DNA from: Candidatus Peribacteria bacterium RIFCSPHIGHO2_02_FULL_51_15 | GTDB taxonomy: Bacteria > Patescibacteriota > Gracilibacteria > Peribacterales > Peribacteraceae | Direction of reading: 5' to 3' | Length of the DNA stretch: 47,329 nt | NCBI GenBank assembly: GCA_001788965.1 | Contig: MFXU01000004.1 | Location: 1 to 47,329 of the forward strand | In this document: in pieces, positions 1 to 47,329 of the stretch | Layout of the letters: each line of letters starts with the position of its first letter | Position numbering within the stretch: the first letter of the stretch is position 1 | Made by a program: the position numbers and the translations under genes | The notes under the pieces: generated by a model | The model's input: the letters and a program-made list of their open reading frames with translations, nothing else | The model's database searches: none | Told to the model about the DNA's origin: nothing

Positions 1-36
1 CTTCTCTCATACAAGATGAGACTGAACACATAGCCT

Positions 37-1375
37 CTTTCTCACGCAAGATGAGACTGAACGACCGGGGAAGTACAAGCTCCTTCCCCTATGGTCATGC
101 GTTTCAACGATTCATTGCTTCAAAGCATCGGCAATCTCCAGTTGTTCGTCCAAGGCTCCCTCCCGATTACATTCGAGCCGCTCCTGAAAGAGGAACGTTC
201 GGAGTGGGTCCGTGCGACGCTCGTCCGCTTCAAGTACGTGGTGTTGCTCCGACCAGAGAAACAGATTGTGCTGCGCTACATCACGAAGATTTCAGACCTC
301 TCCCATGCTCAACTTGCACGGCACGTTGCCGCATACCGTGACGGAAAGCCTGTCCGTACACGGTATGTACGACATCGCTTCCCTCCGCGGTACACCGCTC
401 ATGATGCTGAACTTCTCGCGGCAACGGATAATGCACACGGACGATTGAACGGGAAGGCGATGCGGGAAATCTGTGCCGCGCAACATGCGGCAGGAGATCA
501 CCGCTTTCTCCGTCTTGCAAGAATCTCTCCAGCTCAGGTCTACCGGCTCCGACAACATCGGCGATACCGCGAGGAAGCACTCACGATCGAGAAGACAAAA
601 CCACGACAGACTCCGATTGGGGAACGAAGGAAGCCGGAGCCTGCCGGGGCTCCCGGCTTCCTTCGTGTGGATACTGTCCACCAAGGGGATTTCGGCAAGA
701 ACAAGGGCGTGTACCACATCAACCTTGTGGATGAAGTCACGCAGTGGGAGGTGATCGTTGCCGTGGAACAGATCAGCGAAGAGTGCGTGGAACCCGCCTT
801 GGCAGAAGCATTTGGATTGTTCCCGTTCCGCATCAAGAACTTTCACTCCGACAACGGTGGCGAGTACATCAATGATGTTGTGCATCAATTCCTCGTGCGC
901 TGGAAAGCGAAGCAGACAAAGGGCAGACCCCGTCACAGCAACGACAATGGACTCGCTGAAACGAAGAATGGAGCCATCATCCGCAAGCACATGGGTTACC
1001 GTCACATTCCGCAGCCCTACGCTTCTCGGATCAACGTCTTCTACAGCGAACACCTCATTCCGTACGTGAACTTTCACCGTCCCTGCGCCTTCCCGGAGAT
1101 CACGACGCTTTCAAATGGGAAGAAGATCGTGAAGTACAAGGAGTACAAGACGCCGCTCAGGAAGCTTCTGTCTCTGGACAAACCGGAACAGTACCTCCGT
1201 TCCGGCATCACCCTCGATGATCTGCGCCGTCAGGCATCAGCAAAGCTACCGAATCAGGCAGCGGAAGACATGCAGGAAGCGAAGAGAAACCTCTTCTCAA
1301 TCATCCCGCCTCCTCAGAATGGTATGATGTGATCATTCCCCGGTCGTTCAGTCTCATTATTGGATGAGAAAAGAC
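37..1375 (+). mobile_element. IS element with an rve/DDE-type transposase; left boundary uncertain because a further copy of the terminal motif lies at 1-30
   Basis: Perfect 21-bp inverted repeat ATGAGACTGAACGACCGGGGA at 51-71, with its reverse complement at 1337-1357. The repeat extends imperfectly to about 37 and 1375. It encloses a single transposase ORF and is visibly GC-richer than the flanks. Confidence 0.75.
91..1332 (+). CDS. DDE transposase with an integrase (rve) catalytic core
   Basis: 413-aa ORF. Candidate D-D-E residues lie in LRVDTVHQGD, NFHSDNGGEYIN and SNDNGLAETKNG. The N-terminal region looks HTH-like. IS family not assigned. Confidence 0.8.
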   Translation: MVMRFNDSLLQSIGNLQLFVQGSLPITFEPLLKEERSEWVRATLVRFKYVVLLRPEKQIVLRYITKISDLSHAQLARHVAAYRDGKPVRTRYVRHRFPPRYTAHDAELLAATDNAHGRLNGKAMREICAAQHAAGDHRFLRLARISPAQVYRLRQHRRYREEALTIEKTKPRQTPIGERRKPEPAGAPGFLRVDTVHQGDFGKNKGVYHINLVDEVTQWEVIVAVEQISEECVEPALAEAFGLFPFRIKNFHSDNGGEYINDVVHQFLVRWKAKQTKGRPRHSNDNGLAETKNGAIIRKHMGYRHIPQPYASRINVFYSEHLIPYVNFHRPCAFPEITTLSNGKKIVKYKEYKTPLRKLLSLDKPEQYLRSGITLDDLRRQASAKLPNQAAEDMQEAKRNLFSIIPPPQNGMM

Positions 1376-1598
1376 TGTAAAAACCTGGGGGTTATTTAGA
1401 TTTCAGATGGATCGCAGATCATTCTGAAAATGTGGGGAGATTTTTTAGAATAATCATTATTTTGTTTTCATTTTTATTGCAACTTAAACTTTCGGATTGA
1501 TCCTGGTCGACCTGATGCAACTTAACCAAGTACATCACGGCGTACTCCGCAGACGAAGCCGGATGGTCGTCCTTATACGAAAAAATCCGAACCGAGTT

Positions 1599-1644
1599 GC
1601 GGGGCTGCGGCTGATTTTGCTGCCCCCCGCAGCCGCAGCCCCGC
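1599..1644. repeat. GC-rich hairpin repeat, family A, copy 1
   Basis: GGGGCTGCGGCTG pairs with CAGCCGCAGCCCC around an ATTTTGCTG-containing loop. A close relative lies at 12223-12275. Confidence 0.7.
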
Positions 1645-1813
1645 CCACTGCCGCCCGGCGATTTCCGCTCCTACGACGTCATGAAAGGACTCATCCAATC
1701 GGAATTTCCGATCTTCCAGAAAGGCACCACAGAATACTACGCCCACAATAAATGACCCTCCCGACTACCTCGCTTGCGCGAGCAGAGCCCAGGGGTGGAG
1801 AAAAAGTCTTCGA

Positions 1814-1889
1814 TGGTCGGGGTGCAGGGACTCGAACCCTGGGTCTCCAGACCCCCAGCCTGGCGCTTTACCAACTAAGCTACACCCCG
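1814..1889 (-). tRNA. tRNA-Pro (anticodon GGG)
   Basis: Cloverleaf read by eye: acceptor CGGGGTG/CACCCCG, anticodon loop CTGGGGG, T-arm CAGGGTTCGAGTCCCTG, encoded CCA. Confidence 0.9.
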
Positions 1890-2050
1890 ACTCTGTAAGC
1901 TTACCTTTATCTAAAAATTCAATAAAGCCTACGGCGTCGTTCTCGGGCGATCTGTTTTGAAAAGAGTCCGCGGCCGAGGTTGTTGTCGGGCTTCGACCGC
2001 GGACTATTGATGCGGAGGAACCTCCGCAGGATGTGCGTTTTTCCAAGGCA

Positions 2051-2314
2051 TTAGAAATGTTCTGCTAATGCCCTTAGACCCATCACCAGGAAGGTCAACG
2101 GGATGCACGATCCGACCAATAAAAGAAGTCTGATCCGCATTTCCCGTCTCACCGTCCAGGCGTATCCCAACCCCCCGATACCCGTAACGGATATCGCAAG
2201 GGTCAAATAATCCATTGCCAAGAAGAAGTGATTCAAGGCCTCAACCTCCTTTTGAATGAACAGGGTTAAACCAAAAACGCCAACATACATTACACTTTTT
2301 ATCCGATATCGCAA
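2051..2314 (-). CDS. small hydrophobic membrane protein (start may be the ATG at 2290)
   Basis: 87-aa ORF with three hydrophobic segments, lying directly downstream of the C39-like peptidase gene. The track start is TTG. Confidence 0.45.
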   Translation of the reverse strand: MRYRIKSVMYVGVFGLTLFIQKEVEALNHFFLAMDYLTLAISVTGIGGLGYAWTVRREMRIRLLLLVGSCIPLTFLVMGLRALAEHF

Positions 2315-2329
2315 GTTATTGACCGATTT

Positions 2330-3121
2330 TCAATTTCCTTTCACGACGATAGCAACTTGCGCTCCATTTTCCACGTCCCCCCCGTTCCAATCGTGCATCG
2401 CCTCCAGCAAACGCTCCCAGGTATAAACAAACTGCTCCCCGCGCCTGGTACCGGGGTCGTTCATGATCGCATAACCGTCTAAAGTAAACCCTCTCAGAAC
2501 CAGCATGTGGTAATCCGGTCCGGGTCTTTGAAAATATGGATTATCCAGTTCTCTCCCGGCTGCCGGAACGATTATCAAAGCCCCGCCCAGTAATTCTCTC
2601 TCAAGCCGCTCTCTGTCCGGATTTCGGATCAGATCCAACGTCAGATCCGGAGCCTCGCTTCGAATCAATGTCATCACCTGGAGGGCAGTATCGTCGACCG
2701 GAAAACCGAGCGCCGAATTTTTTTCGACCAGCGCTTTTATTTCCCTGTCGGCCTCTTCCGGCGATATGAATTTTTCTCCCCGGAAATATTTCAAAACCAT
2801 CAGCACGCTGGCCTCCTCGCAGGCTTCCTCGTGCAATTCATCCCAGATCTGTAGCGGCGCCTGGGAGGTGAAAGGAACATTCCAATTTACAGCGGAAGTA
2901 TTCTTATCCGAAGAAGGATCAGATGAAGAAAACTTTGAAGAAGCTGATGAGACGGGTTTGATCCGCACAATATTCAGTTCTTTTGCGGGCGGTATCACCA
3001 CGTTCTGCCTTTCTCTTTTCTCCAGATATCTTTCAAAACGGTCGGCAATTTTTGGAAAAACCAAAACAAGTCCCGTTACAAAAATAATGACTGTCGCGCT
3101 GATGATTTTTCTTCTTTCCAT
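2330..3121 (-). CDS. membrane-anchored C39-like cysteine peptidase domain protein
   Basis: 263 aa with an N-terminal TM segment. The motif SQAPLQIWDELHEEACEEASVLM is typical of the peptidase_C39_2-like family. Confidence 0.55.
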   Translation of the reverse strand: MERRKIISATVIIFVTGLVLVFPKIADRFERYLEKRERQNVVIPPAKELNIVRIKPVSSASSKFSSSDPSSDKNTSAVNWNVPFTSQAPLQIWDELHEEACEEASVLMVLKYFRGEKFISPEEADREIKALVEKNSALGFPVDDTALQVMTLIRSEAPDLTLDLIRNPDRERLERELLGGALIIVPAAGRELDNPYFQRPGPDYHMLVLRGFTLDGYAIMNDPGTRRGEQFVYTWERLLEAMHDWNGGDVENGAQVAIVVKGN

Positions 3122-3128
3122 TTACGGA

Positions 3129-3896
3129 TTATACCCGCTTCTTCGCCCGGGCATGGACAATTGAAGCAAAAAATCCCAGCAGCGTCACGGTCATGAAACC
3201 GGCCGACTCCGGCCCGGATTTGGTCAGTTTTCGGGATTTTTTCAATTTATCGTTCTGACTGGAGAAAGACACCGATGTCCCGGAAGAGGCAAATCCGACG
3301 CCTAAAGAGCCGGTTTGGGCGATAGGACGACCGGCTTTCGTCCCTCTCAGATAATCAACGATGCTTCCGGTTTGTTTGAAAGTGCCTGCCAATTGACGGG
3401 GGGCATCCTGAAACAGAAAAGCCTGGATACGCGGATTCCATGATTTGGCCTCGGTGAAAACAGCTCCGACGGTAAAGGCGGTCAAAAGAAGCGAAAGAAA
3501 AGTGACGCGAAACGCGCTTCTCCGGATGACATGGACCGAGAAAATTATCAGAAACGTTATACCCAGAGCGACCAGCGGCCAGGACCACAAAAAGAGGAAT
3601 CCCAGCTGCAGGATATGGACGGACTTGAATCTGGGTCCGAAAAATTCAAGTAGTATCCAGAGCAGGAATATTCCGGCCGGGAACCAGTGCATCAGGCGGA
3701 ATTCATAATCGGCGCGGTTGGCCTTCAGTGTCGGCTGGAACAAAAGGGGGTATACGAGGGAAATACCGAAAAGCACAGCCCAGGGAACGAGTCCTTTCGG
3801 AGATGAAGGTAAAACCGATGCCGCGACCCCCGTAGCGCATATAACAATGCTCATCAGCAGCATCAAAGCCGTCTCTAAAGAGTGCTTCAGTGGCAC
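3129..3896 (-). CDS. polytopic membrane protein, function unknown
   Basis: 255-aa ORF with several hydrophobic helices and a basic C-terminal tail. GTG start. Confidence 0.5.
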   Translation of the reverse strand: MPLKHSLETALMLLMSIVICATGVAASVLPSSPKGLVPWAVLFGISLVYPLLFQPTLKANRADYEFRLMHWFPAGIFLLWILLEFFGPRFKSVHILQLGFLFLWSWPLVALGITFLIIFSVHVIRRSAFRVTFLSLLLTAFTVGAVFTEAKSWNPRIQAFLFQDAPRQLAGTFKQTGSIVDYLRGTKAGRPIAQTGSLGVGFASSGTSVSFSSQNDKLKKSRKLTKSGPESAGFMTVTLLGFFASIVHARAKKRV

Positions 3897-3931
3897 AGGA
3901 TCGGAGATTTTCCACTACTTGGTCAGGTGTG

Positions 3932-4339
3932 TCAATAGTGGTTTCTTCTCGGCAAATACTTCTCCCGCTCGTCAACCACCTGCACGCGCTTAAGTACCGT
4001 GTAATGGCGGCGGCGGAACTGGAGAAGCTGAAAGAACAAATACAAAAAGAAAGACACAAACCAGAAGATCCAAAGTAACCGCATCGCAAGGAACTGTATT
4101 TCTTCCACCCGGCTTACGATCAGGAAAAGCGCCACCACTGCGAACCAAAAAAGCGATCTCGACCAGCTGGCGCTCAGGTTTCGGGTAACCGGATTTTTTA
4201 GCCTGGTGCGCCAGAAACGGATCATGAAAGACAAAACTATCATGACGAGAAAAAGTATGATCGCTGCTTTGATCTTCGGGTCGCCGTAGTTCCAACCGGC
4301 CGGATTCGGCCAAATCCAGTAAACGAGGAATTGCTTCAT
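3932..4339 (-). CDS. membrane protein, function unknown
   Basis: The track ORF runs 3932-4396 with a TTG start. The first ATG (MKQFLVYWIW) is at 4339. Three to four TM helices. Confidence 0.45.
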   Translation of the reverse strand: MKQFLVYWIWPNPAGWNYGDPKIKAAIILFLVMIVLSFMIRFWRTRLKNPVTRNLSASWSRSLFWFAVVALFLIVSRVEEIQFLAMRLLWIFWFVSFFLYLFFQLLQFRRRHYTVLKRVQVVDEREKYLPRRNHY

Positions 4340-4392
4340 GTGGGGAGAATAAAGGATTAGGGCTGAAAGAGTCAAAAAAGAGGTTCCTTCGG

Positions 4393-4812
4393 TCAATTCC
4401 CATTCGATTTCCCTTTAAATATCTTCCACGCCTCATCTACAATCTTATTATGATCAAATGCCAGCTTCAGATCTTGCCAATCCCGAACCACCTCCACTTC
4501 ACGCGCATCGTCGCCGGCTTTTTGCTCGCCTGATACCGACCCGGCCAAAAAAGCGACTGTGACCGTGTGGCCCCGGGGATCCCGGTCCGGCTCGGAATAA
4601 ACGCCGATCAGCTCCAGTTCCGAAATATCAAGCCCGGTCTCCTCCTTTACTTCTCTCGTGCAGGCCTGTTCCACGGTTTCACCGTATTCCACAAAACCAC
4701 CCGGCAAAGCGCAGGAACCTTCAAAAGGATATTTGTCCCGTTTGATCAGTACCAGTCCCCCGTCTTTGAATATCACGCAGTCCGCCGTCAATTTAGGAGA
4801 CTTGTAGATCAT
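4393..4812 (-). CDS. NUDIX hydrolase
   Basis: Nudix box GGFVEYGETVEQACTREVKEETGL. I chose the start MIYKSPKL at 4812 because the longer track ORF (to 5085) overlaps the neighbouring gene. Confidence 0.8.
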   Translation of the reverse strand: MIYKSPKLTADCVIFKDGGLVLIKRDKYPFEGSCALPGGFVEYGETVEQACTREVKEETGLDISELELIGVYSEPDRDPRGHTVTVAFLAGSVSGEQKAGDDAREVEVVRDWQDLKLAFDHNKIVDEAWKIFKGKSNGN

Positions 4813-4835
4813 AGCTAAAAGCCAAATGCCAACTG

Positions 4836-5237
4836 CTAATTGCCGATAGTTTTCTGGGATTTCTTCTTTTGATTCCCGAACCTGGCTACAACCGACTCCA
4901 GATCGCCTTTCAGTTTCCTCTGAAAAATCGTGGTCGAAGGCCGGACCAGCAAATATATGAGGAAGCCGATCATTGGCAGCGCGGCGACGAGAACGATGCA
5001 AATAATCTGGAATAAAAAATAGTCGGTGCGCAGCATTATGTCCCTGGTCGCAAACACGACCAGATACACCACGAGGAATCCGCATCCGAGGAGAACAGCC
5101 TGGATAAAAAACACAGTAGGATTTGCGGAAAAAAATGCGCTGATATTTCCGGGCAGAGTCGAAAAGAAATTCACGGGATGAAAGGAAAAATAAATAAAAT
5201 CAGAGATAGGGATATTTTCTTCTGTGTACCACCACAT
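4836..5237 (-). CDS. PLDc_N-type small membrane protein
   Basis: 133 aa. The motif ALPMIGFLIYLLVRP is typical of cardiolipin-synthase N-terminal-like (PLDc_N) proteins. Overlaps the 3' end of lgt by 38 nt. Confidence 0.5.
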   Translation of the reverse strand: MWWYTEENIPISDFIYFSFHPVNFFSTLPGNISAFFSANPTVFFIQAVLLGCGFLVVYLVVFATRDIMLRTDYFLFQIICIVLVAALPMIGFLIYLLVRPSTTIFQRKLKGDLESVVARFGNQKKKSQKTIGN

Positions 5238-6123
5238 AAACGACCGTCGTCAGGAGCGCCAGGATCGCCAGCACCTGGCTGAATCTCAGCTGATACTGCA
5301 CGAGATCGATCCACGGCCGGGCGACCACATAACCAATCGTCAGAATTCCGACCACTCCGCCGTAAATAAGATTCACCCGCTCGGACAGCCGGTTTTCAAA
5401 CATGGCCAGCAGTCCCAGACTCGCAATAAGCGAACCGAGGAAAACAAAATCCGTTATCAATGCGAATACCGGTATGCCGAAATCTCCGCGCATAAATTCG
5501 AAAAGGAAAACCGCGACGGAAGCCGCGACTATGCCGAGAAGAGTTTCGGCTCCGGCCCGTTTTGAATACCTGCGTATCATCAGCAGAACAAAAGTCAGCG
5601 CCAGATAAAACGCGGCGTAATAAAGCTGAACCGGGTGTATCGGCACGGCATAACGGACGTTGAACGTATCCACCGTGACCGCCCACGGGACATTGGTCGG
5701 CTTGCCGTAAGCCTGGGAAGCGAGAAACATCCCGATCCAGTCGAAGGTCAGGCCGAAAGTGGTCGCCGGCAGCAAAACGTCAAGCCATTGCAAAAAAGTC
5801 GCCCGCTGTGTCCGGGTGGCGAAGAAAAGTACGACAGCCACGCCCATCGCTCCCCCGAAGAAACTGAAATTTCCGTCCCATAAAATAAAGACCGCAAACC
5901 AATTCTTCAGATATGACTGGTAATCGCCCAGGATCGCCATGATCCTGCCCGTCAATATGAATGCGACCAAATGGTAACGTCCGAAATCCTTGATGCTCTG
6001 TACGCTCAGATTCGCGGACGCCGCAAGCCGGAGAAAAAATTCAATCGAGATCCAGACGCCCAAAAGCAGAAAAACCAAACGCATCCAAATAATCATCGGC
6101 CCGATTTCGAAGGATTCAAACAT
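5200..6123 (-). CDS. lgt: prolipoprotein diacylglyceryl transferase
   Basis: 307-aa polytopic ORF with the Lgt signature HPVQLYYA and conserved G/Y-rich loops. Confidence 0.8.
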   Translation of the reverse strand: MFESFEIGPMIIWMRLVFLLLGVWISIEFFLRLAASANLSVQSIKDFGRYHLVAFILTGRIMAILGDYQSYLKNWFAVFILWDGNFSFFGGAMGVAVVLFFATRTQRATFLQWLDVLLPATTFGLTFDWIGMFLASQAYGKPTNVPWAVTVDTFNVRYAVPIHPVQLYYAAFYLALTFVLLMIRRYSKRAGAETLLGIVAASVAVFLFEFMRGDFGIPVFALITDFVFLGSLIASLGLLAMFENRLSERVNLIYGGVVGILTIGYVVARPWIDLVQYQLRFSQVLAILALLTTVVYVVVHRRKYPYL

Positions 6124-6192
6124 CGGAACTTAGGATAGCACATTGAGCGCTACTTACGTTTAATTTTTTTTCGGGGTTTTACTGCAATGTTA

Positions 6193-6327
6193 TACCACTT
6201 CGCGTTTAAAACGTTCTTAATCAGAAGCGCTGGCGGTATGGAGTTCTTGGCTTGAGTAAACGCTACGCGGTACGAGATGATGCCGTTACGAATGACCGAT
6301 TAGTTATGTTTTAAATGCAAAATGGTA
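6193..6327 (+). mobile_element. 135-bp MITE, copy 1 (TSD TTA)
   Basis: Identical to the other five copies except for A instead of C at 6226. TIR is TACCAC...GTTTTAAA..TGGTA. TTA is found at both 6190-6192 and 6328-6330. Confidence 0.85.
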
Positions 6328-6470
6328 TTAAATTGCTAAATTGTTAAATTGTTCGCCGGCCTTCGCCAATTTCAACTCTGCTATCCTCTTTGAAGGCTAC
6401 GGTCAGCAAGCAAGCGAAACGCGCGATAGTGCGTGCAAACAATTTAGCAATTTAGCCATTTAGCAATTTT
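6328..6470. repeat. L-family periodic-arm palindrome (L1)
   Basis: Left arm is TAAATTGC/TAAATTGT octamers, right arm is their complement (ACAATTTA GCAATTTA). The core contains GCAAGCGAAACGCGCG, shared with L2, L3 and L7. Confidence 0.8.
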
Positions 6471-6476
6471 CATAAT

Positions 6477-8279
6477 TCAATCGAAGCTTGCCTCCAGCTT
6501 CCGTTCTTTGATTTCTTCCACCGTCTTCATAATAAATTCCCCGAGCGGAACCGTCACTTGCTTTTTGGTCTTCACATTTCTTACCGTAACGGTTTTTTCC
6601 GCCGCCTCGCGGTCACCGACGACAACCAGGTAAGGAATCTTCATTGTTTCCCCTTCTCTGATCCGTTTGCCCAAAGATTCGGCGCTGGTTTTTAGATCTA
6701 CGCGGATCGAATTTTCTTTGAGTTTCAGGGCGATTTCCGTCGAATATTTTTCATGCGTCGCGGCTACGGGCAGTACTGCAACCTGCACCGGAGAGAGCCA
6801 CAGCGGAAAGAGTCCGGCAAATTGCTCGATCAAAAAACCGATCAAACGCTCATGAGTCGAAAGCGGCGCCCGGTGAATACAGATGGGAACTTTCTCAGAT
6901 CCGTCCTTGTCGATGTATTTGAGTCCCAGCTTGCCCGGCACGTCGAAGTCGACCTGATTTGTCGCCAGTGTGAATTCCCGGCCGATGGCGCTCCAGACTT
7001 CGACATCTATTTTCGGTCCGTAAAACGCGGCTTCGTTCGGCACTTCGATGAATTCGATTCCGGATTCTTTCATCGCGCGGCGAACCATGTCTTCCGTCTT
7101 CAGCCAGAGCTTGCGGTTATCGACATATTTTTTTCCGAGCTCTTTCGGGTCATGCAAAGAGAGCCGCATTACGTATTTCTTTATTCCGAAAAGATCGAAA
7201 TATTCCAGATACATTTTCATAACTCCGATGAATTCTTCCTCAAACTGTTCCTCGGTTACGTACATGTGCGCATCATTCATGTTCATCGACCGGACACGCA
7301 TCAGCCCAAAAAGCGCGCCTGAATCCTCATAACGGTAACAATGTCCATATTCAGCGAGACGCATCGGCATGTCACGGTAACTACGAAGCTGCGAAGCGAA
7401 AATCTGATGATGATGCGGGCAATTCATCGGCTTCAAAAAATATTCACCTTCCTCCTTATCGAGTTTCATTGGCGGGAACATGCTTTGTTTGTAATGCGCC
7501 AGATGTCCGGTCTTCTCATAAAGCTTGCCCTTGGCGATATGCGGCGTGCGAACGCGCAGATAACCGGCAGCTTCTTCGGTTTCTTTGGCGAGTTTCTCGA
7601 TCTCATCGGCGATGATGGTTCCGCGAGGCGTCCAGAGCGGCAAACCCGGCCCTACGTCTTCCGAAAAAATAAACAAATCCAGCTCCTTTCCGAGTTTCCG
7701 GTGATCCCGTTTTTTGGCCTCTTCGAGCATTTTCAGATGATTCTCCAGCTCGGTTTTTGAACCGAACGCCGCGACATACACCCGGGTCAGCTGTTCACGC
7801 TTCTCATCCCCGCGCCAGTATGCGCCGGCCAAACTCATGACTTTGAAAGCGTCGACCGGAATTTCCTTCAAATTTCCCACATGCCCCCCGCGGCAAAGAT
7901 CGACGAAAGTTTCTTCGCCTTTCGGTCCGGTGTTCACGTAATGCGTTACCTCTTTCACTTTCTCTTCCTTTTCCAAATCTTCCACCAATTCAACTTTGAA
8001 TTTCTGTTTATGCTTTCGCCAGAATTTTTTGGCTTCGGCCACAGTCAGTTCTTCTTTTCTGAAAGTCTGACCCTGGTGAATGATCTTCCGCATCTCTTTC
8101 TCAATCTTCGGCAAATCGTCTTCGGAGATAGGCTCGGGGAAAAGAAAATCGTAATAACATCCGTCCTCGATTGGCGGTCCGATACTGATTAGCGTTCCGG
8201 GCCACAGATTCTGCACGGCTTGCGCAAGGACATGCGCGAGGGAATGCCGGAGCCGATATAAATCGTCAATTTTTTCCAT
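6477..8279 (-). CDS. thrS: threonine--tRNA ligase (no N-terminal TGS domain)
   Basis: 600 aa. It begins at the second additional domain (RHSLAHVLAQAV) and has a class II core plus a C-terminal anticodon-binding domain. Confidence 0.9.
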   Translation of the reverse strand: MEKIDDLYRLRHSLAHVLAQAVQNLWPGTLISIGPPIEDGCYYDFLFPEPISEDDLPKIEKEMRKIIHQGQTFRKEELTVAEAKKFWRKHKQKFKVELVEDLEKEEKVKEVTHYVNTGPKGEETFVDLCRGGHVGNLKEIPVDAFKVMSLAGAYWRGDEKREQLTRVYVAAFGSKTELENHLKMLEEAKKRDHRKLGKELDLFIFSEDVGPGLPLWTPRGTIIADEIEKLAKETEEAAGYLRVRTPHIAKGKLYEKTGHLAHYKQSMFPPMKLDKEEGEYFLKPMNCPHHHQIFASQLRSYRDMPMRLAEYGHCYRYEDSGALFGLMRVRSMNMNDAHMYVTEEQFEEEFIGVMKMYLEYFDLFGIKKYVMRLSLHDPKELGKKYVDNRKLWLKTEDMVRRAMKESGIEFIEVPNEAAFYGPKIDVEVWSAIGREFTLATNQVDFDVPGKLGLKYIDKDGSEKVPICIHRAPLSTHERLIGFLIEQFAGLFPLWLSPVQVAVLPVAATHEKYSTEIALKLKENSIRVDLKTSAESLGKRIREGETMKIPYLVVVGDREAAEKTVTVRNVKTKKQVTVPLGEFIMKTVEEIKERKLEASFD

Positions 8280-8295
8280 GGATTAATCATACATT

Positions 8296-8388
8296 ATTGT
8301 TAAATTGCTAAATTGTTAAATTGTTTGCATGCATGAAACAGGCGTTTCGCTTGCGAACAATTTAACAATATAACAATTTAGCAATTTA
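8296..8388. repeat. L-family periodic-arm palindrome (L2, short core)
   Basis: ATTGTTAAATTGCTAAATTGTTAAATTG ... CAATTTAACAATATAACAATTTAGCAATTTA, with core GCATGCATGAAACAGGCGTTTCGCTTGC. It fills the thrS-dnaA spacer. Confidence 0.8.
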
Positions 8389-9819
8389 TCAGGCCGCCAA
8401 CCCCACCTCCCGCTCAATAGTCCTCAGCTCCCTAAGCAATTGTGCGTCTTCCTGGATCTTGTTCTCGATCTTCCCCACCGCATGCATGACGGTCGTGTGA
8501 TCCCGGTTGGAGAAGGTCTCGCCCAGCCGGACGAAACTCATCCGGAGGAATTTCTTGCCCATATACATGGCAATATGCCGCGGAATCAACACCTCCCGGA
8601 CCCGCGACTGCCCCAGCATGTCCTGAACCGAAACCGAGAAATAACTGCTGACCCCCTCGAGCACGTCCTGAAAAGAAACTGCATGCTTGGCCGGCGGCTC
8701 AAAGCCGACTTGGCCGGCCAGCGCCGGATCGTCCGCCACCAGCTTCTGCATGATATCGGCGATGGATTTCACGGTCGGAACGAAATGCTCAAGCTCATAT
8801 TGGGCCACCGCCTGCATCAGAATGCCTTCCAGCTGCCGGACGCTCTTGGTCGCGTACTGCGCTATGTAATTCAAAACTTTTTCATCCAGGAGCAGTCCGT
8901 ATTCCTTGGCCTTCTCGGAAAGGATGGCGTGGCGCGTCTCATAATCCGGCTGGCTCAAATCGGCGATCATCCCGCGCTCGAAGCGCGACACCAGCCGGTC
9001 CTGGAGGATTGTAAGCTCGCGCGGCGGACGGTCGGAGCTGATGATGATCTGTTTGCGTTCCTCGATGAGAGTGTTGAACGTGTGGAAAAGTTCCTCCTGT
9101 GTGCGGTCCTTGTTTGCCAGAAACTGGACGTCATCGATTATCATCACGTCTAACTCGCGGTAACGGCGCCGGAACTGCTCCATCTTCTGATGCTGGATGG
9201 CCTCTATCACCTGGTTCGTAAAATCTTCGGTAGTGGTATACAGCACGGTCGCGCCGGGCTGGTTTCTGAGTATTGCATTGCCGGTACCCTGCAAAAGATG
9301 TGTTTTCCCGAGACCTACCCCGCCATAAAGGAACAGCGGGTTGTATTTTCCGCCAGGCTGTGAAGCTACCGCGCAACAGGCGGCATGTGCCAGCCGGTTA
9401 TTGGGTCCGACTACGAAATTTTCCAGAGTGTATCTGGAGTTCAGTATTTTGCTTACCAGGCCCTCGGCCAGTTTTATTTCACCTTTGTTCGGCAACTTGC
9501 GTCCGCGTTTTTTTTCCGGAAAATGTTCGAGTAGCTTGAGCGTACGGGCCAGATCATCTTTGAGTCCGACATCTACCTGATACACGACCTGCTCGATCGT
9601 GGGATCCGTTTCTTTCAATGCTTCCAGGGTGAGTCCGCGATAATGCTCCAGATGCCAATTTAGAAACATGGGTAGCGGCAAACCGATAATCACCGTCTTT
9701 TCTTCACGACCCAGCACGGTCGTGTCTTTAAACCAGGTTATGAACTGCCCGCGCGGTAACCCGCGCTCGATTTTCTCCAGAACCTTCAGCCACAGATCGA
9801 GGTCGACAGAGGAGGTCAT
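8389..9819 (-). CDS. dnaA: chromosomal replication initiator DnaA
   Basis: 476 aa. Walker A GGVGLGKTHL, Walker B MIIDDVQF, C-terminal DNA-binding domain (NRDHTTVMHA). Confidence 0.95.
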   Translation of the reverse strand: MTSSVDLDLWLKVLEKIERGLPRGQFITWFKDTTVLGREEKTVIIGLPLPMFLNWHLEHYRGLTLEALKETDPTIEQVVYQVDVGLKDDLARTLKLLEHFPEKKRGRKLPNKGEIKLAEGLVSKILNSRYTLENFVVGPNNRLAHAACCAVASQPGGKYNPLFLYGGVGLGKTHLLQGTGNAILRNQPGATVLYTTTEDFTNQVIEAIQHQKMEQFRRRYRELDVMIIDDVQFLANKDRTQEELFHTFNTLIEERKQIIISSDRPPRELTILQDRLVSRFERGMIADLSQPDYETRHAILSEKAKEYGLLLDEKVLNYIAQYATKSVRQLEGILMQAVAQYELEHFVPTVKSIADIMQKLVADDPALAGQVGFEPPAKHAVSFQDVLEGVSSYFSVSVQDMLGQSRVREVLIPRHIAMYMGKKFLRMSFVRLGETFSNRDHTTVMHAVGKIENKIQEDAQLLRELRTIEREVGLAA

Positions 9820-9820
9820 T

Positions 9821-10933
9821 TTAAAAAAGGTTAATCACATCATTAAACGTTATGATCAAAATCAATATGATCAGCAGGAAAAAGCCGACGGCGTTTGTAA
9901 TCAGTTCAAATCGCTGGTTTAGCGGCCGCCGCATCATCACTTCCACGAATACGAAGAGCAGACGCCCGCCGTCGAGCGAGGGCAGCGGCAGGACATTCAG
10001 TATCGCCAGGCTCAGGCTCAGAAGCGCCACCAACCGGAGGTAAGTCATGAACCCTTCCTGCACCGAGCTGTAGGTCAGAACCGCTATCCCGACAATACCG
10101 GTGATTCCCTCCGGCACATGCCCTTTGGTCGCCAGTGTCTGGATCAGATTTCCTATCCCACGGACGGTTTGGACGGTCATAAACTGCGTTTCTTTCAGCG
10201 CCAAGGGGATAGCCTGGCTGATGGGCCGTACCGGGCCGGAGAGCTCGGCGGCAAAAGGCGAGATGGCTATGCCGGCTTTTTCATCTTTCAGCACGACCTT
10301 CACATCCCTTATTTTCTTGTCCTTGCCTTCCATCAGAGTATAAGTGACTTCCTTTTTTCCGCGCTGGAAAGCCAGCACGTCGTCCGGTCGTTTAACTTCG
10401 ATCCCGTTCACCGCTTTGATCGCGCTGTCTTTCACTACCCCCGCCCTGGCCGCCGGACTATCGGGCAGGACTTCGGTGATGTATACGCCCGTCTCGAGAA
10501 ACACTTCACCCCGGGCCGCGGCATTTTCCAGTTGTTCGATCGACGTGTAATAGCTCGGAACCCATTGTCCGATTGAAAAACCGGCTGTAAGCAGCGCGAA
10601 TGCCAAGATAAAATTCATGGCTACCCCCCCGAGCAGTATGCAAGTCCGCGCAAAAGGACTGGAACCGGCAAAACTGCCCTTTTCGAATCTCTTCAATATG
10701 TTTATTTCATTCTCGCCTTTAAGCCTTACAAATCCACCGAACGGCACCCAGTTCAACGTAAACAGCGTTTTTCCGATTCTGAACAAAACCCTGGCTTTTG
10801 GCGGGAGACCGAAACCGAATTCCTCCACTTCCACGCCGAAAAACCTGGCCAAACCGTAATGTCCCAGCTCATGAATTATTATCAAAAGCGTAAGCAGTAA
10901 TATGAAGGCCACAATTGAAACCAAAATATCCAT
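9821..10933 (-). CDS. rseP: RIP metalloprotease RseP (M50, site-2 protease)
   Basis: HELGHY zinc motif, central PDZ-like region, C-terminal LPLPSLDGG motif. The ATG at 10933 is preferred over the TTG at 10948. Confidence 0.85.
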   Translation of the reverse strand: MDILVSIVAFILLLTLLIIIHELGHYGLARFFGVEVEEFGFGLPPKARVLFRIGKTLFTLNWVPFGGFVRLKGENEINILKRFEKGSFAGSSPFARTCILLGGVAMNFILAFALLTAGFSIGQWVPSYYTSIEQLENAAARGEVFLETGVYITEVLPDSPAARAGVVKDSAIKAVNGIEVKRPDDVLAFQRGKKEVTYTLMEGKDKKIRDVKVVLKDEKAGIAISPFAAELSGPVRPISQAIPLALKETQFMTVQTVRGIGNLIQTLATKGHVPEGITGIVGIAVLTYSSVQEGFMTYLRLVALLSLSLAILNVLPLPSLDGGRLLFVFVEVMMRRPLNQRFELITNAVGFFLLIILILIITFNDVINLF

Positions 10934-11062
10934 GAAATTTACAGGCAAATCGGAACTTACCAGTACTGTGTAAAACTAAATAGTTTTCCACACCCACTTT
11001 CGCTTGCGGTCTACTTAGAAGAAGTAGCTGGTATTAAGATGAAAAATAAAGCGCTCACAATA

Positions 11063-12073
11063 CTATTCAGCCTGCCCCTTATTCTTCATCAAACACAAAC
11101 TTAATTCTCTCAAATTCAATGTCCTCTCTGCGGCCATGCCCAATTCGTCGGAAGTGCGTTTATGGCCTACAGCATTCCAGGGTGCGACTTGTTCCACATC
11201 CGGCATTAATTCTGAGAGACCGGCAATGATTGCAGCGGTTAACCTGCTTATTCTATTCTGTGCGGATCCCTGTACAGTTGCCCTTATGCTATGAAGCGAT
11301 TTTATCAATCTGACCGCGATTGCTCTTTCTCTGGATTCTCTTGATAAAGACTCTTCCGATCCGGGGAAAAACTCGCTCAAGGGTATTCGCCCCAGCGCCT
11401 CTCCCCACCGCCGAATATCGGTAATTCGCAAATCCGTTGATGGGTCTTCTTGAGCGCGTAGATCACTCAGTGACAAACCATGACCTAACATGTGTTTGGC
11501 AACGGTTCGTAAAGTGAAGCCCTCCCTTCTCCTTACAGCATTAATTTGATGCAATTTCTCCGGATCAAAGACAATTTTTTGTAGGATACCTATTGATTCA
11601 ACCTGCTCCAACCGTGGTCCGTCTGACTCCCTAACAATGTCCATCAGATCCGGACGTAATTCCAAAAGATTTTGTATACACCTGTGAGAATAGGTTTGGA
11701 TCTGTTTGTCCGGAGTTGAAGAATGAATACTTAAAACCATTTTCATCCATCGAGCCAACATCAATCGATGTGCAGATATCCTCTCCTTGGGAGGAGCCGC
11801 ATCGTCAATTATGAGTTCGGGGACATCGACATCAAGCAAAGCTGCCCACCGATACAAAGCGGAAAGTAAAAGATCCGAGGTAGCACGCTGTTGTTGGCGT
11901 ACAGAACCAACGTCGTCGATTCCCATTCTCTCCGCTGCAGTACGCAGCGAAATACCCTCGGATAAACGTATCTCACTAATCCTGTTCAAGCCCGTAGACA
12001 AATTTTCACTCGCTGCATGTACCGCCAGATCTTCCTGAGACGTATTTCCGGAACAAGGAATGTGAGTTGACAT
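11063..12073 (-). CDS. transcriptional regulator with two XRE-type HTH domains
   Basis: 336 aa. Two HTH-like segments: ISLRTAAERMGIDDVGSVRQQQR and FTLRTVAKHMLGHGLSLSDLRAQE. Confidence 0.55.
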   Translation of the reverse strand: MSTHIPCSGNTSQEDLAVHAASENLSTGLNRISEIRLSEGISLRTAAERMGIDDVGSVRQQQRATSDLLLSALYRWAALLDVDVPELIIDDAAPPKERISAHRLMLARWMKMVLSIHSSTPDKQIQTYSHRCIQNLLELRPDLMDIVRESDGPRLEQVESIGILQKIVFDPEKLHQINAVRRREGFTLRTVAKHMLGHGLSLSDLRAQEDPSTDLRITDIRRWGEALGRIPLSEFFPGSEESLSRESRERAIAVRLIKSLHSIRATVQGSAQNRISRLTAAIIAGLSELMPDVEQVAPWNAVGHKRTSDELGMAAERTLNLRELSLCLMKNKGQAE

Positions 12074-12222
12074 AGTCTCTTTATATTTCTTAATTAAGTT
12101 TAAGTCAAATTTATAGACAGTGAACGACCAGTGAACTTTCCGCCAGAATAGAACGCTCTCTTCTGGAGAGAACGCCTACAAATCTCAATGGTGGTGCCTG
12201 CTGGACGAAATTATAACCGATT

Positions 12223-12275
12223 TGGGGCGTGGCGGCTGATTTTGCTTCGCACCCCCCCACAGCCGCCGCGCCGCC
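12223..12275. repeat. GC-rich hairpin repeat, family A, copy 2
   Basis: GGGGCGTGGCGGCTGATTTTGCT...CACAGCCGCCGCGCCGCCC. It shares GCGGCTGATTTTGCT and the arm logic with 1599-1644. Confidence 0.65.
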
Positions 12276-12378
12276 CGTTGAAGTGCCGTTTCCGCCTGCC
12301 CTTCCGTAGCCCCGAAGGGGCGAAGGAGGGTGACGATTTGTAACCGCTCTTTTGCCACAAAACTGCGGGTTTTTCGAT

Positions 12379-12406
12379 TTGACATTATCCATAACCTGTG
12401 TATTAT
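12379..12406 (+). promoter_or_regulatory. sigma70-like promoter
   Basis: TTGACA (12379-12384), a 16-nt spacer ending in TGTG, then TATTAT (12401-12406). Confidence 0.5.
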
Positions 12407-12429
12407 TAGCACAATTTCCCCAACCATTC

Positions 12430-13203
12430 ATGAATTCTGTAACGCCTGAAACAAGAGAGCGCCTTGGATCCAATGATCTACCTGGTAGTGGCACAGTCGA
12501 GGTTACAGGGGCAAGCAATGTGGAAGGTATGCGCTCTCAGCTGCATGTTTCCGTTTTAGGTGTATCGGATCCAAATCAAAACGATGGTGCGAACCCTGCA
12601 GAATCAACTGCATTGCAATCTTTCGAATTCACACCAAAAATGGCTGATGAAGCCATCGCTGCGCTCAGAGCAGAGTTTGATAAAGGCGCACAAGGTGCGA
12701 AAGAGGCGGGATACCTTGTACAGGAAGGAATCGCTTTTTCTGCCGTCGAAGCGAAGTTACGAGCAGCAGAAAACAAACCAGTGCTCGTATCGCTCTACAG
12801 GATGGTTCAGGCCGGTTCCCGGCCTGCCGTTGTCTGCGCAGAAAATGGAAGGTATTGCATCGCAGAGACATTCGGTCGGACACTGGCAGCACGTGCAAAC
12901 TGCGTGTACGACAAAGAGGCAGAAGATAGAGTCGGACGTGATAATTGCAACGGAAATGCTGTCGATCAGGCGAAGGAGATGGGAGTTCCTCTCATGGAGA
13001 GAAGCATTGCTGATGCACATCTCACTCGATTCCCAGACGCAGATCAGTATTGCTACGACTACATTCAGGCAGCGGAAGACGAACTAAAAGACGGTTTCGC
13101 CCCTTGCGTCTGTCGCGGCGGCGGTAAGGCGGTCGTGGTCCTGTACGTCGCCCGCGACCACGACGACGACCTTCAGGGTTGGCGTGGCGCGCTATGGGTT
13201 TGA
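12430..13203 (+). CDS. DUF4256-family protein (alternative start ATG 12640)
   Basis: The C-terminal ~185 aa align by eye with my recollection of DUF4256: GIAFSAVEAKL, LVSLYRMVQAGSRPAVV, VYDKEAE, NAVDQAKEMGVPLM, and the ending GWRGALWV. The N-terminal ~70 aa are low complexity. Confidence 0.55.
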   Translation: MNSVTPETRERLGSNDLPGSGTVEVTGASNVEGMRSQLHVSVLGVSDPNQNDGANPAESTALQSFEFTPKMADEAIAALRAEFDKGAQGAKEAGYLVQEGIAFSAVEAKLRAAENKPVLVSLYRMVQAGSRPAVVCAENGRYCIAETFGRTLAARANCVYDKEAEDRVGRDNCNGNAVDQAKEMGVPLMERSIADAHLTRFPDADQYCYDYIQAAEDELKDGFAPCVCRGGGKAVVVLYVARDHDDDLQGWRGALWV

Positions 13204-13247
13204 TTCTTTGAACTTTAGTCTTTGTACTCTTTTTTTCTTTGTCCTTT

Positions 13248-13275
13248 AGACCGCCGTTAGGCGGTCTTCCGTTTT
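13248..13275 (+). terminator. rho-independent terminator
   Basis: AGACCGCC GTTA GGCGGTCT followed by TCCGTTTT. Confidence 0.7.
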
Positions 13276-13282
13276 AAATTTT

Positions 13283-13452
13283 CTTTGGTACTCTCCGGGG
13301 AGAGTGGCCCGGGGCCGAAGGCCGAGGACCACCCCTCGACCGTGAGTTCGGGTTCGAACGGTGAGTGAGCCCCGCGCATGCGGGGCGAGTCGAATGGTGG
13401 GCAGTCTTACAGGATGCTAGAACTGCGGTTAGAACTATGGCCGCGCCACGTG
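13283..13452. ncRNA. GC-rich, highly structured segment; candidate small RNA of unknown class
   Basis: Nested helices: CCACC..TCGAC/GTCGA..GGTGG enclose hairpins CCCCGCGCATGCGGGG and GTTCG/CGAAC. Further hairpins are CTCTCC-GG-GGAGAG and GGCC-GAA-GGCC. No ORF. Lies between a terminator and tRNA-Val. Confidence 0.25.
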
Positions 13453-13524
13453 AGAGCGTCCAAGAAGCCACGTAAAACGGCTGCGCCGTCACGTGGCACG
13501 TAAAAATCGCTGCGCTCTTTTACG

Positions 13525-13601
13525 TGGTGGGCAATACTGGACTCGAACCAGTGACCTCCACAATGTCAATGTGGCGCTCTAACCATCTGAGCTAATTGCC
13601 C
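13525..13601 (-). tRNA. tRNA-Val (anticodon GAC)
   Basis: GGGCAATTAGCTCAGATGGTTAGAGC..., anticodon loop TTGACAT, T-arm ACTGGTTCGAGTCCAGT, encoded CCA. Confidence 0.9.
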
Positions 13602-13729
13602 GAAACATGCGGATAGAAAAGAACAATTGCCTATCTCGCGTTGCCTTCTTAACTTAAACAAGAAGGTTCCCAAAGCAATGAGGCAACTTGCGAAAGTGTA
13701 GCATCGATTAATGTTGAGATCTATGCAGG

Positions 13730-14275
13730 TTGCTCAGTAATAATCACGACGAAGCGGGGGCAAAGGAGGAATATGAAATACTTGTGCCGAAAGTCATCAA
13801 CCAGATGCGCAAAACCGGCGACTGGGGTCGGTATCTGGATCCGATTTTGTCGCTGATGGGTTACAACGAAACACTGGCTCAGGAATATTTCCCGTCTCTT
13901 GAATCCGAAATACGCGGAAAAAACTGGAATTGGTTCACTACCGAAAACGAACCGAAAATAAAAGCGACTACCCGGGTTCCGGAAAACATAAACGAAGTCG
14001 ATGAAACAATCTGCAACGAAATTTTCGCCTGCCGGGCGACGGGCAAAGCCTACAAAATACTTCTCCAGGAACTTAAATTTTATAAATTGATGAGCCTGCC
14101 GCTGCCAAGTAGATGCCCCGAGGAGCGGCATAAAGAGCGCTTGAATAAGCGCAATCCCCGGAAGCTGTGGCCCAGGACATGCTCAAATTGCGGTGTGCGG
14201 ATCGAAACCAACTTCGAGCCACATAGAACCGAAAAAGTGCTTTGTGAAAATTGCTATCTGAAGCAGATTTACTGA
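13730..14275 (+). CDS. C-terminal-third-only paralog of the Cys-rich protein at 42318-44003; possibly a gene fragment
   Basis: Aligns with the last ~180 aa of the 561-aa paralog (AKEEYE.., GYNET.A.EY.P, RKLWPR.C..CG, YC..CY..IY*). It has only a TTG start and abuts the tRNA-Val upstream region. Confidence 0.5.
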   Translation: MLSNNHDEAGAKEEYEILVPKVINQMRKTGDWGRYLDPILSLMGYNETLAQEYFPSLESEIRGKNWNWFTTENEPKIKATTRVPENINEVDETICNEIFACRATGKAYKILLQELKFYKLMSLPLPSRCPEERHKERLNKRNPRKLWPRTCSNCGVRIETNFEPHRTEKVLCENCYLKQIY

Positions 14276-14352
14276 GACGCAAAAAAAACAAAACGCGCAA
14301 CAACAATTTTCAATTCTCAATTCTCTTTAGGCTTGGGGTACCATGCTTCCCA

Positions 14353-15120
14353 ATGCTTTCACGACTCCTGGACATCTTTTTCCCGCGCCATTCCCTTACC
14401 GGCACCGAAGGCGGCTGGATAACCGAATCGGAACGAAGATCGATGCGGACTTTCCCGGTCCGGCTGCATAAGGAAATACTCAGGAAAAGAGATCTAAAGA
14501 ATCTGGATTGCCTGATAGCCGCCGGAAGCTACAGCGAGTCCCCTCTTCTCAGGAAAGCCATTCACTCGTTCAAGTACTTGAGAATCAAAGACCTGGGAAA
14601 AGAGTTGGCGGACAAAATAGCCTCCGCCCTCCCTGGTCTTTTAACTCTCCCGGATAAATTTAATCCAAAATTAAATTCTCAATTGCCTGCCCCTCCGAAG
14701 TCCGCCACAGCGGACGAAGGGGGATCAATTATCAATTCCCTGCTCACCGAAGCTCTGGCGAAGGCGGGTCAATTACGCCCCGTCCTCTGCCCCGTTCCCC
14801 TCCATTGGACCCGCAAATTTCACCGCGGATTCAACCAGGCAGAGGTCATCGCGCAAAGTTTAAGCGCAAAAACCGGCTGGCCGGTGATTCAGCTTTTGAA
14901 ACGGTCAAAACCCACCGGACATCAGGCATTTCGAACCCGCACCGAAAGATTTGAAGCGATGCAGGACGTCTTTGTTTCCATTGCCAAGAGTCAGACTCCG
15001 CTCTGCGTGCTGTTGATCGACGATGTATTTACCACCGGAGCCACGATGGACAGCTGTGCGAAAGCGCTGAAGAGGGCAGGGGTTAAATTCGTTGCAGGTT
15101 TGGTTGCAGCACACGGATAA
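14353..15120 (+). CDS. comF: ComF-family phosphoribosyltransferase-like protein
   Basis: RGFNQAEVIA and the PRTase motif VLLIDDVFTTGATM. The start MLSRLLDIFFP is at 14353. Carries an internal repeat-derived insert. Confidence 0.75.
   Translation: MLSRLLDIFFPRHSLTGTEGGWITESERRSMRTFPVRLHKEILRKRDLKNLDCLIAAGSYSESPLLRKAIHSFKYLRIKDLGKELADKIASALPGLLTLPDKFNPKLNSQLPAPPKSATADEGGSIINSLLTEALAKAGQLRPVLCPVPLHWTRKFHRGFNQAEVIAQSLSAKTGWPVIQLLKRSKPTGHQAFRTRTERFEAMQDVFVSIAKSQTPLCVLLIDDVFTTGATMDSCAKALKRAGVKFVAGLVAAHG
14655..14785. repeat. L-like palindromic module inserted in frame within comF
   Basis: AAATTCTCAATTGC ... CAATTATCAATTC arms surround the hairpin CCCCTCCGAAGTCCGCC/GGCGGACGAAGGGGG, followed by GGCGAAGGCGGGTCAATT as in the L cores. 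It is translated as about 45 extra residues between conserved ComF blocks. Confidence 0.6.
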
Positions 15121-15141
15121 AGCAGGAAAATTGCTCACCGT

Positions 15142-15214
15142 GGCCGCGGAGGGCCGCTGCTGATCTGAATTTAATTTATTCCACCCAGCAGCACCCCTCC
15201 GTGGGTGCGGCGGC
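15142..15214. repeat. GC-rich hairpin repeat, family B, copy B1
   Basis: GCGGAGGGCCGCTGCTGA - AT-rich loop - CAGCAGCACCCCTCCGTGGG. The same motif occurs at 30531-30612, 44252-44305 and 47215-47295. Confidence 0.75.
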
Positions 15215-15229
15215 TTAAACTCGACAATT

Positions 15230-15294
15230 GCGCTCTGGAACTCAAAAAAGCGGGAGCGAAATATGTGGCGGGATTGGTGGTGGCACACGGATAA
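15230..15294 (+). pseudogene. displaced, diverged duplicate of the comF 3' end
   Basis: Translates to ..LKKAGAKYVAGLVVAHG*, compared with the gene-contiguous ..LKRAGVKFVAGLVAAHG* at 15058-15120. Confidence 0.6.
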
Positions 15295-15297
15295 AAA

Positions 15298-15452
15298 CAA
15301 ATTGTTAAATTGATAAATTGTTAAATTGCTTGCATGCAACAACGCGCGTTTCGCTTGCTTGCCGGACAGAGCTCTTCATCAAACAGAGCTTTAACCACTA
15401 TTGAGCGAAGGCTGGCGAACAATTTAGCCATTTAACAATTTAACAATTTGGC
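15298..15452. repeat. L-family periodic-arm palindrome (L3)
   Basis: Arms are AAATTGTTAAATTGATAAATTGTTAAATTGC / GAACAATTTAGCCATTTAACAATTTAACAATTTG. The core contains CGCGCGTTTCGCTTGCTTGC and GCGAAGGCTGGCG, as in L1 in the opposite orientation. Confidence 0.8.
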
Positions 15453-15503
15453 AAGATGGGCCGAAAGCAAAAACCGGCTTTTTGTGGTAGAATAACAAGA
15501 TTT

Positions 15504-15977
15504 ATGAACACAAACACACAACCTCTACTGGAGTGGCGGGCTCCGGCGCGGATCAATCATGAAAAAAGCGACCGGTGGTATCTGGTCAGCGGAATTATCT
15601 GCGCGATTTTCGTTGTTTACGGGATTCTCACCGGCGCCTGGACCATGAGCATCACATTCGGAATGATCGCCGGTCTGTATTTCTATGTCCGGAATCTCGA
15701 CCACCCGCTGCACTATATCCGGATCTTCGAAGGCGGTATCGAGTTCGACGGCTTGTATTACATCTGGCCTGATTTCAAACATTTCTGGATACTTGACGGC
15801 AAAACATATCACGAACTTCATGTCGAGCCGATAAAAGGCCTCCGCGCCGACATCGTGATACTCACCGACCAGATAGATCCATTTGAACTGCGGGATGTGT
15901 TGAACCAATTCATTCCCCAGATCGCACATAAACGTGAAAGATTACTTGACGCCATTATCCGTTTTTGTAAACTATAG
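15504..15977 (+). CDS. two-TM membrane protein, function unknown
   Basis: The ATG at 15504 follows a TAGAAT -10-like box. Two adjacent TM helices are followed by a soluble domain. Its stop TAG abuts the ATG of the next gene. Confidence 0.5.
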   Translation: MNTNTQPLLEWRAPARINHEKSDRWYLVSGIICAIFVVYGILTGAWTMSITFGMIAGLYFYVRNLDHPLHYIRIFEGGIEFDGLYYIWPDFKHFWILDGKTYHELHVEPIKGLRADIVILTDQIDPFELRDVLNQFIPQIAHKRERLLDAIIRFCKL

Positions 15978-18900
15978 ATGCTGCGCTGGCTTCCCTTCGC
16001 GCGCTTTGCCATCCCCCACTCTCCTGAAAAGGAGCAGCGGCTGGTCGCGTTTTCGATAAACGACAAAAATCCTACAAACAAAGGAACAGAAGAACCCGCT
16101 GAATCTGAAGGAACAGAAAGCCGCCCGCAAACATCAAATGCAACCGGAACAAACATCGATGCTGTAAGGAAAACATTGTTCAAAGTTGCTTTAAGAGATT
16201 TGGACCCGAGCTCTCCGGATCAAGTCGACCGCCTGTCCCAGGAATATTGGGATGTCCTGAAACCAAATATCGTAAAGTCCGAAAACGGCGCACCCGAGCT
16301 GGTCGAAGATTTGATCGGCAGGATGCGCAGCCAGATAATCTCCAAACACCTGGAAGAAGAGCCGTTTCTGCTCGAACTAGGGCGAATCGATACCGAGGAA
16401 ATGCCGGAGGAAGACCAGGATGCTTTTGTAAAAAAACACGAAGTTTTGATCGACCGATATTTAAGCGGGGGAATACTGAATTCGCCGGCCCATCAAATAA
16501 TAAATCTTCTGCAAGCGTTGTTTTCGGAAGCCGTTTCGAAGCTGAAACCGAAAGAAGAGCCGGCCGGTCCGCAGGCGTTTTTCCTTTTTGAAACCGGGAA
16601 GGACGTAAATGACCGCTACGAAAAAAGCGGAATCCAGTATCAATACGCCAAGCTCTATGTAAAAAACACGCTGGATCCGACGGATTATTACAAAGATGAA
16701 TCTGAGTTTGATAAAGCTTTCGCCGAACCGATCGAGAAAAAATTAAACGAGATCATGGAAGGCAAACTTCGCTGCCCGAAAGCCTTCAAGCGCGGAAACA
16801 AACTTTATTTCAACCGCGACCTGGAGGAATACAGGGACGCGACGGTGGTCGACTCAAACACAGATCCACCGCTGACTGCAGGAAGGATCAACCGTGAACG
16901 GGCCATCACCCACGAATTGACCCATTACGAAATCGACCTGCCGTACCGTGGAGAATCCTTCATCAGGCAGGTTTTGGAACACATGAAAAAGACCGGCAAG
17001 TGGGAAGAGCTGAAAGAAGCCATCGACAAAGTCTACGCAAACAACATCGCGCGTGAAAATCTCGAATCGGACGCGGACTACGTCCACGAAGCGCTGACTT
17101 ATTACCTCTCGGGAATCCGGCATCCATACGGTCCCGGCTTGCCGCAGGCGGTCTTCGAAATCATGTCCGGGATAGTGGATGGCAGCGATGATAATTTTAG
17201 AAAATTGATATCGAGTTTGGAACGGGATGTGCAAGAGCATGAAACCTTCATGGAAAACAAGTTTGATGAACAGCTGGATCTGGATCGTGAAAACCAGGAT
17301 TTTGCCAACGCCGTACAAAACGATTCCGGTTACGATCCCGAACAAGTCCGCTTGGCCGAGAAAAAAGCCAGAGAAGAACTTGGTTACAAAGCGGATGTAA
17401 TCCGCGCCGCCGAAGCCGGAGACGAAACTCCTCCCGAAAGCCCGGAGAATGGACTCGAAGACGGTGCCAAGACTCCGAAACAAAAACACGAGCCTGCGGC
17501 GCTGCTCGATAAAGTCGAAGATTTGAAAGATAAAAACGTGGTACTGAGAAATCTTCTGGAAAAGATCGAGAAACAGGGCATACCGCCCTCGATGGACCGC
17601 GCCATGTACGAAGCGGCGCGTGCCGGCGCCAACCGGATAGTCGCACAGAACCTGGAGGATCTGGACTATGCGTCATCGCTGCTTAATCCGCTCAAAAACT
17701 GGGAGTCCGGAAGTTCGATTGAAGAAAAGGCAAAACACTTACGTGAGCTCGGCCTCGAAAACGCCGATGAATATGAAAGGCTGGCCCGCCTGATACCGCC
17801 TGACCCAAAGGCCGAGGAAGCCGCTGACCGAGCCTCGGCCGGAAAGCGCGATAAAATCGCCGGATTTATAGAGGAAGCGCTGAAAGCAGTTGAGAAACCA
17901 ATGGAAGACATATCGACTTTTGCCGACAACGCTGACAAGGAAGCTGAAAAACCGACCACCGTATTCGGAACTATAAAAAAAGGTCTTTTCGACAATGTTC
18001 ATTGGTTAACTTTTTTCGATATCATAAAGATTTACTCGATTTTCAAAGAGTCGGTACTGGACAACTACCATAACCGGCAAAAGGTACGGACTTTCGACTT
18101 CGCCCAAAACTTTAATTTTTACAAACCGATACAGGAAACCATCAATAAACAAGCCCGCGCCGCCAACCAGGAGGAAACCCAGAAATACCTGGAATATCTG
18201 CAGAAGAAAGGCTGTACCTGCGACGAGCTGTTTGGCGAAGACGGCGAAGGAAATTCAGGACTGATCCGGCGGGTCGGCACAAATACCAACTACGCCAAAG
18301 CGGTGTTGGAGTATGCAGCCGATCATGCATGGTTGTATAAATTCAAGAAGAATGCCAGAGGCACATACGACGGACACGACGTCTATGGAATCGACTATGA
18401 AGGCATTTTCGGCAAGGAGGCGTTCCGCGAGTTGGTGCAGAAGAACGAAGCCGGAAAGAAGAAGGAATTCGATCGCGGTTATGAAAGAGTGGATAAAGAT
18501 GCCGATATCCCGCCAATAATCGACGTAATGTTGGAGGAACTTGAAGAAAAGAACATCTTCGCAGTCGGAGGCCTGATGAAACGTCTCCAGGAAAAAGCTA
18601 AATTATCGCATAGTAACACATGGGCGCTTACCACATTGTTCGGCACCATGCGCGGCAAATACCTCCAAAACAAGACACCGGAAAAAGTGAGGGGGTTGCT
18701 AAACAGTCTGGACAAGGGGCTCATCGACTTCGTGTCGAACTTCACCATCGGCCAGTCAGCCTGGTCCATAACCTGGCTCAAAGTTCTGCGGCATTACATT
18801 GATCCATGGCGTAAGAATCCCGATGCTACCCCGTTCACCAACAACATCCTCACCAAGACGATTGATAGAATCGAGAGACGCATGGTGCATGATGGGACCG

Positions 18901-19544
18901 ACAAGGAATTCCCCAACCGTAAGGACTTCGATGAGGCGGTCGCTTACGTCCTGTCAGGCAAAACCTTGAAACAGGGCGAAAGTATCGGTGGCCGTGTCAT
19001 AACGAATAACATTAAGCCGATTTCCATCTTTGAAGATGAATTCACCGATTATAGAAACAAGTTCTTCGACACTGCAAGCACTTCCACGGAACCGACAAAA
19101 ACGGATGATGACTTCTGGAATCCGAAAAACGGCGGTTCCGACGTGCTTCTGCTCGGAAGAATCCCGACAGCGCAAATCCTTGAGCGCAAGTCAACAGGCA
19201 CCTTCGAATATCAAATCCAAGCCAGAGGTTATTTCGCACAGGTATTCAACCGCTTCGATGATCTTACAAAAGAAGCTAATCAAGCACCGGATGCTAGCAG
19301 CAAGGCAAGCATTTTGAAGGCAAGGGATAATTTTATTGCCGATATGCGGAAAAAATTATTCGATGAAAAAAACCGGGCCGGCTGGATATATGGAGGAGTT
19401 CTCGGGAATAATACGTCACTGAAGCAATTCCCCACCGAACAGGACACCATGGGCAGAATTATACTTGATGAATTGCTTAAAGTCGGCATCATTTCCTCAG
19501 AAATCCACGAGGAAATTAAGAGGAAGGCAGCAAATATTAAATAA
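15978..19544 (+). CDS. large (1188 aa) acidic orphan protein with a single HExxH motif
   Basis: Uninterrupted 3.57-kb ORF. HELTH is encoded at 16911-16925. Long charged stretches look coiled-coil-like. I recognise no other family signature. Confidence 0.6.
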   Translation: MLRWLPFARFAIPHSPEKEQRLVAFSINDKNPTNKGTEEPAESEGTESRPQTSNATGTNIDAVRKTLFKVALRDLDPSSPDQVDRLSQEYWDVLKPNIVKSENGAPELVEDLIGRMRSQIISKHLEEEPFLLELGRIDTEEMPEEDQDAFVKKHEVLIDRYLSGGILNSPAHQIINLLQALFSEAVSKLKPKEEPAGPQAFFLFETGKDVNDRYEKSGIQYQYAKLYVKNTLDPTDYYKDESEFDKAFAEPIEKKLNEIMEGKLRCPKAFKRGNKLYFNRDLEEYRDATVVDSNTDPPLTAGRINRERAITHELTHYEIDLPYRGESFIRQVLEHMKKTGKWEELKEAIDKVYANNIARENLESDADYVHEALTYYLSGIRHPYGPGLPQAVFEIMSGIVDGSDDNFRKLISSLERDVQEHETFMENKFDEQLDLDRENQDFANAVQNDSGYDPEQVRLAEKKAREELGYKADVIRAAEAGDETPPESPENGLEDGAKTPKQKHEPAALLDKVEDLKDKNVVLRNLLEKIEKQGIPPSMDRAMYEAARAGANRIVAQNLEDLDYASSLLNPLKNWESGSSIEEKAKHLRELGLENADEYERLARLIPPDPKAEEAADRASAGKRDKIAGFIEEALKAVEKPMEDISTFADNADKEAEKPTTVFGTIKKGLFDNVHWLTFFDIIKIYSIFKESVLDNYHNRQKVRTFDFAQNFNFYKPIQETINKQARAANQEETQKYLEYLQKKGCTCDELFGEDGEGNSGLIRRVGTNTNYAKAVLEYAADHAWLYKFKKNARGTYDGHDVYGIDYEGIFGKEAFRELVQKNEAGKKKEFDRGYERVDKDADIPPIIDVMLEELEEKNIFAVGGLMKRLQEKAKLSHSNTWALTTLFGTMRGKYLQNKTPEKVRGLLNSLDKGLIDFVSNFTIGQSAWSITWLKVLRHYIDPWRKNPDATPFTNNILTKTIDRIERRMVHDGTDKEFPNRKDFDEAVAYVLSGKTLKQGESIGGRVITNNIKPISIFEDEFTDYRNKFFDTASTSTEPTKTDDDFWNPKNGGSDVLLLGRIPTAQILERKSTGTFEYQIQARGYFAQVFNRFDDLTKEANQAPDASSKASILKARDNFIADMRKKLFDEKNRAGWIYGGVLGNNTSLKQFPTEQDTMGRIILDELLKVGIISSEIHEEIKRKAANIK

Positions 19545-19552
19545 GAAGAAGC

Positions 19553-19630
19553 TCACCCCGTACTCCCAAAACCGCCTCTGGTCTCCGCCCCGTGATCATC
19601 GACTTCTTTCCACTCCGCCCGGTCGATTCT
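19553..19630 (-). pseudogene. displaced, diverged duplicate of the dut 3' end
   Basis: Encodes RIDRAEWKEVDDHGAETRGGFGSTG*, compared with the gene-contiguous KIDRAEWKEVSSHGSETRGGFGSTG* (19924-20001). Both copies begin with the same AATCGACCGGGCGGAGTGGAAAGA tract. Confidence 0.7.
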
Positions 19631-19884
19631 TATGCCGCTGCCGCCAACCCCGTATGCCGCTCCAGTCGCGTGACGCGGGTCTTCAGTGAATCGATCCCAT
19701 CTTTCGTCGCGCCGACGATATCATGCTTAAAGTTCTCCAGGAGCAGCCCCATCTGTTCCAAAATGCGGTATTCCATCGCACTCATGTCCGATTTCATCTC
19801 CGCCCGAAGATCCATAATATCCACCTTCGTCGCAGGATCGGAACGCCGGAATTTCTTCTTCGCGGGTTTTGTCATAGGACGCAT
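19630..19884 (-). CDS. small basic/coiled-coil protein lying between the two dut 3' ends
   Basis: 84-aa ORF with an ATG start. The N-terminus is KKKFRR-rich, followed by heptad-like helices. Confidence 0.45.
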   Translation of the reverse strand: MRPMTKPAKKKFRRSDPATKVDIMDLRAEMKSDMSAMEYRILEQMGLLLENFKHDIVGATKDGIDSLKTRVTRLERHTGLAAAA

Positions 19885-19923
19885 TTTACGCGCAGTGGAA
19901 ATGGTGTCAAAAAAAAATCTGCC

Positions 19924-20352
19924 TCAACCGGTGCTGCCGAACCCGCCCCGTGTCTCCGACCCGTGCGAAGAGACCTCTTTCCACTCCGCCCGGTCGATTT
20001 TGACGAAGAGCCCCTGCGCTATCCGCTCCCCTCTCTCGACCGTCACCGGATGATCGGTGGTGTTTTGAACCTGGACGAAAATCTCATCTTTTTCTCCATG
20101 GTAATCATGGTCGATTAGGCCGAGAGAATGCGGGCAAATCAGGCCTTTTTTCCGGGGCAGCGAAGAACGCGGCAATATCAGCAAAGCATAGCCATCCGGT
20201 ACTTTTACAATCACGTTTCCCGGAACCAGACCGATGGATTTGGGCTCAATTATCGTGGTTTCACGAGTTATCAGATCAAAGGCCGCCGCCCCCCCGGTTT
20301 GGTATTGGGGTAGGGGCAAGGTGGAATCTATTCGTTGAATCTGAGCTTTCAT
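19924..20352 (-). CDS. dut: dUTP diphosphatase
   Basis: 142 aa. Motifs GAAAFDL, GLIDHDYHGE and C-terminal RGGFGSTG. Confidence 0.9.
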   Translation of the reverse strand: MKAQIQRIDSTLPLPQYQTGGAAAFDLITRETTIIEPKSIGLVPGNVIVKVPDGYALLILPRSSLPRKKGLICPHSLGLIDHDYHGEKDEIFVQVQNTTDHPVTVERGERIAQGLFVKIDRAEWKEVSSHGSETRGGFGSTG

Positions 20353-20795
20353 TGCTAAATTGTTAAATTGCTAAATTGTTAACTTCAAATTCGTGAATTT
20401 TATGAGGGCATTGATTTCCTTTGGTAATTTCTGCGGCTCAGAAAGGATGTGTCTATAATGCTGTTCTGTAAGTAATTTCCTCTTTTTCGATTTTTGATTC
20501 CAATCAAGAGATTCCTTAACAGATCCAAAACTGTAACGATAGAAATTAACTTTGTCTTTTTTGCCATATCGGCCAAATCCTTCCGCGATATTGGCCGAAA
20601 TAGAATCGACTGCTCTGACAAACTGCTTACCAACCGTATCCTTCGGAAAATAATCCCATTTTATAACCGCATCCCAAACAAAGTTTGAGAGATGAAAAGC
20701 CATTTTGTAAGCGCCAACATCATTAAGGGAAAGAAAAGTTTTTTCCATATCTAATTTTTTAAAATAACAATTTAGCAATTTAACAATTTAGTAAT
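20351..20795. repeat. L-family periodic-arm palindrome carrying an ORF in its loop (L4)
   Basis: The left arm ATTGCTAAATTGTTAAATTGCTAAATTGTTAAC (20351-20383) is complementary to the right arm TAACAATTTAGCAATTTAACAATTTAGTAAT (20765-20795). The enclosed gene's stop codon lies inside the left arm. Confidence 0.75.
20371..20748 (-). CDS. four-helix-bundle protein (23S rRNA intervening-sequence protein / Avd-like family)
   Basis: 125 aa. YKMAFHLSNFVWD..., VRAVDSISANIAEGFGRYGKKDKVNFYRYSFGSVKES is characteristic of the PF05635/TIGR02436-type family. Confidence 0.75.
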   Translation of the reverse strand: MEKTFLSLNDVGAYKMAFHLSNFVWDAVIKWDYFPKDTVGKQFVRAVDSISANIAEGFGRYGKKDKVNFYRYSFGSVKESLDWNQKSKKRKLLTEQHYRHILSEPQKLPKEINALIKFTNLKLTI

Positions 20796-20821
20796 CGTAA
20801 AAGTGTGACAAAGCACCAAAC

Positions 20822-22096
20822 TTACTTCCCGATCTTCTTCCTCATAAACGTCGGCACCTCCAGCTCTTCCTCGTTAAGTTGTTGTCCGGCGAGTTTGATC
20901 ACGGCTTCGTCGGTACGCTCCATCTTTCCCGCGCCCTGCTCGTTGGCTTTCTTGAATGACGGCAGCGTCTTCAGCATCGGGACTGCGGAACCCGACATCA
21001 TGTTGTCCTTTTTCTCCTCGAAACCGGTGGCTATTACGGTGCATTTTATCTGGCCGGTATAGGCGTCGTCTATCACTGCTCCGAAGATGATATTGGCCTC
21101 GGGATCGGCGGCTTCGGTGATGATCCTGGCGGCTTCGTCCACTTCAAACATGCTGAGATCGTTTCCGCCGGTGATATTGAACAGTATGCCTTTGGCCCCG
21201 CTGATAGAGAGCTCCAGAAGCGGGCTGTCGATGGCTGCGCGGGCAGCCTCGGCGGCGCGGCTGTCACCTGTCCCGTACCCTATGCCCATCAAAGCCGAAC
21301 CGGCATCCTGCATGACCGAACGCACGTCGGCGAAGTCCACGTTCACAAGTCCGTGAACCGTGATCAGGCTGGCTATGCCCTCGATGCCGTGGCGGAGTAT
21401 CTCATCCACGATCTGGAAAGCCTCGGTAAGCGGAGTGGTTTTGTCAATAAGGGACAAAATCTTGTCATTCGGTATGGTGATCAGCGTATCCACTTTTCCT
21501 TTCAACGCATCGAGGGCTTCCTCGGCCTGCTTGCGCCTCCTGAGACCCTCGAACGAAAACGGCCGGGTGACGACTCCAACTGTCAGGACGCCCATGCTCC
21601 GGGCCAGTTCGGCGATATACGGACCGGCGCCTGATCCCGTGCCTCCGCCAAGCCCGGCGGTGATGAAAACCAGATCCGCCCCTTCGATGGCTTTCTTGAG
21701 CTCCTCCGAGCTTTCCTTGGCCGCCTGCAAACCTATGTCGGGATTGGCCCCCGCACCGAGACCCCGGGTCGTACCCCGACCGATATTGACCTTTGTCTGC
21801 GCGGGGCTGTGAAACAGCGCCTGGGCATCGGTATTCACCGCAATGAATTCAACGCCCACCACTTTCCCGGTTATCATCCGCGCAACGGCGTTTGATCCCC
21901 CGCCTCCGATACCTATCACACGGATAACGGCGTTCGGCGTGCTGTCCGGTCGTACCTCCTGATATGCCGCGGACTTCGCCGTGTCATCGAATGCGGCACC
22001 TGACTGACCCGAACTTCTGGAACTGAAAAGCCCTCCCCCGGAATTCGAGGATGATCCTTTTGAGCCGGAGAAAAGCGAGCGGAGCGTATCTGACAT
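20822..22096 (-). CDS. ftsZ: cell division protein FtsZ
   Basis: [10 protein letters not shown] and the tubulin signature [12 protein letters not shown]. Conserved C-terminal peptide [10 protein letters not shown]. Confidence 0.95.
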
Positions 22097-22132
22097 GGGA
22101 ATGGGGGGAACAGGGGGGGTGGTTTTGATTAA

Positions 22133-23371
22133 TCAGGGAAGCAGATTTTTGAACCAGGAGCCGACATGGCCGAAAGCGCGCCGGACGTCGAAATTCGCCA
22201 TCGAAAAACTGCTCCGGCGCTGACCTTCGCGGACTCCCCAGAGAAGCGTGCCGAGCGCCGTGGCGTACGCCGGATCGTCCACCTTTTCTATAACGCCTCC
22301 GATATCGACCGGGAAACCCATTTGCACGGGCAGCCCCAGCACTTCTCTGGCGATATCCAAAACGCCGGGTGCTTTGACCGCCGCTCCGGTGAGTAACGCG
22401 CCCGCGGGGAGGAGCCCGTCGCGGCCGATTCTCTTCAGCTCTTCTTTTACCAGGGAGAATATTTCGTAATACCGAGCCTGCATGATTTCAGCCATGTATT
22501 TCTTGCTGACTGTTTGGGTATCCATTTTTGAGACGGTGGACAGGTCTATCATCTCGCGTTCCTGTATTTCCGCAGGCAAAACCGATCCGTATTCGATTTT
22601 AATTTTTTCCGCCGTGTCGATCGAAGTCCGGAGCCCGATGGCTATATCGTTCGTTACGTTTTCACCGCCGACCGGCAGGCTGACGGAGTGCAGGATAGTG
22701 CCTTCCTCGAACACCGCGACACTCGTCGAGCCGGCGCCGACATCGATCGTCACTACTCCGAGTTCTTTCTGCCGCTTGGTCAAAACCGCTTCGGAGATAG
22801 CGATAGTCGCCGGGACCAAAGCATCGATATCCACCCCGGCCTGGTCGATGCACTTTTCCATGTTTTTCACATGCTGTATCTGGCCGGTGATGATGTGCGC
22901 TTCCACCTCGAGCCGTATCCCTGTCATGCCCACCGGATTTTTTATGCCGCGCTGTTCGTCCACCGCGTAGGACTTTGGTTCGATGTGAAGGATGCTCCGG
23001 TTACTGGGAATACTGACCGCCTGCGCGGCTTCCAAAACTCTGGCCACGTCTTCCACCGTTATTTCGCTCCCCGAGATGGCTATCACTCCCCGGCTGTCGA
23101 AAGCTTCGATATGCGAACCGCTCATCCCGACGAACACATGATTTATCGGGACGCCGGCCATTCTTTCGGCATCCTCCAAGGATGAAATGATATTGTGGAT
23201 AGTTTCCTCGATATCGATGACATGTCCCTTGCGCATCCCCAGCGAAGGCGACAAACCGACTCCTATGACGCTCGGCACCTGGCCGCCGTCGACTGCATCG
23301 ACAACCGCGACAACGGTACGAATTTTCGCACTACCGACGTCTAAACTGGAAATAACGCGTTCCTTGGCCAT
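22133..23371 (-). CDS. ftsA: cell division protein FtsA
   Basis: 412 aa. Actin-like ATPase motifs SLDVGSAKIR and TIDVGAGSTSVAVF. Lies immediately upstream of ftsZ. Confidence 0.9.
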   Translation of the reverse strand: MAKERVISSLDVGSAKIRTVVAVVDAVDGGQVPSVIGVGLSPSLGMRKGHVIDIEETIHNIISSLEDAERMAGVPINHVFVGMSGSHIEAFDSRGVIAISGSEITVEDVARVLEAAQAVSIPSNRSILHIEPKSYAVDEQRGIKNPVGMTGIRLEVEAHIITGQIQHVKNMEKCIDQAGVDIDALVPATIAISEAVLTKRQKELGVVTIDVGAGSTSVAVFEEGTILHSVSLPVGGENVTNDIAIGLRTSIDTAEKIKIEYGSVLPAEIQEREMIDLSTVSKMDTQTVSKKYMAEIMQARYYEIFSLVKEELKRIGRDGLLPAGALLTGAAVKAPGVLDIAREVLGLPVQMGFPVDIGGVIEKVDDPAYATALGTLLWGVREGQRRSSFSMANFDVRRAFGHVGSWFKNLLP

Positions 23372-23645
23372 AGAAGTGAGGGGGATGGTGGATCGAAGCG
23401 AAAACGTTCCTTTTATTGGGGAACGTAAAACTGGTCCCCAGTCTAAAGAAGGACACTAAATGGCTGCAATAGCCGATTGACTAAGTTTGGTGCTCAAAGC
23501 GGCAAAAAACGCGCTGAAAATAATAATTTAATCGCGCTGGTTCATGCGGATATTTTATCCGGGTTTCATTTTTTTTATTCATCAATATATTAAAGAACAC
23601 AAAAAGTGTTCGGAGAAGGCGAATGAATTCGCCATTCAGCCGTTC

Positions 23646-23675
23646 GTTAACCGCCGATTTAAATCGGCGGTTAAC
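23646..23675. repeat. perfect 30-bp palindrome
   Basis: GTTAACCGCCGATTTAAATCGGCGGTTAAC, flanked by the hairpins GGCGAATGAATTCGCC and GCGGAATTTATTCCGC. Confidence 0.8.
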
Positions 23676-23689
23676 GTTTTCACGAGAAA

Positions 23690-23705
23690 GCGGAATTTAT
23701 TCCGC
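23690..23705 (-). terminator. candidate terminator hairpin after the 5'-3' exonuclease gene
   Basis: GCGGAAT-TT-ATTCCGC lies 3 nt after the stop. The following T-tract is weak (CTTTCT). Confidence 0.35.
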
Positions 23706-23707
23706 CT

Positions 23708-24685
23708 TTAGAGTAAGGTCATCTGACCCTCCATCGATTCATTTTTTTGTGATTTTTCTTCAGTCTTTTTTATGCCGATCGGGTTGGCGCTTTTGAAATG
23801 CGCCTGCCCGAAAGACGTTGCCAGGAAAGATTCAAACCGTTTGATCAGTAACGTAAATTGCAGCGAGTTGAAAATAGAAAATATCGGTTCGGCTGGAATA
23901 TTTTCAAAGACAAACTCTTCGATCGGGCGCGTCTCCGGGATATCACAAACCAGGAGCGCCATTCTCTGGCAGAAGAAGGCCTGCTGCCTGCCCGCCTCCA
24001 GCTTCGATCTCCAGACAGGTTTGATCTTTTCCAGATTTTGATAAAGGTTCTCCAGCGTCTGGTATTCCTGAAGCAATTCCGTTGCAGCCACCGGACCGAT
24101 GCCCTTCACCCCTTTCAGATTGTCAGAGGAATCTCCGACCAGCCCCTTATAAGAAGGTATCTGATCCGGAGTCACCCCAAATTTTTTTTCCACTTCTGAT
24201 GGGCCGAAATATTCGGCGGCCTGGTAGGCCTTGTGCGGGATGGCAATCCGAATTTTGTCCGAGGCCAGCTGCATCAGATCCCGATCGCCGGAAATAATCG
24301 TCACGCGGTTCCCGTCTCCTACGGCTTTTTTTGCATACGTACAGGCAAAGTCGTCCGCCTCGTATTTCCGGCCTGAAACGCTTCGGATGCCGAAAGCATC
24401 GATCATTTCCAGCGTGCGCGGTATCTGGGTATAAAAATCATCGGGCGTCTCCGCGCGGCCGCCTTTGTATTCAACATATTCCTTGTGCCTGAAAGTCTCA
24501 TCTCCCGCGTCGAAACAAAACATGATGCTGTCCGGCTGTTCGGTCTTCAAAATCTGAAGCAGCATCGAAGCGACACCGAAAGCGGTGTTTGACTGTTCTC
24601 CGGCGGAAGTCCTCATGGTTCTGGGTATCGCCCAGTAAGCCCGGTACATCAGGTGGTGGCCATCTACGATGACAAAATGGCTCAT
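23708..24685 (-). CDS. stand-alone 5'-3' exonuclease (FEN / Pol I N-terminal domain type)
   Basis: 325 aa. PIN-like N-terminal domain (VIVDGHHLMYRAYWA) and H3TH motif (GVKGIGPVAATELL). No polymerase domain. Confidence 0.85.
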   Translation of the reverse strand: MSHFVIVDGHHLMYRAYWAIPRTMRTSAGEQSNTAFGVASMLLQILKTEQPDSIMFCFDAGDETFRHKEYVEYKGGRAETPDDFYTQIPRTLEMIDAFGIRSVSGRKYEADDFACTYAKKAVGDGNRVTIISGDRDLMQLASDKIRIAIPHKAYQAAEYFGPSEVEKKFGVTPDQIPSYKGLVGDSSDNLKGVKGIGPVAATELLQEYQTLENLYQNLEKIKPVWRSKLEAGRQQAFFCQRMALLVCDIPETRPIEEFVFENIPAEPIFSIFNSLQFTLLIKRFESFLATSFGQAHFKSANPIGIKKTEEKSQKNESMEGQMTLL

Positions 24686-24694
24686 CAGAATAAT

Positions 24695-24798
24695 AAGTAA
24701 GGAAGGTAATGGAGGTAAGGGAGGTAAGGGAGGTGACGAAGCAAGGGAATCGCGACACCTTCCTTACTTTCCTTACGTTCCTTACCTACCTTACCTTT
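24695..24798. repeat. K-family periodic-arm palindrome (K1)
   Basis: Arms are AGGTAAGG-type octamers (AAGGAAGGTAATGGAGGTAAGGGAGGTAAGGGAGG) and their complement. The core GTGACGAAGCAAGGGAATCGCGACACC is related to the K2 core. Confidence 0.8.
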
Positions 24799-24887
24799 CT
24801 TTTGCTTCTCCTAAAACATATAACCATATAACAATATATCAATATAACAATTCCTTAGAGCTGAAATTTAAGCCAAAAACCGCTATA

Positions 24888-25541
24888 ATGATAGGAAAAC
24901 TAACACATACATCCATGTCCGCTCTGTCCCCCGCTTACGACAACAAGATAGTTCGAAAATATTCGGCGCGCACAATCGAGCATAAGGCGGAAAACAAAGC
25001 CGCTCTGGCGGAAGAGCTGGGGTGGATCTTTGAACCCAGGCAGCCGATCCTCTGCCTGCCTTGCGGGCTCACGGACGAACTCGGCGGTGAACTGTTCCAT
25101 CAGGTGCTTCCGGGGATTTTGGAACTGCCGGTCAATATTATCGTGCGCGGCCGCGGCTCAAAAAAATACGGCGAGCTATTCACTTCTCTCACAAAAAATA
25201 TGAAACACCGGGTGGCCATAATTCAGGACGATGAAATCCATCTCAGAAAGATGTTGGCCGGTTCGGATATGGCGATTTTCTTTTCCGATAAAGAGGAAGA
25301 GGAATTCGAAAACGCGCTGCGTTACGGCGTCGTACCGATTACTCCTCCGAGGGACACAGTGGAAAACTATAATCCGGTACAGGAAATCGGCAATTCATTC
25401 GTATACGAAAATCCCACACCCTGGCTATGCTTCGCCAGTCTGGTGCGGGCACTGGAAACATTCAAGTTTCCATACGACTGGCGCACGATTGAGCGGCATG
25501 CGATGGAATCGGTGGATCGACGGACGGTAATTCAGGTGTGA
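24888..25541 (+). CDS. glycogen-synthase-like (GT5) C-terminal half with a degenerate active-site region
   Basis: HKAENKAALAEELGW..., RYGVVPI.. and the ending align with the GlgA C-terminal Rossmann half. The SRFEPCGL block is replaced by SDKEEEEF. There is no N-terminal half. The stop TGA doubles as a MITE target duplication. Confidence 0.5.
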   Translation: MIGKLTHTSMSALSPAYDNKIVRKYSARTIEHKAENKAALAEELGWIFEPRQPILCLPCGLTDELGGELFHQVLPGILELPVNIIVRGRGSKKYGELFTSLTKNMKHRVAIIQDDEIHLRKMLAGSDMAIFFSDKEEEEFENALRYGVVPITPPRDTVENYNPVQEIGNSFVYENPTPWLCFASLVRALETFKFPYDWRTIERHAMESVDRRTVIQV

Positions 25542-25676
25542 TACCACTTCGCGTTTAAAACGTTCTTAATCAGACGCGCTGGCGGTATGGAGTTCTTGGC
25601 TTGAGTAAACGCTACGCGGTACGAGATGATGCCGTTACGAATGACCGATTAGTTATGTTTTAAATGCAAAATGGTA
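25542..25676 (+). mobile_element. 135-bp MITE, copy 2 (TSD TGA)
   Basis: Identical sequence. TGA at 25539-25541 and 25677-25679. Confidence 0.85.
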
Positions 25677-25747
25677 TGAAGCGGCGTTATTGATCAATTG
25701 GTCCGACTAGATTTGGTCATTCTTTAAGGAAACTCTGAAAAATTGCT

Positions 25748-25840
25748 AAATTGTTAAATGGCTAAATTGTTCGCAGGCGACACATGGATTTATTGTCAGC
25801 AATTTAACAATTTAGCAACTTAACAATTGCGTTAGGATAT
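25748..25840. repeat. L-family periodic-arm palindrome (L5)
   Basis: AAATTGCTAAATTGTTAAATGGCTAAATTGTTCGC ... GCAATTTAACAATTTAGCAACTTAACAATTGC. Confidence 0.8.
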
Positions 25841-25872
25841 CAATAACAGCCGCCAGTCAGAGTTTCCTGATT

Positions 25873-26037
25873 TTATCTGCTCAAATCGATTCCTAAATCT
25901 TCATCTTCTTCTTTTTCAGTGTCGGTTTCTTCATCATCGTACTCGAAATCGCCCTCGTCATCCGGTCCTTCAACGTCAACGACATCGTCGTCATCATCGT
26001 CGCCATATGCGCCGGAAAATACTGCGCAAAGCTCCAT
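25873..26037 (-). CDS. hypothetical very acidic small protein
   Basis: 54-aa ORF from an ATG: MELCAVFSGAYG followed by a D/E-rich tail. There is no supporting homology, and the longer track ORF runs into a repeat arm. Confidence 0.25.
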   Translation of the reverse strand: MELCAVFSGAYGDDDDDDVVDVEGPDDEGDFEYDDEETDTEKEEDEDLGIDLSR

Positions 26038-26202
26038 AAAATTAAGAGAAATAAGAGAAAAAAGGATTGCGCGCGAAGTATAACCGTAAGGTTCTCCCAG
26101 GCAAGTTGATTTAACACTTTTATTTATTGTGTCTACATGTGCTTTATGGCTTATTTTACTTACCTTACCTACCTTATTTTCCTTACCTGCCTGACCTTTT
26201 TT

Positions 26203-26943
26203 ATGTATATTTCCCCAGCATTGCATAAATCTTTCTTTTTAATCGGCTTGCTTCTTGGCTCGTTGATACTCTCCGCCTGCGGTTCCGGGTCTGATACTTC
26301 AAAACCTCCTGCTCCGGACAGCTCAACGGGTTCGGGCCAACTGGAAACCTTGGAAACTTTGACCGCTAAAGCGGAACAGGGCCTCCCGTCTGCACAGTTC
26401 GAGCTTGGGACACTTTATTACGACGGCCAGGGCGGACTCGAAAAAGATGTTAAACTTGCACGCAAGTGGCTGGAGAAAGCCGCTGCCCGGGGCGAACCGA
26501 GGGCGCAGTTCAATCTCGGAGTCATGTACTACACGGGAATCGGGGTGAAACAGGACTATGCCGAGGCAAAAAAACTTTTCGAGGAATCCGCTGCGTCCGG
26601 CAATACGAGGGCGCAGTTCAATCTCGGAGTCATGTACTACCGTGGCGAAGGCATAAAACAGGATTACACCCAGGCACTGCGATACTTCACTACAGCGGCT
26701 GTCCAAAATTTCAATGAAGCGCAATTCAACATCGGCGTCATGTACGCCAAAGCCGAGGGAGTCAGTCAGGACATCGGAAAAGCTTATGCCTGGTTTTCAC
26801 TGGCTCGGGACAATGGGAACCCGAGAGCGGATGAAGCTATGAAAAATATCGAGCGCGGACTCGGTCCCGCCGACCTGAAAACCGTCAAAAAAATGGCCAA
26901 GGAGCTGAAAAGAAACGCTTTGAGCGGGACGACGAAAGAATAA
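26203..26943 (+). CDS. Sel1-repeat lipoprotein
   Basis: Signal peptide with lipobox LILSAC. About five Sel1-type repeats (AQFNLGVMYY.G.G..QDY..A). Confidence 0.75.
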   Translation: MYISPALHKSFFLIGLLLGSLILSACGSGSDTSKPPAPDSSTGSGQLETLETLTAKAEQGLPSAQFELGTLYYDGQGGLEKDVKLARKWLEKAAARGEPRAQFNLGVMYYTGIGVKQDYAEAKKLFEESAASGNTRAQFNLGVMYYRGEGIKQDYTQALRYFTTAAVQNFNEAQFNIGVMYAKAEGVSQDIGKAYAWFSLARDNGNPRADEAMKNIERGLGPADLKTVKKMAKELKRNALSGTTKE

Positions 26944-26969
26944 TCCGCGAAGCCCCTCCGGACTTCGCC

Positions 26970-27008
26970 GCGGCCGCCATCTCTCCTTTTACGGCGGCCG
27001 CTTTCTCA
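26970..27008 (+). terminator. rho-independent terminator candidate
   Basis: GCGGCCGCC - 14-nt loop - GGCGGCCGC followed by TTTCTC. Confidence 0.5.
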
Positions 27009-27055
27009 AAAAAATCGTGCATTTCTATTGGCATATCCTTATGATGTCGCCACTC

Positions 27056-27132
27056 GGGTCAGTAGCTCAGCCTGGTAGAGCAGTTGCCTCTTAAGCAATT
27101 GGCCGTGGGTTCAAATCCCACCTGACCCACCA
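27056..27132 (+). tRNA. tRNA-Lys (anticodon CTT)
   Basis: GGGTCAGTAGCTCAGCCTGGTAGAGC, anticodon loop CTCTTAA, T-arm GTGGGTTCAAATCCCAC, encoded CCA. Confidence 0.9.
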
Positions 27133-27161
27133 TTGACTTATATAAGCCACTTAACTATATT
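27133..27161 (+). promoter_or_regulatory. sigma70-like promoter
   Basis: TTGACT (27133-27138), 17-nt spacer, TATATT (27156-27161), upstream of the ORF at 27217. Confidence 0.4.
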
Positions 27162-27216
27162 TTGACAAATGAATTATGTGATGGAATGATATTAACATTC
27201 TTCCCCATTTTTCCGT

Positions 27217-27492
27217 ATGTCAGAAGCAGCGAGCACGGTCGAAATTCCGACGGTTGATCTCGGAAGCACCTATGAGGCAAATCGAAAAGTTGAGGATCTC
27301 GGAAAACTGGAGGGTGTTCAATCCACACGCGTTGAAGACAATAGAGTAATCCTCACCGTGAGTTCTGATGCAGCTCAAGACGTTCATTATATTCTCCGCG
27401 CAGCTGGATTGAGGCCATGGAATAGTGCTCGTTGTTTCCAGAAACTCGATCCGAACAACTGTGATACCACTTCGCGTTTAAAACGTTCTTAA
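27217..27492 (+). CDS. hypothetical small protein whose C-terminus is encoded by a MITE
   Basis: 91-aa ORF. The last 10 codons (DTTSRLKRS*) lie inside MITE copy 3. The reconstructed pre-insertion end would be ..NNCER*. Confidence 0.4.
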   Translation: MSEAASTVEIPTVDLGSTYEANRKVEDLGKLEGVQSTRVEDNRVILTVSSDAAQDVHYILRAAGLRPWNSARCFQKLDPNNCDTTSRLKRS

Positions 27493-27599
27493 TCAGACGC
27501 GCTGGCGGTATGGAGTTCTTGGCTTGAGTAAACGCTACGCGGTACGAGATGATGCCGTTACGAATGACCGATTAGTTATGTTTTAAATGCAAAATGGTA
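27465..27599 (+). mobile_element. 135-bp MITE, copy 3 (TSD TGA)
   Basis: Identical sequence. TGA at 27462-27464 and 27600-27602. Confidence 0.85.
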
Positions 27600-27678
27600 T
27601 GAGAGATAGTTGAGATATGTTCGAGGTATGGAACGAGGGAGTTCCAATTCAGTCTAATCTCGTCCACCAGAATTAAGT

Positions 27679-28242
27679 TCATTTCAGAACCTTGATAAAC
27701 CTGAGTGTTTTTCCTTTTTTACCGGTCGCATCTTTTACAATCTCGGCTTCACAAAGTCCTCTTATCAAAAGGAGGCCCCTGCCATGAGGTATTTCGATAT
27801 TTTTTTCGTCAGTGGGATCAGGTACCCGCTCCAGATCAAAATCGGGACCTTCGTCCCATATCTCAAATACGAGCCGGAGAGATCTTGAAAGAGCGTCGGC
27901 CGTTTCCTCGATCCTGATTTTCACTTTAACTTTCAATTCCGGATCATATTTCGTCCCCCATCTCAAAGCATTGGCCAGAGCCTCCTCTGCCAGCATTCTT
28001 CTTTTAAATAAAATCTCATTGTCATCGGTCGGCATTATTTCCCCCAAAAAGCCCAGGAAATCATCCCGTACCTCAGCCAAACGCCTGACCAATACGGGAT
28101 GTCTGCCGTCCGCAGCTTCATCACATGGATCAGAAAATATTGATTTTTCTGGTTCTACCGGACCGTAACCCCTCCTCAAGTCCAACGGGACACTGATTTC
28201 CCAATCTCTTTCCGCGATAACTTTGCAACCATTGTCGTCCAT
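27679..28242 (-). CDS. GHKL-type ATPase, anti-sigma-factor kinase-like (RsbW/SpoIIAB-like)
   Basis: 187 aa. N-box-like EEALANALRWG and G-box-like WDEGPDFD...HGRGLLLIRGL. Confidence 0.5.
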   Translation of the reverse strand: MDDNGCKVIAERDWEISVPLDLRRGYGPVEPEKSIFSDPCDEAADGRHPVLVRRLAEVRDDFLGFLGEIMPTDDNEILFKRRMLAEEALANALRWGTKYDPELKVKVKIRIEETADALSRSLRLVFEIWDEGPDFDLERVPDPTDEKNIEIPHGRGLLLIRGLCEAEIVKDATGKKGKTLRFIKVLK

Positions 28243-28339
28243 AATTCTATTATATAATAATTACTCTTATTATCAATGTCTGATACCAGCCAATTCCTGA
28301 GTAATTACCTTTCAAAATAATACTACTGTAAACGTTTTT

Positions 28340-29206
28340 TTAAAAAATTTTTTTCGCCTTCAATCTCCCCGAATCCCTGTAATCCTTCTCCATCGCCGCA
28401 ACCGGCAAGCCATCGTACCAGGCGATCAAGGGCGACTGATCAATTTCACCGGTGATCGATCGGCCGAATCGTATTTCATCAAATTGATCCGGCATCAGAT
28501 CGATCCTCGGAAAATTTTTCAAAATTTCCTTGAGCGGAATTACGTCCGTCCAATTGAGATCCTCGGGTTTTATTGATTTTTTCAAATCCCAATTCCCCAC
28601 TTTCGTCCGTGTCAGTGCATCGAGATACCCGCCGCACCTCATGCATTCACCCAGATCATGTGCCAATGAACGGATATATGTGCCGGAATCGCAGTGGACC
28701 CATAAAACAAGTTTTGGATACGCATACTCCTTCACTTTGCATTCGATGATCGTTATCTCGCGGCTTTTTAGCTCCACTTTTTCGCCGCGCATCGCTTTCC
28801 GGTAAGCGCGTGTGCCGCCGACATGCACCGCCGAATAAGCCGGCGGAATCTGCGAAATTTTGCCAAGAAAACGGTCGTCGATCAGCGCCTGAATCCGCGA
28901 GGCATCCTCCGGAGGCAGCCATCCGGCTTTCGGTTTATTCATCGAAATCGAACCTTCGGCATCATAAGTCGTGCTCACCGCTCCGAGCGTGACGGTCGCC
29001 AGATATTCCTTGGTAAGCCCCTTGAAGAGCTCTATGACTTTCAGCGCTTTGGCTCCAACCGCAAGAACCAAAAGCCCTTCGGCCATCGGATCCAGGGTGC
29101 CTAAATGCCCGACTTTTGCCTCATTTAACAAGCGCCGAACGCGGTCCACCATGTCGTGGCTTGTCGGCCCGCGCGGCTTGTGAAGTAAAATAAAACCGTG
29201 GCGCAT
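28340..29206 (-). CDS. truB: tRNA pseudouridine(55) synthase
   Basis: GHLGTLDPMAEGLLVL catalytic motif. 288 aa. Confidence 0.9.
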   Translation of the reverse strand: MRHGFILLHKPRGPTSHDMVDRVRRLLNEAKVGHLGTLDPMAEGLLVLAVGAKALKVIELFKGLTKEYLATVTLGAVSTTYDAEGSISMNKPKAGWLPPEDASRIQALIDDRFLGKISQIPPAYSAVHVGGTRAYRKAMRGEKVELKSREITIIECKVKEYAYPKLVLWVHCDSGTYIRSLAHDLGECMRCGGYLDALTRTKVGNWDLKKSIKPEDLNWTDVIPLKEILKNFPRIDLMPDQFDEIRFGRSITGEIDQSPLIAWYDGLPVAAMEKDYRDSGRLKAKKIF

Positions 29207-29260
29207 TGTAGGAAGGATAACTTAAAACCAAAGTGTATATCTGCCATAAGATAAAACGGC

Positions 29261-29342
29261 GAAATTGTTAAATTGTTAAATTGCTGATGCTGCCTTATCT
29301 GCCTGGAATAACAATTTGGCAATTTAGCAATTTAGCAATTTG
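29261..29342. repeat. L-family periodic-arm palindrome (L6, short core)
   Basis: GAAATTGTTAAATTGTTAAATTGCTG ... AACAATTTGGCAATTTAGCAATTTAGCAATTTG. Confidence 0.8.
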
Positions 29343-29368
29343 ATCTCTAACCGCTAGAGACTAGGCTC

Positions 29369-29935
29369 GTGGTTATGGTGAACCTTACCCTGAGCTGGGA
29401 TCTCTTCATTGTCGTTTTTTTCGCGATCATCGTGTCCTACAGCTTCATCATCGGCCAGCATCAGTCGATGAAAGTCATCATTGCTTCCTATATAGGTATC
29501 ATCGCGACACAGGGAATAGGAAATGTTTTGGCCCGGCTTATGGGCGGCGATTCACAGGCGATCTTGGCCTCGGTCGGAATTCCCTTCGATATGACCTTGA
29601 TATCGCTGGCTAAAATTTTTCTCTTCGCGGTTTGTATCATCATTTTCGTAATCCGGAGCGGCATCGAAGTGACTTTTGACAAAGAAGCCGGGAAGATATT
29701 GAGCATCGTCTATACCGGGCTTTTCGGTTTCGCGACCGCCGGACTGATCGTTTCGACCATCCTGACATACGCCTCCGGCGCAGGAATACTCGACAGCAGC
29801 ATTATCGCCAGCTCGACCCTGACTACCATGGCAAAAGGCAGCCGGCTGATGCAGCTGATGATTTTAAATCAGGATATATGGTTCACGCTCCCGGCGTTCC
29901 TGATCATCGCTACAGGATTAGTTCATAATGATTAA
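29369..29935 (+). CDS. polytopic membrane protein, function unknown
   Basis: 188-aa hydrophobic ORF with about five TM helices. GTG start, or ATG at 29375. Confidence 0.5.
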   Translation: MVMVNLTLSWDLFIVVFFAIIVSYSFIIGQHQSMKVIIASYIGIIATQGIGNVLARLMGGDSQAILASVGIPFDMTLISLAKIFLFAVCIIIFVIRSGIEVTFDKEAGKILSIVYTGLFGFATAGLIVSTILTYASGAGILDSSIIASSTLTTMAKGSRLMQLMILNQDIWFTLPAFLIIATGLVHND

Positions 29936-30012
29936 CTTCCATAGTCAAATCCGTTAAACTTGCGCAATGAAAATATAAAGTCGATAATTTCACTAATTCC
30001 CTCCCCTCTTTC

Positions 30013-30342
30013 ATGAAAAAATTTATATCGAGATTTTCCGGAGTCGCCCCGGTGTTTTTCCCAAAGGCCTTGGCGGCTCTGAATACACCGACAACTCCAA
30101 ACGGACTGGCTTCATCGACCGATCTTGTGGGTACCATAACTACAATAATAACCAAAGTTCTGGACTTTGTTCTGATTCTGGCGATTGCCTTCGTAGTTTA
30201 CGCCGGTATCCGCCTGATAATCTCCGGAGGGGACGACGCCGCCAAAGAAACGGCTAAGAAGACGATTATTTACGTAATAGTCGGCATCATCGTGATCCTG
30301 CTGGCACGGGTCATCGTGGTCTTCGTGAACAACTGGTTCTAA
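30013..30342 (+). CDS. TrbC/VirB2-like pilin-type small membrane protein
   Basis: 109 aa. Signal-like N-terminus followed by two TM helices separated by SGGDDAAKETAKK. This layout resembles type IV secretion pilins. Confidence 0.45.
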   Translation: MKKFISRFSGVAPVFFPKALAALNTPTTPNGLASSTDLVGTITTIITKVLDFVLILAIAFVVYAGIRLIISGGDDAAKETAKKTIIYVIVGIIVILLARVIVVFVNNWF

Positions 30343-30461
30343 AAGAGAGGTCATTGAAGTGACTAAGGTGACCGATTCAACCGGAAATTTGGAGAGGTTT
30401 TTGGTTACTGGTTTATGGTTTTTGTTTCAGCTGCCACTCTTTACTCGAACAACTGTATGTG

Positions 30462-30787
30462 CTCAGAAATTGGCTGATATCAGGTAGTGTTCACATATAA
30501 CTGCAAACAAAAAATCGCTTCACCTTTGACTCCGCAGCCACGGAGGGCTGCTGCTGTTTTAAAAAAAATCTTTTTCCACTCAGCAGCGCCCCTCCGCGGG
30601 CGCGGCAACTGCTCGTTGCCTTCGAGTAGTCATACCATTTTGCATTTAAAACATAACTAATCGGTCATTCGTAACGGCATCATCTCGTACCGCGTAGCGT
30701 TTACTCAAGCCAAGAACTCCATACCGCCAGCGCGTCTGATTAAGAACGTTTTAAACGCGAAGTGGTATCATTCAGCCAATTCGTGAG
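30462..30787 (-). mobile_element. about 188-bp TIR element (contains B-family hairpin B2), interrupted by MITE copy 4
   Basis: TIR CTCAGAAATTGGCTGA (30462-30477) pairs with TCAGCCAATTCGTGAG (30772-30787). The body is about 98% identical to the reverse complement of 47174-47329. Confidence 0.7.
30633..30767 (-). mobile_element. 135-bp MITE, copy 4 (TSD TCA, i.e. TGA)
   Basis: Reverse-complement copy. TCA at 30630-30632 and 30768-70. The uninterrupted homologous site lies at 47190-47193. Confidence 0.9.
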
Positions 30788-30870
30788 TTCCTTCGAACAA
30801 CTTCATAACCAAAAACTAGAAACTTTTCAGTACCTCGGTCGCGTCGGTCCCCTCGGTTCCTTCGGTCACC

Positions 30871-31425
30871 TCAGTTTTGTGCCGCCGGCATGACCTCCGG
30901 TATCACGATTCCGGTTTCGCTTTTGGCTTCTTTTTCCTCCTGCAAAGGCGCAAAAGGATCTTTCACCCATATCGCACTGCCCGTCACTTCGACTATGTCG
31001 GTCGCAGGCATTGGCTGGCGCTGAACGAAGTATTTCCGCGGAAACAGCCACTCGATGCAAAAATGACGGGTGTCAAACTGCACATCGGCACAGATTCCCA
31101 GACTTTTTTTCGAGCCTTTTATCCGTATTCGCTGACCCAATATTTTCCGGTTGTCGCGTATCAACGGCTGCAAACGAATCAATTCTTCGGGCGGAGCCAG
31201 CCTGTCGCGCGTCTTGATGTGAACTCCAGAACCCCAACCGATGATATCCACGGCCGGTAAAAAAAGTTCTCTGGCATCCGAAAGCGCAATCGAAGGGATG
31301 ACAAAAAAACCCTCGATGCGTCCGGTGTCGGGTTGTATTAGCGGATGCATCAGGTGTCCGACTGTTTCCAGTGTCTCATCATCGATGATCGGCAGGCCGG
31401 TGACCGACGATGAACGCACGTGCAT
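30871..31425 (-). CDS. PRC-barrel-like domain protein
   Basis: About 184 aa. Two repeats of a PRC-barrel-like pattern (GLPIIDDETLETVGHL.., LGQRIRIKGSKKSLGICADVQFD). Weak call. Confidence 0.35.
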   Translation of the reverse strand: MHVRSSSVTGLPIIDDETLETVGHLMHPLIQPDTGRIEGFFVIPSIALSDARELFLPAVDIIGWGSGVHIKTRDRLAPPEELIRLQPLIRDNRKILGQRIRIKGSKKSLGICADVQFDTRHFCIEWLFPRKYFVQRQPMPATDIVEVTGSAIWVKDPFAPLQEEKEAKSETGIVIPEVMPAAQN

Positions 31426-31477
31426 TACCAAGATTATAAAGGAACCTCTGATTAATGTCTTTTACAACTAGTTTGAA

Positions 31478-31651
31478 CCAAATTGTTAAATTGTTATATT
31501 GCTAAATTGTTCGCCCATTCGATTAGCTCAGGGCGACCTTATCGACACACAAACATGAGTGTCATCATGGGCGACCTGAGCTTGTCGAAGGTCGCAAGCG
31601 AAAACCACGTTTCTTGAATGCTTAACAATTTCGCAATTTAGCAATTTAACA
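31478..31651. repeat. L-family periodic-arm palindrome (L7)
   Basis: CCAAATTGTTAAATTGTTATATTGCTAAATTGTTCGC ... GCTTAACAATTTCGCAATTTAGCAATTTAAC. The core has GCAAGCGAAAAC plus a GCTCAGGGCGACC unit. Confidence 0.8.
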
Positions 31652-31704
31652 TCCGACAAAAAAACTATATGCCTACACCTGTCTTCTTTGCTAAACTTGC
31701 ATCC

Positions 31705-32634
31705 ATGCATCTCTTCTCCGGTTCGTCGCACCCCGCCCTGGCTGAAGCCCTGGCCAAAGAATTGAAAACCGATCTCGGAAAAATACTTTTGAAAGCGTTC
31801 AATTGCGGAGAACGGTACGTGAAGTTTCTGGAATCGATACGCGGAAAAGAGGTCTATCTGATTCAAACCGGAACAAAAAACCCAAACGTCGATCTGATGG
31901 AGCTTTTTTTGATGTGCCAGGCGGCGAAGCTCAGTTTCGCAAGCTCAGTCCATGTCGTCCTGCCGCATTTCCCGTATTCCCGCCAGGACCGGGTCGCCGA
32001 TCCGCGCGAGCCGATTTCCGCCAAACTTATTGCCCATCTTTTGGAAGCTTCCGGCGCGGACCACGTGATCACGCTTGACCTTCATTCCCCCCAGATCCAG
32101 GGTTTTTTCTCGGTTCCGGTGGATTCTCTCGACAGCCGGCAGATATTCGCCGAATACATAAAGAAAAAAAAGATCAAAGACCCGGTGGTCGTGGCCCCCG
32201 ACGTCGGCGGATCCAAGCGTGCGAAACGGCTTGCCGACTTGCTCGAAGCCGATCTGGCGATAATGCACAAACATCGCGCCGCTCACCATCAATCCGAAAT
32301 ACTGGAAGTCGTCGGCGAGATAAAAGGCCGCAGCTGCATAATTTTCGATGACCTGATCGACACCGCCGGCACGCTTTCCGCTGCCAAGGAAGCATTGATC
32401 AAGCGCGGCGCCCTGAAGGATGTCTACGCCGCGGCCACTCACGCCGTCTTCTCCGGCAAAGCCATCGAAAACCTGTCGAAGGCCGGATTCAACGAAGTCA
32501 TCGTCACCGACTCGATCCCAGTCAATCCGAAAGCCTTCACCGGCCTCACCGTCCTCCCCATCGCCCCCCTGCTGGCCGAAGTTATCCGGCATATCGAACG
32601 GGGTGAGAGTGTGACAGAGATTTATCTGCATTAA
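31705..32634 (+). CDS. prs: ribose-phosphate pyrophosphokinase
   Basis: MHLFSGSSHPALA.. start. Motifs PYSRQDR, DLHSPQIQGFF and IIFDDLIDTAGTL. Confidence 0.9.
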   Translation: MHLFSGSSHPALAEALAKELKTDLGKILLKAFNCGERYVKFLESIRGKEVYLIQTGTKNPNVDLMELFLMCQAAKLSFASSVHVVLPHFPYSRQDRVADPREPISAKLIAHLLEASGADHVITLDLHSPQIQGFFSVPVDSLDSRQIFAEYIKKKKIKDPVVVAPDVGGSKRAKRLADLLEADLAIMHKHRAAHHQSEILEVVGEIKGRSCIIFDDLIDTAGTLSAAKEALIKRGALKDVYAAATHAVFSGKAIENLSKAGFNEVIVTDSIPVNPKAFTGLTVLPIAPLLAEVIRHIERGESVTEIYLH

Positions 32635-32743
32635 TTCATGAGAGACAAACCTGCGGTTTTTCTCTCATGTGCTCTCTTTTCCTTTAAGCGGAGCGGCTCC
32701 AGCGCGGGAACCCGCGCCCTTCGACAGGCTCAGGGCGATCTGA

Positions 32744-32878
32744 TACCACTTCGCGTTTAAAACGTTCTTAATCAGACGCGCTGGCGGTATGGAGTTCTTG
32801 GCTTGAGTAAACGCTACGCGGTACGAGATGATGCCGTTACGAATGACCGATTAGTTATGTTTTAAATGCAAAATGGTA
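32744..32878 (+). mobile_element. 135-bp MITE, copy 5 (TSD TGA), inserted inside a GCTCAGGGCGA-CTGAGCTTGTCGA palindromic unit
   Basis: Identical sequence. TGA at 32741-32743 and 32879-32881. The flanks reconstitute the unit seen intact at 31569-31590. Confidence 0.85.
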
Positions 32879-33054
32879 TGAGCTTGTCGACGACCGAGAC
32901 CCGCGCTTCGCCGCAGCTTTTTTTATTTTGGTTGTTCAAGTAAATCAATATTCAGCAGCGGCCTTTCAGGCCGCGGTGATACAAGAATGAATTTCTTAAT
33001 TCTAAATCGGGGATTGGCTCTCGCGAACACCACCTGTTAAAATAATTTTGGTGT

Positions 33055-33131
33055 GGGCGATTAGCTCAGTTGGTTAGAGCGCGACACTGATAATGTCGAG
33101 GTCGGCTGTTCAAGTCAGCCATCGCCCACCA
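33055..33131 (+). tRNA. tRNA-Ile (anticodon GAT)
   Basis: GGGCGATTAGCTCAGTTGGTTAGAGC, anticodon loop CTGATAA, T-arm GCTGTTCAAGTCAGC, encoded CCA. Not adjacent to any rRNA. Confidence 0.9.
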
Positions 33132-33157
33132 AATTTCCCGTCAAGACATTTTAAATC

Positions 33158-33188
33158 CCGGGTGCGTCCTGCACCCGGAGCTTTTCTT
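33158..33188 (+). terminator. rho-independent terminator after tRNA-Ile
   Basis: CCGGGTGC - GTCCT - GCACCCGG followed by AGCTTTTCTT. Confidence 0.6.
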
Positions 33189-33395
33189 AACAGCAACAAG
33201 TAATAGTAGACCGCCGTGACGGCGATCCAGCTTAAGTAATTCGCGAGTTCCGACACTACCAAAGCCTTTCGGTTTCGGTCTCAGCCGGCCTCTCGATTGC
33301 TCCGAAGACGATCTGTCTCAGAAAACACAAATCGCCGAACCCCACTTTCATATTCTTCATCGCCTTTCCCCTTCTACTTTTAAACGTTGCCGTTA

Positions 33396-33530
33396 TACCA
33401 CTTCGCGTTTAAAACGTTCTTAATCAGACGCGCTGGCGGTATGGAGTTCTTGGCTTGAGTAAACGCTACGCGGTACGAGATGATGCCGTTACGAATGACC
33501 GATTAGTTATGTTTTAAATGCAAAATGGTA
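33396..33530 (+). mobile_element. 135-bp MITE, copy 6 (TSD TTA)
   Basis: Identical sequence. TTA at 33393-33395 and 33531-33533. Confidence 0.85.
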
Positions 33531-33726
33531 TTAGAAGAAAAGATCATGCAAACACATGTCTGCGCTAGTACTATATACTATTTTCATTTTTTTTGTATAT
33601 GTTCAAATAATTAGTACAAAAAGCTATTTCGTCACAATCAATTCCGCTTGTACAAGGGTAAATGTTGCAAAAAGGTTAATGAGTTTCTATAACGGTCTTA
33701 ATTTCTACCACTTCCCTCATTTTATT

Positions 33727-33981
33727 ATGAATCAGAAGTCCCCACTTTGCACGCTCGTGTGCGTACTTCTAGTCATCGGCGCCCTCAACTGGGGCCTCCA
33801 GGGTCTGGGCTTCCTGGTAAGCGGGGCAAACTGGAACGTCGTGAATCTGCTTCTGGCCAAATGGCAAACAGCGGAAGCCGTTGTATACGTAATAATCGGT
33901 CTTGCCGGACTTTATAAGCTCATCGTTTGGGGCAAGTGCTGCGGCAGTTCATGCTCGGCCCCCGGCCAACCCTCGGCCTGA
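33727..33981 (+). CDS. DUF378-family small membrane protein
   Basis: 84 aa from the ATG at 33727. GALNWGLQGLGF motif, two TM helices, Cys-rich tail. Confidence 0.6.
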   Translation: MNQKSPLCTLVCVLLVIGALNWGLQGLGFLVSGANWNVVNLLLAKWQTAEAVVYVIIGLAGLYKLIVWGKCCGSSCSAPGQPSA

Positions 33982-33999
33982 TGTAACCATCGAAAAAGA

Positions 34000-34029
34000 A
34001 AGCCTCCTTTTCTCTGGAGGCTTTTTTTA
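34000..34029 (+). terminator. rho-independent terminator
   Basis: AAGCCTCC - TTTTCTCT - GGAGGCTT followed by TTTTTAT. Confidence 0.75.
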
Positions 34030-34169
34030 TTTCACAAATTCCCGGTCGGGTAATGGGTCAAATCCTCCCGATTGAAATAAAATATCAAAGAAAGATCGCA
34101 AATGGATTGAATTCATCGACACTTTTCTCCCGTAGTTTTGGATTTGATCTCAGGTAATTTTGGCATCAG

Positions 34170-35594
34170 TCAGTTGACAAACTGTTCCACACTCAGGCTG
34201 TTCGGCTGGCTGACTCCGTCTTTTTTTATTTCGGATATCCGTTCATCCGCCGCGTCATAAGCGAAATCATAGGAAATGTCCCGGCCTCCCTCGGCGCGGA
34301 ACACGCCCGTTATTCGCACGCTGTCGGGCTGGTCTTCCAGTATTTTTATGGACGTGAGAGCCGATTGCATAAATCCGTTGCCTAAGATGAGGATTCGGGC
34401 TTTCGAAACGAGCTGATCATTTGTGAATTTTATCTCTCCGACATATTTAGCCGGTGATTCTCCGGAGTAATCGGCTTGCCTGATCTCGAAGCTATCACGC
34501 CTTACGATGCGGAAATCTTCATCGATTTTGGCTTGAATTTCATCGCCGAACAAAGGTTTGAGAATCGGCAATAACCGGTTTATTTCTTCTTCCCATATTT
34601 GCGCCTGTTTCGGGTAGCCGGCTTGCAAATATCCGGCCGGAATATTCGGCGTGACGTTGTGCATTATGCCGAATGCAACACCTGGGTCACTGGCCATGAC
34701 TTCGACCATCCGGTCCGACCAGATCTTTACCAGGCCGGACACAACAGGCTTCCTCGTAGAATCGGCGACCTGAGGCAAGGCATGCGGCAAATCCACGTAA
34801 ATATCCGATCCCGGCACCCGGCCCAGGATCAGTTTTGCGGCATCACCTGTGATCCGTTCTCCTTCCTGGATCAACCTGATTGTCACAAGCTCTTCCAATT
34901 CCGGAAAAGCACTGGATCTGACAAGCCGGTAAATCAACTCCACCCGGTCAACATCGTATAAACCGTCCTTCCGGATCTCCTTCCCAATCAGCCCTTCCCC
35001 CGAAATGGCCGGATTGTCTGCAATATCATTCGTGCCGATTGTCGCATCATCTGCATTCTCAAGCGTCTCAAAATTTATTTTTTCGTTTGCCAGCCATTCA
35101 GCCGGGAGAGGAGCTCTCCTGCCCGCCCCAGTCTCGAATACAAGCTGATACCCCGGCGGCAAAATCCAGCTTTTCCCGCCACTTTTTACCAGCATGGAAG
35201 CAGTCAAAGATACGATCGTGTTTTTCTCCGGCCCGGTCATCAACATGAAGTCTGTATCCATAGCGAAAGCTTTCACATCGCCGACACTCGCCTCTACCTG
35301 ACCAAATGCTCGTACATGGGCGGTTCCGCGGTTTAATTTGATCTTGTTTCCCCGGCCAAAAATATCGATCCTGCTCTCCGGTTCCAACCGCCCGTTTAGT
35401 GTGGAAGAAACGGAGAAATCGCGCGGCTTGGCTTCCGATTTTATAACCCAAACATCTGCGCTGGATCCGGCAGAGGCCCGCACGGGAACAATTTTCCCCA
35501 GTCCGGCCAACAACACCATACTCAAAACCATCAGCGGCATCGCGACGAAGTGGCGATGGTATCTTTTGGCCAGTTGGGTTTTTATGTTGGTCAA
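34170..35594 (-). CDS. secreted or membrane-anchored hypothetical protein (FecR-like N-terminal region)
   Basis: 474 aa. N-terminal TM/signal anchor, then a beta-rich segment resembling a FecR-type domain. The rest is unrecognised. Confidence 0.45.
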   Translation of the reverse strand: MTNIKTQLAKRYHRHFVAMPLMVLSMVLLAGLGKIVPVRASAGSSADVWVIKSEAKPRDFSVSSTLNGRLEPESRIDIFGRGNKIKLNRGTAHVRAFGQVEASVGDVKAFAMDTDFMLMTGPEKNTIVSLTASMLVKSGGKSWILPPGYQLVFETGAGRRAPLPAEWLANEKINFETLENADDATIGTNDIADNPAISGEGLIGKEIRKDGLYDVDRVELIYRLVRSSAFPELEELVTIRLIQEGERITGDAAKLILGRVPGSDIYVDLPHALPQVADSTRKPVVSGLVKIWSDRMVEVMASDPGVAFGIMHNVTPNIPAGYLQAGYPKQAQIWEEEINRLLPILKPLFGDEIQAKIDEDFRIVRRDSFEIRQADYSGESPAKYVGEIKFTNDQLVSKARILILGNGFMQSALTSIKILEDQPDSVRITGVFRAEGGRDISYDFAYDAADERISEIKKDGVSQPNSLSVEQFVN

Positions 35595-35647
35595 TCTGTA
35601 TATTCTAGCAGATATAAGCCATTTTTTCCATAGACAACATGGTAACT

Positions 35648-35836
35648 GCTCACTGACCTTGTAGGAGGTGTCGCTAAACTTGTCGCCTCACCCCCGGCCC
35701 CTCTCCCTCGCTTGTGCTCGGGGGAGCTTCGCTTCACCTCCGAATGAAGTGTGATACGGATTCCTCTCTCCCCCATCGGGAGAGAGGTGGCGTCGCAGCG
35801 CCGGAGTGAGGGCGAATGGCCGCAAGGTCAGTGAGC
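35648..35836. repeat. composite nested palindrome
   Basis: Outer IR GCTCACTGACCTTG / CAAGGTCAGTGAGC, middle IR TCGCCTCAC / GTGAGGGCGA, inner hairpin CCTCTCTCCCCCATCGGGAGAGAGG (35763-35787). Confidence 0.75.
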
Positions 35837-35849
35837 ACTTACACAACAT

Positions 35850-35931
35850 GGAGGAAACCGAAGAGTCCGATGAAACCGATGAAAGCTGCTTTTCCTCGGA
35901 CTCTTCGGTTTCCTCGGTTTCTTCGGATTCC
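35850..35931. repeat. F-family periodic-arm palindrome (F1)
   Basis: Arms have GAAACCGA/AGAGTCCGA-type 8-9-nt units and their complement. Core is GAAAGCTGCTTTTC. Confidence 0.8.
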
Positions 35932-35976
35932 CTCTCGAACATGGAAAACATCCACGAACCCCGCTACTCTTTCATC

Positions 35977-36471
35977 ATGCGCATCCTCGGTATCGATCCC
36001 GGGCTTACCGCCGCCGGTTTGGGTTTGATCGAATGCCGAAACACCGAGACAGCGGTCGTCGAATGGCTGACGATAACTACTGAAAAAACTTTTTGCCTGT
36101 CGGAACGGCTGGGTGAGCTGGCGAGAGATCTGCGGACATATCTCAAAGAAACAAACCCGGATCTGGCCGTCGTGGAGAAACTCTTTTTCGCCGCGAACCG
36201 CCGCACAGCTATGGACGTTGCCCATGCGCGGGGAGTGATACTGCTTACTCTCAGAAACGAAAACATCGACGTACTCGAAGTCACGCCGCTCGAGCTGAAA
36301 ACGGCGATAGCCGGAGACGGCACCGCCGACAAACGCCAGATGCAGGAAATGGTGAAGAGACTGCTCAAATTGAATGAAATCCCCTCCCCCGCCGATGCCG
36401 CGGACGGTCTGGCTCTCGCTCTGTATGGCGCTTATTGCAGCAGGAACAAAGGGGCATTATTGACGGTTTGA
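35977..36471 (+). CDS. ruvC: crossover junction endodeoxyribonuclease RuvC
   Basis: MRILGIDPGLTAAGLGLIE start, with a later ADAADGLALALY motif. The N-terminal extension in the track runs through repeats and was rejected. Confidence 0.85.
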   Translation: MRILGIDPGLTAAGLGLIECRNTETAVVEWLTITTEKTFCLSERLGELARDLRTYLKETNPDLAVVEKLFFAANRRTAMDVAHARGVILLTLRNENIDVLEVTPLELKTAIAGDGTADKRQMQEMVKRLLKLNEIPSPADAADGLALALYGAYCSRNKGALLTV

Positions 36472-37563
36472 TATCACCACCCCTTTATTGACTTCCCAAA
36501 CAGCGGTATCTCTGTATATCGGAACCTGATGCGTCGAAGTGATCAAAACCTGGTTCCCGGACAACGCTTTCAGAAGCGCTTCCTGATGCCTGTCATCCAG
36601 CTCCGAAAGCACGTCGTCAAGCAACACAGTCGGCCGTTCGCCGGAAACCTCTGCCAAAATATCAGCGCTTCGAAGCAACAGAGCAAGCAGGCAGGTGCGC
36701 TGTTGGCCGCGGGAAGCGAATTTCTCGAGTGGATGTCCGCGAAGCACCAGATGCCAATCATCCCGGTGAGGACCGACAGTAGTGGTACAAAGCATCAAAT
36801 CTATGTCTATCGATCCGGAGAGAAAGGTCTGAAATTCTTTTTTCAGCACCGAGGCTTCCGTTGCCTGAGTTTTTCTTTCATAAACCATCAGCGCATCATC
36901 GGACTCTTCACTGAGCAATGCCAGCGACGTTTTCAAACCGACGTTAAAAAGGCCGATGATTTTTATCCGGCGCAGCTGCACTTCAGCCGCGGTATGCGCC
37001 AGCTGATCATCCCAAAGCGTCACTTCGTTTTTTTCAGCCTGACCTTCGGAAATCCTTTTTAGAAGCGCGTTGCGTTGCCTGAGAAGCCTATCATATTCGA
37101 CCCTCAGACTCGTATAATTATCGTCGGTTTGGGAGATGAGAATATCGAGAAAACCTCTCCTGTGCTGCGGTGCACCGGTGAAAAGATCCAGATCCTCAGG
37201 CAGGAAAATCACGGTCTTGAGCGCCCCCACGAATTTAAGCAGCGGCAGGCGCACATCATTTATAAATGTCGCACATTTGCGCCGCGGAGCCCGTTGCCAG
37301 ACATATTCCAGGCTGCAAGCCGAACTGTCTGCCATTTCACCTTCGGCCCGGATGCGGAAAAAATCCGCCCCCCACCGGAGCACGTCATCCGGAGCGGCCT
37401 TTAGACACGACCGGCCATAAGACAAAAAAGAGAGCGCTTCGATCAGGTTCGTCTTGCCGCCGCCGTTCGGCCCGACGAACACATGCCGCCTGGCATTTCC
37501 AAGAGACAACGCGAGCCGATCATATGACCGCATATTTTCCAGTGACAGGGATTTAATTCGCAC
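36457..37563 (-). CDS. recF: DNA replication and repair protein RecF
   Basis: Walker A GPNGGGKTNLIEAL, Walker B VLLDDVLSELD. GTG start. The 3' end overlaps ruvC convergently by 15 nt. Confidence 0.9.
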   Translation of the reverse strand: MRIKSLSLENMRSYDRLALSLGNARRHVFVGPNGGGKTNLIEALSFLSYGRSCLKAAPDDVLRWGADFFRIRAEGEMADSSACSLEYVWQRAPRRKCATFINDVRLPLLKFVGALKTVIFLPEDLDLFTGAPQHRRGFLDILISQTDDNYTSLRVEYDRLLRQRNALLKRISEGQAEKNEVTLWDDQLAHTAAEVQLRRIKIIGLFNVGLKTSLALLSEESDDALMVYERKTQATEASVLKKEFQTFLSGSIDIDLMLCTTTVGPHRDDWHLVLRGHPLEKFASRGQQRTCLLALLLRSADILAEVSGERPTVLLDDVLSELDDRHQEALLKALSGNQVLITSTHQVPIYRDTAVWEVNKGVVISNRQ

Positions 37564-37614
37564 ACACGGATTGTAGATAAAGAATCAAGAATTTTACATT
37601 TTAAATTCTACATT

Positions 37615-38076
37615 CTACATTTCTTCGTTTTTACTTTTTTTCCCAAATTCATCTAATACTGAATAAATTACATCCAAATATTCCTTTCGCTTTATGAATT
37701 CCTTTAATCCCTCCCGAGTCACCCATCTGTAATCATTTATTTCCGAGTTATCCACTTTTATCACAGGCTCTACGTCGATTTTCACGACTACAAAACTTAA
37801 TGTTTGGCCGGAATTCGCGGCTTTGAAACGCTCGATGTATTCCGGCGGAAAATCGTAGCTGTAAGTTATCCGGCTCATAAAATCGATTCCGCTTATTTTC
37901 AACCCTGTCTCCTCGCGAAGTTCCCTTTTGGCCGCTTCCCGGTCGCTCTCCCCGGCCTCTATCCCCCCCTGCGGCAGCTGCCAGGCATCGGCCAGGCGGG
38001 GCTTATGTACAAGCAATATTTCGGGTGACTTATCTTTCAGCGCTAAAATTGAAACAGCCTTGCGATATTTCTTCAT
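37615..38076 (-). CDS. NUDIX hydrolase (RppH-like)
   Basis: Nudix box GGIEAGESDREAAKRELREETGL. Confidence 0.75.
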   Translation of the reverse strand: MKKYRKAVSILALKDKSPEILLVHKPRLADAWQLPQGGIEAGESDREAAKRELREETGLKISGIDFMSRITYSYDFPPEYIERFKAANSGQTLSFVVVKIDVEPVIKVDNSEINDYRWVTREGLKEFIKRKEYLDVIYSVLDEFGKKSKNEEM

Positions 38077-38111
38077 GTTTTGGATTATACCTTTTTATGA
38101 AATATGCCAGA

Positions 38112-38203
38112 AAGAAACCGAGGAAACCGAAGAGTCCGAAGAGTCCGAGGAAATGCTGATAATCCTCGGTTTCGTCGGTTTCTTCGGCTTCTTCGGTTTC
38201 CTC
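38112..38203. repeat. F-family periodic-arm palindrome (F2)
   Basis: GAAACCGAGGAAACCGAAGAGTCCGAAGAGTCCGAGG - GAAATGCTGATAATC - CCTCGGTTTCGTCGGTTTCTTCGGCTTCTTCGGTTTCC. Confidence 0.8.
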
Positions 38204-38207
38204 TTTT

Positions 38208-38384
38208 TTAACTTGAGTGTTTCTCCTCCTTCAGCTTAACTTTGGTCTGTTTCCTGCAACGATTGCAAAATTTCTCAAGCGGCCGGAAATCGGCCTTTTT
38301 CGCTTTTGATATCCGGACCGTGGTCGTCCGGGCATTGCAATCCGTACAAAAGCCGGCGTAAACAGTCTTCTTGCCGCGTGGCAT
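38208..38384 (-). CDS. rpmG: 50S ribosomal protein L33 (absent from the supplied ORF track)
   Basis: My own translation gives MPRGKKTVYAGFCTDCNARTTTVRISKAKKADFRPLEKFCNRCRKQTKVKLKEEKHSS*. It has the CxxC...CxxC spacing and the KFC.RCRK.T block typical of L33. Confidence 0.7.
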   Translation of the reverse strand: MPRGKKTVYAGFCTDCNARTTTVRISKAKKADFRPLEKFCNRCRKQTKVKLKEEKHSS

Positions 38385-38396
38385 AGCCCGGAGACT

Positions 38397-39290
38397 CTAC
38401 TGTGAGACGGCAAGAAGCGCAAGACCCAGGAAAACCAGCATGAAACTGAGGAGTTTCGCGCGCACCGAATCGGCATCCAGCAGTTCCTTCGGAGTGAAAG
38501 ACGGCGTATGCCGATGGCATAACCATCCTAAGATCATCACTATAAACGGTTGGATATTGCCGACGATCGAAACCAGCGACAGCTGCCCGGTGCGATACGA
38601 GAGCGTTCCGAAATACTCGCCGAGAAAAAACAAACCGATCACCGAAGCAGCCATGAGGTAAAAGTGCGGACCGACTCGCGTATTGAGCGTCTTTACTCTC
38701 CGGCGCAAACTCGGTACAAACCAGACCCCGGAAAAGGAAAGCAGTTCGCGACCGATGAGCAGCCAGAAGAACACTGGCTCAATCGATAACCCGGCCGCCA
38801 TCGAAGCTTTTTTCGCAAGTGAAACCGGCACGTAGAAGATCGCCAGGCCCGTGAGCAGTGCCAGTGACCGGAATGTGATCAGGCGGCTGCGCTGAAGAGG
38901 CAGGAGCAGGGCTCCGCCAAGCACCAGCGCGGCGCCCAACCCCTGGTTAAAAGACCACGCTTCATCGAAGAGCAAAAATCCCGCAATACTGAGCAAGATC
39001 GTCAGAATTGCCCACGCCAGACTGCTGATGGATGCGTCCACCCGCTCCAAAATAAGGAAGAAATAAATGTCTCCGAGATAAGCCGCCATGCCGGCAAGCA
39101 TGAGCATCGGCCACCATGCTGTATGAACATCGATCAGCAGGGAAAGCAGAATGAGCGCCGGCACGGTAAAAAGCGACTGGCTCCAGAGCAAAATCAGAGG
39201 ATGTTTCTCGTACCGTTTGACCAGCGAAGAGTCGATTACGCTGATCCCGGCCCACGCCGCAGTCGCAGCCAGAACAAGTGGGAACCACAT
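38397..39290 (-). CDS. EamA/DMT-family transporter
   Basis: 297 aa, about ten TM helices in two repeated halves. Confidence 0.7.
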   Translation of the reverse strand: MWFPLVLAATAAWAGISVIDSSLVKRYEKHPLILLWSQSLFTVPALILLSLLIDVHTAWWPMLMLAGMAAYLGDIYFFLILERVDASISSLAWAILTILLSIAGFLLFDEAWSFNQGLGAALVLGGALLLPLQRSRLITFRSLALLTGLAIFYVPVSLAKKASMAAGLSIEPVFFWLLIGRELLSFSGVWFVPSLRRRVKTLNTRVGPHFYLMAASVIGLFFLGEYFGTLSYRTGQLSLVSIVGNIQPFIVMILGWLCHRHTPSFTPKELLDADSVRAKLLSFMLVFLGLALLAVSQ

Positions 39291-39307
39291 TGGGGGAAGT
39301 ATACATA

Positions 39308-39431
39308 AAAGGTAAGGAAGGTAAGGGAAGTAAGGGAGGTGACGAAATAAAAGAAAGCGAGATACCTTCCTTGCTCTCCTTACTTCCGTACCTTCCTTAC
39401 TTTCCTTACCTTCCTTACCTTCCTTACCTTT
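39308..39431. repeat. K-family periodic-arm palindrome (K2)
   Basis: GGTAAGGAAGGTAAGGGAAGTAAGGGAGG - GTGACGAAATAAAAGAAAGCGAGATACC - complementary CCTTACNT units. Confidence 0.8.
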
Positions 39432-40373
39432 CTATGCCATTCCCCCTTTATGCCCGTTCCCCTGCAGATAATTGAATACGCTGTTTGCCGCTACCGATCC
39501 TTCGCCGGCCGCCGTGGCGAATTGGGCGAAGTGATTGCTCCCGCTAGTCAGATCGCCGGCTGCGAAAACTCCCGGCACATTGGTACCCTGGCCGGCATCG
39601 ACTTTCAGGAAACCCATCTTGTCGAGCTCACAGACGAGCTTCTGCGGCAGCTCCACCGCAGGATCGGAGCCGATTTCGATGAACACCCCATCAAGCTTCA
39701 GCTCATCCGAGCCTTCGAACGGTTTGTCGAGCTTCACCGCATTTACTTTTTGATCTCCCAAAACCTGAACCACATTCCGCTCCAAAACGAATTTAATGTT
39801 TAGCCGGCTCTTTACCTGGTCGATCCAGTACGGCTCTGCCCGTAAATCTTTGCGGCGATGAATCAGGTAAACGGTCTTGGCCACCTGCGCCGCTATGGCC
39901 GCGCCTTCGACCGCACTGTCCCCGCCTCCGATGACCGCCACTGTCTTCCCGCGGTAAAAGAACGCATCGCACGTGGCGCAATAAGTCACACCTTTTCCCG
40001 AGAATTCTTTTTCGCCGGGTATCCCGAGCTTCCGCTTCACCGAACCCGTGGTGAATATCACTGTCCGGCCGTCGACGGTTTCACCGCTCCCGAGAGTCAG
40101 GCGAAAACCGCCGTCAATCAAAGCCACTTCTTTCACAAAAGAAATTTTATATGTAACCAGATCACCGAAGCTCAAAGCGTGTTTTTTGAAATTCTCCATT
40201 AAATCCGGACCCTTTATTTCGATGTTTCCGGGCCAGTTTCCCACTTCGGCCGCCGTATTGCCCATACCACCTTCTTCGGCTCCAACAAGATACGTTTTCA
40301 GCTTGTACCTTGCCGTGTAAATCGCCGCGGTGTAACCAGCACTTCCGAGACCGATTATGAGAACATCAAACAT
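39432..40373 (-). CDS. trxB: thioredoxin-disulfide reductase
   Basis: GLGSAGYTAAIY FAD motif, redox centre CATCDAFFY, NADPH motif GGGDSAVEGA. Confidence 0.9.
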   Translation of the reverse strand: MFDVLIIGLGSAGYTAAIYTARYKLKTYLVGAEEGGMGNTAAEVGNWPGNIEIKGPDLMENFKKHALSFGDLVTYKISFVKEVALIDGGFRLTLGSGETVDGRTVIFTTGSVKRKLGIPGEKEFSGKGVTYCATCDAFFYRGKTVAVIGGGDSAVEGAAIAAQVAKTVYLIHRRKDLRAEPYWIDQVKSRLNIKFVLERNVVQVLGDQKVNAVKLDKPFEGSDELKLDGVFIEIGSDPAVELPQKLVCELDKMGFLKVDAGQGTNVPGVFAAGDLTSGSNHFAQFATAAGEGSVAANSVFNYLQGNGHKGGMA

Positions 40374-40377
40374 ATTT

Positions 40378-40460
40378 GATAGATATAAGATATAAGATGA
40401 AAGATATAAGTACTTATATCTTATGTCTTACATCTTACATCTTTCTCACATCTTACATCT
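40378..40460. repeat. T-family periodic-arm palindrome
   Basis: GATATAAG/GATGTAAG-type octamers (ATATAAGATATAAGATGAAAGATATAAGTA) face CTTATATCTTATGTCTTACATCTTACATC. Confidence 0.75.
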
Positions 40461-40514
40461 TTTTTTAAGTAGGAATCTTGAAATTTTATTTTTTCTCAAA
40501 CGTATCATTTCCAC

Positions 40515-41144
40515 ATGATACTTCCGTTCCAATCCCGAACGGCAGCCGGGCGGATCCTCGCCGGAAAACTGGGAGAATACGCCGGAAAAAAAGACACGAT
40601 CATATTGGGGCTGGTGCGCGGAGGAATCGAGATCGGAGCCGCATTGTCCTCGATATTGAAGCTGCCGCTTCACCCTTACATCGTCCGAAAACTGGGACAC
40701 CCATCCCACCGTGAATACGGAATCGGCGCCATCGGCGAAGGCGGCGCCACTTACCTGGATGAAAAAACGATGCGCAGCCTGGATCTGGAATGGGAAGACA
40801 TGGAACCGGTGATCGAGGAGGAGATGCTGGAACTGAGGCGCCGGAAAGAGGCTTATTCTGCAAATAAAAGACCGTCTTTTCTCGGAAAATCAATAATCCT
40901 GACCGACGATGGCGCCGCAACCGGCGGCACGATGTTCGCGGCCGTGGAAGACCTGCGCAAAGCCGGCGTTCAAAAAATCGTCATCGCGCTCCCCGTGAGC
41001 CCACCGGGTATCGAGGATGAATTTTTGAGAATTGCGGACGACGTGATAATTCTCGCCACCCCCGAACCGTTCGAAGCTGTCGGCAAGTGGTATGTGAGTT
41101 TTCCGCAGCTGACGGATGAGGATGTATTGCAATTACTCAAATGA
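40515..41144 (+). CDS. phosphoribosyltransferase-family protein
   Basis: 209 aa. PRTase motif SIILTDDGAATGGTM. Confidence 0.7.
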   Translation: MILPFQSRTAAGRILAGKLGEYAGKKDTIILGLVRGGIEIGAALSSILKLPLHPYIVRKLGHPSHREYGIGAIGEGGATYLDEKTMRSLDLEWEDMEPVIEEEMLELRRRKEAYSANKRPSFLGKSIILTDDGAATGGTMFAAVEDLRKAGVQKIVIALPVSPPGIEDEFLRIADDVIILATPEPFEAVGKWYVSFPQLTDEDVLQLLK

Positions 41145-41185
41145 ATCAAATCTGAAATCAATTTGATCGTGGGGGAGCACGATCC

Positions 41186-41212
41186 GGAAGCCTTAGGCTT
41201 CCATTCCTTTTT
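41186..41212 (+). terminator. rho-independent terminator
   Basis: GGAAGCC - TTA - GGCTTCC followed by ATTCCTTTTT. Confidence 0.7.
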
Positions 41213-41237
41213 CCGAATCGTCTGATCTCGCGCCTAC

Positions 41238-41948
41238 TTACTCGCGCGGCTTCTTGGCTGGCTTCTTGTTGATGCGGCGCGCCGGCTTGGTCGCCGGTTT
41301 CATCTGATGCTTGACCTTGCGGCCATGCTTCTTGGCCGGACGTTTCTTGGCCGTCTTCTTCCCGACCTTCGGCGGTTCGGCCATCGGTGCAACCACAGGC
41401 TTGTCAGCAACCGGCCGCTTGGGTACCGTCATCATGTTGTCGGGGACCAAGGGAATGCCCATCCTGACTGCCTGCCTTAGCACCGCATTCCTTGTAATGA
41501 AGGTCTCGGCAAGCCGGCATGCAACCTCGAGAGGCAGAATGGTCGGTAGGGTGTCTCCGGGCTGAAGGTCATTGCAGACGTGATACGACGCATCACGCGG
41601 GACCAACACCTCCACAACGGTGAATTTCACCTGTTGCGACAGGAGTATCACTACGCATCCGCTGTCCAGGTAGAGGTTCGGCTTTACACCGGTAAACACG
41701 ACAACTCCCTCGAGCTCCAGGATCGCCGTGTCGTCATTCACGGTTTGGTGTGCTTCCACACCATCTTCATTCCTCACGGACAATTGGAGAAGGTTTTGAA
41801 GGTTTTGTGCAGTGACTGCGATACGTACCCCACGCGGCCCATGATGCTGGGAAATGTGATACCCCTCGCACCCGAACGGGAACGCACATCTCACGGACTC
41901 TTGTCCTGCGACGCCAGCCAACGTCCTAATCAGTTCGTCTCTAAACAC
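41238..41948 (-). CDS. hypothetical protein with a histone-H1-like lysine-rich C-terminal tail
   Basis: 236-aa ORF, clearly GC-richer than its neighbours. The tail is KKTAKKRPAKKHGRKVKHQMKPATKPARRINKKPAKKPRE. The N-terminal ~180 aa are unrecognised. Confidence 0.5.
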   Translation of the reverse strand: MFRDELIRTLAGVAGQESVRCAFPFGCEGYHISQHHGPRGVRIAVTAQNLQNLLQLSVRNEDGVEAHQTVNDDTAILELEGVVVFTGVKPNLYLDSGCVVILLSQQVKFTVVEVLVPRDASYHVCNDLQPGDTLPTILPLEVACRLAETFITRNAVLRQAVRMGIPLVPDNMMTVPKRPVADKPVVAPMAEPPKVGKKTAKKRPAKKHGRKVKHQMKPATKPARRINKKPAKKPRE

Positions 41949-42005
41949 GGCAGAACTCCTTGTTCTGAAGTCAGAAAGTGTTCGGTAATTTCAATGTGCT
42001 CCCCC

Positions 42006-42049
42006 ACTGTATCCTCATTCATCGTTTGTGCTCCCCCACAAACAATGAA
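42006..42049. repeat. two copies of GTGCTCCCCCAC, inverted relative to GTGGGGGAGCAC at 41169-41180
   Basis: 12-mers at 42006-42017 and 42038-42049. The partner at 41169-41180 sits in the hairpin GATCGTG-GGGGAG-CACGATC. Together they bracket the 41238-41948 ORF. Confidence 0.7.
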
Positions 42050-42227
42050 ATTCGAATTTGTGAGCAAGCACGAAACCCTCGAATGAGGGTAAGTAGGGGA
42101 AAAAGCGATGTTGGGAAAGAACTACCGAAGTGGATAATTAACACTATTTTTTAGTTTGTGTCAATTTGTGTCAATTTTTCAATTTCAAATAGTCCTGAAG
42201 GAACGGAACATATAAGATTTAAACATT

Positions 42228-42312
42228 GCCGAAGTGGCGGAACTGGTAGACGCGCACGACTCAAAATCGTGTACCGCAAGGTGTGAGGGTTCGAGTCCCT
42301 CCTTCGGCACCA
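42228..42312 (+). tRNA. tRNA-Leu (anticodon CAA)
   Basis: GCCGAAGTGGCGGAACTGGTAGACGC, anticodon loop CTCAAAA, long variable arm, T-arm GAGGGTTCGAGTCCCTC, encoded CCA. Confidence 0.9.
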
Positions 42313-42317
42313 CTCTA

Positions 42318-44003
42318 ATGCAAAAATCCTGCAACCATTGCGGAGAAACTTATGACATAGCCCCCGAGGATCTGGTTTTTTATGATGCCGTTTCGCCGGT
42401 TTTCGGCGGAAAAAAATATCCGATACCGCCACCCGAACATTGCCCGGTCTGTAGGCAGCAGCGCCGGCTTGCCTTCCGGAATGAACGGAATATCTACAGT
42501 CGCAACTGTGACCTTTGCGGCAAACACATGGTCTCGGTTTACTGGCCGGGCGCAGGCGCTTTTCCGGTTTATTGCGTCAAATGCTGGTGGAGCGACAAGT
42601 GGGATGCTTCTCAATACGGAATCGGTTACGATCCCTCGAATAATTTCCTGGATCAATGGGCCGTACTTCATGAAACCGTGCCCAAGCTGGCGATGCAAAA
42701 CGACGACGGGGTCGAGAGCGAAAACAGCGAGTATTCCTACGATATTTCCCGATGCAAAAATTGTTACCGATTGATCGGCAGCTGGTATGACCACGACTGT
42801 CACTACGGGCTGAACGTTAACAACTCAAAAAACGTGGTGGACTGCAACACGGTCAGTATTCGATCGGAGCTCGTTTACGAATCTCTCGACTCGCAGCATC
42901 TCTACCACTGCGCTTACCTCCAAAACTGCGAAAATTGCCATGACTGTTTCTTCGGTTATGATCTGAAAGGCTGTAGTGACTGCTTCGGCTGTTTCGGGCT
43001 GAGGCAAAAGCGTTTCTGCATATTCAACGAACAAAAAACCGAGACGGAATACCAGGAAATGATCACCACAATCGATTTGGGTTCTTACTCCGCGATAAAC
43101 GAAGCGAGGAAGCGTTTCGACGAATGGAGCCTGAAGTTCCCCAGACTTTTTGCCAATCTCCAGAACTGCGAAGATTGCGAAGGAAATAATCTGTTCAATT
43201 GCAAAGCGGTAACCGGATACAGTGTTTTTTCCGCGGAATACGGCAAATACATCGACCGGTCGGACGGGCCGATTCATTGCTATGACATGATCAATACCGG
43301 CGGTCCGCAGTGGTGCCTGGATTGCGTGACGCCGGATGATTCGTACATGACCCTTTTCTCAATCTGGTGCTGGAAATGCAAAAACATAATCCTCTCGGAC
43401 AACTGCCACAGTAGCGAGCATCTCCTCGGTTGCATCTCCATGCACCGGAAAAAATATTGCATCTTAAATAAGCAATATTCGAAAGAAGAATATGAAAGGC
43501 TCGCCGGCCCAATACTCGAATCACTTGAACAGTACAAATCCTGGGGAAGCTTGTTTCCGATCAGACTGTCTCCGTTTGGATACAACGAAACCGGTGCCAA
43601 TGAGTATTACCCGCTTTCTAAAGAGGAGGTGCGGAAAAATAATTGGAAATGGACAGATGATCTGCCCTATACGACGGGAAAAGAAACCGTCTCAATGGAA
43701 AACCTCCCGGACTCCATAACCGGTATCCCAGACAGCCTCACCGCTGAAGTTTTGGCCTGCAGCCAATGCAACCGGAACTTCAAAATCATTCCTCAGGAAC
43801 TGACTTTTTACCGCCAGATGCCCGCTCCCCTGCCGCGTAAATGCCCCAATTGCAGGCACCTTGACCGGTTCAAAAGGAAAACCCCGACCCGGCTCTGGCC
43901 GCGCAAATGCGATAAATGCGGAAAGGATTTCAATACCGCCTACGCCCCCGGTCGCCCGGAAAAAATCTATTGCCGGGGGTGTTATATGAACGTGATTTAT
44001 TGA
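42318..44003 (+). CDS. Cys-rich multi-zinc-ribbon protein, function unknown
   Basis: 561 aa starting 6 nt after the tRNA-Leu. Terminal CxxC...CxxC ribbons at both ends and an internally duplicated Cys-rich middle (NCENCHDCFFG.., NCEDCEGNNLFNC..). The track ORF start lies inside the tRNA and was rejected. Confidence 0.6.
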   Translation: MQKSCNHCGETYDIAPEDLVFYDAVSPVFGGKKYPIPPPEHCPVCRQQRRLAFRNERNIYSRNCDLCGKHMVSVYWPGAGAFPVYCVKCWWSDKWDASQYGIGYDPSNNFLDQWAVLHETVPKLAMQNDDGVESENSEYSYDISRCKNCYRLIGSWYDHDCHYGLNVNNSKNVVDCNTVSIRSELVYESLDSQHLYHCAYLQNCENCHDCFFGYDLKGCSDCFGCFGLRQKRFCIFNEQKTETEYQEMITTIDLGSYSAINEARKRFDEWSLKFPRLFANLQNCEDCEGNNLFNCKAVTGYSVFSAEYGKYIDRSDGPIHCYDMINTGGPQWCLDCVTPDDSYMTLFSIWCWKCKNIILSDNCHSSEHLLGCISMHRKKYCILNKQYSKEEYERLAGPILESLEQYKSWGSLFPIRLSPFGYNETGANEYYPLSKEEVRKNNWKWTDDLPYTTGKETVSMENLPDSITGIPDSLTAEVLACSQCNRNFKIIPQELTFYRQMPAPLPRKCPNCRHLDRFKRKTPTRLWPRKCDKCGKDFNTAYAPGRPEKIYCRGCYMNVIY

Positions 44004-44251
44004 TCCAAACTGCGACTCGGCAGAGCGCTTTTTTTTAATTGAAAGCCCATCAAGACTAGGCTTTGGACGCCTGGTCTTGTGCCGAGCGAGAACGCTCGGC
44101 CTGTATCAAATAAATTGATTTTTTAAAAATTATTTACGTGTTCCAGGCCAGGCGTTCCCGCCTGGCATCAGGTCGGGCGTTCTCGCCCGACCTGAAAAAT
44201 CAACCAACCCGCGGCCGGGGACCCGTTCGACAAATCTCAGGGCAAGTAGTC

Positions 44252-44305
44252 GCTGCTGATTTTTCTTTTTATTTTGAATCAGCAGTACCCCTCCGTGGGC
44301 ACGGT
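44252..44305. repeat. GC-rich hairpin repeat, family B, partial copy B4
   Basis: CGCTGCTGA - AT-rich loop - TCAGCAGTACCCCTCCGTGGGCACGG. Preceded at 44047-44200 by several GC-rich palindromes (GCCGAGCG..CGCTCGGC, GGTCGGGCG..CGCCCGACC). Confidence 0.65.
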
Positions 44306-44341
44306 GTTTTAAGGTTGAATTTGAGCTACAATTCAATCTCA

Positions 44342-45706
44342 ATGAAGAGCTATAAGTCCTTTATTTTCGAAAGTATCAATTTTCGCCCTCATAGCGGAAA
44401 AATCGTGCTGCGATATTCACTGGACAAAGAATTGTCGTTCGAAGAGACGATAATGCTTCCGGACGATACCCTGGTTCCCGATATCGCAAAACGCGATGAT
44501 ATCCAAGCTGCCCTTTTCGCCCTGCATCTGATCGGCGGCATCAGCTATTACAAAACTTTTTGTCCTGGAAAAATCGAGATCAAAAACGGCGGCCTGTCCA
44601 AATCCGAAGCGCAATTTTGGAATACGGTTTACTTGAACGGCCTCGGACAATTTTTTTATGAAAACAAGCTGGATTTCAGGAACCGAATCAATTTTCCATC
44701 TTCCCCAACCCCAACCCAAACCCAAACCCCCCGCCAATCAAACCAAAAACGCATCCTGGTTCCAATCGGCGGCGGCAAAGATTCCCTGGTAACTATCGAA
44801 CTTTTGAAAAAAAGCGGCGCGGACATCACTCTGCTCCGGGTAGGCCCGCATCCTTTCATAGAACAGCTGGCCCACGATGCCGGTCTTCCCTTGCTTGAAA
44901 TCCGCCGCTCTCTGTCCCCCGCTCTTTTTAAGCTGAATGAAAAAGGCGCCCTGAACGGACACGTTCCCATCACGGCTTATATCTCGATCCTCTCGATACT
45001 GGTCGCACTGCTCTATGACTTCGATGCCGTCGTGATGAGTGACGAAGCCAGCTCGGACGAAGGCAATATAAAATTTCACGGAATGGACATAAATCACCAA
45101 TGGAGCAAGAGCCTGGAGTTCGAGAATATGTTCCGTAAATACATAAAGACAAGTATCGGGAGCAATATCGAATATTTTAGCTTGCTTAGGCCGTTTTCCG
45201 AGCTAAAGATCGCTAATTTATTTTCCGGTTTCCCGAAATATTTCGGCGAATTCACCAGCTGCAACATAAACTGGAAAATACTTGCTTCCCCTTCCCTCCC
45301 CCGGAACGGGGGAGGGGCCGGGGGAGGGGGCAACCGCTGGTGTTGCGCCTGTCCCAAATGCGCCTCTGTTTTCGCTTGTCTGGCCGCTTTTCTGCCGAGA
45401 GAAAAACTTGAAATGATCTTCGGTGCGATACCTTTTGAAAACGAAGCTCTTATGAGCCTCTACCGCGAACTTCTCGGCGTCAGCGGTCACAAGCCTTTCG
45501 AGTGCGTCGGCACCGCCGATGAAACCAAAGCCGCTTTCCTGCTCGCCATGCGCCGCGGGGACTTAAGTGGCACACCAATCATGAAAATGTTTATCGACGA
45601 AGTTTTGCCGGCCATAAAAGATCAGGAAAAATTAATTGCTGAAGTCCTGGCTATCCGGCCAGAACATTGCATTCCGGATTTATTCCAAAAGTTAATCGTT
45701 TTATGA
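44342..45706 (+). CDS. PP-loop-type ATPase-like protein, candidate MurL-like UDP-MurNAc-L-Ala-L-Glu epimerase
   Basis: 454 aa from the ATG at 44342. Contains VPIGGGKDS (PP-loop-like) and a late WCCACPKC motif. It lies immediately upstream of murD and carries two repeat-derived in-frame inserts. Confidence 0.45.
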   Translation: MKSYKSFIFESINFRPHSGKIVLRYSLDKELSFEETIMLPDDTLVPDIAKRDDIQAALFALHLIGGISYYKTFCPGKIEIKNGGLSKSEAQFWNTVYLNGLGQFFYENKLDFRNRINFPSSPTPTQTQTPRQSNQKRILVPIGGGKDSLVTIELLKKSGADITLLRVGPHPFIEQLAHDAGLPLLEIRRSLSPALFKLNEKGALNGHVPITAYISILSILVALLYDFDAVVMSDEASSDEGNIKFHGMDINHQWSKSLEFENMFRKYIKTSIGSNIEYFSLLRPFSELKIANLFSGFPKYFGEFTSCNINWKILASPSLPRNGGGAGGGGNRWCCACPKCASVFACLAAFLPREKLEMIFGAIPFENEALMSLYRELLGVSGHKPFECVGTADETKAAFLLAMRRGDLSGTPIMKMFIDEVLPAIKDQEKLIAEVLAIRPEHCIPDLFQKLIVL

Positions 45707-45734
45707 AATCTAAAAACTTCCCAAAGATTCGTAA

Positions 45735-45799
45735 CCGGGACATCGTGTCCCGGAGAAAGCAGAATAAATTTAGCATTGCACCGGGACACGATGTCCCGG
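45735..45799. repeat. paired palindromes forming a long hairpin
   Basis: CCGGGACATCGTGTCCCGG (45735-45753) and its reverse complement CCGGGACACGATGTCCCGG (45781-45799). Confidence 0.75.
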
Positions 45800-45843
45800 C
45801 TGCGGAAAATATTTATAGATTTTTATTGTGTAATTGATTATTT

Positions 45844-47193
45844 ATGCGCATCGAGGATTTATCCGCCAAATCCGTCTGCATCATCGGCTTCGGCCGCGAA
45901 GGACAAGCGATGGCGGAGGCTTTGGAAAAACATGCACCGCGATGCCGGATAACGGTTGCGGATAAGAATCAAGAACCCTTCGGCTTCTCTCAGGGCGAGT
46001 CAAGAATCAAGAATCAAGAATACGAATTTCAGCTTGGAGAGAATTATCTGGATAAACTTGAACGGTTCGATGTATTAATCAAATCCCCCGGTATCCCCCC
46101 GCACTCACAGCTCAAAGCACAAAGCACAAAGCTCACATCACCCACGCAGATTTTCTTCGACACAATAAAAGATTCCGGCGCGACCGTTATCGGAATTACC
46201 GGATCAAAAGGCAAGAGCACTACATCCTCGCTTATTCATGCAATACTGAAAAAAGCCGGAAAGGAATCCTATCTGATTGGAAACATCGGCATGCCTGCAA
46301 TTGGCTTCATTGACAAAGCAAAGCCGAACACATTTTTTGTACATGAAATGAGCAGTTATCAGCTGATGGATTTAAACTGCAGTCCGCAAATCGCCGTCAT
46401 TACTGCATTTTTCCCGGAACATCTGGACTACCATGGATCGCTTGATAATTATTTTTTGGCCAAGAAAAACATCACGTTATTTCAAAATGAAGACTGTTCC
46501 GTTTTCTTCAACACTAAATCTGAAGAATGCCAAAAAATCGCCGCACACGGGAAAGGCAAGAAAATCCCCTTCTCCGATGATGATTCCCCGGTGACGATTG
46601 AAGAAACAAAATTGCTTGGCCGGCATAATCTTTCAAACATCGCCGGAGCCTACAAGGTCGCGATGTCTATTGGAATCCCTGAAAAGACCGCGATTGAAGC
46701 CATCAGTGAGTTCGAAGGCCTTCCTCACCGCCTGCAATTCATCGGCGAAAAAGACGGCTGCGCCTGGATCGATGATTCCATCTCCACCACACCCGAATCC
46801 GCAATCGCGGCTCTGGAAGCGCTCGGTAACCGGGTCCGGATCATTATTTTAGGAGGTCAAGACCGGGGCTACGACTTCAGCCTCCTCGCCGAACGAATAT
46901 CTAAATCAAAAATCGAAACCGTGATCCTGCTCCCGGACAGTGGCCGGACGATCCGGCAATCAATCGAGAAAGCCGGGATAAAAGTGAATTGCGTTGAGGT
47001 CGAAACGATGGAAGAAGCCGTTTCGACAGCAAAAAAAATGTCTCAAAGCTCAAAGCTCATAGCTCACAGCTTTCCGATTGTTCTCCTCTCCCCCGCCTCC
47101 CCCAGCTACGGACATTTCAAAAATTTCGAAGAACGCGGGGATCAGTTCAAAAACACGGCACTATCAGTAATTACTCATGAATTGGCTGAATGA
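45844..47193 (+). CDS. murD: UDP-N-acetylmuramoylalanine--glutamate ligase (MurD or MurD2 type)
   Basis: 449 aa. GITGSKGKSTT P-loop, Mur ligase middle and C-terminal domains (WIDDSISTTPES, LLSPASPSYGHF). The last ~6 codons and the stop lie in a TIR element. Confidence 0.85.
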   Translation: MRIEDLSAKSVCIIGFGREGQAMAEALEKHAPRCRITVADKNQEPFGFSQGESRIKNQEYEFQLGENYLDKLERFDVLIKSPGIPPHSQLKAQSTKLTSPTQIFFDTIKDSGATVIGITGSKGKSTTSSLIHAILKKAGKESYLIGNIGMPAIGFIDKAKPNTFFVHEMSSYQLMDLNCSPQIAVITAFFPEHLDYHGSLDNYFLAKKNITLFQNEDCSVFFNTKSEECQKIAAHGKGKKIPFSDDDSPVTIEETKLLGRHNLSNIAGAYKVAMSIGIPEKTAIEAISEFEGLPHRLQFIGEKDGCAWIDDSISTTPESAIAALEALGNRVRIIILGGQDRGYDFSLLAERISKSKIETVILLPDSGRTIRQSIEKAGIKVNCVEVETMEEAVSTAKKMSQSSKLIAHSFPIVLLSPASPSYGHFKNFEERGDQFKNTALSVITHELAE

Positions 47194-47329
47194 CTACTCG
47201 AAGGCAACGAGCAGTTGCCGCGCCCGCGGAGGGGCGCTGCTGAGTGGAAAAAGATTTTTTTTAAAACAGCAGCAGACCTCCGTGGCTGCGGAGTCGAAGG
47301 TGAAGCGATTTTTGTTTGCAGTTATATGT
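47174..47329 (+). mobile_element. TIR element with B-family hairpin B3, truncated by the window edge; uninterrupted homolog of 30462-30787
   Basis: Starts with CTCATGAATTGGCTGA. About 98% identical to the reverse complement of 30493-30631 plus 30771-30787. Lacks the MITE. Confidence 0.7.

Follow-up and report, generated by a model that had tools for sequence, protein, structure and literature searches.

The locus studied here, from a bacterium of the candidate phylum Peribacteria, raises the question of what the palindromes in its gene spacers are, each of them built of short tandem units, and how they are made and kept. The initial annotation had described one architecture recurring in at least 12 spacers, in several sequence families, and had taken the elements for intergenic repeats. 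The window, that is, the whole stretch of DNA analysed, is 47,329 nt (47 kb) long.

Paired tandem arrays in the spacers

A detector combining Tandem Repeats Finder with complementarity found 35 arrays of short period in the window, and 12 pairs that are palindromic. Markov shuffles (n = 50) gave 0.46 arrays and no pair per 47 kb, and real DNA from viral contigs, which were picked for carrying arrays of K- or F-type units, gave 152 arrays and no pair in 1.12 Mb. The density of arrays in the window is about 35 times the background, and 11 of the 35 have no partner. Tandem Repeats Finder placed arrays of period 7-9 wherever an element had been named, and an inverted-repeat finder joined these arrays into pairs, the arms being 22-57 nt long and 72-96% complementary. 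With 12 pairs against none in shuffles, the recurrence of one architecture in at least 12 spacers was borne out. The arms also proved complementary on folding: all 12 elements form a single long hairpin on either strand (z of -3.2 to -11 against dinucleotide shuffles). Sequences 99.5-100% identical occur in independent assemblies of the same population (ENA, JGI and two NCBI bins), and therefore the elements are not an assembly artefact. The inverted tandem-unit architecture is real and highly non-random.

All 12 elements sit between protein-coding or tRNA genes, in a window without rRNA, and about one third of the gene spacers hold such hairpins. With the Rfam covariance models only tRNAs reached the gathering score, and the elements gave sub-threshold matches to miRNA-precursor hairpins. 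The features are listed below, with the strand where one is assigned.

L1, 6328-6470: arms 6328-6353 and 6440-6469; 86-nt non-coding loop homologous to the L3 loop
L2, 8296-8388: minimal L element; arms 8296-8325 and 8356-8388; 30-nt loop TTGCATGCA..GCGTTTCGCTTGCG
L3, 15298-15452: arms 15298-15329 and 15418-15450; 89-nt loop; fold z -6.8
L4, 20351-20795, minus strand: complete cassette; octamer arms 20351-20382 and 20757-20795 around a gene
Four-helix-bundle protein gene, 20371-20748, minus strand: 125 aa; TIGR02436 / PF05635, "23S rRNA intervening-sequence protein"
K1, 24695-24799: AGGTAAGG(R) units; arms 24695-24734 and 24760-24799; fold z -8.9
Solo L-type arm, 24818-24851: AACAATAT units; adjoins K1
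L5, 25740-25832: arms 25740-25771 and 25798-25828; short unique loop
K-type solo arm, 26150-26203: inside the first codons of a Sel1-repeat gene
L6, 29254-29342: L arms in the divergent spacer between truB and a 186-aa gene
L7, 31478-31651: arms 31479-31511 and 31622-31651; 110-nt structured loop; divergent spacer; z -7.5
F1, 35850-35931: palindrome built from 9-nt units; lies 5' of the true ruvC start
Decayed heptamer palindrome, 37575-37625: AATGTAG-type units; NUDIX/SMC-like spacer; MFE -9.9
F2, 38112-38203: palindrome of 9-nt units in the spacer between a conserved 58-aa zinc-ribbon ORF and a NUDIX gene
K2, 39308-39431: K-type palindrome filling the trxB-EamA spacer; z -10 to -11
T, 40355-40468: GATATAAG-type units; fills the divergent trxB/phosphoribosyltransferase spacer; z -4.8 and -7.0

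Six L elements have L4-like arms around short non-coding loops and carry no ORF. L1 lies in the thrS-lgt spacer beside a 139-nt dispersed repeat (MFE of the minus-strand fold -50.7); L2 (fold z -8.5) takes up the whole dnaA-thrS spacer as far as the dnaA stop codon, and its loop is also found in a Peribacteraceae MAG (L026, L104); L3 ends 3 nt upstream of the ATG of a 173-aa gene. The L core that had been reported, GCAAGCGAAAC, is common to L1, L2 and L3 and occurs with one mismatch in L7. Its direction relative to transcription is inconsistent, being one way in L1 and L3 and opposite in L2. Both L5 and L6 stood as elements, with their limits moved: L5 starts at 25740, not 25748, and the paired arms of L6 begin at 29254 instead of 29261. 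The solo arm beside K1 is an addition to the earlier list, and the relative L335 has a complete L-type palindrome in the matching spacer.

K1 occupies a divergent spacer upstream of a 5'-3' exonuclease gene, and K2 starts immediately 3' of the trxB stop codon. The cores described for these families were found again, GGTGACGAA...GCGA.A.ACC in K1 and K2 and GAAA.GCTG.T..TC in F1 and F2. Since members share loop sequence as well as arms, L, K and F are true dispersed families, as the division into several families had implied. No ORF-bearing master copy of K, F or T was found in the window and the fetched loci. F1 is not in coding sequence, the true ruvC start lying downstream. The solo K arm reported at about 26155-26195 exists, but it is not intergenic. 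The related arm suspected at 37575-37620 turned out to be a decayed palindrome, of which better-preserved versions with similar units occur in the relatives L202 and L026. The pair proposed at 30396/30803 is doubtful, because it offers about 13 complementary bases across 378 nt, with the unrelated 139-nt repeat between them.

Some short-period arrays fall within coding sequence in this lineage; those in a murD-like ORF, for example, are insertions specific to the lineage. Mutational bias may thus account for some of the pattern.

The gene within L4 and its relatives elsewhere

The interior of L4, which had been read as pure spacer, is an ORF on the minus strand that matches TIGR02436 (NCBIfam, E 2.3e-21) and PF05635 (Pfam, E 8e-20). 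The earlier description, of purely intergenic repeats belonging to no recognisable class, had overlooked a gene. L4 lies between ftsZ and dut, and both neighbours share its minus-strand orientation. Its arms, 39 nt and 90% complementary by the inverted-repeat finder, fold when joined at -35 kcal/mol (z -9.8), and the last codons of the gene (TTA ACA ATT TAG) are themselves the first unit of the downstream arm. The protein has more than 4000 homologues, with 70-81% identity across CPR phyla and Bacteroidota. The other 11 elements of the window contain no ORF, and no gene remnant was detectable in its ORF-less L loops.

We surveyed relatives of this gene in 80 fetched loci from other organisms. 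Short-period arrays flank 58 of the 79 relatives on both sides, on one side in 20 and on neither in 1, against a background of 4%; conversely, 49 of the 51 array pairs spaced more than 250 nt apart enclose a gene of this type. The build is that of L4: about four octamers upstream, which share the conserved core ATTG(T/C)T, and a complementary set downstream, with both arrays directly adjoining the ATG and the stop codon. The L arm is not confined to this genome and is also present in Bacteroidota, Gammaproteobacteria, cyanobacteria and many CPR phyla. The gene runs in the same direction as the upstream neighbour in 60 of 65 loci, and as the downstream one in 63 of 66, and co-oriented long ORFs stand on both flanks of 48 of 53 related cassettes.

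In a logo of the units made with no motif prior, six core positions hold 1.1-1.9 bits and two spacer positions 0.2-0.5. The number of units per arm has its mode at four (37/78 upstream, 39/78 downstream). Arms are more complementary within a locus than between loci (15.8 vs 12.4, p 1e-10), and they agree in type, with 69 T/T loci, 5 G/G and 2 mixed (Fisher 1e-6). The G-type loci, in which ATTGTT/AACAAT has become ATGGTT/AACCAT, belong to at least four separate protein lineages, and one of them is the orthologous cassette of L335. Other gene subfamilies have other tandem arms: heptamers in L123 and in Chryseobacterium, 9-mers in L158. In the stems of gene-bearing cassettes the excess of sense-strand stability was not significant (41 vs 29 loci, p 0.11), with G-U pairs at 204 vs 175, and selection at the RNA level over the DNA level is not supported by this measure.

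It is clear from these results that arms and gene go together across phyla, that the core is conserved, that the unit number is constrained and that a change in one arm is matched in the other. For all the families, a common generating or recognition mechanism had been proposed. For L it is supported by the conserved hexamer core, the modal four units and the concerted switching of arms, whereas for K, F and T we infer a share in it from their architecture.

Turnover among relatives and likeness to known systems

At the ftsZ-dut site the cassette is present in the window, L334 and L335 and has been inherited vertically among genomes whose FtsZ proteins are 90% identical. In L336, where the site is empty, a conventional short GC hairpin with a T run stands instead, and filled and empty sites give no clean alignment. 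The expectation that close relatives share the elements held in part: F1, F2 and L6 have counterparts in L202, but K2 is absent there and in L203, the orthologous spacer being 30 nt. The F1 copy in L202 is shorter and decayed, and F1 is missing from L203 and L204; F2 is kept at the matching position in L202 and absent in L204; and the L6 counterpart in L202, which lies 5' of the orthologous gene, combines L arms with a loop that is different and L3-like. Relatives also have other arrays in matching spacers, such as AAGCTTT heptamers at the K2 position. In L044, L arms enclose what is left of the gene, its last 35 codons (E 5e-12), and this locus is a deletion intermediate. Thus, the elements are gained, lost and decaying between related genomes.

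Among the analogies offered earlier, that with IVS stem-loops proved to be the key, L4 carrying the gene of the IVS protein. In the 23S IVS of Coxiella, a 28-bp terminal stem adjoins a variable number of tandem GACAGAT heptamers, and mapped RNase III cuts include one at the first repeat (PMC4990558). Such rRNA IVSs are sporadic and horizontally transferred, and their ORF tends to decay (PMC4990558, PMC11270868). The rRNA IVSs of Leptospira, Coxiella burnetii and Brucella (S23p / PF05635, Xanthomonas-type protein) resemble the present elements in a cassette of about 430-445 nt, inverted repeats that enclose a PF05635 ORF and pair into a stem of some 28-40 bp, short tandem units of variable copy number at the stem, an ORF prone to decay, and a sporadic, horizontally transferred distribution. 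They differ in lying within helices of 23S or 16S rRNA, whereas the present elements lie between protein-coding genes, have arms made up wholly of octamers, about four in each, whose ATTGYT core is conserved, and include many ORF-less miniatures in other spacers. Cleavage by RNase III, which removes the IVS from the transcript with no religation, has been shown for Coxiella (PMC4990558) and would be expected of the present elements by analogy.

The REPIN-RAYT system consists of REP doublets that form hairpins and of a RAYT gene flanked by inverted REPs. As here, a single-copy gene lies within inverted repeats that are also dispersed as ORF-less intergenic hairpins, and the repeat type is apparently matched to the gene subfamily; but REPs are single where the present arms are tandem arrays, and the gene flanked here encodes a PF05635 four-helix protein without HUH/Y1 transposase motifs. 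The Correia elements (NEMIS) of Neisseria are MITEs of about 100-150 bp whose hairpin is an RNase III substrate in mRNA and which may have outward promoter-like boxes. They too are intergenic palindromes, co-transcribed with neighbouring genes, but their inverted repeats are simple ones of 26 bp with a TA target duplication, and they are not known to have tandem units or a four-helix gene. Long TIRs of short tandem units also mark the foldback (FB) transposons, found in Drosophila and other eukaryotes, and their unit number is variable and their central cargo variable or absent, as here. These transposons, however, belong to eukaryotes, are far longer and depend on a transposase for movement, and no relationship is implied. 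Cyanobacterial STRRs share short (7-nt) tandem units in intergenic DNA. They are not known to form inverted pairs around a loop or to be linked to a gene, and this earlier analogy therefore adds little.

The product of L4 also belongs to the superfamily of Avd, an accessory protein in diversity-generating retroelements (DGRs), which is a pentameric four-helix bundle, and PF05635 is the commonest DGR-associated family (PMC10053308). The context differs, the present cassette standing alone between housekeeping genes. No reverse transcriptase, template or variable repeat adjoins the cassettes examined, and the genes called in the window, where the neighbours of L4 are ftsZ and dut, do not include a reverse transcriptase.

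The proposed cassettes and miniatures, and other explanations

We consider it somewhat better than an even chance that the elements are IVS-type stem-loop cassettes and their ORF-less miniatures, here in spacers between protein-coding genes. The complete form would be a PF05635 gene held tightly, from start to stop codon, between inverted arms of about four tandem octamers (the core ATTG(T/C)T plus two free bases) and inserted sense-wise within an operon, as L4 is between ftsZ and dut. The six other L elements would be miniatures with L4-type arms, and K, F and T dispersed families of the same build with other units. A read-through transcript of any element would form a duplex of 25-45 bp, although read-through cannot be taken for granted for the 5 of 12 elements in divergent spacers. 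The duplex is probably cut by RNase III, by analogy with the rRNA IVSs, which would separate the neighbouring cistrons and release the loop; a search for rnc in the Peribacteria DNA examined did not find it. From L4, such cleavage would set free an almost leaderless mRNA that encodes the four-helix protein, and the downstream gene would be left with a very short leader. Slippage would change the unit number, and complementarity would be kept by selection for pairing or by arm-to-arm correction. Since the core is conserved, a sequence-specific factor that reads the units is suggested, for which the encoded four-helix protein would be the simplest candidate.

The palindromes might instead be a passive by-product, slippage making the arrays and hairpin-templated strand switching (quasi-palindrome correction) copying an arm, with neither function nor movement. 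The abundance of arrays, the 11 unpaired ones, those inside the murD-like ORF and the different arrays in matching spacers of relatives speak in its favour, and the whole-arm switches from ATTGTT to ATGGTT fit homogenisation. We nevertheless think it unlikely, for family members in different spacers have loop sequence in common and must thus be copies of one another, one octamer core surrounds one gene family in distant phyla, the unit number peaks sharply at four with no geometric decay, and array-rich real DNA lacks inverted pairs. Much the same low likelihood is given to tandem binding sites at the DNA level, most likely for the four-helix protein, which would serve as operators close to promoters or as outward promoters, the L elements forming a regulon and the gene being flanked by its own sites. 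A hexamer core with a free 2-nt spacer and four modal units does resemble an array of sites; the outward strand of each arm, AACAAT, agrees with TATAAT at 4 of 6 positions, including the key A2 and T6; and the downstream gene starts within a few bases of the array. Of the spacers in the window, pairs occupy 5 of the 7 divergent, 7 of the 23 co-directional and none of the 7 convergent ones, mostly 0-50 nt from a start codon, but this 5'-end bias is weak (about p 0.05) and does not appear in other genomes, where pairs lie in 17 co-directional, 4 divergent and 2 convergent spacers. Matches to sigma-70-type promoters are at shuffle level in the region, independent sites would not need the covariation of spacer bases between the arms of a locus, and we know of no DNA-binding activity in the PF05635 family.

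Movement as non-autonomous transposons (MITEs or foldback-type elements with subrepeated TIRs), the gene being cargo and the transposase lying elsewhere, for example in the rve integrase at 91-1332, would account for the dispersed families, terminal inverted repeats, variable cargo and presence or absence between relatives; the integrase ORF and the unrelated MITE-like 139-nt repeat indicate that transposition is active in the genome. It is a very unlikely explanation, however: no target-site duplication is visible at any of the 12 elements, no transposase lies in or adjoins about 80 cassettes, one cassette has been inherited vertically at its site, and codon-tight bracketing with 92-95% co-orientation with the neighbours is unusual for a transposon insertion. 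In the window and about 2.5 Mb of fetched loci, no autonomous element having a transposase with matching ends was found, and the sole ORF-bearing form encodes the four-helix-bundle protein. That the elements are ordinary, possibly bidirectional, intrinsic terminators or attenuators is hardly credible. They are long stable hairpins in intergenic spacers, and a T run follows the T and F2 hairpins on one strand; but all 7 convergent spacers are empty and 5 of the 7 divergent ones occupied, the U tract is mostly missing on the transcribed strand, a terminator scan (itself at shuffle level) does not call the elements, and the empty site of L336 has a conventional hairpin with T run in their stead.

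The reading as IVS-type cassettes and miniatures can be carried further. Solved relatives of the four-helix protein are pentameric rings. We speculate, while holding it rather improbable, that the units are a recognition code for this pentameric protein, and that protein and arms form an unrecognised transcript-gating system. One unit would be read per subunit, with about 4-5 units per arm, and the unit would be specific to the protein subfamily: ATTGYT octamers here, and CAAATAA, ACTYATA and GACAGAT heptamers elsewhere. The protein would compete with hairpin formation or with RNase III, and the constant arms might be docking sites for cassette exchange, as the same arms and different loops of orthologous L6 elements may illustrate. 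Such a system would be widespread in CPR bacteria and Bacteroidota, and each genome would have dozens to hundreds of spacers at which it partitions or gates operon transcripts.

The gene in L4 links these hairpin repeats to a kind of element that is widespread and has been poorly understood. If the recognition code is true, it would give the enigmatic IVS/S23p/Avd-like family a function beyond retroelements and rRNA.

Array palindromes of the window

The window is part of a chromosome, has a G+C content of about 50% and carries the housekeeping genes lgt, thrS, dnaA, rseP, ftsA, ftsZ, dut, truB, ruvC, trxB and mur together with five tRNAs; the 23S and 16S rRNA genes lie outside it. The initial annotation had described twelve palindromes (L1-L7, K1-K2, F1-F2 and T) whose inverted arms consist of tandem 8-9-nt units. 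TRF found a period of 7-9 nt at every one of these places, and an inverted-repeat finder paired the arrays. An array detector with a mismatch penalty of -3 was too strict and returned only 2 pairs, so that a detector combining TRF with arm complementarity was used instead. It gave 35 arrays and 12 palindromic pairs in the window, as compared to 0.46 arrays and no pairs in Markov shuffles of the window (n = 50). In a control of 1.12 Mb of real viral DNA, chosen for similar unit arrays, 152 arrays and no pairs were detected.

Folding bore out the complementarity of the arms: on both strands, every element forms a single long hairpin (z-scores -3.2 to -11). Independent assemblies give the same sequence, and an assembly artefact is therefore excluded. 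Contigs of the same population (L001-L006 and L196-L201) were 99.5-100% identical to the window; no variation in unit number was found among them, and only breakpoints at a 139-nt repeat were seen. The loop sequence is common to the members of one family, which indicates that the members are copies of each other and not independent inventions.

No Rfam family matched the elements, and a permissive threshold yielded only noise resembling miRNA-precursor hairpins. Integron attC sites and CRISPR arrays were also considered and rejected: the elements have arms on both sides, and both an integrase and the alternation of spacer and repeat are absent.

The 139-nt repeat, one copy of which abuts L1, has no relation to the array palindromes.

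Copies of the 139-nt dispersed repeat (six, 98-100% identical)
6189-6329
25537-25677
27456-27600
30632-30768 (reverse)
32743-32879
33392-33533

Its ends are imperfect inverted repeats of about 23 nt (ATACCAyTT.GC.TTTAAAAC.T), it folds at -43.8 kcal/mol (z -2.8), and it has no match in Rfam. Exactly at its copies, metagenome contigs from the same population break off or change context. The repeat resembles a recently active MITE.

A gene enclosed by paired arms

The initial annotation overlooked a gene enclosed by L4, the palindrome of the ftsZ-dut spacer (20351-20795, minus strand). The 367 nt between the L4 arms correspond to this gene.

20371-20748, minus strand: gene for a 125-aa four-helix-bundle protein

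The protein matches TIGR02436 (E 2.3e-21) and PF05635, '23S rRNA intervening-sequence protein' (E 8e-20). It has more than 4000 relatives, of which the closest are 70-81% identical and belong to many CPR phyla and to Bacteroidota. Its AlphaFold model has a pLDDT of 54.6, and the only match of a profile search in the PDB was weak (2rld, E 0.0015).

Among species-representative genomes, the L arm was found in Bacteroidota, Gammaproteobacteria, cyanobacteria and CPR, in more than 109 stretches altogether, of which about 20 have a nearby inverted partner. By phmmer with the single window protein, the gene adjoined only 2 of 109 L-arm loci. Because most of these loci carry ORF-less or single arrays, we examined the association from the side of the gene, using 80 metagenomic loci that encode relatives of the L4 gene.

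Searched for periodicity without a motif prior, almost all of the 80 loci showed period-8 arrays, with ATTGTT upstream and AACAAT downstream. Of the 79 ORFs lying away from contig ends, 58 were flanked by arrays on both sides and 20 on one side only, and a single ORF had none, against a background of 4%. When inverted array pairs were spaced by more than 250 nt, the gene was enclosed in 49 of 51 cases. The bracketing is tight: the upstream array reaches the ATG, and the last codons are encoded by the first downstream unit (e.g., TTA ACA ATT TAG). In the window, the start codons of dut, thrS and a 173-aa gene directly adjoin arrays. The gene was co-oriented with its upstream neighbour at 60 of 65 loci and with its downstream neighbour at 63 of 66. 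The number of units per arm peaked at four. In the unit logo, N-A-T-T-G-T/c-T-N, the core positions carry 1.1-1.9 bits and the two spacer positions 0.2-0.5 bits.

In a cassette, by which we mean the gene plus both arms, one arm is coupled to the other. Complementarity was higher between the two arms of one locus than between arms of different loci (15.8 vs 12.4, p 1e-10). The variant upstream core ATGGTT is accompanied by AACCAT downstream (T/T 69, G/G 5, mixed 2; Fisher 1e-6), and the G-type loci are spread over at least four separate protein lineages.

Miniatures, turnover and neighbouring features

Some elements have the same arms and no ORF, and we call these miniatures. At locus L044, L arms surround what is left of the gene, its last 35 codons (E 5e-12); this locus is a deletion intermediate. 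The L2-type loop was found again in another Peribacteraceae genome (L026, L104), and the start of this loop, TGCATGCA, occurs in the leader of the cassette in the relative L335. A search for gene remnants in the loops of L1, L3 and L7, the region 30396-30826 and the long spacers found none.

The tandem-unit arms differ in other subfamilies of the gene: L123 and Chryseobacterium defluvii have heptamers, and L158 has 9-mers around a gene remnant. No copy of K, F or T that carries a gene was found, and the architecture of these families suggests that they may be linked to the L family. Viral contigs with K and F units contained neither inverted pairs nor master copies when scanned; the F-unit matches there may be repeats in coding sequence. 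In the cultured isolate Chryseobacterium defluvii (L040, 3180-3330), a composite palindrome has outer arms of GTAAAAYC-type octamers, within which lies an unpaired run of L-type TAAATTGY units. Mixed-unit array palindromes thus exist in cultured Bacteroidota, a possible experimental system.

Two relatives, L334 and L335 (FtsZ 90% identical), carry a cassette at the same ftsZ-dut site as the window, and all eight units of the L335 cassette are of the G type. In L336 (FtsZ 82% identical) this site is empty, with a 79-nt spacer that holds an ordinary GC hairpin and a T run. In the trxB region, the related loci L202 and L203 have a 30-nt spacer that lacks K2. F2 is kept in L202 and absent from L204, F1 is present and decayed in L202, and L6 is kept in L202 beside the same gene with a different loop. 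The window spacer with K1 and a solo L arm corresponds in L335 to a complete L palindrome. These presences, absences, decays and swaps indicate that the elements persist vertically and yet are also gained, replaced and eroded.

Other features of the window and of related contigs
46000-46021, 46109-46132, 47042-47071: in-frame tandem heptamer arrays in a murD-like ORF (45844-47193)
L202 4044-4067, 4994-5032, 5108-5141: different arrays in the murD-like ortholog
26146-26205: K-type solo arm of CCTTACCTT units, forming the first ~19 codons (MAYFTYLTYLIFLTCLTFF...) of a called Sel1-repeat gene with a hydrophobic N-terminus
35848-35976: start region of called ruvC, the call beginning at 35848 within palindrome F1
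38213-38389, minus strand: conserved 58-aa zinc-ribbon-like ORF (MPRGKKTVYAGFCTDCN...) between EamA and NUDIX
~38080-38095: -10-like box GGTATAAT, before the NUDIX ATG at 38076
8280-8295: -10-like box TATGAT, before the thrS ATG
L336 ~5335-5348: -10-like box TAGGAT, before dut
91-1332 and 1814-1889: rve-family integrase ORF (413 aa) and adjoining tRNA-Pro, left contig end

The murD-like array at 46000-46021 sits in an insertion absent from the L202 ortholog, and the other two fall where the alignment is poorly conserved. The arrays of this Mur ligase gene suggest a lineage-wide tendency toward 7-9-nt tandem duplications. At the K-type solo arm, repeat DNA could have been exapted into a membrane or signal segment, or the gene start could be miscalled. 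The ruvC call has 43 extra residues, acidic and serine-rich, which are absent from relatives, and the conserved N-terminus MRILGIDPG starts at codon 44. The zinc-ribbon-like ORF occurs in three relatives, and the L203 gene call fuses it to NUDIX. The -10-like boxes lie only 5-10 nt upstream of start codons, and a Shine-Dalgarno sequence is absent; the boxes suggest that many genes in these Peribacteria may be expressed from leaderless or near-leaderless mRNAs. The integrase/tRNA-Pro region may mark the border of an integrated element.

Relation to intervening sequences

IVSs, the intervening sequences of rRNA genes, and the S23p/PF05635 proteins encoded by the long ones have been known since the early 1990s, and we know of no accepted function or mode of spread. 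Their function and origin are described as unclear (PMC4990558). In Coxiella, the 23S IVS has a 28-bp terminal stem and GACAGAT heptamers in variable number, and RNase III cuts were mapped to the first repeat (PMC4990558). PF05635 ORFs are also found in insertions of CPR rRNA genes (PMC11270868). The literature covered, with few subscription journals among it, contained no description of such arms beyond the Coxiella heptamers, nor of a cassette outside rRNA.

On the best-supported reading, the elements are cassettes and miniatures of the IVS type that sit within operons. By analogy with the rRNA precedent, the arm duplex would be processed by RNase III. Stem stability did not differ significantly between sense and antisense. 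That the core is conserved and the unit number fixed points to a factor that reads the units, for which the obvious candidate is the encoded protein, since its solved relatives are pentameric rings (as cited in PMC4990558 and PMC10053308).

Long hairpins between genes might instead be transcription terminators, a reading that we disfavour, since pairs occur in none of the 7 convergent spacers, in 7 of 23 co-directional ones and in 5 of 7 divergent ones, and consensus scans for promoters and terminators stayed at shuffle level. A purely mutational origin of the arrays accounts for their general excess, including those within the murD-like gene, but it leaves unexplained the shared loops, the cross-phylum tie to the gene and the peak at four units.

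The known kind to which we assign these cassettes and miniatures is the IVS; their place outside rRNA, their arms of tandem units and the spread of miniatures through the genome are probably new. In practice, the elements and the 139-nt repeat lead to breaks in metagenome assemblies and to wrong gene calls, as in the ruvC call that starts inside F1. The vague question of what IVSs do becomes testable: whether the arms are cut by RNase III in mRNA, whether expression of neighbours is driven or insulated by the arms, and whether the 125-aa protein binds the units, with ATTGTTAA units compared to ATGGTTAA units. Judging by this locus and roughly 80 related loci, the cassette is far more general, and the rRNA IVS is one of its settings. 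Its rules are strict: each arm has about four units with a conserved hexamer core, the gene is bracketed codon-tight and lies in sense orientation in operons, and the arms switch together. ORF-less derivatives of the cassette fill about one third of the spacers in some CPR genomes.

Follow-up and report, generated by a model that had tools for sequence, protein, structure and literature searches.

The 47,329-nt stretch of DNA analysed here (the window), from a Candidatus Peribacteria genome, carries an insertion in the 3' end of the dUTPase gene dut. The incoming DNA supplied a replacement end for the gene and displaced the native one, and the two ends (tail 1 and tail 2) now lie on either side of a single small gene, ORF84 (Table 1). 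Behind dut, the same cassette recurs in no fewer than eight divergent lineages of Peribacteria. The explanation that we favour, with a probability of roughly 55%, is a one-gene cassette without a recombinase, maintained by homologous recombination at the conserved end of dut, through which it is probably also exchanged.

Table 1 Features of the dut locus in the window, listed in the direction of dut transcription
Feature	Position	Strand	Description
dut (dUTPase)	19924-20352	minus	142 aa, motif V complete; Pfam PF00692, E=2.7e-24
Tail 1, last 25 codons of dut, the end in current use	19924-20001	minus	KIDRAEWKEVSSHGSETRGGFGSTG followed by stop; direct repeat D1
Core, copy 1	19976-19999	minus	exact match, 24 nt identical to copy 2
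Inserted block	19605-19975	minus	371 bp relative to empty sites; edges ambiguous within the 24-nt core; based on the repeat spacing of 371
Sigma-70-like promoter	19883-19910	minus	TTGACA-16-TAAAAT; 11/12 consensus matches; ends 7 nt before the ATG at 19875
ORF84	19630-19884	minus	84 aa; basic N-terminus plus helical hairpin; probable start at 19875 (81 aa)
Tail 2, an additional open copy of the final 25 dut codons with stop	19553-19630	minus	RIDRAEWKEVDDHGAETRGGFGSTG followed by stop; displaced dut 3' end
Core, copy 2	19605-19628	minus	exact match, 24 nt identical to copy 1
Convergent gene	15978-19544	plus	1188 aa, no Pfam domain; abuts tail 2; ancestral right-hand junction; hypervariable slot

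Candidatus Peribacteria RIFCSP MAGs encode an identical dut protein, annotated as dUTPase. Independent assemblies of one organism (Candidatus Peribacteria MAG, Rifle groundwater, GCA_001787635.1) yield 24 contigs with this arrangement, and an assembly artefact was rejected for this reason. A repeat search returned a single direct repeat of 77 nt (19552-19628 and 19923-19999; identity 79%, spacing 371). The 24-nt core at its edge, AATCGACCGGGCGGAGTGGAAAGA, occurs exactly twice in the window, with 0 copies expected in shuffled sequences. No third copy was found within the 47-kb window when up to three mismatches were allowed, and the idea of a larger element bounded by additional cores was given up on that ground.

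Over 75 aligned nucleotides the two tails differ at 17, distributed 4/3/10 among first, second and third codon positions; counted by codon, nine changes are synonymous and four non-synonymous, and motif V (RGGFGSTG) is the same in both. Differences are absent from the core (0/24, compared with 16/53 in the rest of the repeat; Fisher p=0.0017). The original prediction, which described a diverged duplicate of the dut 3' end with a 24-nt identical core, mostly synonymous differences and a preserved motif V, is accurate in everything that it states of the sequence. Beyond the core, the tails are as diverged (pS 0.77) as the dut genes of different genera, in which synonymous sites are near saturation, and both retain the reading frame and motif V despite this divergence. 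In 13 of 16 DNA comparisons with dut tails from other species, tail 2 is the nearer of the two, and a weaker trend of the same kind is seen at the protein level (56 nearer to tail 2, 22 nearer to tail 1 and 41 ties), all of these distances being near saturation. For the 3' 51 nt of tail 2 neutral decay is rejected (P of about 0.005 if at least 8 of the 15 differences were neutral).

Away from the core, each tail has the look of a functional dut end that diverged on its own. Because coding is preserved in both 3' parts, and because tail 2 is the nearer to functional tails, their separate history was probably spent mostly inside working dut genes, and one of the two 3' parts would have come to its present place recently. 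Among the sampled dut tails, none is close enough at the DNA level to be the donor of tail 1. Tails of the 'SSHG' type occur sporadically, as protein.

When dut was compared with a single genome for each species, 14 related loci were recovered, mostly from Peribacteria and with 50-81% identity. An ORF84 homolog or second tail was absent from all of them and from L037, which has the closest relative of the window dut (86%). Unoccupied sites, which were to be sought in relatives according to the original prediction, are thus present, and at five loci (L013, L017, L019, L023 and L037) the empty site lies in full synteny with ftsZ, dut and a convergent large gene. At these empty sites the dut stop codon is 2-13 nt from the stop codon of the convergent gene. 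In the window the corresponding distance, 8 nt, is measured from the stop codon of tail 2, and in filled relatives tail 2 ends 1-6 nt from the convergent stop. Since tail 2, and not tail 1, holds the spacing of the empty sites, the junction between tail 2 and the large gene is ancestral; tail 2 is therefore the displaced native end and the 371-bp block is the inserted DNA. The geometry that had been proposed, with a replacement end brought in and the native end pushed aside, is confirmed by the five syntenic empty sites and by the ancestral spacing of tail 2.

The inserted block contains the 3' 51 nt of tail 1, which constitute the replacement end, followed by a 12-nt spacer, the promoter, ORF84 and one copy of the core. 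The insert is tight at both ends, the dut stop and the -35 hexamer being separated by 12 nt and the ORF stop and tail 2 by 1-8 nt, and the gap of 85 nt between the two convergent genes is wholly filled by tail 2. The convergent large gene is not homologous to the gene at the same position in the closest relatives, L007 and L037. Between the window and its closest relative L007 (ftsA 97%, ftsZ 90%), the large genes beside the tail are non-homologous and p173, farther out, is conserved, and the end of dut is therefore a recombination boundary in these two genomes. A search of about 15 billion proteins gave no clean-excision allele, in which the dut body would be joined to tail 2. Within the species of the window the arrangement showed no polymorphism.

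The start of ORF84 is likely the second ATG, at 19875, because both the homologs and the position of the promoter agree with it. Comparable promoters, ending 4-10 nt before the start codon, are found in L007, L009, L012, L029 and L032, and the ORF84 mRNA would, from this spacing, be leaderless. Homologs of the 84-aa ORF, another item to be looked for, were found with identities of 55-98%; their dN/dS of 0.11-0.29 shows that the gene is under purifying selection. Its codon bias is not strong (ENC 43-53). Translation through the dut TGA into ORF84 was considered and put down to coincidence: the two are in frame in the window, not so in L007, L029 and L032, and separated by extra stops in L011. 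A 12-nt inverted match between the core and the spacer of the ORF84 promoter is at the chance level for the region.

Among the close ORF84 homologs with readable context, all but one lie directly downstream of dut (L007/L008, L009-L011, L028, L029, L030, L032 and the P0010 contig). The single exception, L012, lies next to an ISL3 element and is more likely the result of an ISL3-mediated rearrangement than an independent insertion site, the ISL3 flanks not matching one target. A metagenome scan with the ORF alignment re-found the L007 contig and nothing else. On its left side the duplication stops at K/R-I-D/E-R codons that are the same for the window, L007 and L011, a boundary with which L030 is compatible.

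The position of the cassette is conserved, and the condition of tail 2 varies. Tail 2 is intact in the window (77 nt) and in L030, where it differs from tail 1 at 7 sites over the last 57 nt, mostly synonymous. In L009-L011 it is identical to tail 1 over about 64 nt; in L007/L008 it has decayed, with a TGG changed to TGA and a 62-nt insertion; in L028 it is reduced to 21 nt, and in L029 and L032 it is absent. L009, with identical tails, and L029, without tail 2, are sisters on the large-protein tree (support 0.98), and the state of tail 2 must therefore change quickly.

The two tails of one genome are more similar to each other than to the tails at the same position in other genomes. In L011 they show 0 differences and in L030 they show 7, compared with 9-11 for same-position tails between genomes, and the 3' part of the L007 tails has 3 differences within the genome compared with 5-9 between genomes. 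The tails are therefore evolving in concert, which points to homologous recombination. The identity tracts are different in each lineage: the window has 24 nt at the 5' end, L011 has about 64 nt, and in L007 the tract is in the 3' part. In L011, L030 and L007 the tracts of identity or greatest similarity vary in sequence as well as in length and place.

A further trace of recombination is found on a contig of a relative, L031, which carries both junctions of one IS481-like insertion (5-bp duplication GTAGT) at a site that is uninterrupted in L011. The junctions are cyclically ordered around ORF85 and a hybrid tail, the left edge of which is of the tail-2 type and the right edge (GGGGTGA plus spacer A) of the tail-1 type. 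This cyclic path implies recombination of tail 1 with tail 2, and the product may be either a circle or a tandem duplication, since both fit the contig.

Synonymous divergence between the window and L007 drops locally along the syntenic region. The pS values are 0.82 for the 5'-3' exonuclease, 0.71 for ftsA and 0.67 for ftsZ; four 36-codon windows along dut give 0.70, 0.70, 0.63 and 0.46, and ORF84 has 0.43 compared with 0.64 for the dut body, although these are short sequences and the contrast with ftsA and ftsZ is confounded by a GC3 shift in L007. The ORF is below the dut body in pS in all six pairs of lineages that bear tail 2, for instance 0.36 vs. 0.69 in L011-L030 (p=0.007), and in pairs with L028 or L032 the ORF and dut are equally saturated. 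The empty lineage L023 is nested among filled ones on the large-protein tree (support 0.86), the host phylogeny for most filled lineages being that of one fast-evolving gene. The low pS of the ORF, the empty state of L037 and the nested position of L023 suggest that the cassette was exchanged after its hosts had diverged. A slow synonymous rate in ORF84 could also give low pS values for the ORF.

On the basis of these comparisons, a one-gene cassette was inserted in dut within its final 25 codons. The cassette, whose hosts form a subclade of Candidatus Peribacteria, joins a new end for dut to a leaderless gene of 81/84 aa with a strong promoter. The insertion geometry is that expected of a single crossover (Campbell-type) at the conserved dut 3' end; the tail of the cassette now completes dut, and the original tail has been pushed against the convergent gene. 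As direct repeats, the two tails could continue to serve host homologous recombination: gene conversion would homogenise them, and crossing over between them would give circular or tandem products. Where recombination lapses, tail 2 may decay or be deleted. The tails of the window are a mosaic in this respect, in that the shared first 24 nt would be a crossover or conversion tract and the other 51 nt would represent two dut lineages, both under coding selection. The conserved dut sequence that flanks the cassette probably provides homology arms for its exchange between lineages, and we infer a Campbell-type origin, recombination that is homologous and not site-specific, and horizontal transfer of the cassette. 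An arm of 77 nt with roughly 75-80% identity is a poor RecA-type substrate between genera, which counts against homologous exchange.

It is also possible that a single ancient event left a footprint that has since been inherited vertically. A larger element (prophage, plasmid or island) that brought a dut-like end of its own would then have been whittled down to ORF84 and would have ceased to move, and tail 2 would have been kept intact by occasional conversion or by foreign DNA arriving with a swapped large gene. That position and boundary stay constant in lineages whose synonymous divergence is saturated is in keeping with this, as are the demonstrated concerted evolution, the lack of arrangement polymorphism in the species of the window and the fact that ORF-bearing lineages largely cluster on the large-protein tree. 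The replacement of the large gene between the window and L007 would also fit, because a foreign functional dut tail could accompany it. Vertical descent nevertheless leaves unexplained the lower pS of the ORF than of the dut body in 6/6 pairs, the empty L023 among filled lineages and the empty closest dut relative L037. The tight ends of the insert (12 nt and 1-8 nt) would be unlikely for a remnant of random deletion, and the searches gave no relative of ORF84 in phages or plasmids. We therefore consider a purely vertical footprint unlikely.

A bolder version of exchange, which we regard as improbable, would make ORF84 a minimal selfish gene that has neither recombinase nor nuclease and uses the two dut 3' ends as homology arms or as a portable att-like site. 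It would spread between Peribacteria as circles looped out by host recombination, each dropping into a naive dut without inactivating the gene. ORF84, always beside dut in these bacteria with the exception of L012, might assist such spread, e.g. by binding DNA or dUTPase.

The original prediction took the locus for the product of site-specific integration, either a decayed remnant or a minimal cargo mobilised in trans. A trans-acting site-specific recombinase would leave an anatomy identical to that of a Campbell-type event, and the 371-bp block could in principle be an integrated tiny circular element with the core and a dut-like arm as its attP, recombined in trans by a tyrosine or serine recombinase (a host Xer-type enzyme or a helper). 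Homology sets in abruptly on the left with the 24 identical nt of the core, and the arms beyond have diverged; this, the common left boundary (window, L007 and L011, with L030 compatible), the empty sites, the patchy distribution of filled and empty loci and the cyclic hybrid junction of L031 all agree with it. However, no tyrosine or serine recombinase is encoded in the insert or in the 47-kb window, in agreement with the absence of an integrase that had been noted at the outset. The only mobile-element gene in the window is a DDE transposase (rve) 18 kb away; RuvC is present. The core as read from the sequence has neither dyad symmetry nor a dif-like layout, and it appears not to be kept across lineages, L011 and L030 having a sequence of the ERATFTEV type at this position in the same arrangement. 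The variable identity tracts also suit conversion better than a fixed crossover site.

Searches for elements carrying the core were equally negative. The viral contigs scanned contained neither the core nor the ORF, the latter for the close family and for a subset of the broader family, one alignment of which was too diverse to scan. The plasmid collection held no ORF84 homolog, and tblastn of ORF84 against the phage collection gave nothing significant (a single match at E=0.4). A phage or plasmid origin of ORF84 was rejected on the strength of these empty searches. A transposon-type target duplication was likewise discarded: the block has no transposase and no terminal inverted repeats, and the repeat is 77 nt long, diverged, and from 0 to 77 nt in length depending on the lineage. 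Because no recombinase or core-bearing element was found, and because the identical tracts vary in sequence, length and position, a recombinase acting in trans is disfavoured, and we judge it quite unlikely. A recent, one-off integration is not supported, given the ORF84 homologs beside dut in eight or more divergent lineages, three of which have the same left repeat boundary as the window, and the concerted evolution of the tails. Of the two observations that were thought to speak against integration altogether, relatives do share the same arrangement and no element carrying the core was found, but the uniformity that was to go with them is not seen, the polymorphism between lineages being marked (empty and filled sites, five states of tail 2).

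It is most improbable that tail 2 is kept for a function of its own, whether translated as a frameshift or readthrough fusion to ORF84 or serving ORF84 or the convergent gene as terminator or regulatory RNA: its frame and motif V are intact in the window, L011 and L030 and it occupies the whole gap between the convergent genes, but neither strand folds better than shuffled controls (z -0.07 to +1.6), there is no terminator-like site or Rfam match, the L007 copy is broken by a stop and by 62 inserted nt, and L028, L029 and L032 do without tail 2 or nearly so. The fusion was rejected because lineages are inconsistent in the frame of tail 2 relative to the ORF and stops intervene in L030 (in frame, between the two) and in L007. 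Membership of tail 2 in a different functional gene, which would have given the second copy another meaning, was rejected as well, since no ORF of at least 40 aa covers it.

The cassette in dut may be compared with several known systems. In Escherichia coli, e14 or phage 21 integrates into the 3' end of icd, which remains intact because the incoming DNA brings a new end for it. The native end is left at the other junction as a displaced, 163-bp pseudo-copy (icd'), and the two copies differ mainly by conservative changes (PMC6379469). The dut locus resembles this case in that a duplicated target 3' end flanks the insert, with tail 1 completing dut and tail 2 displaced. It differs in that e14 is a prophage of about 15 kb with its own integrase and defined attL and attR, whereas the insert in dut is 371 bp long and carries one non-enzymatic gene, with no recombinase, a core that appears not to be shared across lineages and tails that evolve in concert.

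A closer likeness in anatomy is offered by the mobile ORFs (mORFs) of fungal mitochondria, found in atp6 of Allomyces macrogynus and in atp6, atp9, cox2 and nad3 of Glomus, where the gene body is followed by an inserted C-terminus of foreign origin, the mobile ORF and the native C*-terminus (PMC3630166). There, the native C*-terminus is nearer to relatives than the inserted copy, and the distribution among close relatives is patchy (PMC3630166). The dut cassette has an identical order of parts, a native end that is nearer to relatives (in the 13/16 DNA comparisons given above) and a patchy distribution. In contrast to the mORFs, which encode LAGLIDADG or GIY-YIG homing endonucleases, ORF84 is an 81-aa helical hairpin without a nuclease signature, and its host is a CPR bacterium and not an organelle. 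The dut cassette is without the defining enzyme of either system (integrase or homing endonuclease) and is a member of neither.

When a circle integrates by a Campbell-type crossover, the homologous segment ends up directly duplicated on either side of the insert; circles or tandem repeats form reversibly, and conversion tracts vary in length. The dut cassette shares the direct repeats, the circle or tandem product and the variable tracts, the comparison here being with general knowledge of the process and not with a curated family. Integration of this type is known mainly from engineered suicide plasmids and large elements, and to our knowledge no natural, conserved one-gene case has been described that uses only about 77 nt of the end of a housekeeping gene.

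Prophages with integrases and organellar ORFs encoding homing endonucleases are known to insert into a gene 3' end and to provide a new end in its place. In the dut locus, which belongs to a streamlined CPR bacterium, the same anatomy is shrunk to 371 bp with a single small gene of structural appearance and no enzyme of its own. If movement indeed depends on host recombination and the dut end only, selfish DNA of the size of a gene could persist and spread on borrowed homology, and this would bear on the travel of accessory genes in CPR bacteria, where few mobile elements are known. If the locus is only an old footprint with gene conversion, it is a tidy, ordinary case. The tails also illustrate, cleanly and in nature, how a gene fragment of no use can be made to look functional by concerted evolution, which is a caveat for the dating of pseudogenes and the prediction of att sites.

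The nature of the ORF84 protein can be described mainly in structural terms. The AlphaFold2 model is a two-helix hairpin (pLDDT 76) with helices at residues 14-30 and 33-75, for which no fold match was found in the PDB. ORF84 has no Pfam match above the cutoff, its coiled-coil matches being sub-threshold only, and no nuclease was matched in Pfam, in PHROG or in the PDB-fold comparison. Assignment to the CCDC90-like/DUF1640 coiled-coil family (PF07798) was rejected as below the Pfam gathering threshold: one of nine members matches (E=6e-4), the protein of the window does not, and the one match tabulated with scores, that of P0020 from the broader family, reaches 14.0 bits compared with a cutoff of 33.5 bits. 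A weak match to phrog_5345, of unknown function, is shared by 8 of the 9 members. An exhaustive profile search recovered 92 distant representatives with the pattern PATKxDL ... RVTRLExHTGL in common, only four of them at E<=1e-10.

In L031, one of the relatives' contigs that carry a homolog of ORF84 (the small gene in the inserted block, or cassette, between the two dut 3' ends), the spacer upstream of the counterpart gene, ORF85, is interrupted by an IS481-like element with a 5-bp duplication, GTAGT (L031 1-1540; L010 1-170). Both junctions of this element in L031 border the cassette, in cyclic order and with a hybrid dut tail, which implies a unit of about 1.56 kb, either circular or in tandem. 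The L031 ORF shows a single residue change, H to Y. The sole ORF84 homolog not seen beside dut, in L012, lies immediately downstream of an ISL3 element whose transposase is in two ORFs (147 aa and 293 aa) and whose terminal inverted repeats are CCAATATGTGGGGAGAAAAT and CCAAATTGTGGGGAGAAAAT; the element's flanks have no target duplication in common.

A GGAAAGT-rich spacer stands 3' of tail 1 (the 3' end in use), within the duplicated unit, in L011; a similar sequence in L030 stands 3' of tail 2 (the displaced end), outside the duplicated unit and before a Phd/YefM-like gene. At some empty sites (L020/L021, downstream of dut), comparable runs of GGAAAC/GGAATC come after the dut stop. Judged from these spacers, the native tail may thus not be the same one in every lineage. 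In L007, the closest filled relative of the window, the decayed tail 2 is split by roughly 62 nt of inserted sequence, which holds the short inverted repeat ACCCTGAG ... CTCAGGGT. The GC3 of L007 ftsA and ftsZ is 0.84-0.87; that of its dut (0.70) and ORF (0.68) is near the window's values. Given this low GC3, either the dut-cassette region is compositionally foreign or its genes are weakly expressed and trail a genome-wide GC shift.

The position of the convergent large gene is a hypervariable slot, with the dut end as its boundary. The window's gene has no homology to the gene at that position in its closest relatives, L007 and L037 (the latter an empty site), which share a different gene there (1232 and 1450 aa, 31% mutual identity). 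The next gene past the slot, p173, is about 50% conserved.

On the other side of dut, an IVP-family gene with a GC content of 0.36 (neighbouring genes 0.54-0.58) is framed by 39-nt inverted repeats composed of the 8-nt units ATTGCTAA/ATTGTTAA, the right one adjoining the dut ATG. Neither gene nor repeats (20351-20795) occur in the ftsZ-dut interval of L007 or L037, and together they look like a second, separate small insertion beside dut. The dut region is near the origin, since dnaA is about 10 kb away.

Coordinates of genes and elements in the window and in relatives' contigs
Feature	Contig	Coordinates	Strand	Remark
rve-type DDE transposase	window	91-1332		left end
dnaA	window	8389-9819
p173	window	15456-15977
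Convergent large gene	window	15978-19544		adjoins dut tail; without Pfam domain
23S-rRNA-IVP-family four-helix-bundle gene	window	20371-20778	minus	PF05635, E=1e-19
39-nt inverted repeats	window	20351-20389 / 20757-20795
Small gene resembling type IV secretion pilin	window	30013-30342
Region of the GC3 comparison	L007	2773-6390
Insertion in decayed tail 2	L007	6420-6482
Large gene at same slot	L007	6527-10225
Large gene at same slot	L037	6443-10795
GGAAAGT-rich spacer	L011	213-260
Similar spacer	L030	778-820
ISL3 element	L012	1204-2609

In the window, ORF84 (19630-19884) shares the reading frame of dut, and one TGA and 12 sense codons lie between them (19885-19926). This in-frame relation is not conserved, as L007, L029 and L032 have another frame and additional stops intervene in L011, and it is taken as coincidence. 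Between the window and a nearly identical strain variant (L033-L036) there are only 2 SNPs over 1200 nt; the tails and dut are the same, and each of the two SNPs changes an amino acid in the N-terminal part of ORF84 (V to G and L to I).

Follow-up and report, generated by a model that had tools for sequence, protein, structure and literature searches.

An IVS-like four-helix-bundle gene cassette framed by inverted octamer arrays in the ftsZ-dut spacer of a Candidatus Peribacteria genome

The DNA analysed here, referred to as the window, is a stretch of 47,329 nucleotides from Candidatus Peribacteria bacterium RIFCSPHIGHO2_02_FULL_51_15 (assembly GCA_001788965.1, contig MFXU01000004.1, positions 1 to 47,329 of the forward strand). 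In this window the spacer between ftsZ and dut is filled by a small gene of the four-helix-bundle (4HB) family first found inside ribosomal RNA intervening sequences (IVSs), framed by two inverted arms made of TAAATTGY octamers. A sequence-only reading had described this arrangement as resembling an IVS outside rRNA, with short ORF-less palindromes related to it as MITEs are to an autonomous element, and had suggested that the protein might bind the arms. The observation was confirmed, and the interpretation is supported by the results presented below, although binding of the arms by the protein, processing of the RNA and the mobility mechanism are so far only inferred or hypothetical. The features of the locus, and the related ORF-less palindromes (L elements), are listed in Table 1.

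Table 1. Features of the ftsZ-dut cassette and of the other L elements of the window (L088, a related genome)
Position	Strand	Feature	Remarks
20822..22096	-	ftsZ	Upstream gene of the operon, co-oriented with the cassette
20757..20795	-	5' arm (in the sense of the ORF)	Three perfect ATTGYT octamer units, degenerate units at both ends; starts 26 nt after the ftsZ stop codon and ends 8 nt before the ATG of the 4HB gene
20371..20748	-	4HB gene (PF05635 / TIGR02436)	125 aa, ATG start; basic (pI 9.7, net +9)
20351..20389	-	3' arm	Four RCAAT units; contains the last codons (LTI) and the stop codon (20371-20373) of the 4HB gene; ends at the ATG of dut (20350-20352)
19924..20352	-	dut (dUTPase)	Downstream gene, co-oriented; start codon directly follows the arm
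6329..6470	.	ORF-less L element	Core related to those of 15298 and 8296; folds as a long hairpin
8296..8388	.	ORF-less L element	Abuts the stop codon of gene 8389-9819; lies 16 nt before the start of gene 6477-8279
15298..15450	.	ORF-less L element	Core shares 20 nt (GCAAGCAAGCGAAACGCGCG) with 6329, in the opposite orientation; ends 5 nt before the start of gene 15456-15977
25739..25828	.	ORF-less L element	Core starts with TTCGCAGGCGA, as does the leader of the 4HB-bearing element of L088
29261..29342	.	ORF-less L element	In the truB / 186-aa-gene spacer; the orthologous spacer in L088 carries a full 4HB element
31479..31648	.	ORF-less L element	The orthologous spacer in L088 is 41 nt long and has no element (empty site)
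24818..24851	-	Solo L-like array	ATTGTTAT ATTGATAT ATTGTTAT ATGGTTAT, with no partner arm

The arms are 39 nt long and 90% complementary, with 367 nt between them, and both are period-8 arrays for which TRF gave 4.0 and 3.5 copies. The octamer pattern TAAATTGYTAAATTG, allowing up to 2 mismatches, occurs 37 times in the window against 0.45 expected, and none of 100 shuffles reached 37. The matches fall in exactly seven inverted pairs, namely the cassette (20351-20795) and the six ORF-less L elements, and only the cassette carries an ORF. All seven share one unit variant and fold as hairpins. RNA folding of 20330-20815 (minus strand) closes with a stem of about 40 bp (MFE -114.4 kcal/mol, z = -3.0). 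No consensus match to a promoter or terminator was found inside the element on the minus strand.

The profile searches placed the protein clearly in its family, with 71.2 bits for PF05635 (cut-off 33.8, E=1e-19) and 75.7 bits for TIGR02436 (cut-off 24, E=2.9e-21). The conserved motif R-x3-S-x3-N-x2-E, reported as GxxRxxxSxxxNxxE (PMC3936711), is present as RAVDSISANIAEG; in the alignment of homologues S49, A52, A55, E56 and G57 are invariant and N53 is nearly invariant. The AF2 model, which is only of moderate confidence (pLDDT 66.9), is all-helical, and its best Foldseek matches were 2GSC (prob 1.00, TM 0.52-0.57) and 2RLD (prob 0.98-0.99), both pentameric, with Avd lower in the list; a profile search also hit 2RLD at E=8e-4. 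A homopentameric toroid is known for the family member Xcc0516 (cited in PMC4990558). The gene is under strong purifying selection, with dN/dS of 0.02-0.10 and dS at or near saturation. No PADLOC or PHROGs hit was obtained, and no transposase, integrase or nuclease motif was found in the cassette. The tyrosines conserved in the subfamily are not conserved across PF05635, so a catalytic role is unlikely.

As PF05635 proteins are homologous to Avd, the accessory protein of diversity-generating retroelements (DGRs) (PMC10053308), which is likewise basic, and as DGRs are probably common in candidate-phyla-radiation (CPR, Patescibacteria) bacteria, an orphan or displaced Avd gene was considered. 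However, no reverse transcriptase family was recorded on any gene within 10 kb on either side, no template or variable repeat lies nearby, the protein has no PF22296 (bAvd) hit, flanking unit arrays are not a described DGR feature, and the homologues lie in many unrelated operons. This explanation is contradicted by our data and is very unlikely.

To determine whether the arms are a general property of such genes, homologous loci were compared. A search returned 4160 homologues at E<=1e-5, the best at 70-81% identity, from many Patescibacteria classes and from Bacteroidota. About 85% of 80 homologous loci, from Patescibacteria, Bacteroidota, Ignavibacteriota, Omnitrophota and other phyla, have period-8 arrays with an ATTGYT core on both sides. 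Arms of at least 16 nt flank the gene in 72 of 83 subfamily loci, and period 8 is the best period in 74 of 82 upstream and 75 of 82 downstream flanks. The median inverted-repeat score is 17, against 8 in 243 control placements, and 68 of 81 loci exceed the 99th percentile of the controls. The unit logo (consensus N-ATTGYT-N, 3-5 units per arm) carries 1.3-1.6 bits at A-T-T-G and 0.45 bits at the two outer positions. Four further contexts, all in operons, show the same arms. Chance juxtaposition of a 4HB gene and a genome-specific palindrome family, for which it could be said that this genome carries several other families of periodic palindromes with no 4HB gene, is thereby refuted. A few loci nevertheless lack arms or have arrays in the same orientation on both sides (loci L103, L097 and L113).

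The placement of the cassette is also conserved. Both neighbours are co-oriented in 59 of 67 loci, and the cassette fills the spacer almost exactly, with median distances of 2 nt from the upstream stop codon to the arm and 8 nt from the arm to the downstream start codon. The host operons are functionally unrelated and include ftsZ-dut, hypD-hypE, prgI-traC, pilB, cmr2-cmr3 and cas6-cas4. Cultured carriers of 4HB cassettes include Solitalea longa, Melioribacter roseus, Nostoc and Anabaena strains, and Riemerella.

More distant 4HB genes carry inverted arrays of other 7-8-nt sequences. Most of 11 plasmid-borne homologues have 7-8-nt arrays, and inverted arrays flank the gene in Geminocystis, Nostoc, Calothrix, Anabaena, Picosynechococcus and Riemerella. 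The cyanobacterial arrays are inverted heptamer arrays of the kind known as STRR (short tandemly repeated repetitive) sequences, which are tandem 7-nt units of unknown function in intergenic spacers of heterocyst-forming cyanobacteria, can form hairpins, occur between operon genes such as hupS and hupL (PMC2670836), and are also reported inside the RNase P RNA gene (Vioque 1997). No link of STRRs to 4HB genes was found in the literature searched. The window element resembles them in architecture only, as its unit is 8 nt long and its host is a Peribacteria genome.

A genuine 23S rRNA helix-45 IVS, in Azospirillum lipoferum 4B, was found to have the same layout, with a PF05635 ORF between inverted arrays of GACRGAN heptamers (3.9 and 4.1 copies). 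In the Coxiella burnetii IVS, RNase III cuts the stem and tandem GACAGAT heptamers, in 2-3 copies, lie next to the cut (PMC4990558). ORF-bearing IVSs are also known from Leptospira, and 22 IVP ORFs are reported in rRNA insertions of CPR bacteria (PMC11270868). The window element shares with the ORF-bearing rRNA IVSs the protein family, a long terminal inverted repeat with the ORF in the loop, arms built of short tandem units (in the two IVSs examined here or described), low G+C relative to the host and the absence of a recombinase. It differs in lying in an mRNA spacer, the window containing no rRNA, in its octamer unit of different sequence, in having ORF-less copies dispersed through spacers, and in its strong purifying selection, whereas the Coxiella ORF is reported to be decaying, dispensable and probably untranslated (PMC4990558). 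No copy of the same subfamily was found inside an rRNA gene, as judged by an Rfam search of 18 loci and the four further contexts; the Azospirillum ORF belongs to another subfamily.

Comparison with L088 revealed both an ORF-bearing element in place of an ORF-less one and an empty site (Table 1), and similar ORF-less pairs occur in eight other genomes. The motif TTCGCNNGCGA is shared with the leaders of the 4HB-bearing elements in L088 and in a further locus, L083. No relics of the 4HB gene were detected in the ORF-less cores, either by nhmmer with a codon-alignment profile or by hmmsearch on six-frame translations, and BLAST of the cores against all loci found only the 20-mer shared between 6329 and 15298. 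The strains compared (L001-L010) are at least 99.9% identical to it and so uninformative on insertion polymorphism. The 4HB gene is markedly A+T-rich, with GC3 of 36.5% against 69% and 59% in its neighbours; the same contrast is seen in the sister species L071, and GC3 stays 25-40 points below the neighbours in two species that share the site. Across 79 loci 4HB genes are on average 9.3 GC points below their flanks, and the median pI of the proteins is 9.4. The nearest protein neighbour crosses a phylum-level label in 34 of 82 cases, although protein identity was treated with caution as evidence of horizontal transfer, because about half the columns are invariant or nearly so and identity saturates near 65-75%.

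Taken together, we favour, with moderate confidence, the reading that the feature is a 445-bp IVS-type cassette outside rRNA, consisting of a promoter-less 4HB gene framed by two inverted arrays, transcribed with the ftsZ-dut operon and accompanied by non-autonomous derivatives. The arrays are probably recognition units for the basic 4HB pentamer, roughly one unit per subunit, which would act in cis on its own arms and in trans on the ORF-less copies. In the operon transcript the arms can pair, and the stem would be a substrate for RNase III by analogy with rRNA IVSs, no such data existing for any operon-borne copy; it would also occlude the start regions of the 4HB gene and of dut, unless opened by translating ribosomes or by the protein. 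The cassette is inferred to spread horizontally, by a route that is unknown, and to decay in place to ORF-less hairpins. However, no RNA-specific signature was detected, since on the sense strand G:U and A:C mismatches in the arms are equally common (90 versus 80, p=0.49). Complementarity at the variable unit positions is only a little higher in the best register (0.69 and 0.71), itself chosen by score, than after a shift of one unit (0.59 and 0.60). The arms therefore look like two arrays of one locus-specific unit rather than a stem kept by compensatory change. In addition, elements stay at orthologous positions across families while dS saturates, which argues against frequent movement.

The lack of a G:U excess speaks for a possible, though less likely, DNA-level mobile element, in which the arrays are subterminal binding sites on double-stranded or hairpin DNA, as at the ends of Tn7, Mu or CACTA elements, the 4HB protein is an end-binding accessory factor that recruits a host recombination or replication activity, the ORF-less L elements are MITE- or REPIN-like non-autonomous copies, and the transcript hairpin is a by-product. 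This is consistent with the homogenisation of units within an element and within this genome rather than base-by-base pairing, related cores at three loci in both orientations, the empty site, the deviant composition, the protein relationships across phyla, and the fixed polarity of the units relative to the loop in the loci inspected, apart from the exceptions noted above. Against it, no recombinase was found, no target-site duplication was seen at the seven elements or in the comparison with L088, the insertions are stable over long evolutionary distances, and, unlike a MITE family, the cores of the ORF-less copies are mostly unrelated apart from three that share a motif. The dispersed, hairpin-forming pairs of genome-specific sequence, seven in 47 kb, recall REPIN-RAYT systems, in which a mostly single-copy gene is likewise probably flanked by inverted copies of a dispersed repeat; however, the flanked gene here is PF05635 and not an HUH/Y1 (RAYT) transposase, and REPs appear to be single palindromes rather than tandem 7-8-nt arrays.

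The very low dN/dS, the single unit variant in this genome and the retention of elements at orthologous spacers across Ignavibacteria, Melioribacter, Chitinophagaceae and Peribacteria could instead indicate a domesticated host regulator, a trans-acting RNA- or DNA-binding factor whose operators, or stability or translation-coupling elements, are the arrays, no longer mobile and resembling IVSs through common descent only. A role in stabilising transcripts or coupling translation has been proposed for the STRR hairpins between hupS and hupL (PMC2670836). We consider this doubtful, given the persistently low GC3 of the gene, the presence of the cassette in unrelated operons of different phyla, on plasmids and in rRNA, the inferred decay of copies to ORF-less forms, and the reported decay of the Coxiella ORF.

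ORF-bearing rRNA IVSs have been known for some 30 years without an explanation of the role of their protein or their route of spread, and 4HB genes are annotated by the thousand with no function; no description of the present cassette architecture was found in the literature searched. If the cassette is what it appears to be, IVSs are only the rRNA-resident minority of a much larger population in operon spacers of Patescibacteria, Bacteroidota, Ignavibacteriota, cyanobacteria and other phyla, the unit arrays are a concrete candidate ligand for the protein, and the reported association of 23S_rRNA_IVP genes with CRISPR-Cas loci may partly reflect cassette insertion rather than function. It would also offer an origin for the STRR hairpins and for the periodic palindromes that fill spacers in CPR genomes. 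A more speculative possibility, which we regard as unlikely at present, is that 4HB cassettes are a distinct, widespread class of genetic element whose only product is a non-catalytic pentameric ring reading tandem 7-8-nt units, about one per subunit, and that rRNA IVSs, STRR hairpins, the supposedly CRISPR-associated 23S_rRNA_IVP genes and the periodic palindromes of CPR genomes are autonomous, decayed or merely inserted states of it. Spread might then go through the excised RNA hairpin, with RNase III leaving ligatable ends and the Avd-like protein acting as cofactor for a reverse transcriptase or as a handle for cassette exchange between arrays.

The 9-mer palindromes of the window were also examined for a 4HB-bearing master copy. 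A scan of viral contigs gave coding repeats only, and a single metagenome scan with the junction GTAAGGGAGGTGACGAA gave 52 hits, of which most were chance Shine-Dalgarno-like matches, five were ORF-less palindromes and none carried an ORF. A classical 141-bp MITE in the same window, in contrast to the L elements, is present in six near-identical copies.

The two arms of the cassette were found to form an inverted repeat of 39 nt, 90% complementary, with 367 nt between the arms, and each arm is a tandem array of 8-nt units, for which TRF reported 4.0 and 3.5 copies. An ORF of 125 codons lies between the arms on the minus strand. Profile searches showed that it matches PF05635 (23S rRNA-intervening sequence protein) at E=1e-19 and TIGR02436 (four helix bundle protein, 4HB) at E=2.9e-21, both far above the curated cut-offs. 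The stop codon lies inside one arm, and the last codons, L-T-I-stop (TTAACAATTTAG), are themselves repeat units. The start codon of dut directly follows that arm, whereas ftsZ ends 26 nt before the other arm, and all three genes are on the minus strand. The octamer pattern occurs 37 times in the window against 0.45 expected, and the matches fall in seven inverted pairs, of which only this one holds an ORF. The observation made in the sequence-only reading, that a palindrome of this family carries an Avd/23S-IVS-type four-helix-bundle gene in its loop, was therefore confirmed in every detail. The coordinates of the features discussed here are listed in the table below.

Coordinates of the cassette and of the other features discussed in the text
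Feature	Sequence	Position	Strand
Arm containing the stop codon of the 4HB ORF	window	20351-20389	
Other arm of the inverted repeat	window	20757-20795	
4HB ORF (ATG at 20748)	window	20371-20748	-
Stop codon of the 4HB ORF	window	20371-20373	-
Start codon of dut	window	20350-20352	-
Region folded as RNA	window	20330-20815	-
Region syntenic with L088	window	28442-32634	
ORF-less L element 29261	window	29261-29342	
ORF-less L element 31479	window	31479-31648	
MITE of 141 bp, six copies	window	6188-6328, 25537-25679, 27460-27602, 30630-30770, 32741-32882, 33392-33535	
Periodic palindromes of 9-mers (GGTAAGGRA / YTCCTTACC)	window	24697-24799, 39309-39431, 26150-26203	
Further periodic palindromes (GAAACCGAR 9-mers and AGATATA/CTTACAT 7-mers)	window	35851-35931, 38112-38208, 40355-40468	
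Solo array of L-like octamers	window	24818-24851	-
ORF of 1188 aa	window	15978-19544	
4HB ORF at the same site in the sister species	L071	5001-5363	
ATTGYT arms enclosing other cargo	L054	7399-8009	
ORF-less ATTGYT palindromes	L032	743-833, 1668-1772, 9608-9696	
4HB gene between cmr2 and cmr3, Picosynechococcus PCC 7003	L110	392-748	
4HB gene between cas6 and cas4, Anabaena sp. 90	L111	398-766	

The identical protein is encoded on contig MFYA01000048.1 of GCA_001787635.1, Candidatus Peribacteria bacterium RIFCSPLOWO2_01_FULL_51_18, and also occurs in near-identical contigs from other groundwater samples. No reverse-transcriptase family was recorded on any gene within 10 kb on either side, and this is therefore not a DGR locus. 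The protein belongs to a tight subfamily with 4160 hits, the best at 70-81% identity, from many Patescibacteria lineages and from Bacteroidota. The scan returned 80 loci from Patescibacteria, Bacteroidota (including the isolates Solitalea longa and Chitinophagaceae LWZ2-11), Ignavibacteriota/Melioribacter, Omnitrophota, Planctomycetota and bins labelled Gammaproteobacteria and Bdellovibrionales.

The association of the gene with the arms is general. When the loci were read by eye and scored without gaps, 72 of 83 had flanking inverted arms of at least 16 nt, with a median of 30 nt. The median inverted-repeat score was 17, against 8 in 243 control placements in the same loci, and 68 of 81 loci exceeded the 99th percentile of the controls. 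Period 8 was the best period in 74 of 82 upstream and 75 of 82 downstream flanks, with about 3-5 units per arm. The unit is N-A-T-T-G-Y-T-N, in which the core carries 1.3-1.6 bits at A-T-T-G and the two outer positions carry 0.45 bits each. Four additional contexts showed the same arms.

In 59 of 67 loci where both neighbours could be oriented, the 4HB gene points the same way as both, and some of the exceptions are errors of the crude ORF-picking procedure used. The spacer is filled almost exactly, the median distances being 2 nt from the upstream stop to the first arm, 8 nt from the second arm to the downstream start, and 42 nt from stop to start on each side of the 4HB gene. In many loci the first unit supplies the TAA stop of the upstream gene. 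The host operons are functionally unrelated, and include ftsZ-dut, hypD-hypE, hydrogenase large subunit-hypA, prgI-traC, pilB-like ATPase, cmr2-cmr3 and cas6-cas4. No sigma-70-type promoter or intrinsic terminator consensus was found inside the window element on its strand, and Shine-Dalgarno-like motifs were present upstream of only 1 of 31 genes of this genome.

The protein is functional. Between copies at orthologous or closely related loci, dN/dS is 0.02-0.10, while synonymous sites are at or near saturation. The proteins are basic, with a median pI of 9.4 and a net charge of +6 per chain, the window copy having a pI of 9.7 and a net charge of +9. By profile the only solved relative is 2RLD at E=8e-4. 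The AF2 model, which is of moderate confidence (pLDDT 67), is all-helical, and its best fold matches are 2GSC and 2RLD, with Avd chains lower in the list. 2GSC (Xcc0516) has been described as a homopentameric toroid (PMC4990558), and PF05635 is regarded as the Avd-like family (PMC10053308). No hit was obtained in PADLOC or PHROGs.

Plasmids of cultured bacteria carry 4HB genes that are 30-40% identical to the window protein or to each other, and the arrays framing these genes are shown in the following table.

Repeat units framing 4HB genes on plasmids of cultured bacteria
Host	Unit upstream / downstream	Period
Geminocystis	GGGAAAA / TTTTCCC	7
Nostoc sp. C052	AGGGAAC x4 / GTTCCCT x7	7
Calothrix	AGGGTGT / ACACCCT	7
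Anabaena sp. 90	CAGGTGA / TCACCTG	7
Nostoc ATCC 53789	TCAGRAG / CTGACTC	7
Picosynechococcus PCC 7003	AGGAGATA / CTCCTWAY	8
Riemerella	GGTTYAA / TTRAACC	7

There were exceptions, as one Pseudanabaena copy has no arrays and two PCC 7120 copies have only the downstream array. In Gemmatirosa (plasmid locus L113), and in Microscilla in the GTDB set (locus L097), the arrays lie in the same orientation on both sides of the 4HB gene rather than inverted, which may reflect tandem elements or a different arrangement. The invariant is therefore the architecture, and the unit sequence is specific to a protein lineage. Earlier work noticed 23S_rRNA_IVP genes inside cas operons and scored them as CRISPR-associated (PMC3936711, PMC10910872). 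The two cas-embedded copies examined here, from Picosynechococcus and Anabaena, carry the inverted unit arrays of the cassette, suggesting that the published association may reflect insertion of cassettes into operons rather than function. Cyanobacterial STRR heptamer hairpins, the function of which is unknown, occur between operon genes and are reported inside the RNase P RNA gene. They look like the same kind of array, and cyanobacterial 4HB genes are framed by such arrays.

Analysis of a tblastn hit with no annotated feature revealed that it lies inside a 23S rRNA gene of Azospirillum lipoferum 4B, on plasmid AZO_p2 (Rfam LSU_rRNA_bacteria, 2692.8 bits). Directly after GTACCGAAGCTGCGGATT, in the helix 45 region, comes an array of five heptamers (CAGAGGA CGGATGA CAGAGGA CGGAGGA CAGAAAG), followed by a PF05635 ORF (E=2.1e-33) and then by the inverted array TCCGTCC TCTGTCT TCTGTCA TCCGTCT. 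The inverted repeat is 30 nt long and 87% complementary, and TRF found period 7 with 3.9 and 4.1 copies. The Coxiella burnetii helix-45 IVS is reported to have a 28-bp terminal stem cut by RNase III, with two or three tandem GACAGAT heptamers, plus a degenerate one, between the cut and the S23p start, the copy number varying between strains (PMC4990558). That is the same unit family as in Azospirillum (GACRGAN). CPR bacteria carry 22 IVP ORFs in rRNA insertions, 18 of them in 16S genes (PMC11270868). The description of the cassette as resembling an IVS outside rRNA, proposed in the sequence-only reading, is therefore apt at the level of anatomy.

The relationship of the ORF-less L elements (palindromes with the same octamer arms, named here by their first position) to the cassette was examined by synteny. 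L071, the locus of another Peribacteria species, has the same ftsA-ftsZ-[4HB]-dut arrangement, with protein identities of 93% for FtsA, 86% for FtsZ, 76% for Dut and 65% for 4HB. L088 is from a Peregrinibacteria genome syntenic with part of the window, and its 4HB element lies between the 186-aa gene and truB, exactly where the window has the ORF-less element 29261. The spacer that holds element 31479 in the window is only 41 nt long in L088 and has no element. Five of the six ORF-less cores begin with TTCGC directly inside the arm, and one (25739) begins with TTCGCAGGCGA, a motif also found between the arm and the start codon in the 4HB-bearing elements of L088 and of a further locus, L083. 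Three cores (6329, 15298, 8296) share GCAAGC(AAGC)GAAACGC and a TGCATGCAA end, in different orientations, which points to some dispersal of ORF-less copies. The other cores are unrelated, and none retains a detectable piece of the 4HB gene. All six fold into long hairpins. ORF-less pairs with ATTGYT units and cores of 11-49 nt were also identified in eight other genomes among the fetched loci. In L032, from a Patescibacteria genome, three ORF-less ATTGYT palindromes lie within 10 kb of its 4HB cassette, and two of them have cores sharing the hairpin CCTCTCCTT...AAGGAGAGG, indicating that ORF-less copies can form genome-specific sub-families elsewhere too. One pair of arms, in the fetched locus L054, encloses about 530 nt carrying a frameshifted ORF that is not a 4HB gene and whose N-terminus reads LDDFDKIAFLFGSGISIPAKIPS; the arms can therefore frame other cargo.

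Signs of horizontal turnover were also observed. The window element has 33% G+C in a 50% window, and GC3 of the 4HB ORF is 36.5%, against 68.9% for ftsZ and 59.4% for dut. At the same site in L071 the values are 28.9% against 66-69%, so that the gap is kept in two species sharing the insertion site, although synonymous sites between the two copies are saturated. Across 79 loci the 4HB gene is on average 9.3 GC points below its flanks. The window protein is closer to copies from other Patescibacteria classes (76-81%) than to the copy at the same site in the sister species (65%), and the nearest neighbour crosses a phylum-level label in 34 of 82 cases. However, because about half of the alignment columns are invariant or nearly so, identity saturates, and we weight this argument lightly. 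The persistent compositional gap is harder to dismiss, and implies either repeated replacement at one site or selection for an A+T-rich loop.

When folded as RNA, the minus strand of the region around the element closes with a stem of about 40 bp (MFE -114.4 kcal/mol, z = -3.0), and none of 100 shuffles folded as well. That stem would cover the start regions of both the 4HB gene and dut. Across the family, however, G:U and A:C mismatches in the arms are equally frequent on the sense strand (90 vs 80, p=0.49). At the two low-information unit positions, left and right arms agree 0.69 and 0.71 in the best register, and 0.59 and 0.60 after a shift of one unit, while the agreement is 0.66 and 0.58 within one arm and 0.38 and 0.41 between loci. 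The arms are therefore two arrays of one locus-specific unit, homogenised within an element, and in this genome across all seven elements, and are not a stem maintained pair by pair. The six-base core is kept across phyla although synonymous sites are saturated. Together these points favour sequence-specific recognition of the units by a factor that travels with them, and the only candidate encoded in the element is the 4HB protein, although this is an inference, binding not having been shown, and the ligand may be either RNA or DNA.

It is well supported that the feature is one member of a widespread class of 4HB cassettes that share their architecture with ORF-bearing rRNA IVSs, and that the ORF-less L elements derive from such cassettes. 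As a tentative working model, we propose that the cassette is transcribed with the host operon, and that ribosomes finishing the upstream gene and the 4HB gene run into the arms, keep the stem open and so preserve expression of the downstream gene. The untranslated transcript would fold into a long duplex that RNase III can cut, as in rRNA. The basic 4HB pentamer would bind the unit arrays, roughly one unit per subunit, thereby setting the balance between open and closed forms on its own transcript and on ORF-less copies, and loss of the ORF would leave hairpins that persist. The main alternative, which we consider possible but less likely, places the action on DNA, where the arrays would be subterminal binding sites of a mobile element that borrows host enzymes. 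A reading in which the protein is a domesticated regulator is also open, but appears less likely still. How a cassette reaches a new spacer is unknown under every reading, and no recombinase and no target duplication were found.

The protein is a member of PF05635/TIGR02436, whereas the element fails the defining criterion of an rRNA IVS, which is location in rRNA, but matches IVS anatomy. It is not a DGR, a MITE/transposon pair or a REPIN-RAYT system, although it behaves much like the last. Full-text literature searches, which left out most subscription journals and so are not proof of novelty, found no description of the cassette architecture, of its presence in operons, or of a link to STRRs.

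A classical MITE is also present in the window in six near-identical copies, with the terminal inverted repeats ATACCAYTTYGC.TTTAAAAC. Assemblies of the same species from other samples break at these copies, and two copies lie next to L elements. Additionally, periodic palindromes built of 9-mers look like tandem Shine-Dalgarno and anti-Shine-Dalgarno sequences, despite the rarity of SD-like motifs upstream of the genes here. Two copies share the inner junction GTAAGGGAGGTGACGAA, the sister species L071 lacks the first one at the orthologous spacer, and no ORF-bearing master was found in the viral or metagenome scans. With the further families listed in the table of features, the spacers of this genome hold at least four families of periodic palindromes. 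The ORF of 1188 aa has no Pfam family on record and is conserved in all strains of this species that were fetched. Finally, a solo array of L-like octamers (ATTGTTAT ATTGATAT ATTGTTAT ATGGTTAT on the minus strand), which has no inverted partner, lies beside the 9-mer palindrome.

Follow-up and report, generated by a model that had tools for sequence, protein, structure and literature searches.

A densely repeated 135-bp MITE with TNA target duplications in a small Peribacteria genome

Correia elements of Neisseria and RUP elements of Streptococcus pneumoniae measure about 100 to 150 bp, carry inverted ends, occur in hundreds of copies in a small genome, lie strictly between genes or at gene ends, and have a rod-like fold; both create TA duplications and have been ascribed to enzymes of the IS630 type. 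REPs are not known to have a target duplication or long inverted ends. Many accepted MITE families are without a known autonomous partner, so a missing partner does not bar an element from membership. CPR bacteria are seen as streamlined organisms that carry little selfish DNA. Within the IS5 family, the IS1031 group makes exclusively 3-bp TNA duplications (PMC12016507), and NuwaII, of the PIF/Harbinger-IS5 superfamily (PHIS), targets C|TNA|G (PMC4482050).

The 135-bp repeat analyzed here lies in the window (the whole 47,329-nt stretch of DNA under study), which is contig C4 of a groundwater Peribacteria (CPR) assembly of 1.18 Mb in 63 contigs that is 97% complete (G000). The groundwater samples from which it derives underlie IMG sets Ga0155281, Ga0155828, Ga0156152, Ga0209541, and Ga0209542. 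It is like Correia and RUP in size, inverted ends, copy abundance, intergenic sites, and rod-like fold, but differs in duplicating 3 bp and in that no DDE_3 gene was found in G000. As with REP/BIME repeats and their RAYT, it is a short, family-wide repeat with no coding version bearing the same ends, as would suit an enzyme resident in the host; unlike them, it has explicit target duplications and empty sites. It shares TNA duplication and short imperfect TIRs with the IS1031/IS427 groups, whereas the insertion sequences examined from those groups have GAG/GAA-type tips (against TACCACTT in the repeat) and lack the conserved inverted copy of the terminus that the repeat carries internally. NuwaII and PIF/Harbinger elements with their Tourist MITEs also combine C|TNA|G with a 3-bp duplication, small size, TIRs, and many copies, yet these are eukaryotic, and PIF prefers TTA/TAA whereas the middle base is G or C in 77% of the sites here. 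The repeat is an ordinary kind of element, a MITE, that is unusually dense for such a small genome and family-wide in Peribacteraceae. The literature searched yielded no account of MITEs from Peribacteria or other CPR bacteria.

The element and its copies in the window

The features of the window to which the text refers are as follows.

37..1375, + strand: IS481-like insertion sequence with a 413-aa rve transposase; ends unlike those of the MITE
6193..6327, + strand: MITE copy 1, one substitution (C34A); TTA at 6190-6192 and 6328-6330
25542..25676, + strand: MITE copy 2, consensus sequence throughout; TGA at 25539-25541 and 25677-25679
27465..27599, + strand: MITE copy 3, consensus sequence throughout; duplicated TGA
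30633..30767, - strand (inverted): MITE copy 4; TCA on the + strand at 30630-30632 and 30768-30770
32744..32878, + strand: MITE copy 5, consensus sequence throughout; duplicated TGA
33396..33530, + strand: MITE copy 6, consensus sequence throughout; duplicated TTA
47191..47193, no strand assigned: paralogous empty site, one TGA only (reading TCA on the opposite strand) in a host-repeat copy at 47190-47313

All six copies named in a preliminary description of this DNA were found exactly where it had placed them. Five are identical, and the first carries a C-to-A change at element position 34 (window position 6226). The imperfect TIR of about 32 nt that had been proposed corresponds to termini complementary at 24 of the 32 outer positions, and the flanks, read on the element's strand, are TGA on both sides of four copies and TTA on both sides of two, as described. 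The unit begins with TACCA and finishes with TGGTA; its outermost tip bases are TACCACTT, and its end sequences are TACCACTTCGCGTTT, TACCACTTCGCG, and TACCACTTCGCGTTTAAAAC. Its central block is an inverted copy of the left end, with a conserved centre that reads AAACGCT.CGCGGTACGAGAGGA. By inspection and alignment it is noncoding, the longest internal reading frame (8 codons) not being kept in relatives. An 11-mer in common with 23S rRNA, GTACGAGAGGA, had raised the idea of an origin from 23S rRNA, which was ruled out by differing flanks. An array of an 8-nt word directly abuts copy 1, and the stop codon of the open reading frame at 24669-25541 is the left TGA of copy 2.

Five of the copies do fall within 8 kb, as had been pointed out, but they form no cluster: when 95 copies were placed randomly on the contigs, at least five fell in some 8-kb stretch in 374 of 2000 trials, so that such a grouping is unremarkable at this copy density. 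Searching the full assembly with the 135-mer recovered 95 fully assembled copies, of which 82 are identical, together with about 125 left ends; relatives of the element are present elsewhere in the family. At about 125 near-identical copies, the MITE amounts to some 1.4% of the genome, or one copy per 9.5 kb, a load that runs against the view of CPR genomes as streamlined. All 95 full copies are intergenic, with enrichment between convergent genes and depletion between divergent ones; persistence is limited to intergenic insertions. About 37 of the 126 contig ends lie inside the MITE, which makes it the chief cause of assembly fragmentation, and clustering of the contig ends yielded only an IS66-type MITE and the IS481-like insertion sequence.

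Target duplication, empty sites, and recent activity

Genome-wide, the middle base of the flanking T-N-A is equal on both sides in 88 of the 95 full copies, against 33% by chance (p = 2e-34), so the match seen in the window extends to the further copies. The duplicated trinucleotides at these 88 sites are TGA (38), TCA (30), TAA (12), and TTA (8). The T(G/T)A duplication first proposed therefore holds in its length of 3 bp but not in its restriction to G or T; since all four bases occur, the duplication is TNA. The preferred target is C|TNA|G, with CTNAG at 21 of the 88 sites against 2.5 expected.

Two independent empty sites, one paralogous and one orthologous, prove that the MITE inserts with a 3-bp duplication. 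Copy 4 is nested in another repeat (30510-30632, resuming from 30771), and the counterpart of its position in the 30510-30770 repeat is the uninterrupted GAGTAG-TCA-TTCAGCC at the paralogous empty site. The TGA of this site doubles as the stop of murD (45844-47193). The orthologous site is empty on contig C59 of G000 and filled at L120 of a sister assembly, with flanks that are 99.97% identical. Because this insertion is polymorphic between near-identical sister assemblies, the MITE has been active very recently; together with the identity of most copies, it bears out the recent mobilization suggested earlier. Within this Peribacteria population, a single lineage of the element has expanded very recently, reaching about 125 copies, and it continues to be polymorphic.

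The same sites bear on a derivation from the IS630/Tc1-mariner superfamily, as for RUP and Correia, with an atypical 3-bp duplication. The termini do start and finish with TA, but both empty sites reject a TA duplication, the duplicated sequence at the nested copy being TCA. DDE_3 was not found in G000 or in three other MITE-bearing genomes (G354, G373, and G342), and the ends of the two DDE_3 elements of G001 and G015 bear no relation to those of the MITE. We regard this derivation as extremely unlikely.

A tandem MITE array on contig C31 has hybrid flanks and a copy number unlike that in the sister assembly; homologous recombination between MITE copies leads to tandem duplications. Being polymorphic between samples and driving such duplications, the MITE offers a ready means of tracking strains and is a source of genome rearrangement. 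The seven copies whose two TNA flanks differ predict MITE-mediated inversions. An apparent 16-kb rearrangement at L136 was an artefact of paralogues.

Search for the mobilizing enzyme

Of the features tested for prokaryotic MITEs, the element shows a noncoding length below about 500 bp, TIRs, target duplications with empty sites, and dispersed copies; an autonomous partner with the same ends was found neither in the genome nor in relatives nor in genome, viral, and metagenome collections (in the last, among the matches listed). The longer, transposase-encoding version that had been envisaged was thus sought and not found. Neither the distinct family members examined (about 60) nor the IS5-family loci (roughly 24) included a coding element with TACCAC ends. 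Within the genome, neither self-BLAST for repeats of at least 300 bp nor a fuzzy search for both termini returned a coding element with MITE ends, and an exhaustive search for inverted ends 0.5 to 4 kb apart with TNA flanks returned only MITE pairs and word palindromes. Exact-end scans of the viral, genome, and metagenome collections likewise gave no coding element (for metagenomes, among the matches listed), the viral matches being to an unrelated phage gene. Transposase profiles PF01609, PF13586, PF13359, PF13358, and PF00665 were searched in MITE-bearing genomes, and their loci, where present, are without MITE ends. G000 itself had no DDE_Tnp_1, DDE_Tnp_1_2, DDE_Tnp_4, DDE_3, or IS1031-like OrfA (DUF4096); most of these families were also not found in G354, G373, and G342, and DDE_Tnp_4 was not found in any of seven genomes tested. 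The IS481-like insertion sequence of the window is not the partner of the MITE because its ends are unrelated, as had been noted before.

The nearest candidate is an 847-bp, frameshifted insertion sequence in other Peribacteraceae (L271), with DUF4096/DDE coding content, TNA flanks, and ends GAGCGYGTTTAAAAAGT; it was not found in G000. Its nucleotides 4-20 match MITE nucleotides 9-25 at 15 of 17 positions, a score reached by 0 of 5000 shuffles. Its outer tips are GAG, whereas those of the MITE are TACCACTT and the cut would fall 5 nt further out, so this insertion sequence is itself unlikely to be the mobilizer. The IS1031-like OrfA homologues examined (12 protein look-ups) all had GAG/GAA-type tips, and co-occurrence is weak, with IS1031-like OrfA in 6 of 200 family genomes against the MITE in 51 of 200. 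Homologues of the candidate transposase lie mostly on contigs of 0.7 to 1.5 kb, while the shortest contig of G000 is 5466 bp. Bins systematically lose short, multi-copy insertion-sequence contigs, which makes absence from the bin weak evidence. The earlier attribution to an IS5-group or PIF/Harbinger-type enzyme has circumstantial support, from the C|TNA|G target and the 15/17 subterminal match, but no transposase with matching tips was found, whether in this genome or outside it.

An alternative is that the MITE is moved by an unrecognized or host-resident transposase, single-copy or strongly diverged, that is not flanked by the same ends (compare RAYT and REP), or by one on a phage or episome, with the unit of about 135 nt as the native form and no IS1031-type partner. 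Members from 51 genomes and many metagenomes (among the matches listed) include no long version; two high-quality genomes with the MITE, G373 and G342, have none of rve, DDE_Tnp_1, DDE_Tnp_1_2, DDE_Tnp_4, and DDE_3, and G515 lacks rve, though it has DDE_Tnp_1; and both the length and three sequence blocks are kept across 36 genera. However, the TNA or C|TNA|G target and the match to IS1031-like ends indicate a known superfamily, the loss of short contigs from bins weakens the argument from absence, and no candidate gene was found. We consider this explanation unlikely, if far from negligible.

We therefore favor, as the probable reading, a non-autonomous DNA transposon of 135 bp whose mobilizer is an IS5-family enzyme of the IS1031/IS427 type that is missing from the bin. 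Such a DDE transposase (DUF4096 plus DDE_Tnp_1_2) would ride on an insertion sequence of about 0.85 kb that may have been discarded with the short contigs. Whatever its family, a transposase supplied in trans cuts the MITE at its TACCA...TGGTA termini, and the element enters T-N-A sites, with a preference for C|TNA|G, through a 3-nt staggered cut that leaves TNA in duplicate.

Family-wide conservation and the central block

Of 200 Peribacteraceae genomes, 51 have relatives of 130 to 140 nt, spanning 36 of 84 genera. They have in common both ends and, between them, the central block that repeats the left end in inverted form. The retention of both size and central block across 36 genera is more constraint than is usual for simple deletion-derived MITEs. 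The unit might be a long-lived, self-contained Peribacteraceae module (left end, internal inverted copy, right end) and not a decayed insertion sequence. Its transposition, by a transposase so far unrecognized in CPR, would depend on folding into a Y shape and on a fixed point in the centre where nested GC hairpins dock, and single-base changes of the centre from GAGAGGA to GAGAYGA would release bursts like the present one. We hold this to be rather unlikely.

Conservation of the centre could also mean that the repeat is primarily a structured RNA or structured single-stranded DNA, its centre and Y-shaped fold being under cellular selection and its mobility secondary. Paired cells make up 85% under a three-helix fold and 68% under the simple rod; many G-U pairs are workable on the + strand only; extra hairpins are always inserted at one fixed central point; and each strand folds better than shuffles (z of about -2.7). 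Even so, the rod and Y-shaped models both lie within the range that related sequences give without structure. Covariation does not exceed that of controls, the strongest mutual-information pairs are not Watson-Crick, and the mutual-information scan brought out no helix. A search of Rfam 15 was negative both at the gathering threshold and with E allowed up to 10, two chance-level hits aside; the structured-RNA alternative left open by the preliminary description thus found no support. No promoter-like or terminator-like site was found in the MITE, and its orientation relative to neighboring genes is unbiased (26 versus 19). The amplified lineage itself carries a mutated centre, GAGATGA. Moreover, a 122-nt family with the same type of ends but an unrelated interior, lacking the centre, still has TNA duplications, so the ends suffice. 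This explanation is very unlikely.

For a transposon mobilized in trans by an IS1031/IS427-type enzyme, the central block may serve as a putative third transposase-binding site, the three sites being of the TACC(N)CGCG type. An internal copy of the terminus that is conserved family-wide without a coding partner gives a tangible example for asking how the mobility of such elements is sustained. Half-matches to the family model (positions 1-75 and 71-138), considered as possible ends of a longer element, are in fact MITEs with GC hairpins nested centrally.

Copy number, target duplication and recent movement

All six 135-bp MITE copies were recovered by repeat search and extraction at exactly the coordinates of the preliminary description, which was also right about their near-identity (five are identical) and their imperfect terminal inverted repeats, which match at 24 of the first 32 positions. 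The same trinucleotide lies on either side of every copy (on the element strand, TGA four times and TTA twice).

MITE copies in the window
6193-6327, single change at 6226
25542-25676
27465-27599
30633-30767, inverted
32744-32878
33396-33530

BLAST of the MITE against the full assembly (1,183,743 bp, 63 contigs, 51% G+C, rated 97% complete) returned 95 full-length copies; 82 were identical to the consensus, and the remaining 13 carried 16 substitutions altogether. Exact matches to the left-end 15-mer numbered 125. About 37 of 126 contig ends stop inside the MITE, which is thus the main cause of assembly breaks, and the genome must carry at least about 125 copies. The resulting density for a CPR genome is worth recording: roughly one copy every 9.5 kb, amounting to 1.4% of the DNA. 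At this density, five of them within 8 kb are expected by chance (374 of 2000 random placements).

The flanking T and A were invariant on both sides, with the sole exception of one CGA flank, and the middle bases of the two flanks agreed in 88 of 95 copies versus 33% expected (p = 2e-34). The proposed 3-bp duplication therefore stood, broadened to TNA with all four middle bases (TGA 38, TCA 30, TAA 12, TTA 8), and two empty sites settled the boundaries of the element. The first is paralogous: one repeat copy in the window (47190-47313) reads GAGTAG-TCA-TTCAGCC, and its filled counterpart (30510-30770) reads GAGTAG-TCA-[135 bp]-TCA-TTCAGCC. The second is orthologous: a locus of a sister assembly (L120) carries a TCA-flanked MITE where contig C59 of the present assembly has a single TCA. 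A TA duplication was ruled out by these comparisons.

Second repeat family in the window (at least about 160 nt; two copies in opposite orientations at 98% identity)
30462-30632 and 30771-30787, host of the inverted MITE copy
47174-47329, copy in which the TGA of the empty site is the murD stop codon

The sister assemblies (Ga0155828 and Ga0156152) are 99.5 to 100% identical to this one; among about 30 comparable sites, 26 were filled in both and one was polymorphic. Such a polymorphism between near-identical genomes bears out the recent mobilization suggested earlier and shows that the MITE has transposed during the lifetime of this population. The MITE is genuine and currently active, and of a well-known kind.

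Search for the mobilizing enzyme

The preliminary description had linked the element to IS5-group or PIF/Harbinger transposases. Its target supports that link, as reconstructed sites favor C|TNA|G (21 of 88 versus 2.5 expected from intergenic TNA sites) and the middle base is G or C at 77% of sites versus 44% in the background. The IS1031 group generates exclusively 3-bp TNA repeats (PMC12016507), as the MITE duplicates TNA, and C|TNA|G, the site that the MITE prefers, is also the target of NuwaII elements (PMC4482050). Duplication and target thus point to the IS5/PIF-Harbinger superfamily, but a matching transposase was not found: no longer, gene-bearing version with MITE ends appeared in this assembly, in relatives, or among the matches listed from the genome, metagenome, and viral collections. 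The assembly contained no DDE_Tnp_1, DDE_Tnp_1_2, DDE_Tnp_4, or DDE_3 protein, and no rve protein besides that of the IS481-like element (37-1375), which does have ends unrelated to those of the MITE.

A DDE_Tnp_1 screen of MITE-rich relatives found an 847-bp IS in genome G488. It encodes a DUF4096 OrfA and a frameshifted DDE OrfB, has TCA at either flank, and its ends read GAGCGYGTTTAAAAAGT. Close relatives occur in two further genomes (G459 and G104) and in metagenomes, with T-N-A flanks in every case.

IS1031/IS427-like ISs of Peribacteraceae
L271 1131-1977 (G488:C12), 847 bp
L293 1462-2315
L294 1046-1903

Positions 4-20 of the 847-bp IS match positions 9-25 of the MITE at 15 of 17 bases (0 of 5000 shuffles did as well), and the motif C..GTTT.AAAA is common to its more distant relatives. 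The tips differ (GAG in the IS versus TACCACTT in the MITE), and the IS is therefore taken as a relative of the MITE's partner, not the partner itself. Because genes homologous to its transposase lie mostly on 0.7- to 1.5-kb contigs, and the present assembly has no contigs under 5.4 kb, little weight attaches to the partner's absence from the bin; even so, only 6 of 200 Peribacteraceae genomes showed this IS family. Most probably the MITE depends on an IS5-family (IS1031/IS427-type) partner that is unassembled or has been lost. At L271, the 847-bp IS lies 5 nt from TACCGCGAAGTGGTC, which resembles a collapsed MITE end.

Family architecture and the structured-RNA alternative

Diverged relatives (mean pairwise identity, 62%) came to light first by BLAST, within the genus and family of this genome, then by an end-pattern search and a sequence-only covariance model. 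The model placed them in 51 of 200 Peribacteraceae genomes and 36 of 84 genera, copies being counted up to a ceiling of 16 in each genome. Multicopy bursts also occurred in several other genomes (G496, G515, G527, and the CAZLUK assembly). The exact MITE end occurred once, as a chance match, in roughly 335 genomes of the class's other families, and 25 of its 27 matches in a species-representative collection were Peribacteria assemblies. A TNA duplication of its own flanks almost every intact member. Members measure 130 to 140 nt, longer solely where GC-rich hairpin modules (CCCTCCTTCG...CGGAAGGG and similar) nest at one central point, and share three conserved blocks.

Conserved blocks
left end, TACCACTTCGCGTTT
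center, TTGGCTTGRG.AAACGCT.CGCGGTACGAGAGGA
right end, TTGCAA.TTGGTA

In inverted orientation, central AAACGCTACGCGGTA repeats the left end at 11 of 15 positions and is closer to it than the true right end is. The family-wide persistence of this fixed-size, three-block unit without a coding relative is worth recording.

Whether the element acts as an RNA or structured element is a minor rival reading. A Y-shaped model, in which the two ends pair with each other, the left end with the center, and the center with the right arm, pairs 85% of cells versus 68% for a rod. Each strand folds somewhat more stably than its shuffles do (z about -2.7), which holds for any element with inverted repeats. Against this reading, Rfam gave no match for a burst copy (one of the near-identical amplified lineage) or a canonical relative, no promoter-like or terminator-like site was found in the MITE, covariation stayed within the range that related sequences give without structure, and an unbiased mutual-information scan of 51 full-length members returned no helix. 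In the same assembly, a 122-nt family in which right-end-type termini enclose an unrelated interior also carries TNA duplications, so the ends suffice for mobility.

122-nt elements (terminus TACSAAWTTGCATTTAAAAC at both ends, GC-hairpin interior; ends as in the MITE, different cargo; TTA and TCA duplications)
C38:7276-7397
C44:1004-1125

The nested mini-hairpins (20-60 nt; CCCTCCTTCG...CGGAAGGGCAGG, CCTGCCTGCCGGCAGGCAGG) sit singly or stacked just before or after CGCGGTA, independently in several lineages, and resemble a tiny module in its own right, mobile or expandable.

Loci with nested mini-hairpins
C20:12234-12401
L002 1501-1671
L016 1501-1669
L129 4368-4552
L239 2281-2500
L240 2625-2829

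Most family members carry GGTACGAGAGGA at element positions of about 78-92 (window 25619-25633 in the second copy). Eleven of its bases match the core of the sarcin-ricin loop in the genome's own 23S rRNA (C3), with different flanks. In the two lineages found in high copy, the CAZLUK assembly and the present genome, GAGAGGA has its fifth base changed to T or C.

Genomic location, recombination, and other repeats

By a crude ORF set (84% of the genome), on which all location statistics rest, 95 of 95 copies were intergenic, and eight fell exactly on a stop codon that the duplication preserved. Copies were enriched between convergent genes (35 versus 23 expected) and depleted between divergent ones (9 versus 20; joint p = 0.002), and orientation to neighboring genes was unbiased (26 versus 19). 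This pattern is as expected of purifying selection on a selfish insertion, not of a regulatory module.

Recombination caused by MITE copies is also worth recording. Seven copies have unequal TNA flanks, among them the middle copy of a tandem array on C31 (two units of MITE plus 544 bp, then a MITE), whose flanks form the hybrid that unequal crossing-over of two copies would produce; the array is one unit shorter in a sister assembly. A burst copy on C47 is nested in an older-subfamily copy, and the composite is itself duplicated.

Tandem duplications
C31:7320-8812, MITE plus 544 bp
C47:40472-42312, MITE plus about 710 bp that contain a truncated older MITE

Tandem arrays of 8-nt words (AAATTGTT / AAATTGCT) occupy numerous intergenic regions, frequently forming inverted pairs that surround genes. 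The IS481-like IS, which encodes a 413-aa rve transposase and has the ends CTTTCTCA...GAGACTGAACGACCGGGG, is multicopy and breaks the assembly; the window's contig (C4) and C33 overlap via it. A repeat beginning GTAACTGCTCACTGAC, probably an IS66-type MITE, terminates at least seven contigs.

Other repeats
8-nt arrays, window 6314-6361, 8286-8333, 15283-15338, 20333-20388, 25724-25779, 29246-29293, 31464-31519
9-nt arrays (CCTTACCTT / AAGGTAAGG), window 24685-24809, 26140-26210, 39300-39451
IS481-like IS, window 37-1375; left ends of C33 and C42, right end of C12
GTAACTGCTCACTGAC repeat, contig ends C31_R, C34_L/R, C50_R, C54_R, C61_L, C8_L

Follow-up and report, generated by a model that had tools for sequence, protein, structure and literature searches.

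Two nested MITE families and an element-derived end of murD in a Candidatus Peribacteria genome

The locus described here raises the question of how the end of an essential gene came to share its sequence with a second site on the same contig. The window, that is, the whole stretch of 47,329 nucleotides that was analysed, is the entire contig C4 of the Candidatus Peribacteria genome G000 (1.18 Mb, 63 contigs, 97% complete). Near its right-hand end lies murD, and the last codons of this gene fall within a sequence (copy B) that occurs again upstream in inverted orientation, interrupted by a large insert (copy A). CPR bacteria are usually thought to be poor in mobile elements. The reading that we favor, with high confidence, is that two unrelated MITE families are nested at this locus, that the outer one, which carries IS66 ends, supplies the tail of murD, and that the inner one is the younger of the two.

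We compared the two loci by direct reading and by BLAST, with the nested insert taken out of 30440-30810. Positions 47329-47173 match the reverse complement of 30494-30794 minus the insert at 97.5% identity over 158 bp (E = 3e-73), and given this E value the likeness cannot be chance. The sole large difference is a 135-bp block at 30633-30767 with TCA on either side: copy A reads GAGTAG-TCA-(135 bp, 30633-30767)-TCA-TTCAGCC, and copy B reads GGCTGAA-TGA-CTACTC at 47184-47199. The initial annotation had described 30462-30787 as the reverse complement of 47174-47329 at about 98% identity, apart from one insertion. Pairwise alignment bears out the single 135-bp exception, and the match itself holds for 30494-30787 (97.5%), but 30462-30493 has no partner inside the window because the contig ends at 47329.

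Copies A and B carry differing 8-bp duplications and differing flanks, and they are independent insertions of one outer element. Because they are independent, and the TCA is occupied in A and uninterrupted in B, the comparison of a filled with an empty site is valid. Copy B, with its unbroken TGA/TCA, is thus a paralogous empty site for the inner MITE; no orthologous empty site was found, copy A being filled in 7 of 7 conspecific assemblies. The proposal that a 135-bp MITE had inserted with a 3-bp duplication is therefore upheld, with TCA present on both sides in A (30630-30632 on the left and 30768-30770 on the right, as read from copy A) and once in B, and with TNA at 88/95 copies genome-wide.

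The inner MITE (30633-30767, + strand; TACCATTTTGCATTTAAAAC ... GTTTTAAACGCGAAGTGGTA) is 135 bp long, has no ORF and is bounded by imperfect TIRs of about 20 bp (TACCATTTTGCATTTAAAAC and TACCACTTCGCGTTTAAAAC, 17/20 matching). A BLAST search of its core against the genome returned 95 full-length copies, of which 82 show 100% identity and the others at least 98.5%; with truncated copies there are about 125 loci (about 128 left termini). The 3-bp duplication matches at 88 of the 95 full copies, beyond which the flanks are unrelated, and the duplicated triplet is TNA at all 88 scorable sites (TCA 38, TGA 30, TTA 12, TAA 8), within a weakly palindromic context, sTNAs. It accounts for 1.45% of the assembly, contains 37 of the 126 contig ends and is the main cause of the fragmentation of G000. 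Its TIR was not found in G001, a genome of the same genus, nor in 144 of the 151 genomes of the family, so the burst is species-specific and recent. Two sister MITEs of about 122-124 bp (C44:1004-1127 and C38:7276-7397) have the TIR of the inner MITE (TACCAATTTGCATTTAAAAC / TACGAAATTGCATTTAAAAC), a TCA duplication and an unrelated interior.

At 9 of the 88 sites the inner MITE coincides precisely with the stop codon of an ORF of 80 codons or more, and the duplication keeps the stop; one such copy lies in the window (25542-25676) and eight lie elsewhere, for example at C42:24758, C26:15915 and C54:16085. A preference for stop codons was considered and rejected, since 9/88 compares with roughly 10% expected by chance, a rough estimate that assumes insertion to be tolerated only at non-coding TNA sites and stop codons.

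As to where the inner MITE comes from, TNA or TWA duplications of 3 bp are found in the IS5 family (IS1031/IS427/ISL2-type) and in PIF/Harbinger-type elements. The inner MITE resembles some of these in its TNA duplication, its weakly palindromic sTNAs context and its imperfect TIRs of about 20 bp, which makes them a candidate, though unproven, parentage. It differs from them in that no DDE_Tnp_1 (PF01609) or DDE_Tnp_4 (PF13359) gene is present in its 97%-complete host genome, and in that TIR pattern scans of the 151 family genomes and the GTDB species genomes revealed no autonomous partner. Three ORFs checked beside TIR matches in other Peribacteraceae are host-type (NTP transferase, sortase and Bro-N), and at the one TIR-match locus checked there was no second TIR within 3 kb.

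The outer element is best defined in copy A, which spans 30455-30794 (+ strand) by BLAST and flank divergence and comprises 202 bp of its own plus the nested 135 bp and the 3-bp duplication. Its 16-bp inverted termini, which the initial annotation had recognized, are present at both ends: CTCAGAAATTGGCTGA lies at 30462-30477, and CTCACGAATTGGCTGA is the reverse complement of 30772-30787. When all copies are aligned with their flanks, however, homology reaches 7 bp past this 16-bp TIR at either end. The left terminus is therefore placed at 30455-30477 (+ strand; GTATGTG CTCAGAAATTGGCTGA), a form common to at least 20 other genomic termini, and the right terminus, from the terminal-motif listing, at 30772-30794 (− strand; reverse complement GAAGGAA CTCACGAATTGGCTGA). 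Across the family the left end reads GTATGTG-CTCAGGAATTGGCTGA, the reverse-complemented right end reads GAAKRAA- or GTAATTA-CTCACGAATTGGCTGA, the terminus consensus is G(T/A)A....CTCA(C/G/T)GAATTGGCTGA, and elements are 198-202 bp long. The host sequence had been described as a mobile-looking element of about 188 bp; its mobility stands, on four copies with 8-bp duplications, but the length does not, the element measuring 202 bp.

Just outside copy A the 8-mer GAACAACT is found at 30447-30454 and recurs at 30795-30802 (8/8). Further copies detected by BLAST are at C23:4572-4775 and C53:2750-2949, with partial copies in C16 and C62. The copy in C53 is flanked by AAAATTGA (8/8), that in C23 by CTTATAAA / ATTATAAA (7/8), and the murD copy by CACTATCA (8/8, from scaffold L062); the flanks of these four complete copies are otherwise unrelated. 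A 9-bp duplication was tried and rejected, the ninth base matching in only 2 of 4 copies; at murD the ninth matching base is the element's own first base, G. A second subfamily (C5:3003-3192, C58:4973-5162, C62:1287-1476 and C47:34675-34860) has only the termini in common with the first. The outer element lacks coding capacity and folds into a long hairpin (−85.8 kcal/mol, z −7.7). Its copies differ by 3-6% and those of the inner MITE are identical, so the outer family is probably the older of the two. A lone outer-family terminus, GTAATTACTCAGGAATTGGCTGG, also occurs in the window at 28286-28308 (− strand), between an HATPase-like gene and truB; it has no partner end and may be a remnant.

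At the other locus, murD (UDP-N-acetylmuramoyl-L-alanine--D-glutamate ligase) is an ORF of 449 aa at 45844-47193 (+ strand). Its product carries the Mur_ligase_M (PF08245) and Mur_ligase_C (PF02875) domains and aligns from residue 1 to about residue 440 with the MurD of 40 of 41 related genomes. Copy B, at 97.5% identity to A, begins at 47167, runs on the − strand and without a nested MITE to 47329, and is ended by the contig end. We therefore looked for contigs reaching past the window through the exact 449-aa MurD protein in public conspecific assemblies. Scaffold L062 supplies the missing part: the full copy B is 198 bp (L062:6326-6523), and it shows the second TIR, for which the initial annotation had proposed to look beyond the contig end, as well as the duplicated 8-mer. 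One CACTATCA lies inside murD at 47159-47166 (codons ..A L S) and the other at L062:6524-6531, so that the layout reads ...AACACGG CACTATCA (GTAATTACTCATGAATTGGCTGAATGA ... CCAATTCCTGAGCACATAC) CACTATCA GCC TGA (inner MITE) TGA CAAATAACCGTCATGTACACTATCAGGAAATG... The final ATG of this layout begins a 186-aa membrane protein, whose gene in G000 ends contig C32. A terminator and promoter scan of the region from murD through the element to the next gene gave nothing convincing on the relevant strand.

This arrangement, murD...CACTATCA followed by 198 bp and CACTATCA again, shows that the last eight codons of murD and its stop are element DNA. They occupy 47167-47193 (+ strand) and read GTA ATT ACT CAT GAA TTG GCT GAA TGA, or VITHELAE and stop. 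The element origin of this C-terminus, proposed earlier, is thus supported by the duplications in L062 and by the absence of the tail from orthologs; its extent, given as (T)HELAE plus TGA, needed revision from 5-6 to 8 residues because the outer element extends 7 bp further in both directions. The stop itself (TGA, 47191-47193) is the unoccupied equivalent of the TCA taken by the inner MITE in copy A. The 23-nt terminus that forms the tail occurs also at C16:15508, C58:5162 and C62:1476, none of which adjoins murD. VITHELAE was present in every conspecific assembly examined, and at least 20 contigs from independent assemblies encode an identical 449-aa MurD, so that the junction between murD and the element is no one-off artefact.

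The conspecific records, the Rifle aquifer assemblies GCA_001787635.1 and GCA_001787695.1, also raise a rival reading in which part of the population carries a real 16.4-kb inversion (30795-47166) between the inverted copies, the murD copy being a recombination product in addition to an insertion. In contigs L061 (6326-6526) and L063 of these assemblies, murD leads through an A/B hybrid of the outer element that lacks the nested MITE into sequence 100% identical to the reverse complement of window 30632..25630. A search of the 7 assemblies that carry the gene to the right of copy A, however, yielded no reciprocal junction: A is filled by the inner MITE in all of them, and L140 and L142, the two that reach past the inner MITE, are A-like and uninverted. 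The join moreover falls in a place where an assembler would be misled by a high-copy MITE and a 97% repeat, and it is probably an assembly chimera. We consider an inversion unlikely.

What kind of element is it? The IS66 transposase (PF03050) is absent from our 97%-complete assembly and was found in 10 of the 151 genomes of the family. In one of these, from another genus (L074 in G015), perfect 25-bp inverted repeats, GACTGAACTCACGAATTGGCTGAAG, bracket an ORF of 535 aa that matches DDE_Tnp_IS66 (PF03050; E = 1e-44); a zf-IS66 match (PF13005; E = 2e-5) is below Pfam's cut-off. The repeats contain the 16-bp TIR core of the outer MITE, CTCACGAATTGGCTGA, exactly, and the outer element is therefore an IS66-type MITE. 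L080 (G102) is a second case of an IS66-transposase element with outer-MITE ends. No clean 8-bp duplication was seen around the L074 insertion sequence. In this element (L074:59-1808; G015:C77) the transposase terminates in ...SANS*, and the TGA that stops it lies within the terminal inverted repeat TCAGCCAATTCGTGAG.

Classic IS66 termini are of the GTAAGCG type. The outer MITE agrees with the IS66 family (the single-transposase, ISBst12-like group) in its 8-bp duplication, in termini that start G(T/A)A and in having its 16-bp core within the 25-bp TIR of a transposase-encoding element from the Peribacteraceae. It departs from that family in that its termini are not GTAAGCG-type and its host genome has no IS66 transposase.

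The same evidence bears on the possibility that the shared sequence of about 200 bp is instead a structured intergenic repeat of the REP/BIME kind, or a hairpin with a regulatory role, which recombination or gene conversion has spread and which murD happens to abut. Its long hairpin (see above) would fit such a repeat, its GC-rich central palindrome occurs alone at many other loci, and the genome lacks a transposase of the IS66, IS5 or Harbinger type. The 8-bp direct duplications of unrelated flanks at four copies nevertheless largely refute this reading, and two further points speak against it: the 16-bp core recurs within the 25-bp inverted repeats on either side of an IS66-family transposase gene from a related genus, and a second subfamily has only the termini in common. 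We regard it as very improbable and continue with the outer element as an IS66-type MITE.

If the element supplied the end of murD, other MurD proteins should end differently — and among about 30 orthologs examined none has the HELAE ending. MurD of 40 related genomes is alignable only to about residue 436-441; after the motif FKNFExRGxxF the ortholog tails are 1-17 residues long and all different, and the closest non-conspecific MurDs (65-67% identity) end ..ALK* or ..ALKS*. The new tail would have been tolerated, since the region past FKNFExRGxxF is naturally variable. That the tail is instead native, the element having acquired its terminus from murD and the repeat being a scattered duplication of the 3' part of that gene, is very improbable, for although the 9-mer CACTATCAG is found three times around the locus and could hint at local duplication, the outer terminus occurs at more than 20 ends elsewhere and in another genus, the third CACTATCAG is kept in G001, which has no outer element, and MurD orthologs lack VITHELAE.

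The 9-mer itself consists of the murD target duplication plus one base. Its third occurrence, 3 nt upstream of the ATG of the next gene (L062:6524-6700 / G000 C32:18111-18198), is conserved in G001, and its identity with the murD duplication is probably chance (p about 0.01).

No orthologous element-free murD site was found, the nearest non-conspecific MurD being only 65-67% identical. The relative L148, however, has a murD-to-next-gene junction of 33 bp with the same downstream gene, and here murD stops at the TGA of CCTGACAAATAACCG. With both MITEs removed and one copy of each duplication kept, the G000 junction is collinear with that of L148. The native-type TGA in G000 lies 3 bp past the far duplication, now 206 bp from murD, and is itself the target of a second copy of the inner MITE. 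The element-free site would read ...GCACTATCAGCC(C)TGACAAATAACCG, with the native stop at or near that TGA. In the junction reconstructed without MITEs the native-type TGA is off by +1, and the murD frame has no stop and continues in frame into the next gene. Either this frame difference arose after the element had given murD a new stop, or the lineage used another stop.

Two further features of murD in this group were observed. At 47042-47071 the gene contains a 7-nt tandem array (CTCAAAG x4.3) that encodes SQSSKLIAHS. At this position MurD of G001 and other relatives contains about 150 additional residues, in frame and with a DUF559/PF04480 endonuclease-like domain (L032:2673-3130); the insert is flanked by ...PPSSPNPFPPWGKGN and ...SPLPAGEGQGVRE, and a third relative, P0003, retains only a footprint, SPLPSGEGTGVRE. 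The position is a hot spot for in-frame insertions. Between murD and the next gene, G001 and L150 also have another, different insert, about 190 bp long (L032:3222-3430, L150:2551-2745). Its left edge is IS66-terminus-like (ACGAATTGCCCAGA, AAATAAGCGxATACGAATTGCCCAGA) and includes the TAA stop of MurD; its right end has no TIR, and its duplication matches at only 6/8 positions. This insert may represent a parallel event.

Taken together, our observations are consistent with the following course of events. The outer MITE inserted twice independently, as copy A in the spacer after a pilin gene and as copy B in the last codons of murD. Insertion B removed the native end of the murD frame, and translation now continues for 27 nt into the element before it meets a stop just within the terminal repeat. 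The 135-bp MITE, far more abundant and much younger, would have entered copy A at a later time, at the triplet equivalent to the murD stop in B.

It is tempting to ask why the tail of a gene was the target at all. At 6 of 22 outer-family termini we found TTGACA (with at most one mismatch) at an offset of 11, which corresponds to the 8-bp duplication plus 3 bp, from the end of the element: C5, C47:65660, C53, C58, C62 and the far end of the murD copy, where the box reads CTGACA. Every other offset from 0 to 39 was represented by at most 2 termini, with about 0.1 expected by chance. Counted by locus, approximately half of the outer family, murD copy included, has a TTGACA box downstream at a distance of exactly 11 bp, a feature that sets it apart from the IS66 family, for which our literature search found no description of a fixed spacing to −35 boxes. 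Several offset-11 boxes are followed 16-17 nt later by a TAnAAT-like hexamer. The murD site has the CTGACA box only, with a poor −10, and a consensus scan calls no promoter there.

The CTGACA at offset 11 means that the murD insertion fits this habit of docking at promoters, and docking upstream of a −35 box is a plausible explanation of why the tail of a gene was hit, since in so compact a genome the −35-like box of the next gene and the native stop of murD overlap. A more specific scenario may be put forward tentatively, and we would not give it even odds. The outer MITE would home to a fixed distance, its 8-bp duplication and a further 3 bp, ahead of sigma-70-type −35 boxes. Genes being densely packed in this CPR genome, the stop of murD would be the TGA inside cTGACA, within the −35 box of the next gene, and homing to this box would necessarily decapitate the murD tail. 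The outer terminus, which offers stops in all three frames within 27 nt, would then repair the decapitated tail, and the inner MITE, with its requirement for TNA, would afterwards hit the displaced TGA/−35 triplet. If true, promoter-docking transposons would systematically remodel the C-termini of upstream genes in streamlined genomes.

Apart from this scenario, the locus matters in three respects. An essential peptidoglycan-synthesis gene of a 1.2-Mb CPR genome takes its stop and its last 8 residues from transposon DNA. The load of the 135-bp MITE (1.45% of the assembly, 37/126 contig ends) is of consequence for the assembly and annotation of such genomes. Finally, the constant spacing of the outer family from TTGACA boxes contributes independent data on possible promoter-homing by some IS66-type elements.

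Transposable elements are not mentioned in the paper that describes complete Peribacteria genomes (PMC4736985). Small mobile palindromic repeats within coding sequence have been described as Rickettsia palindromic elements and enterobacterial RU/ERIC-type repeats (PMC2759123, PMC2229807). As in our case, a small palindromic mobile repeat joins a coding sequence without destroying the gene; those repeats, however, are mostly in-frame and internal, whereas the outer element truncates and replaces the extreme C-terminus of MurD and provides the stop. A closer parallel is found in Coxiella burnetii, in which copies of QMITE1 and QMITE2 overlap functional genes at their 3' ends, an in-frame QMITE2 insertion provides the last 33 residues of EnhC in strain Dugway, and IS1111 preferentially inserts into QMITE2, giving nesting (PMC5896051). 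Both systems thus have a MITE-derived C-terminus and an element nested in a MITE. They differ in that the Coxiella host is a gammaproteobacterial pathogen with other element families and another parent IS, and in that an essential peptidoglycan gene here takes its stop from the outer element as well, and the element nested in the MITE is a second MITE. Both phenomena, nested MITEs and C-termini derived from MITEs, are therefore already known, and murD is a clean, well-supported example from an under-studied lineage; the only less ordinary aspect of the outer family is its fixed spacing to −35 boxes.
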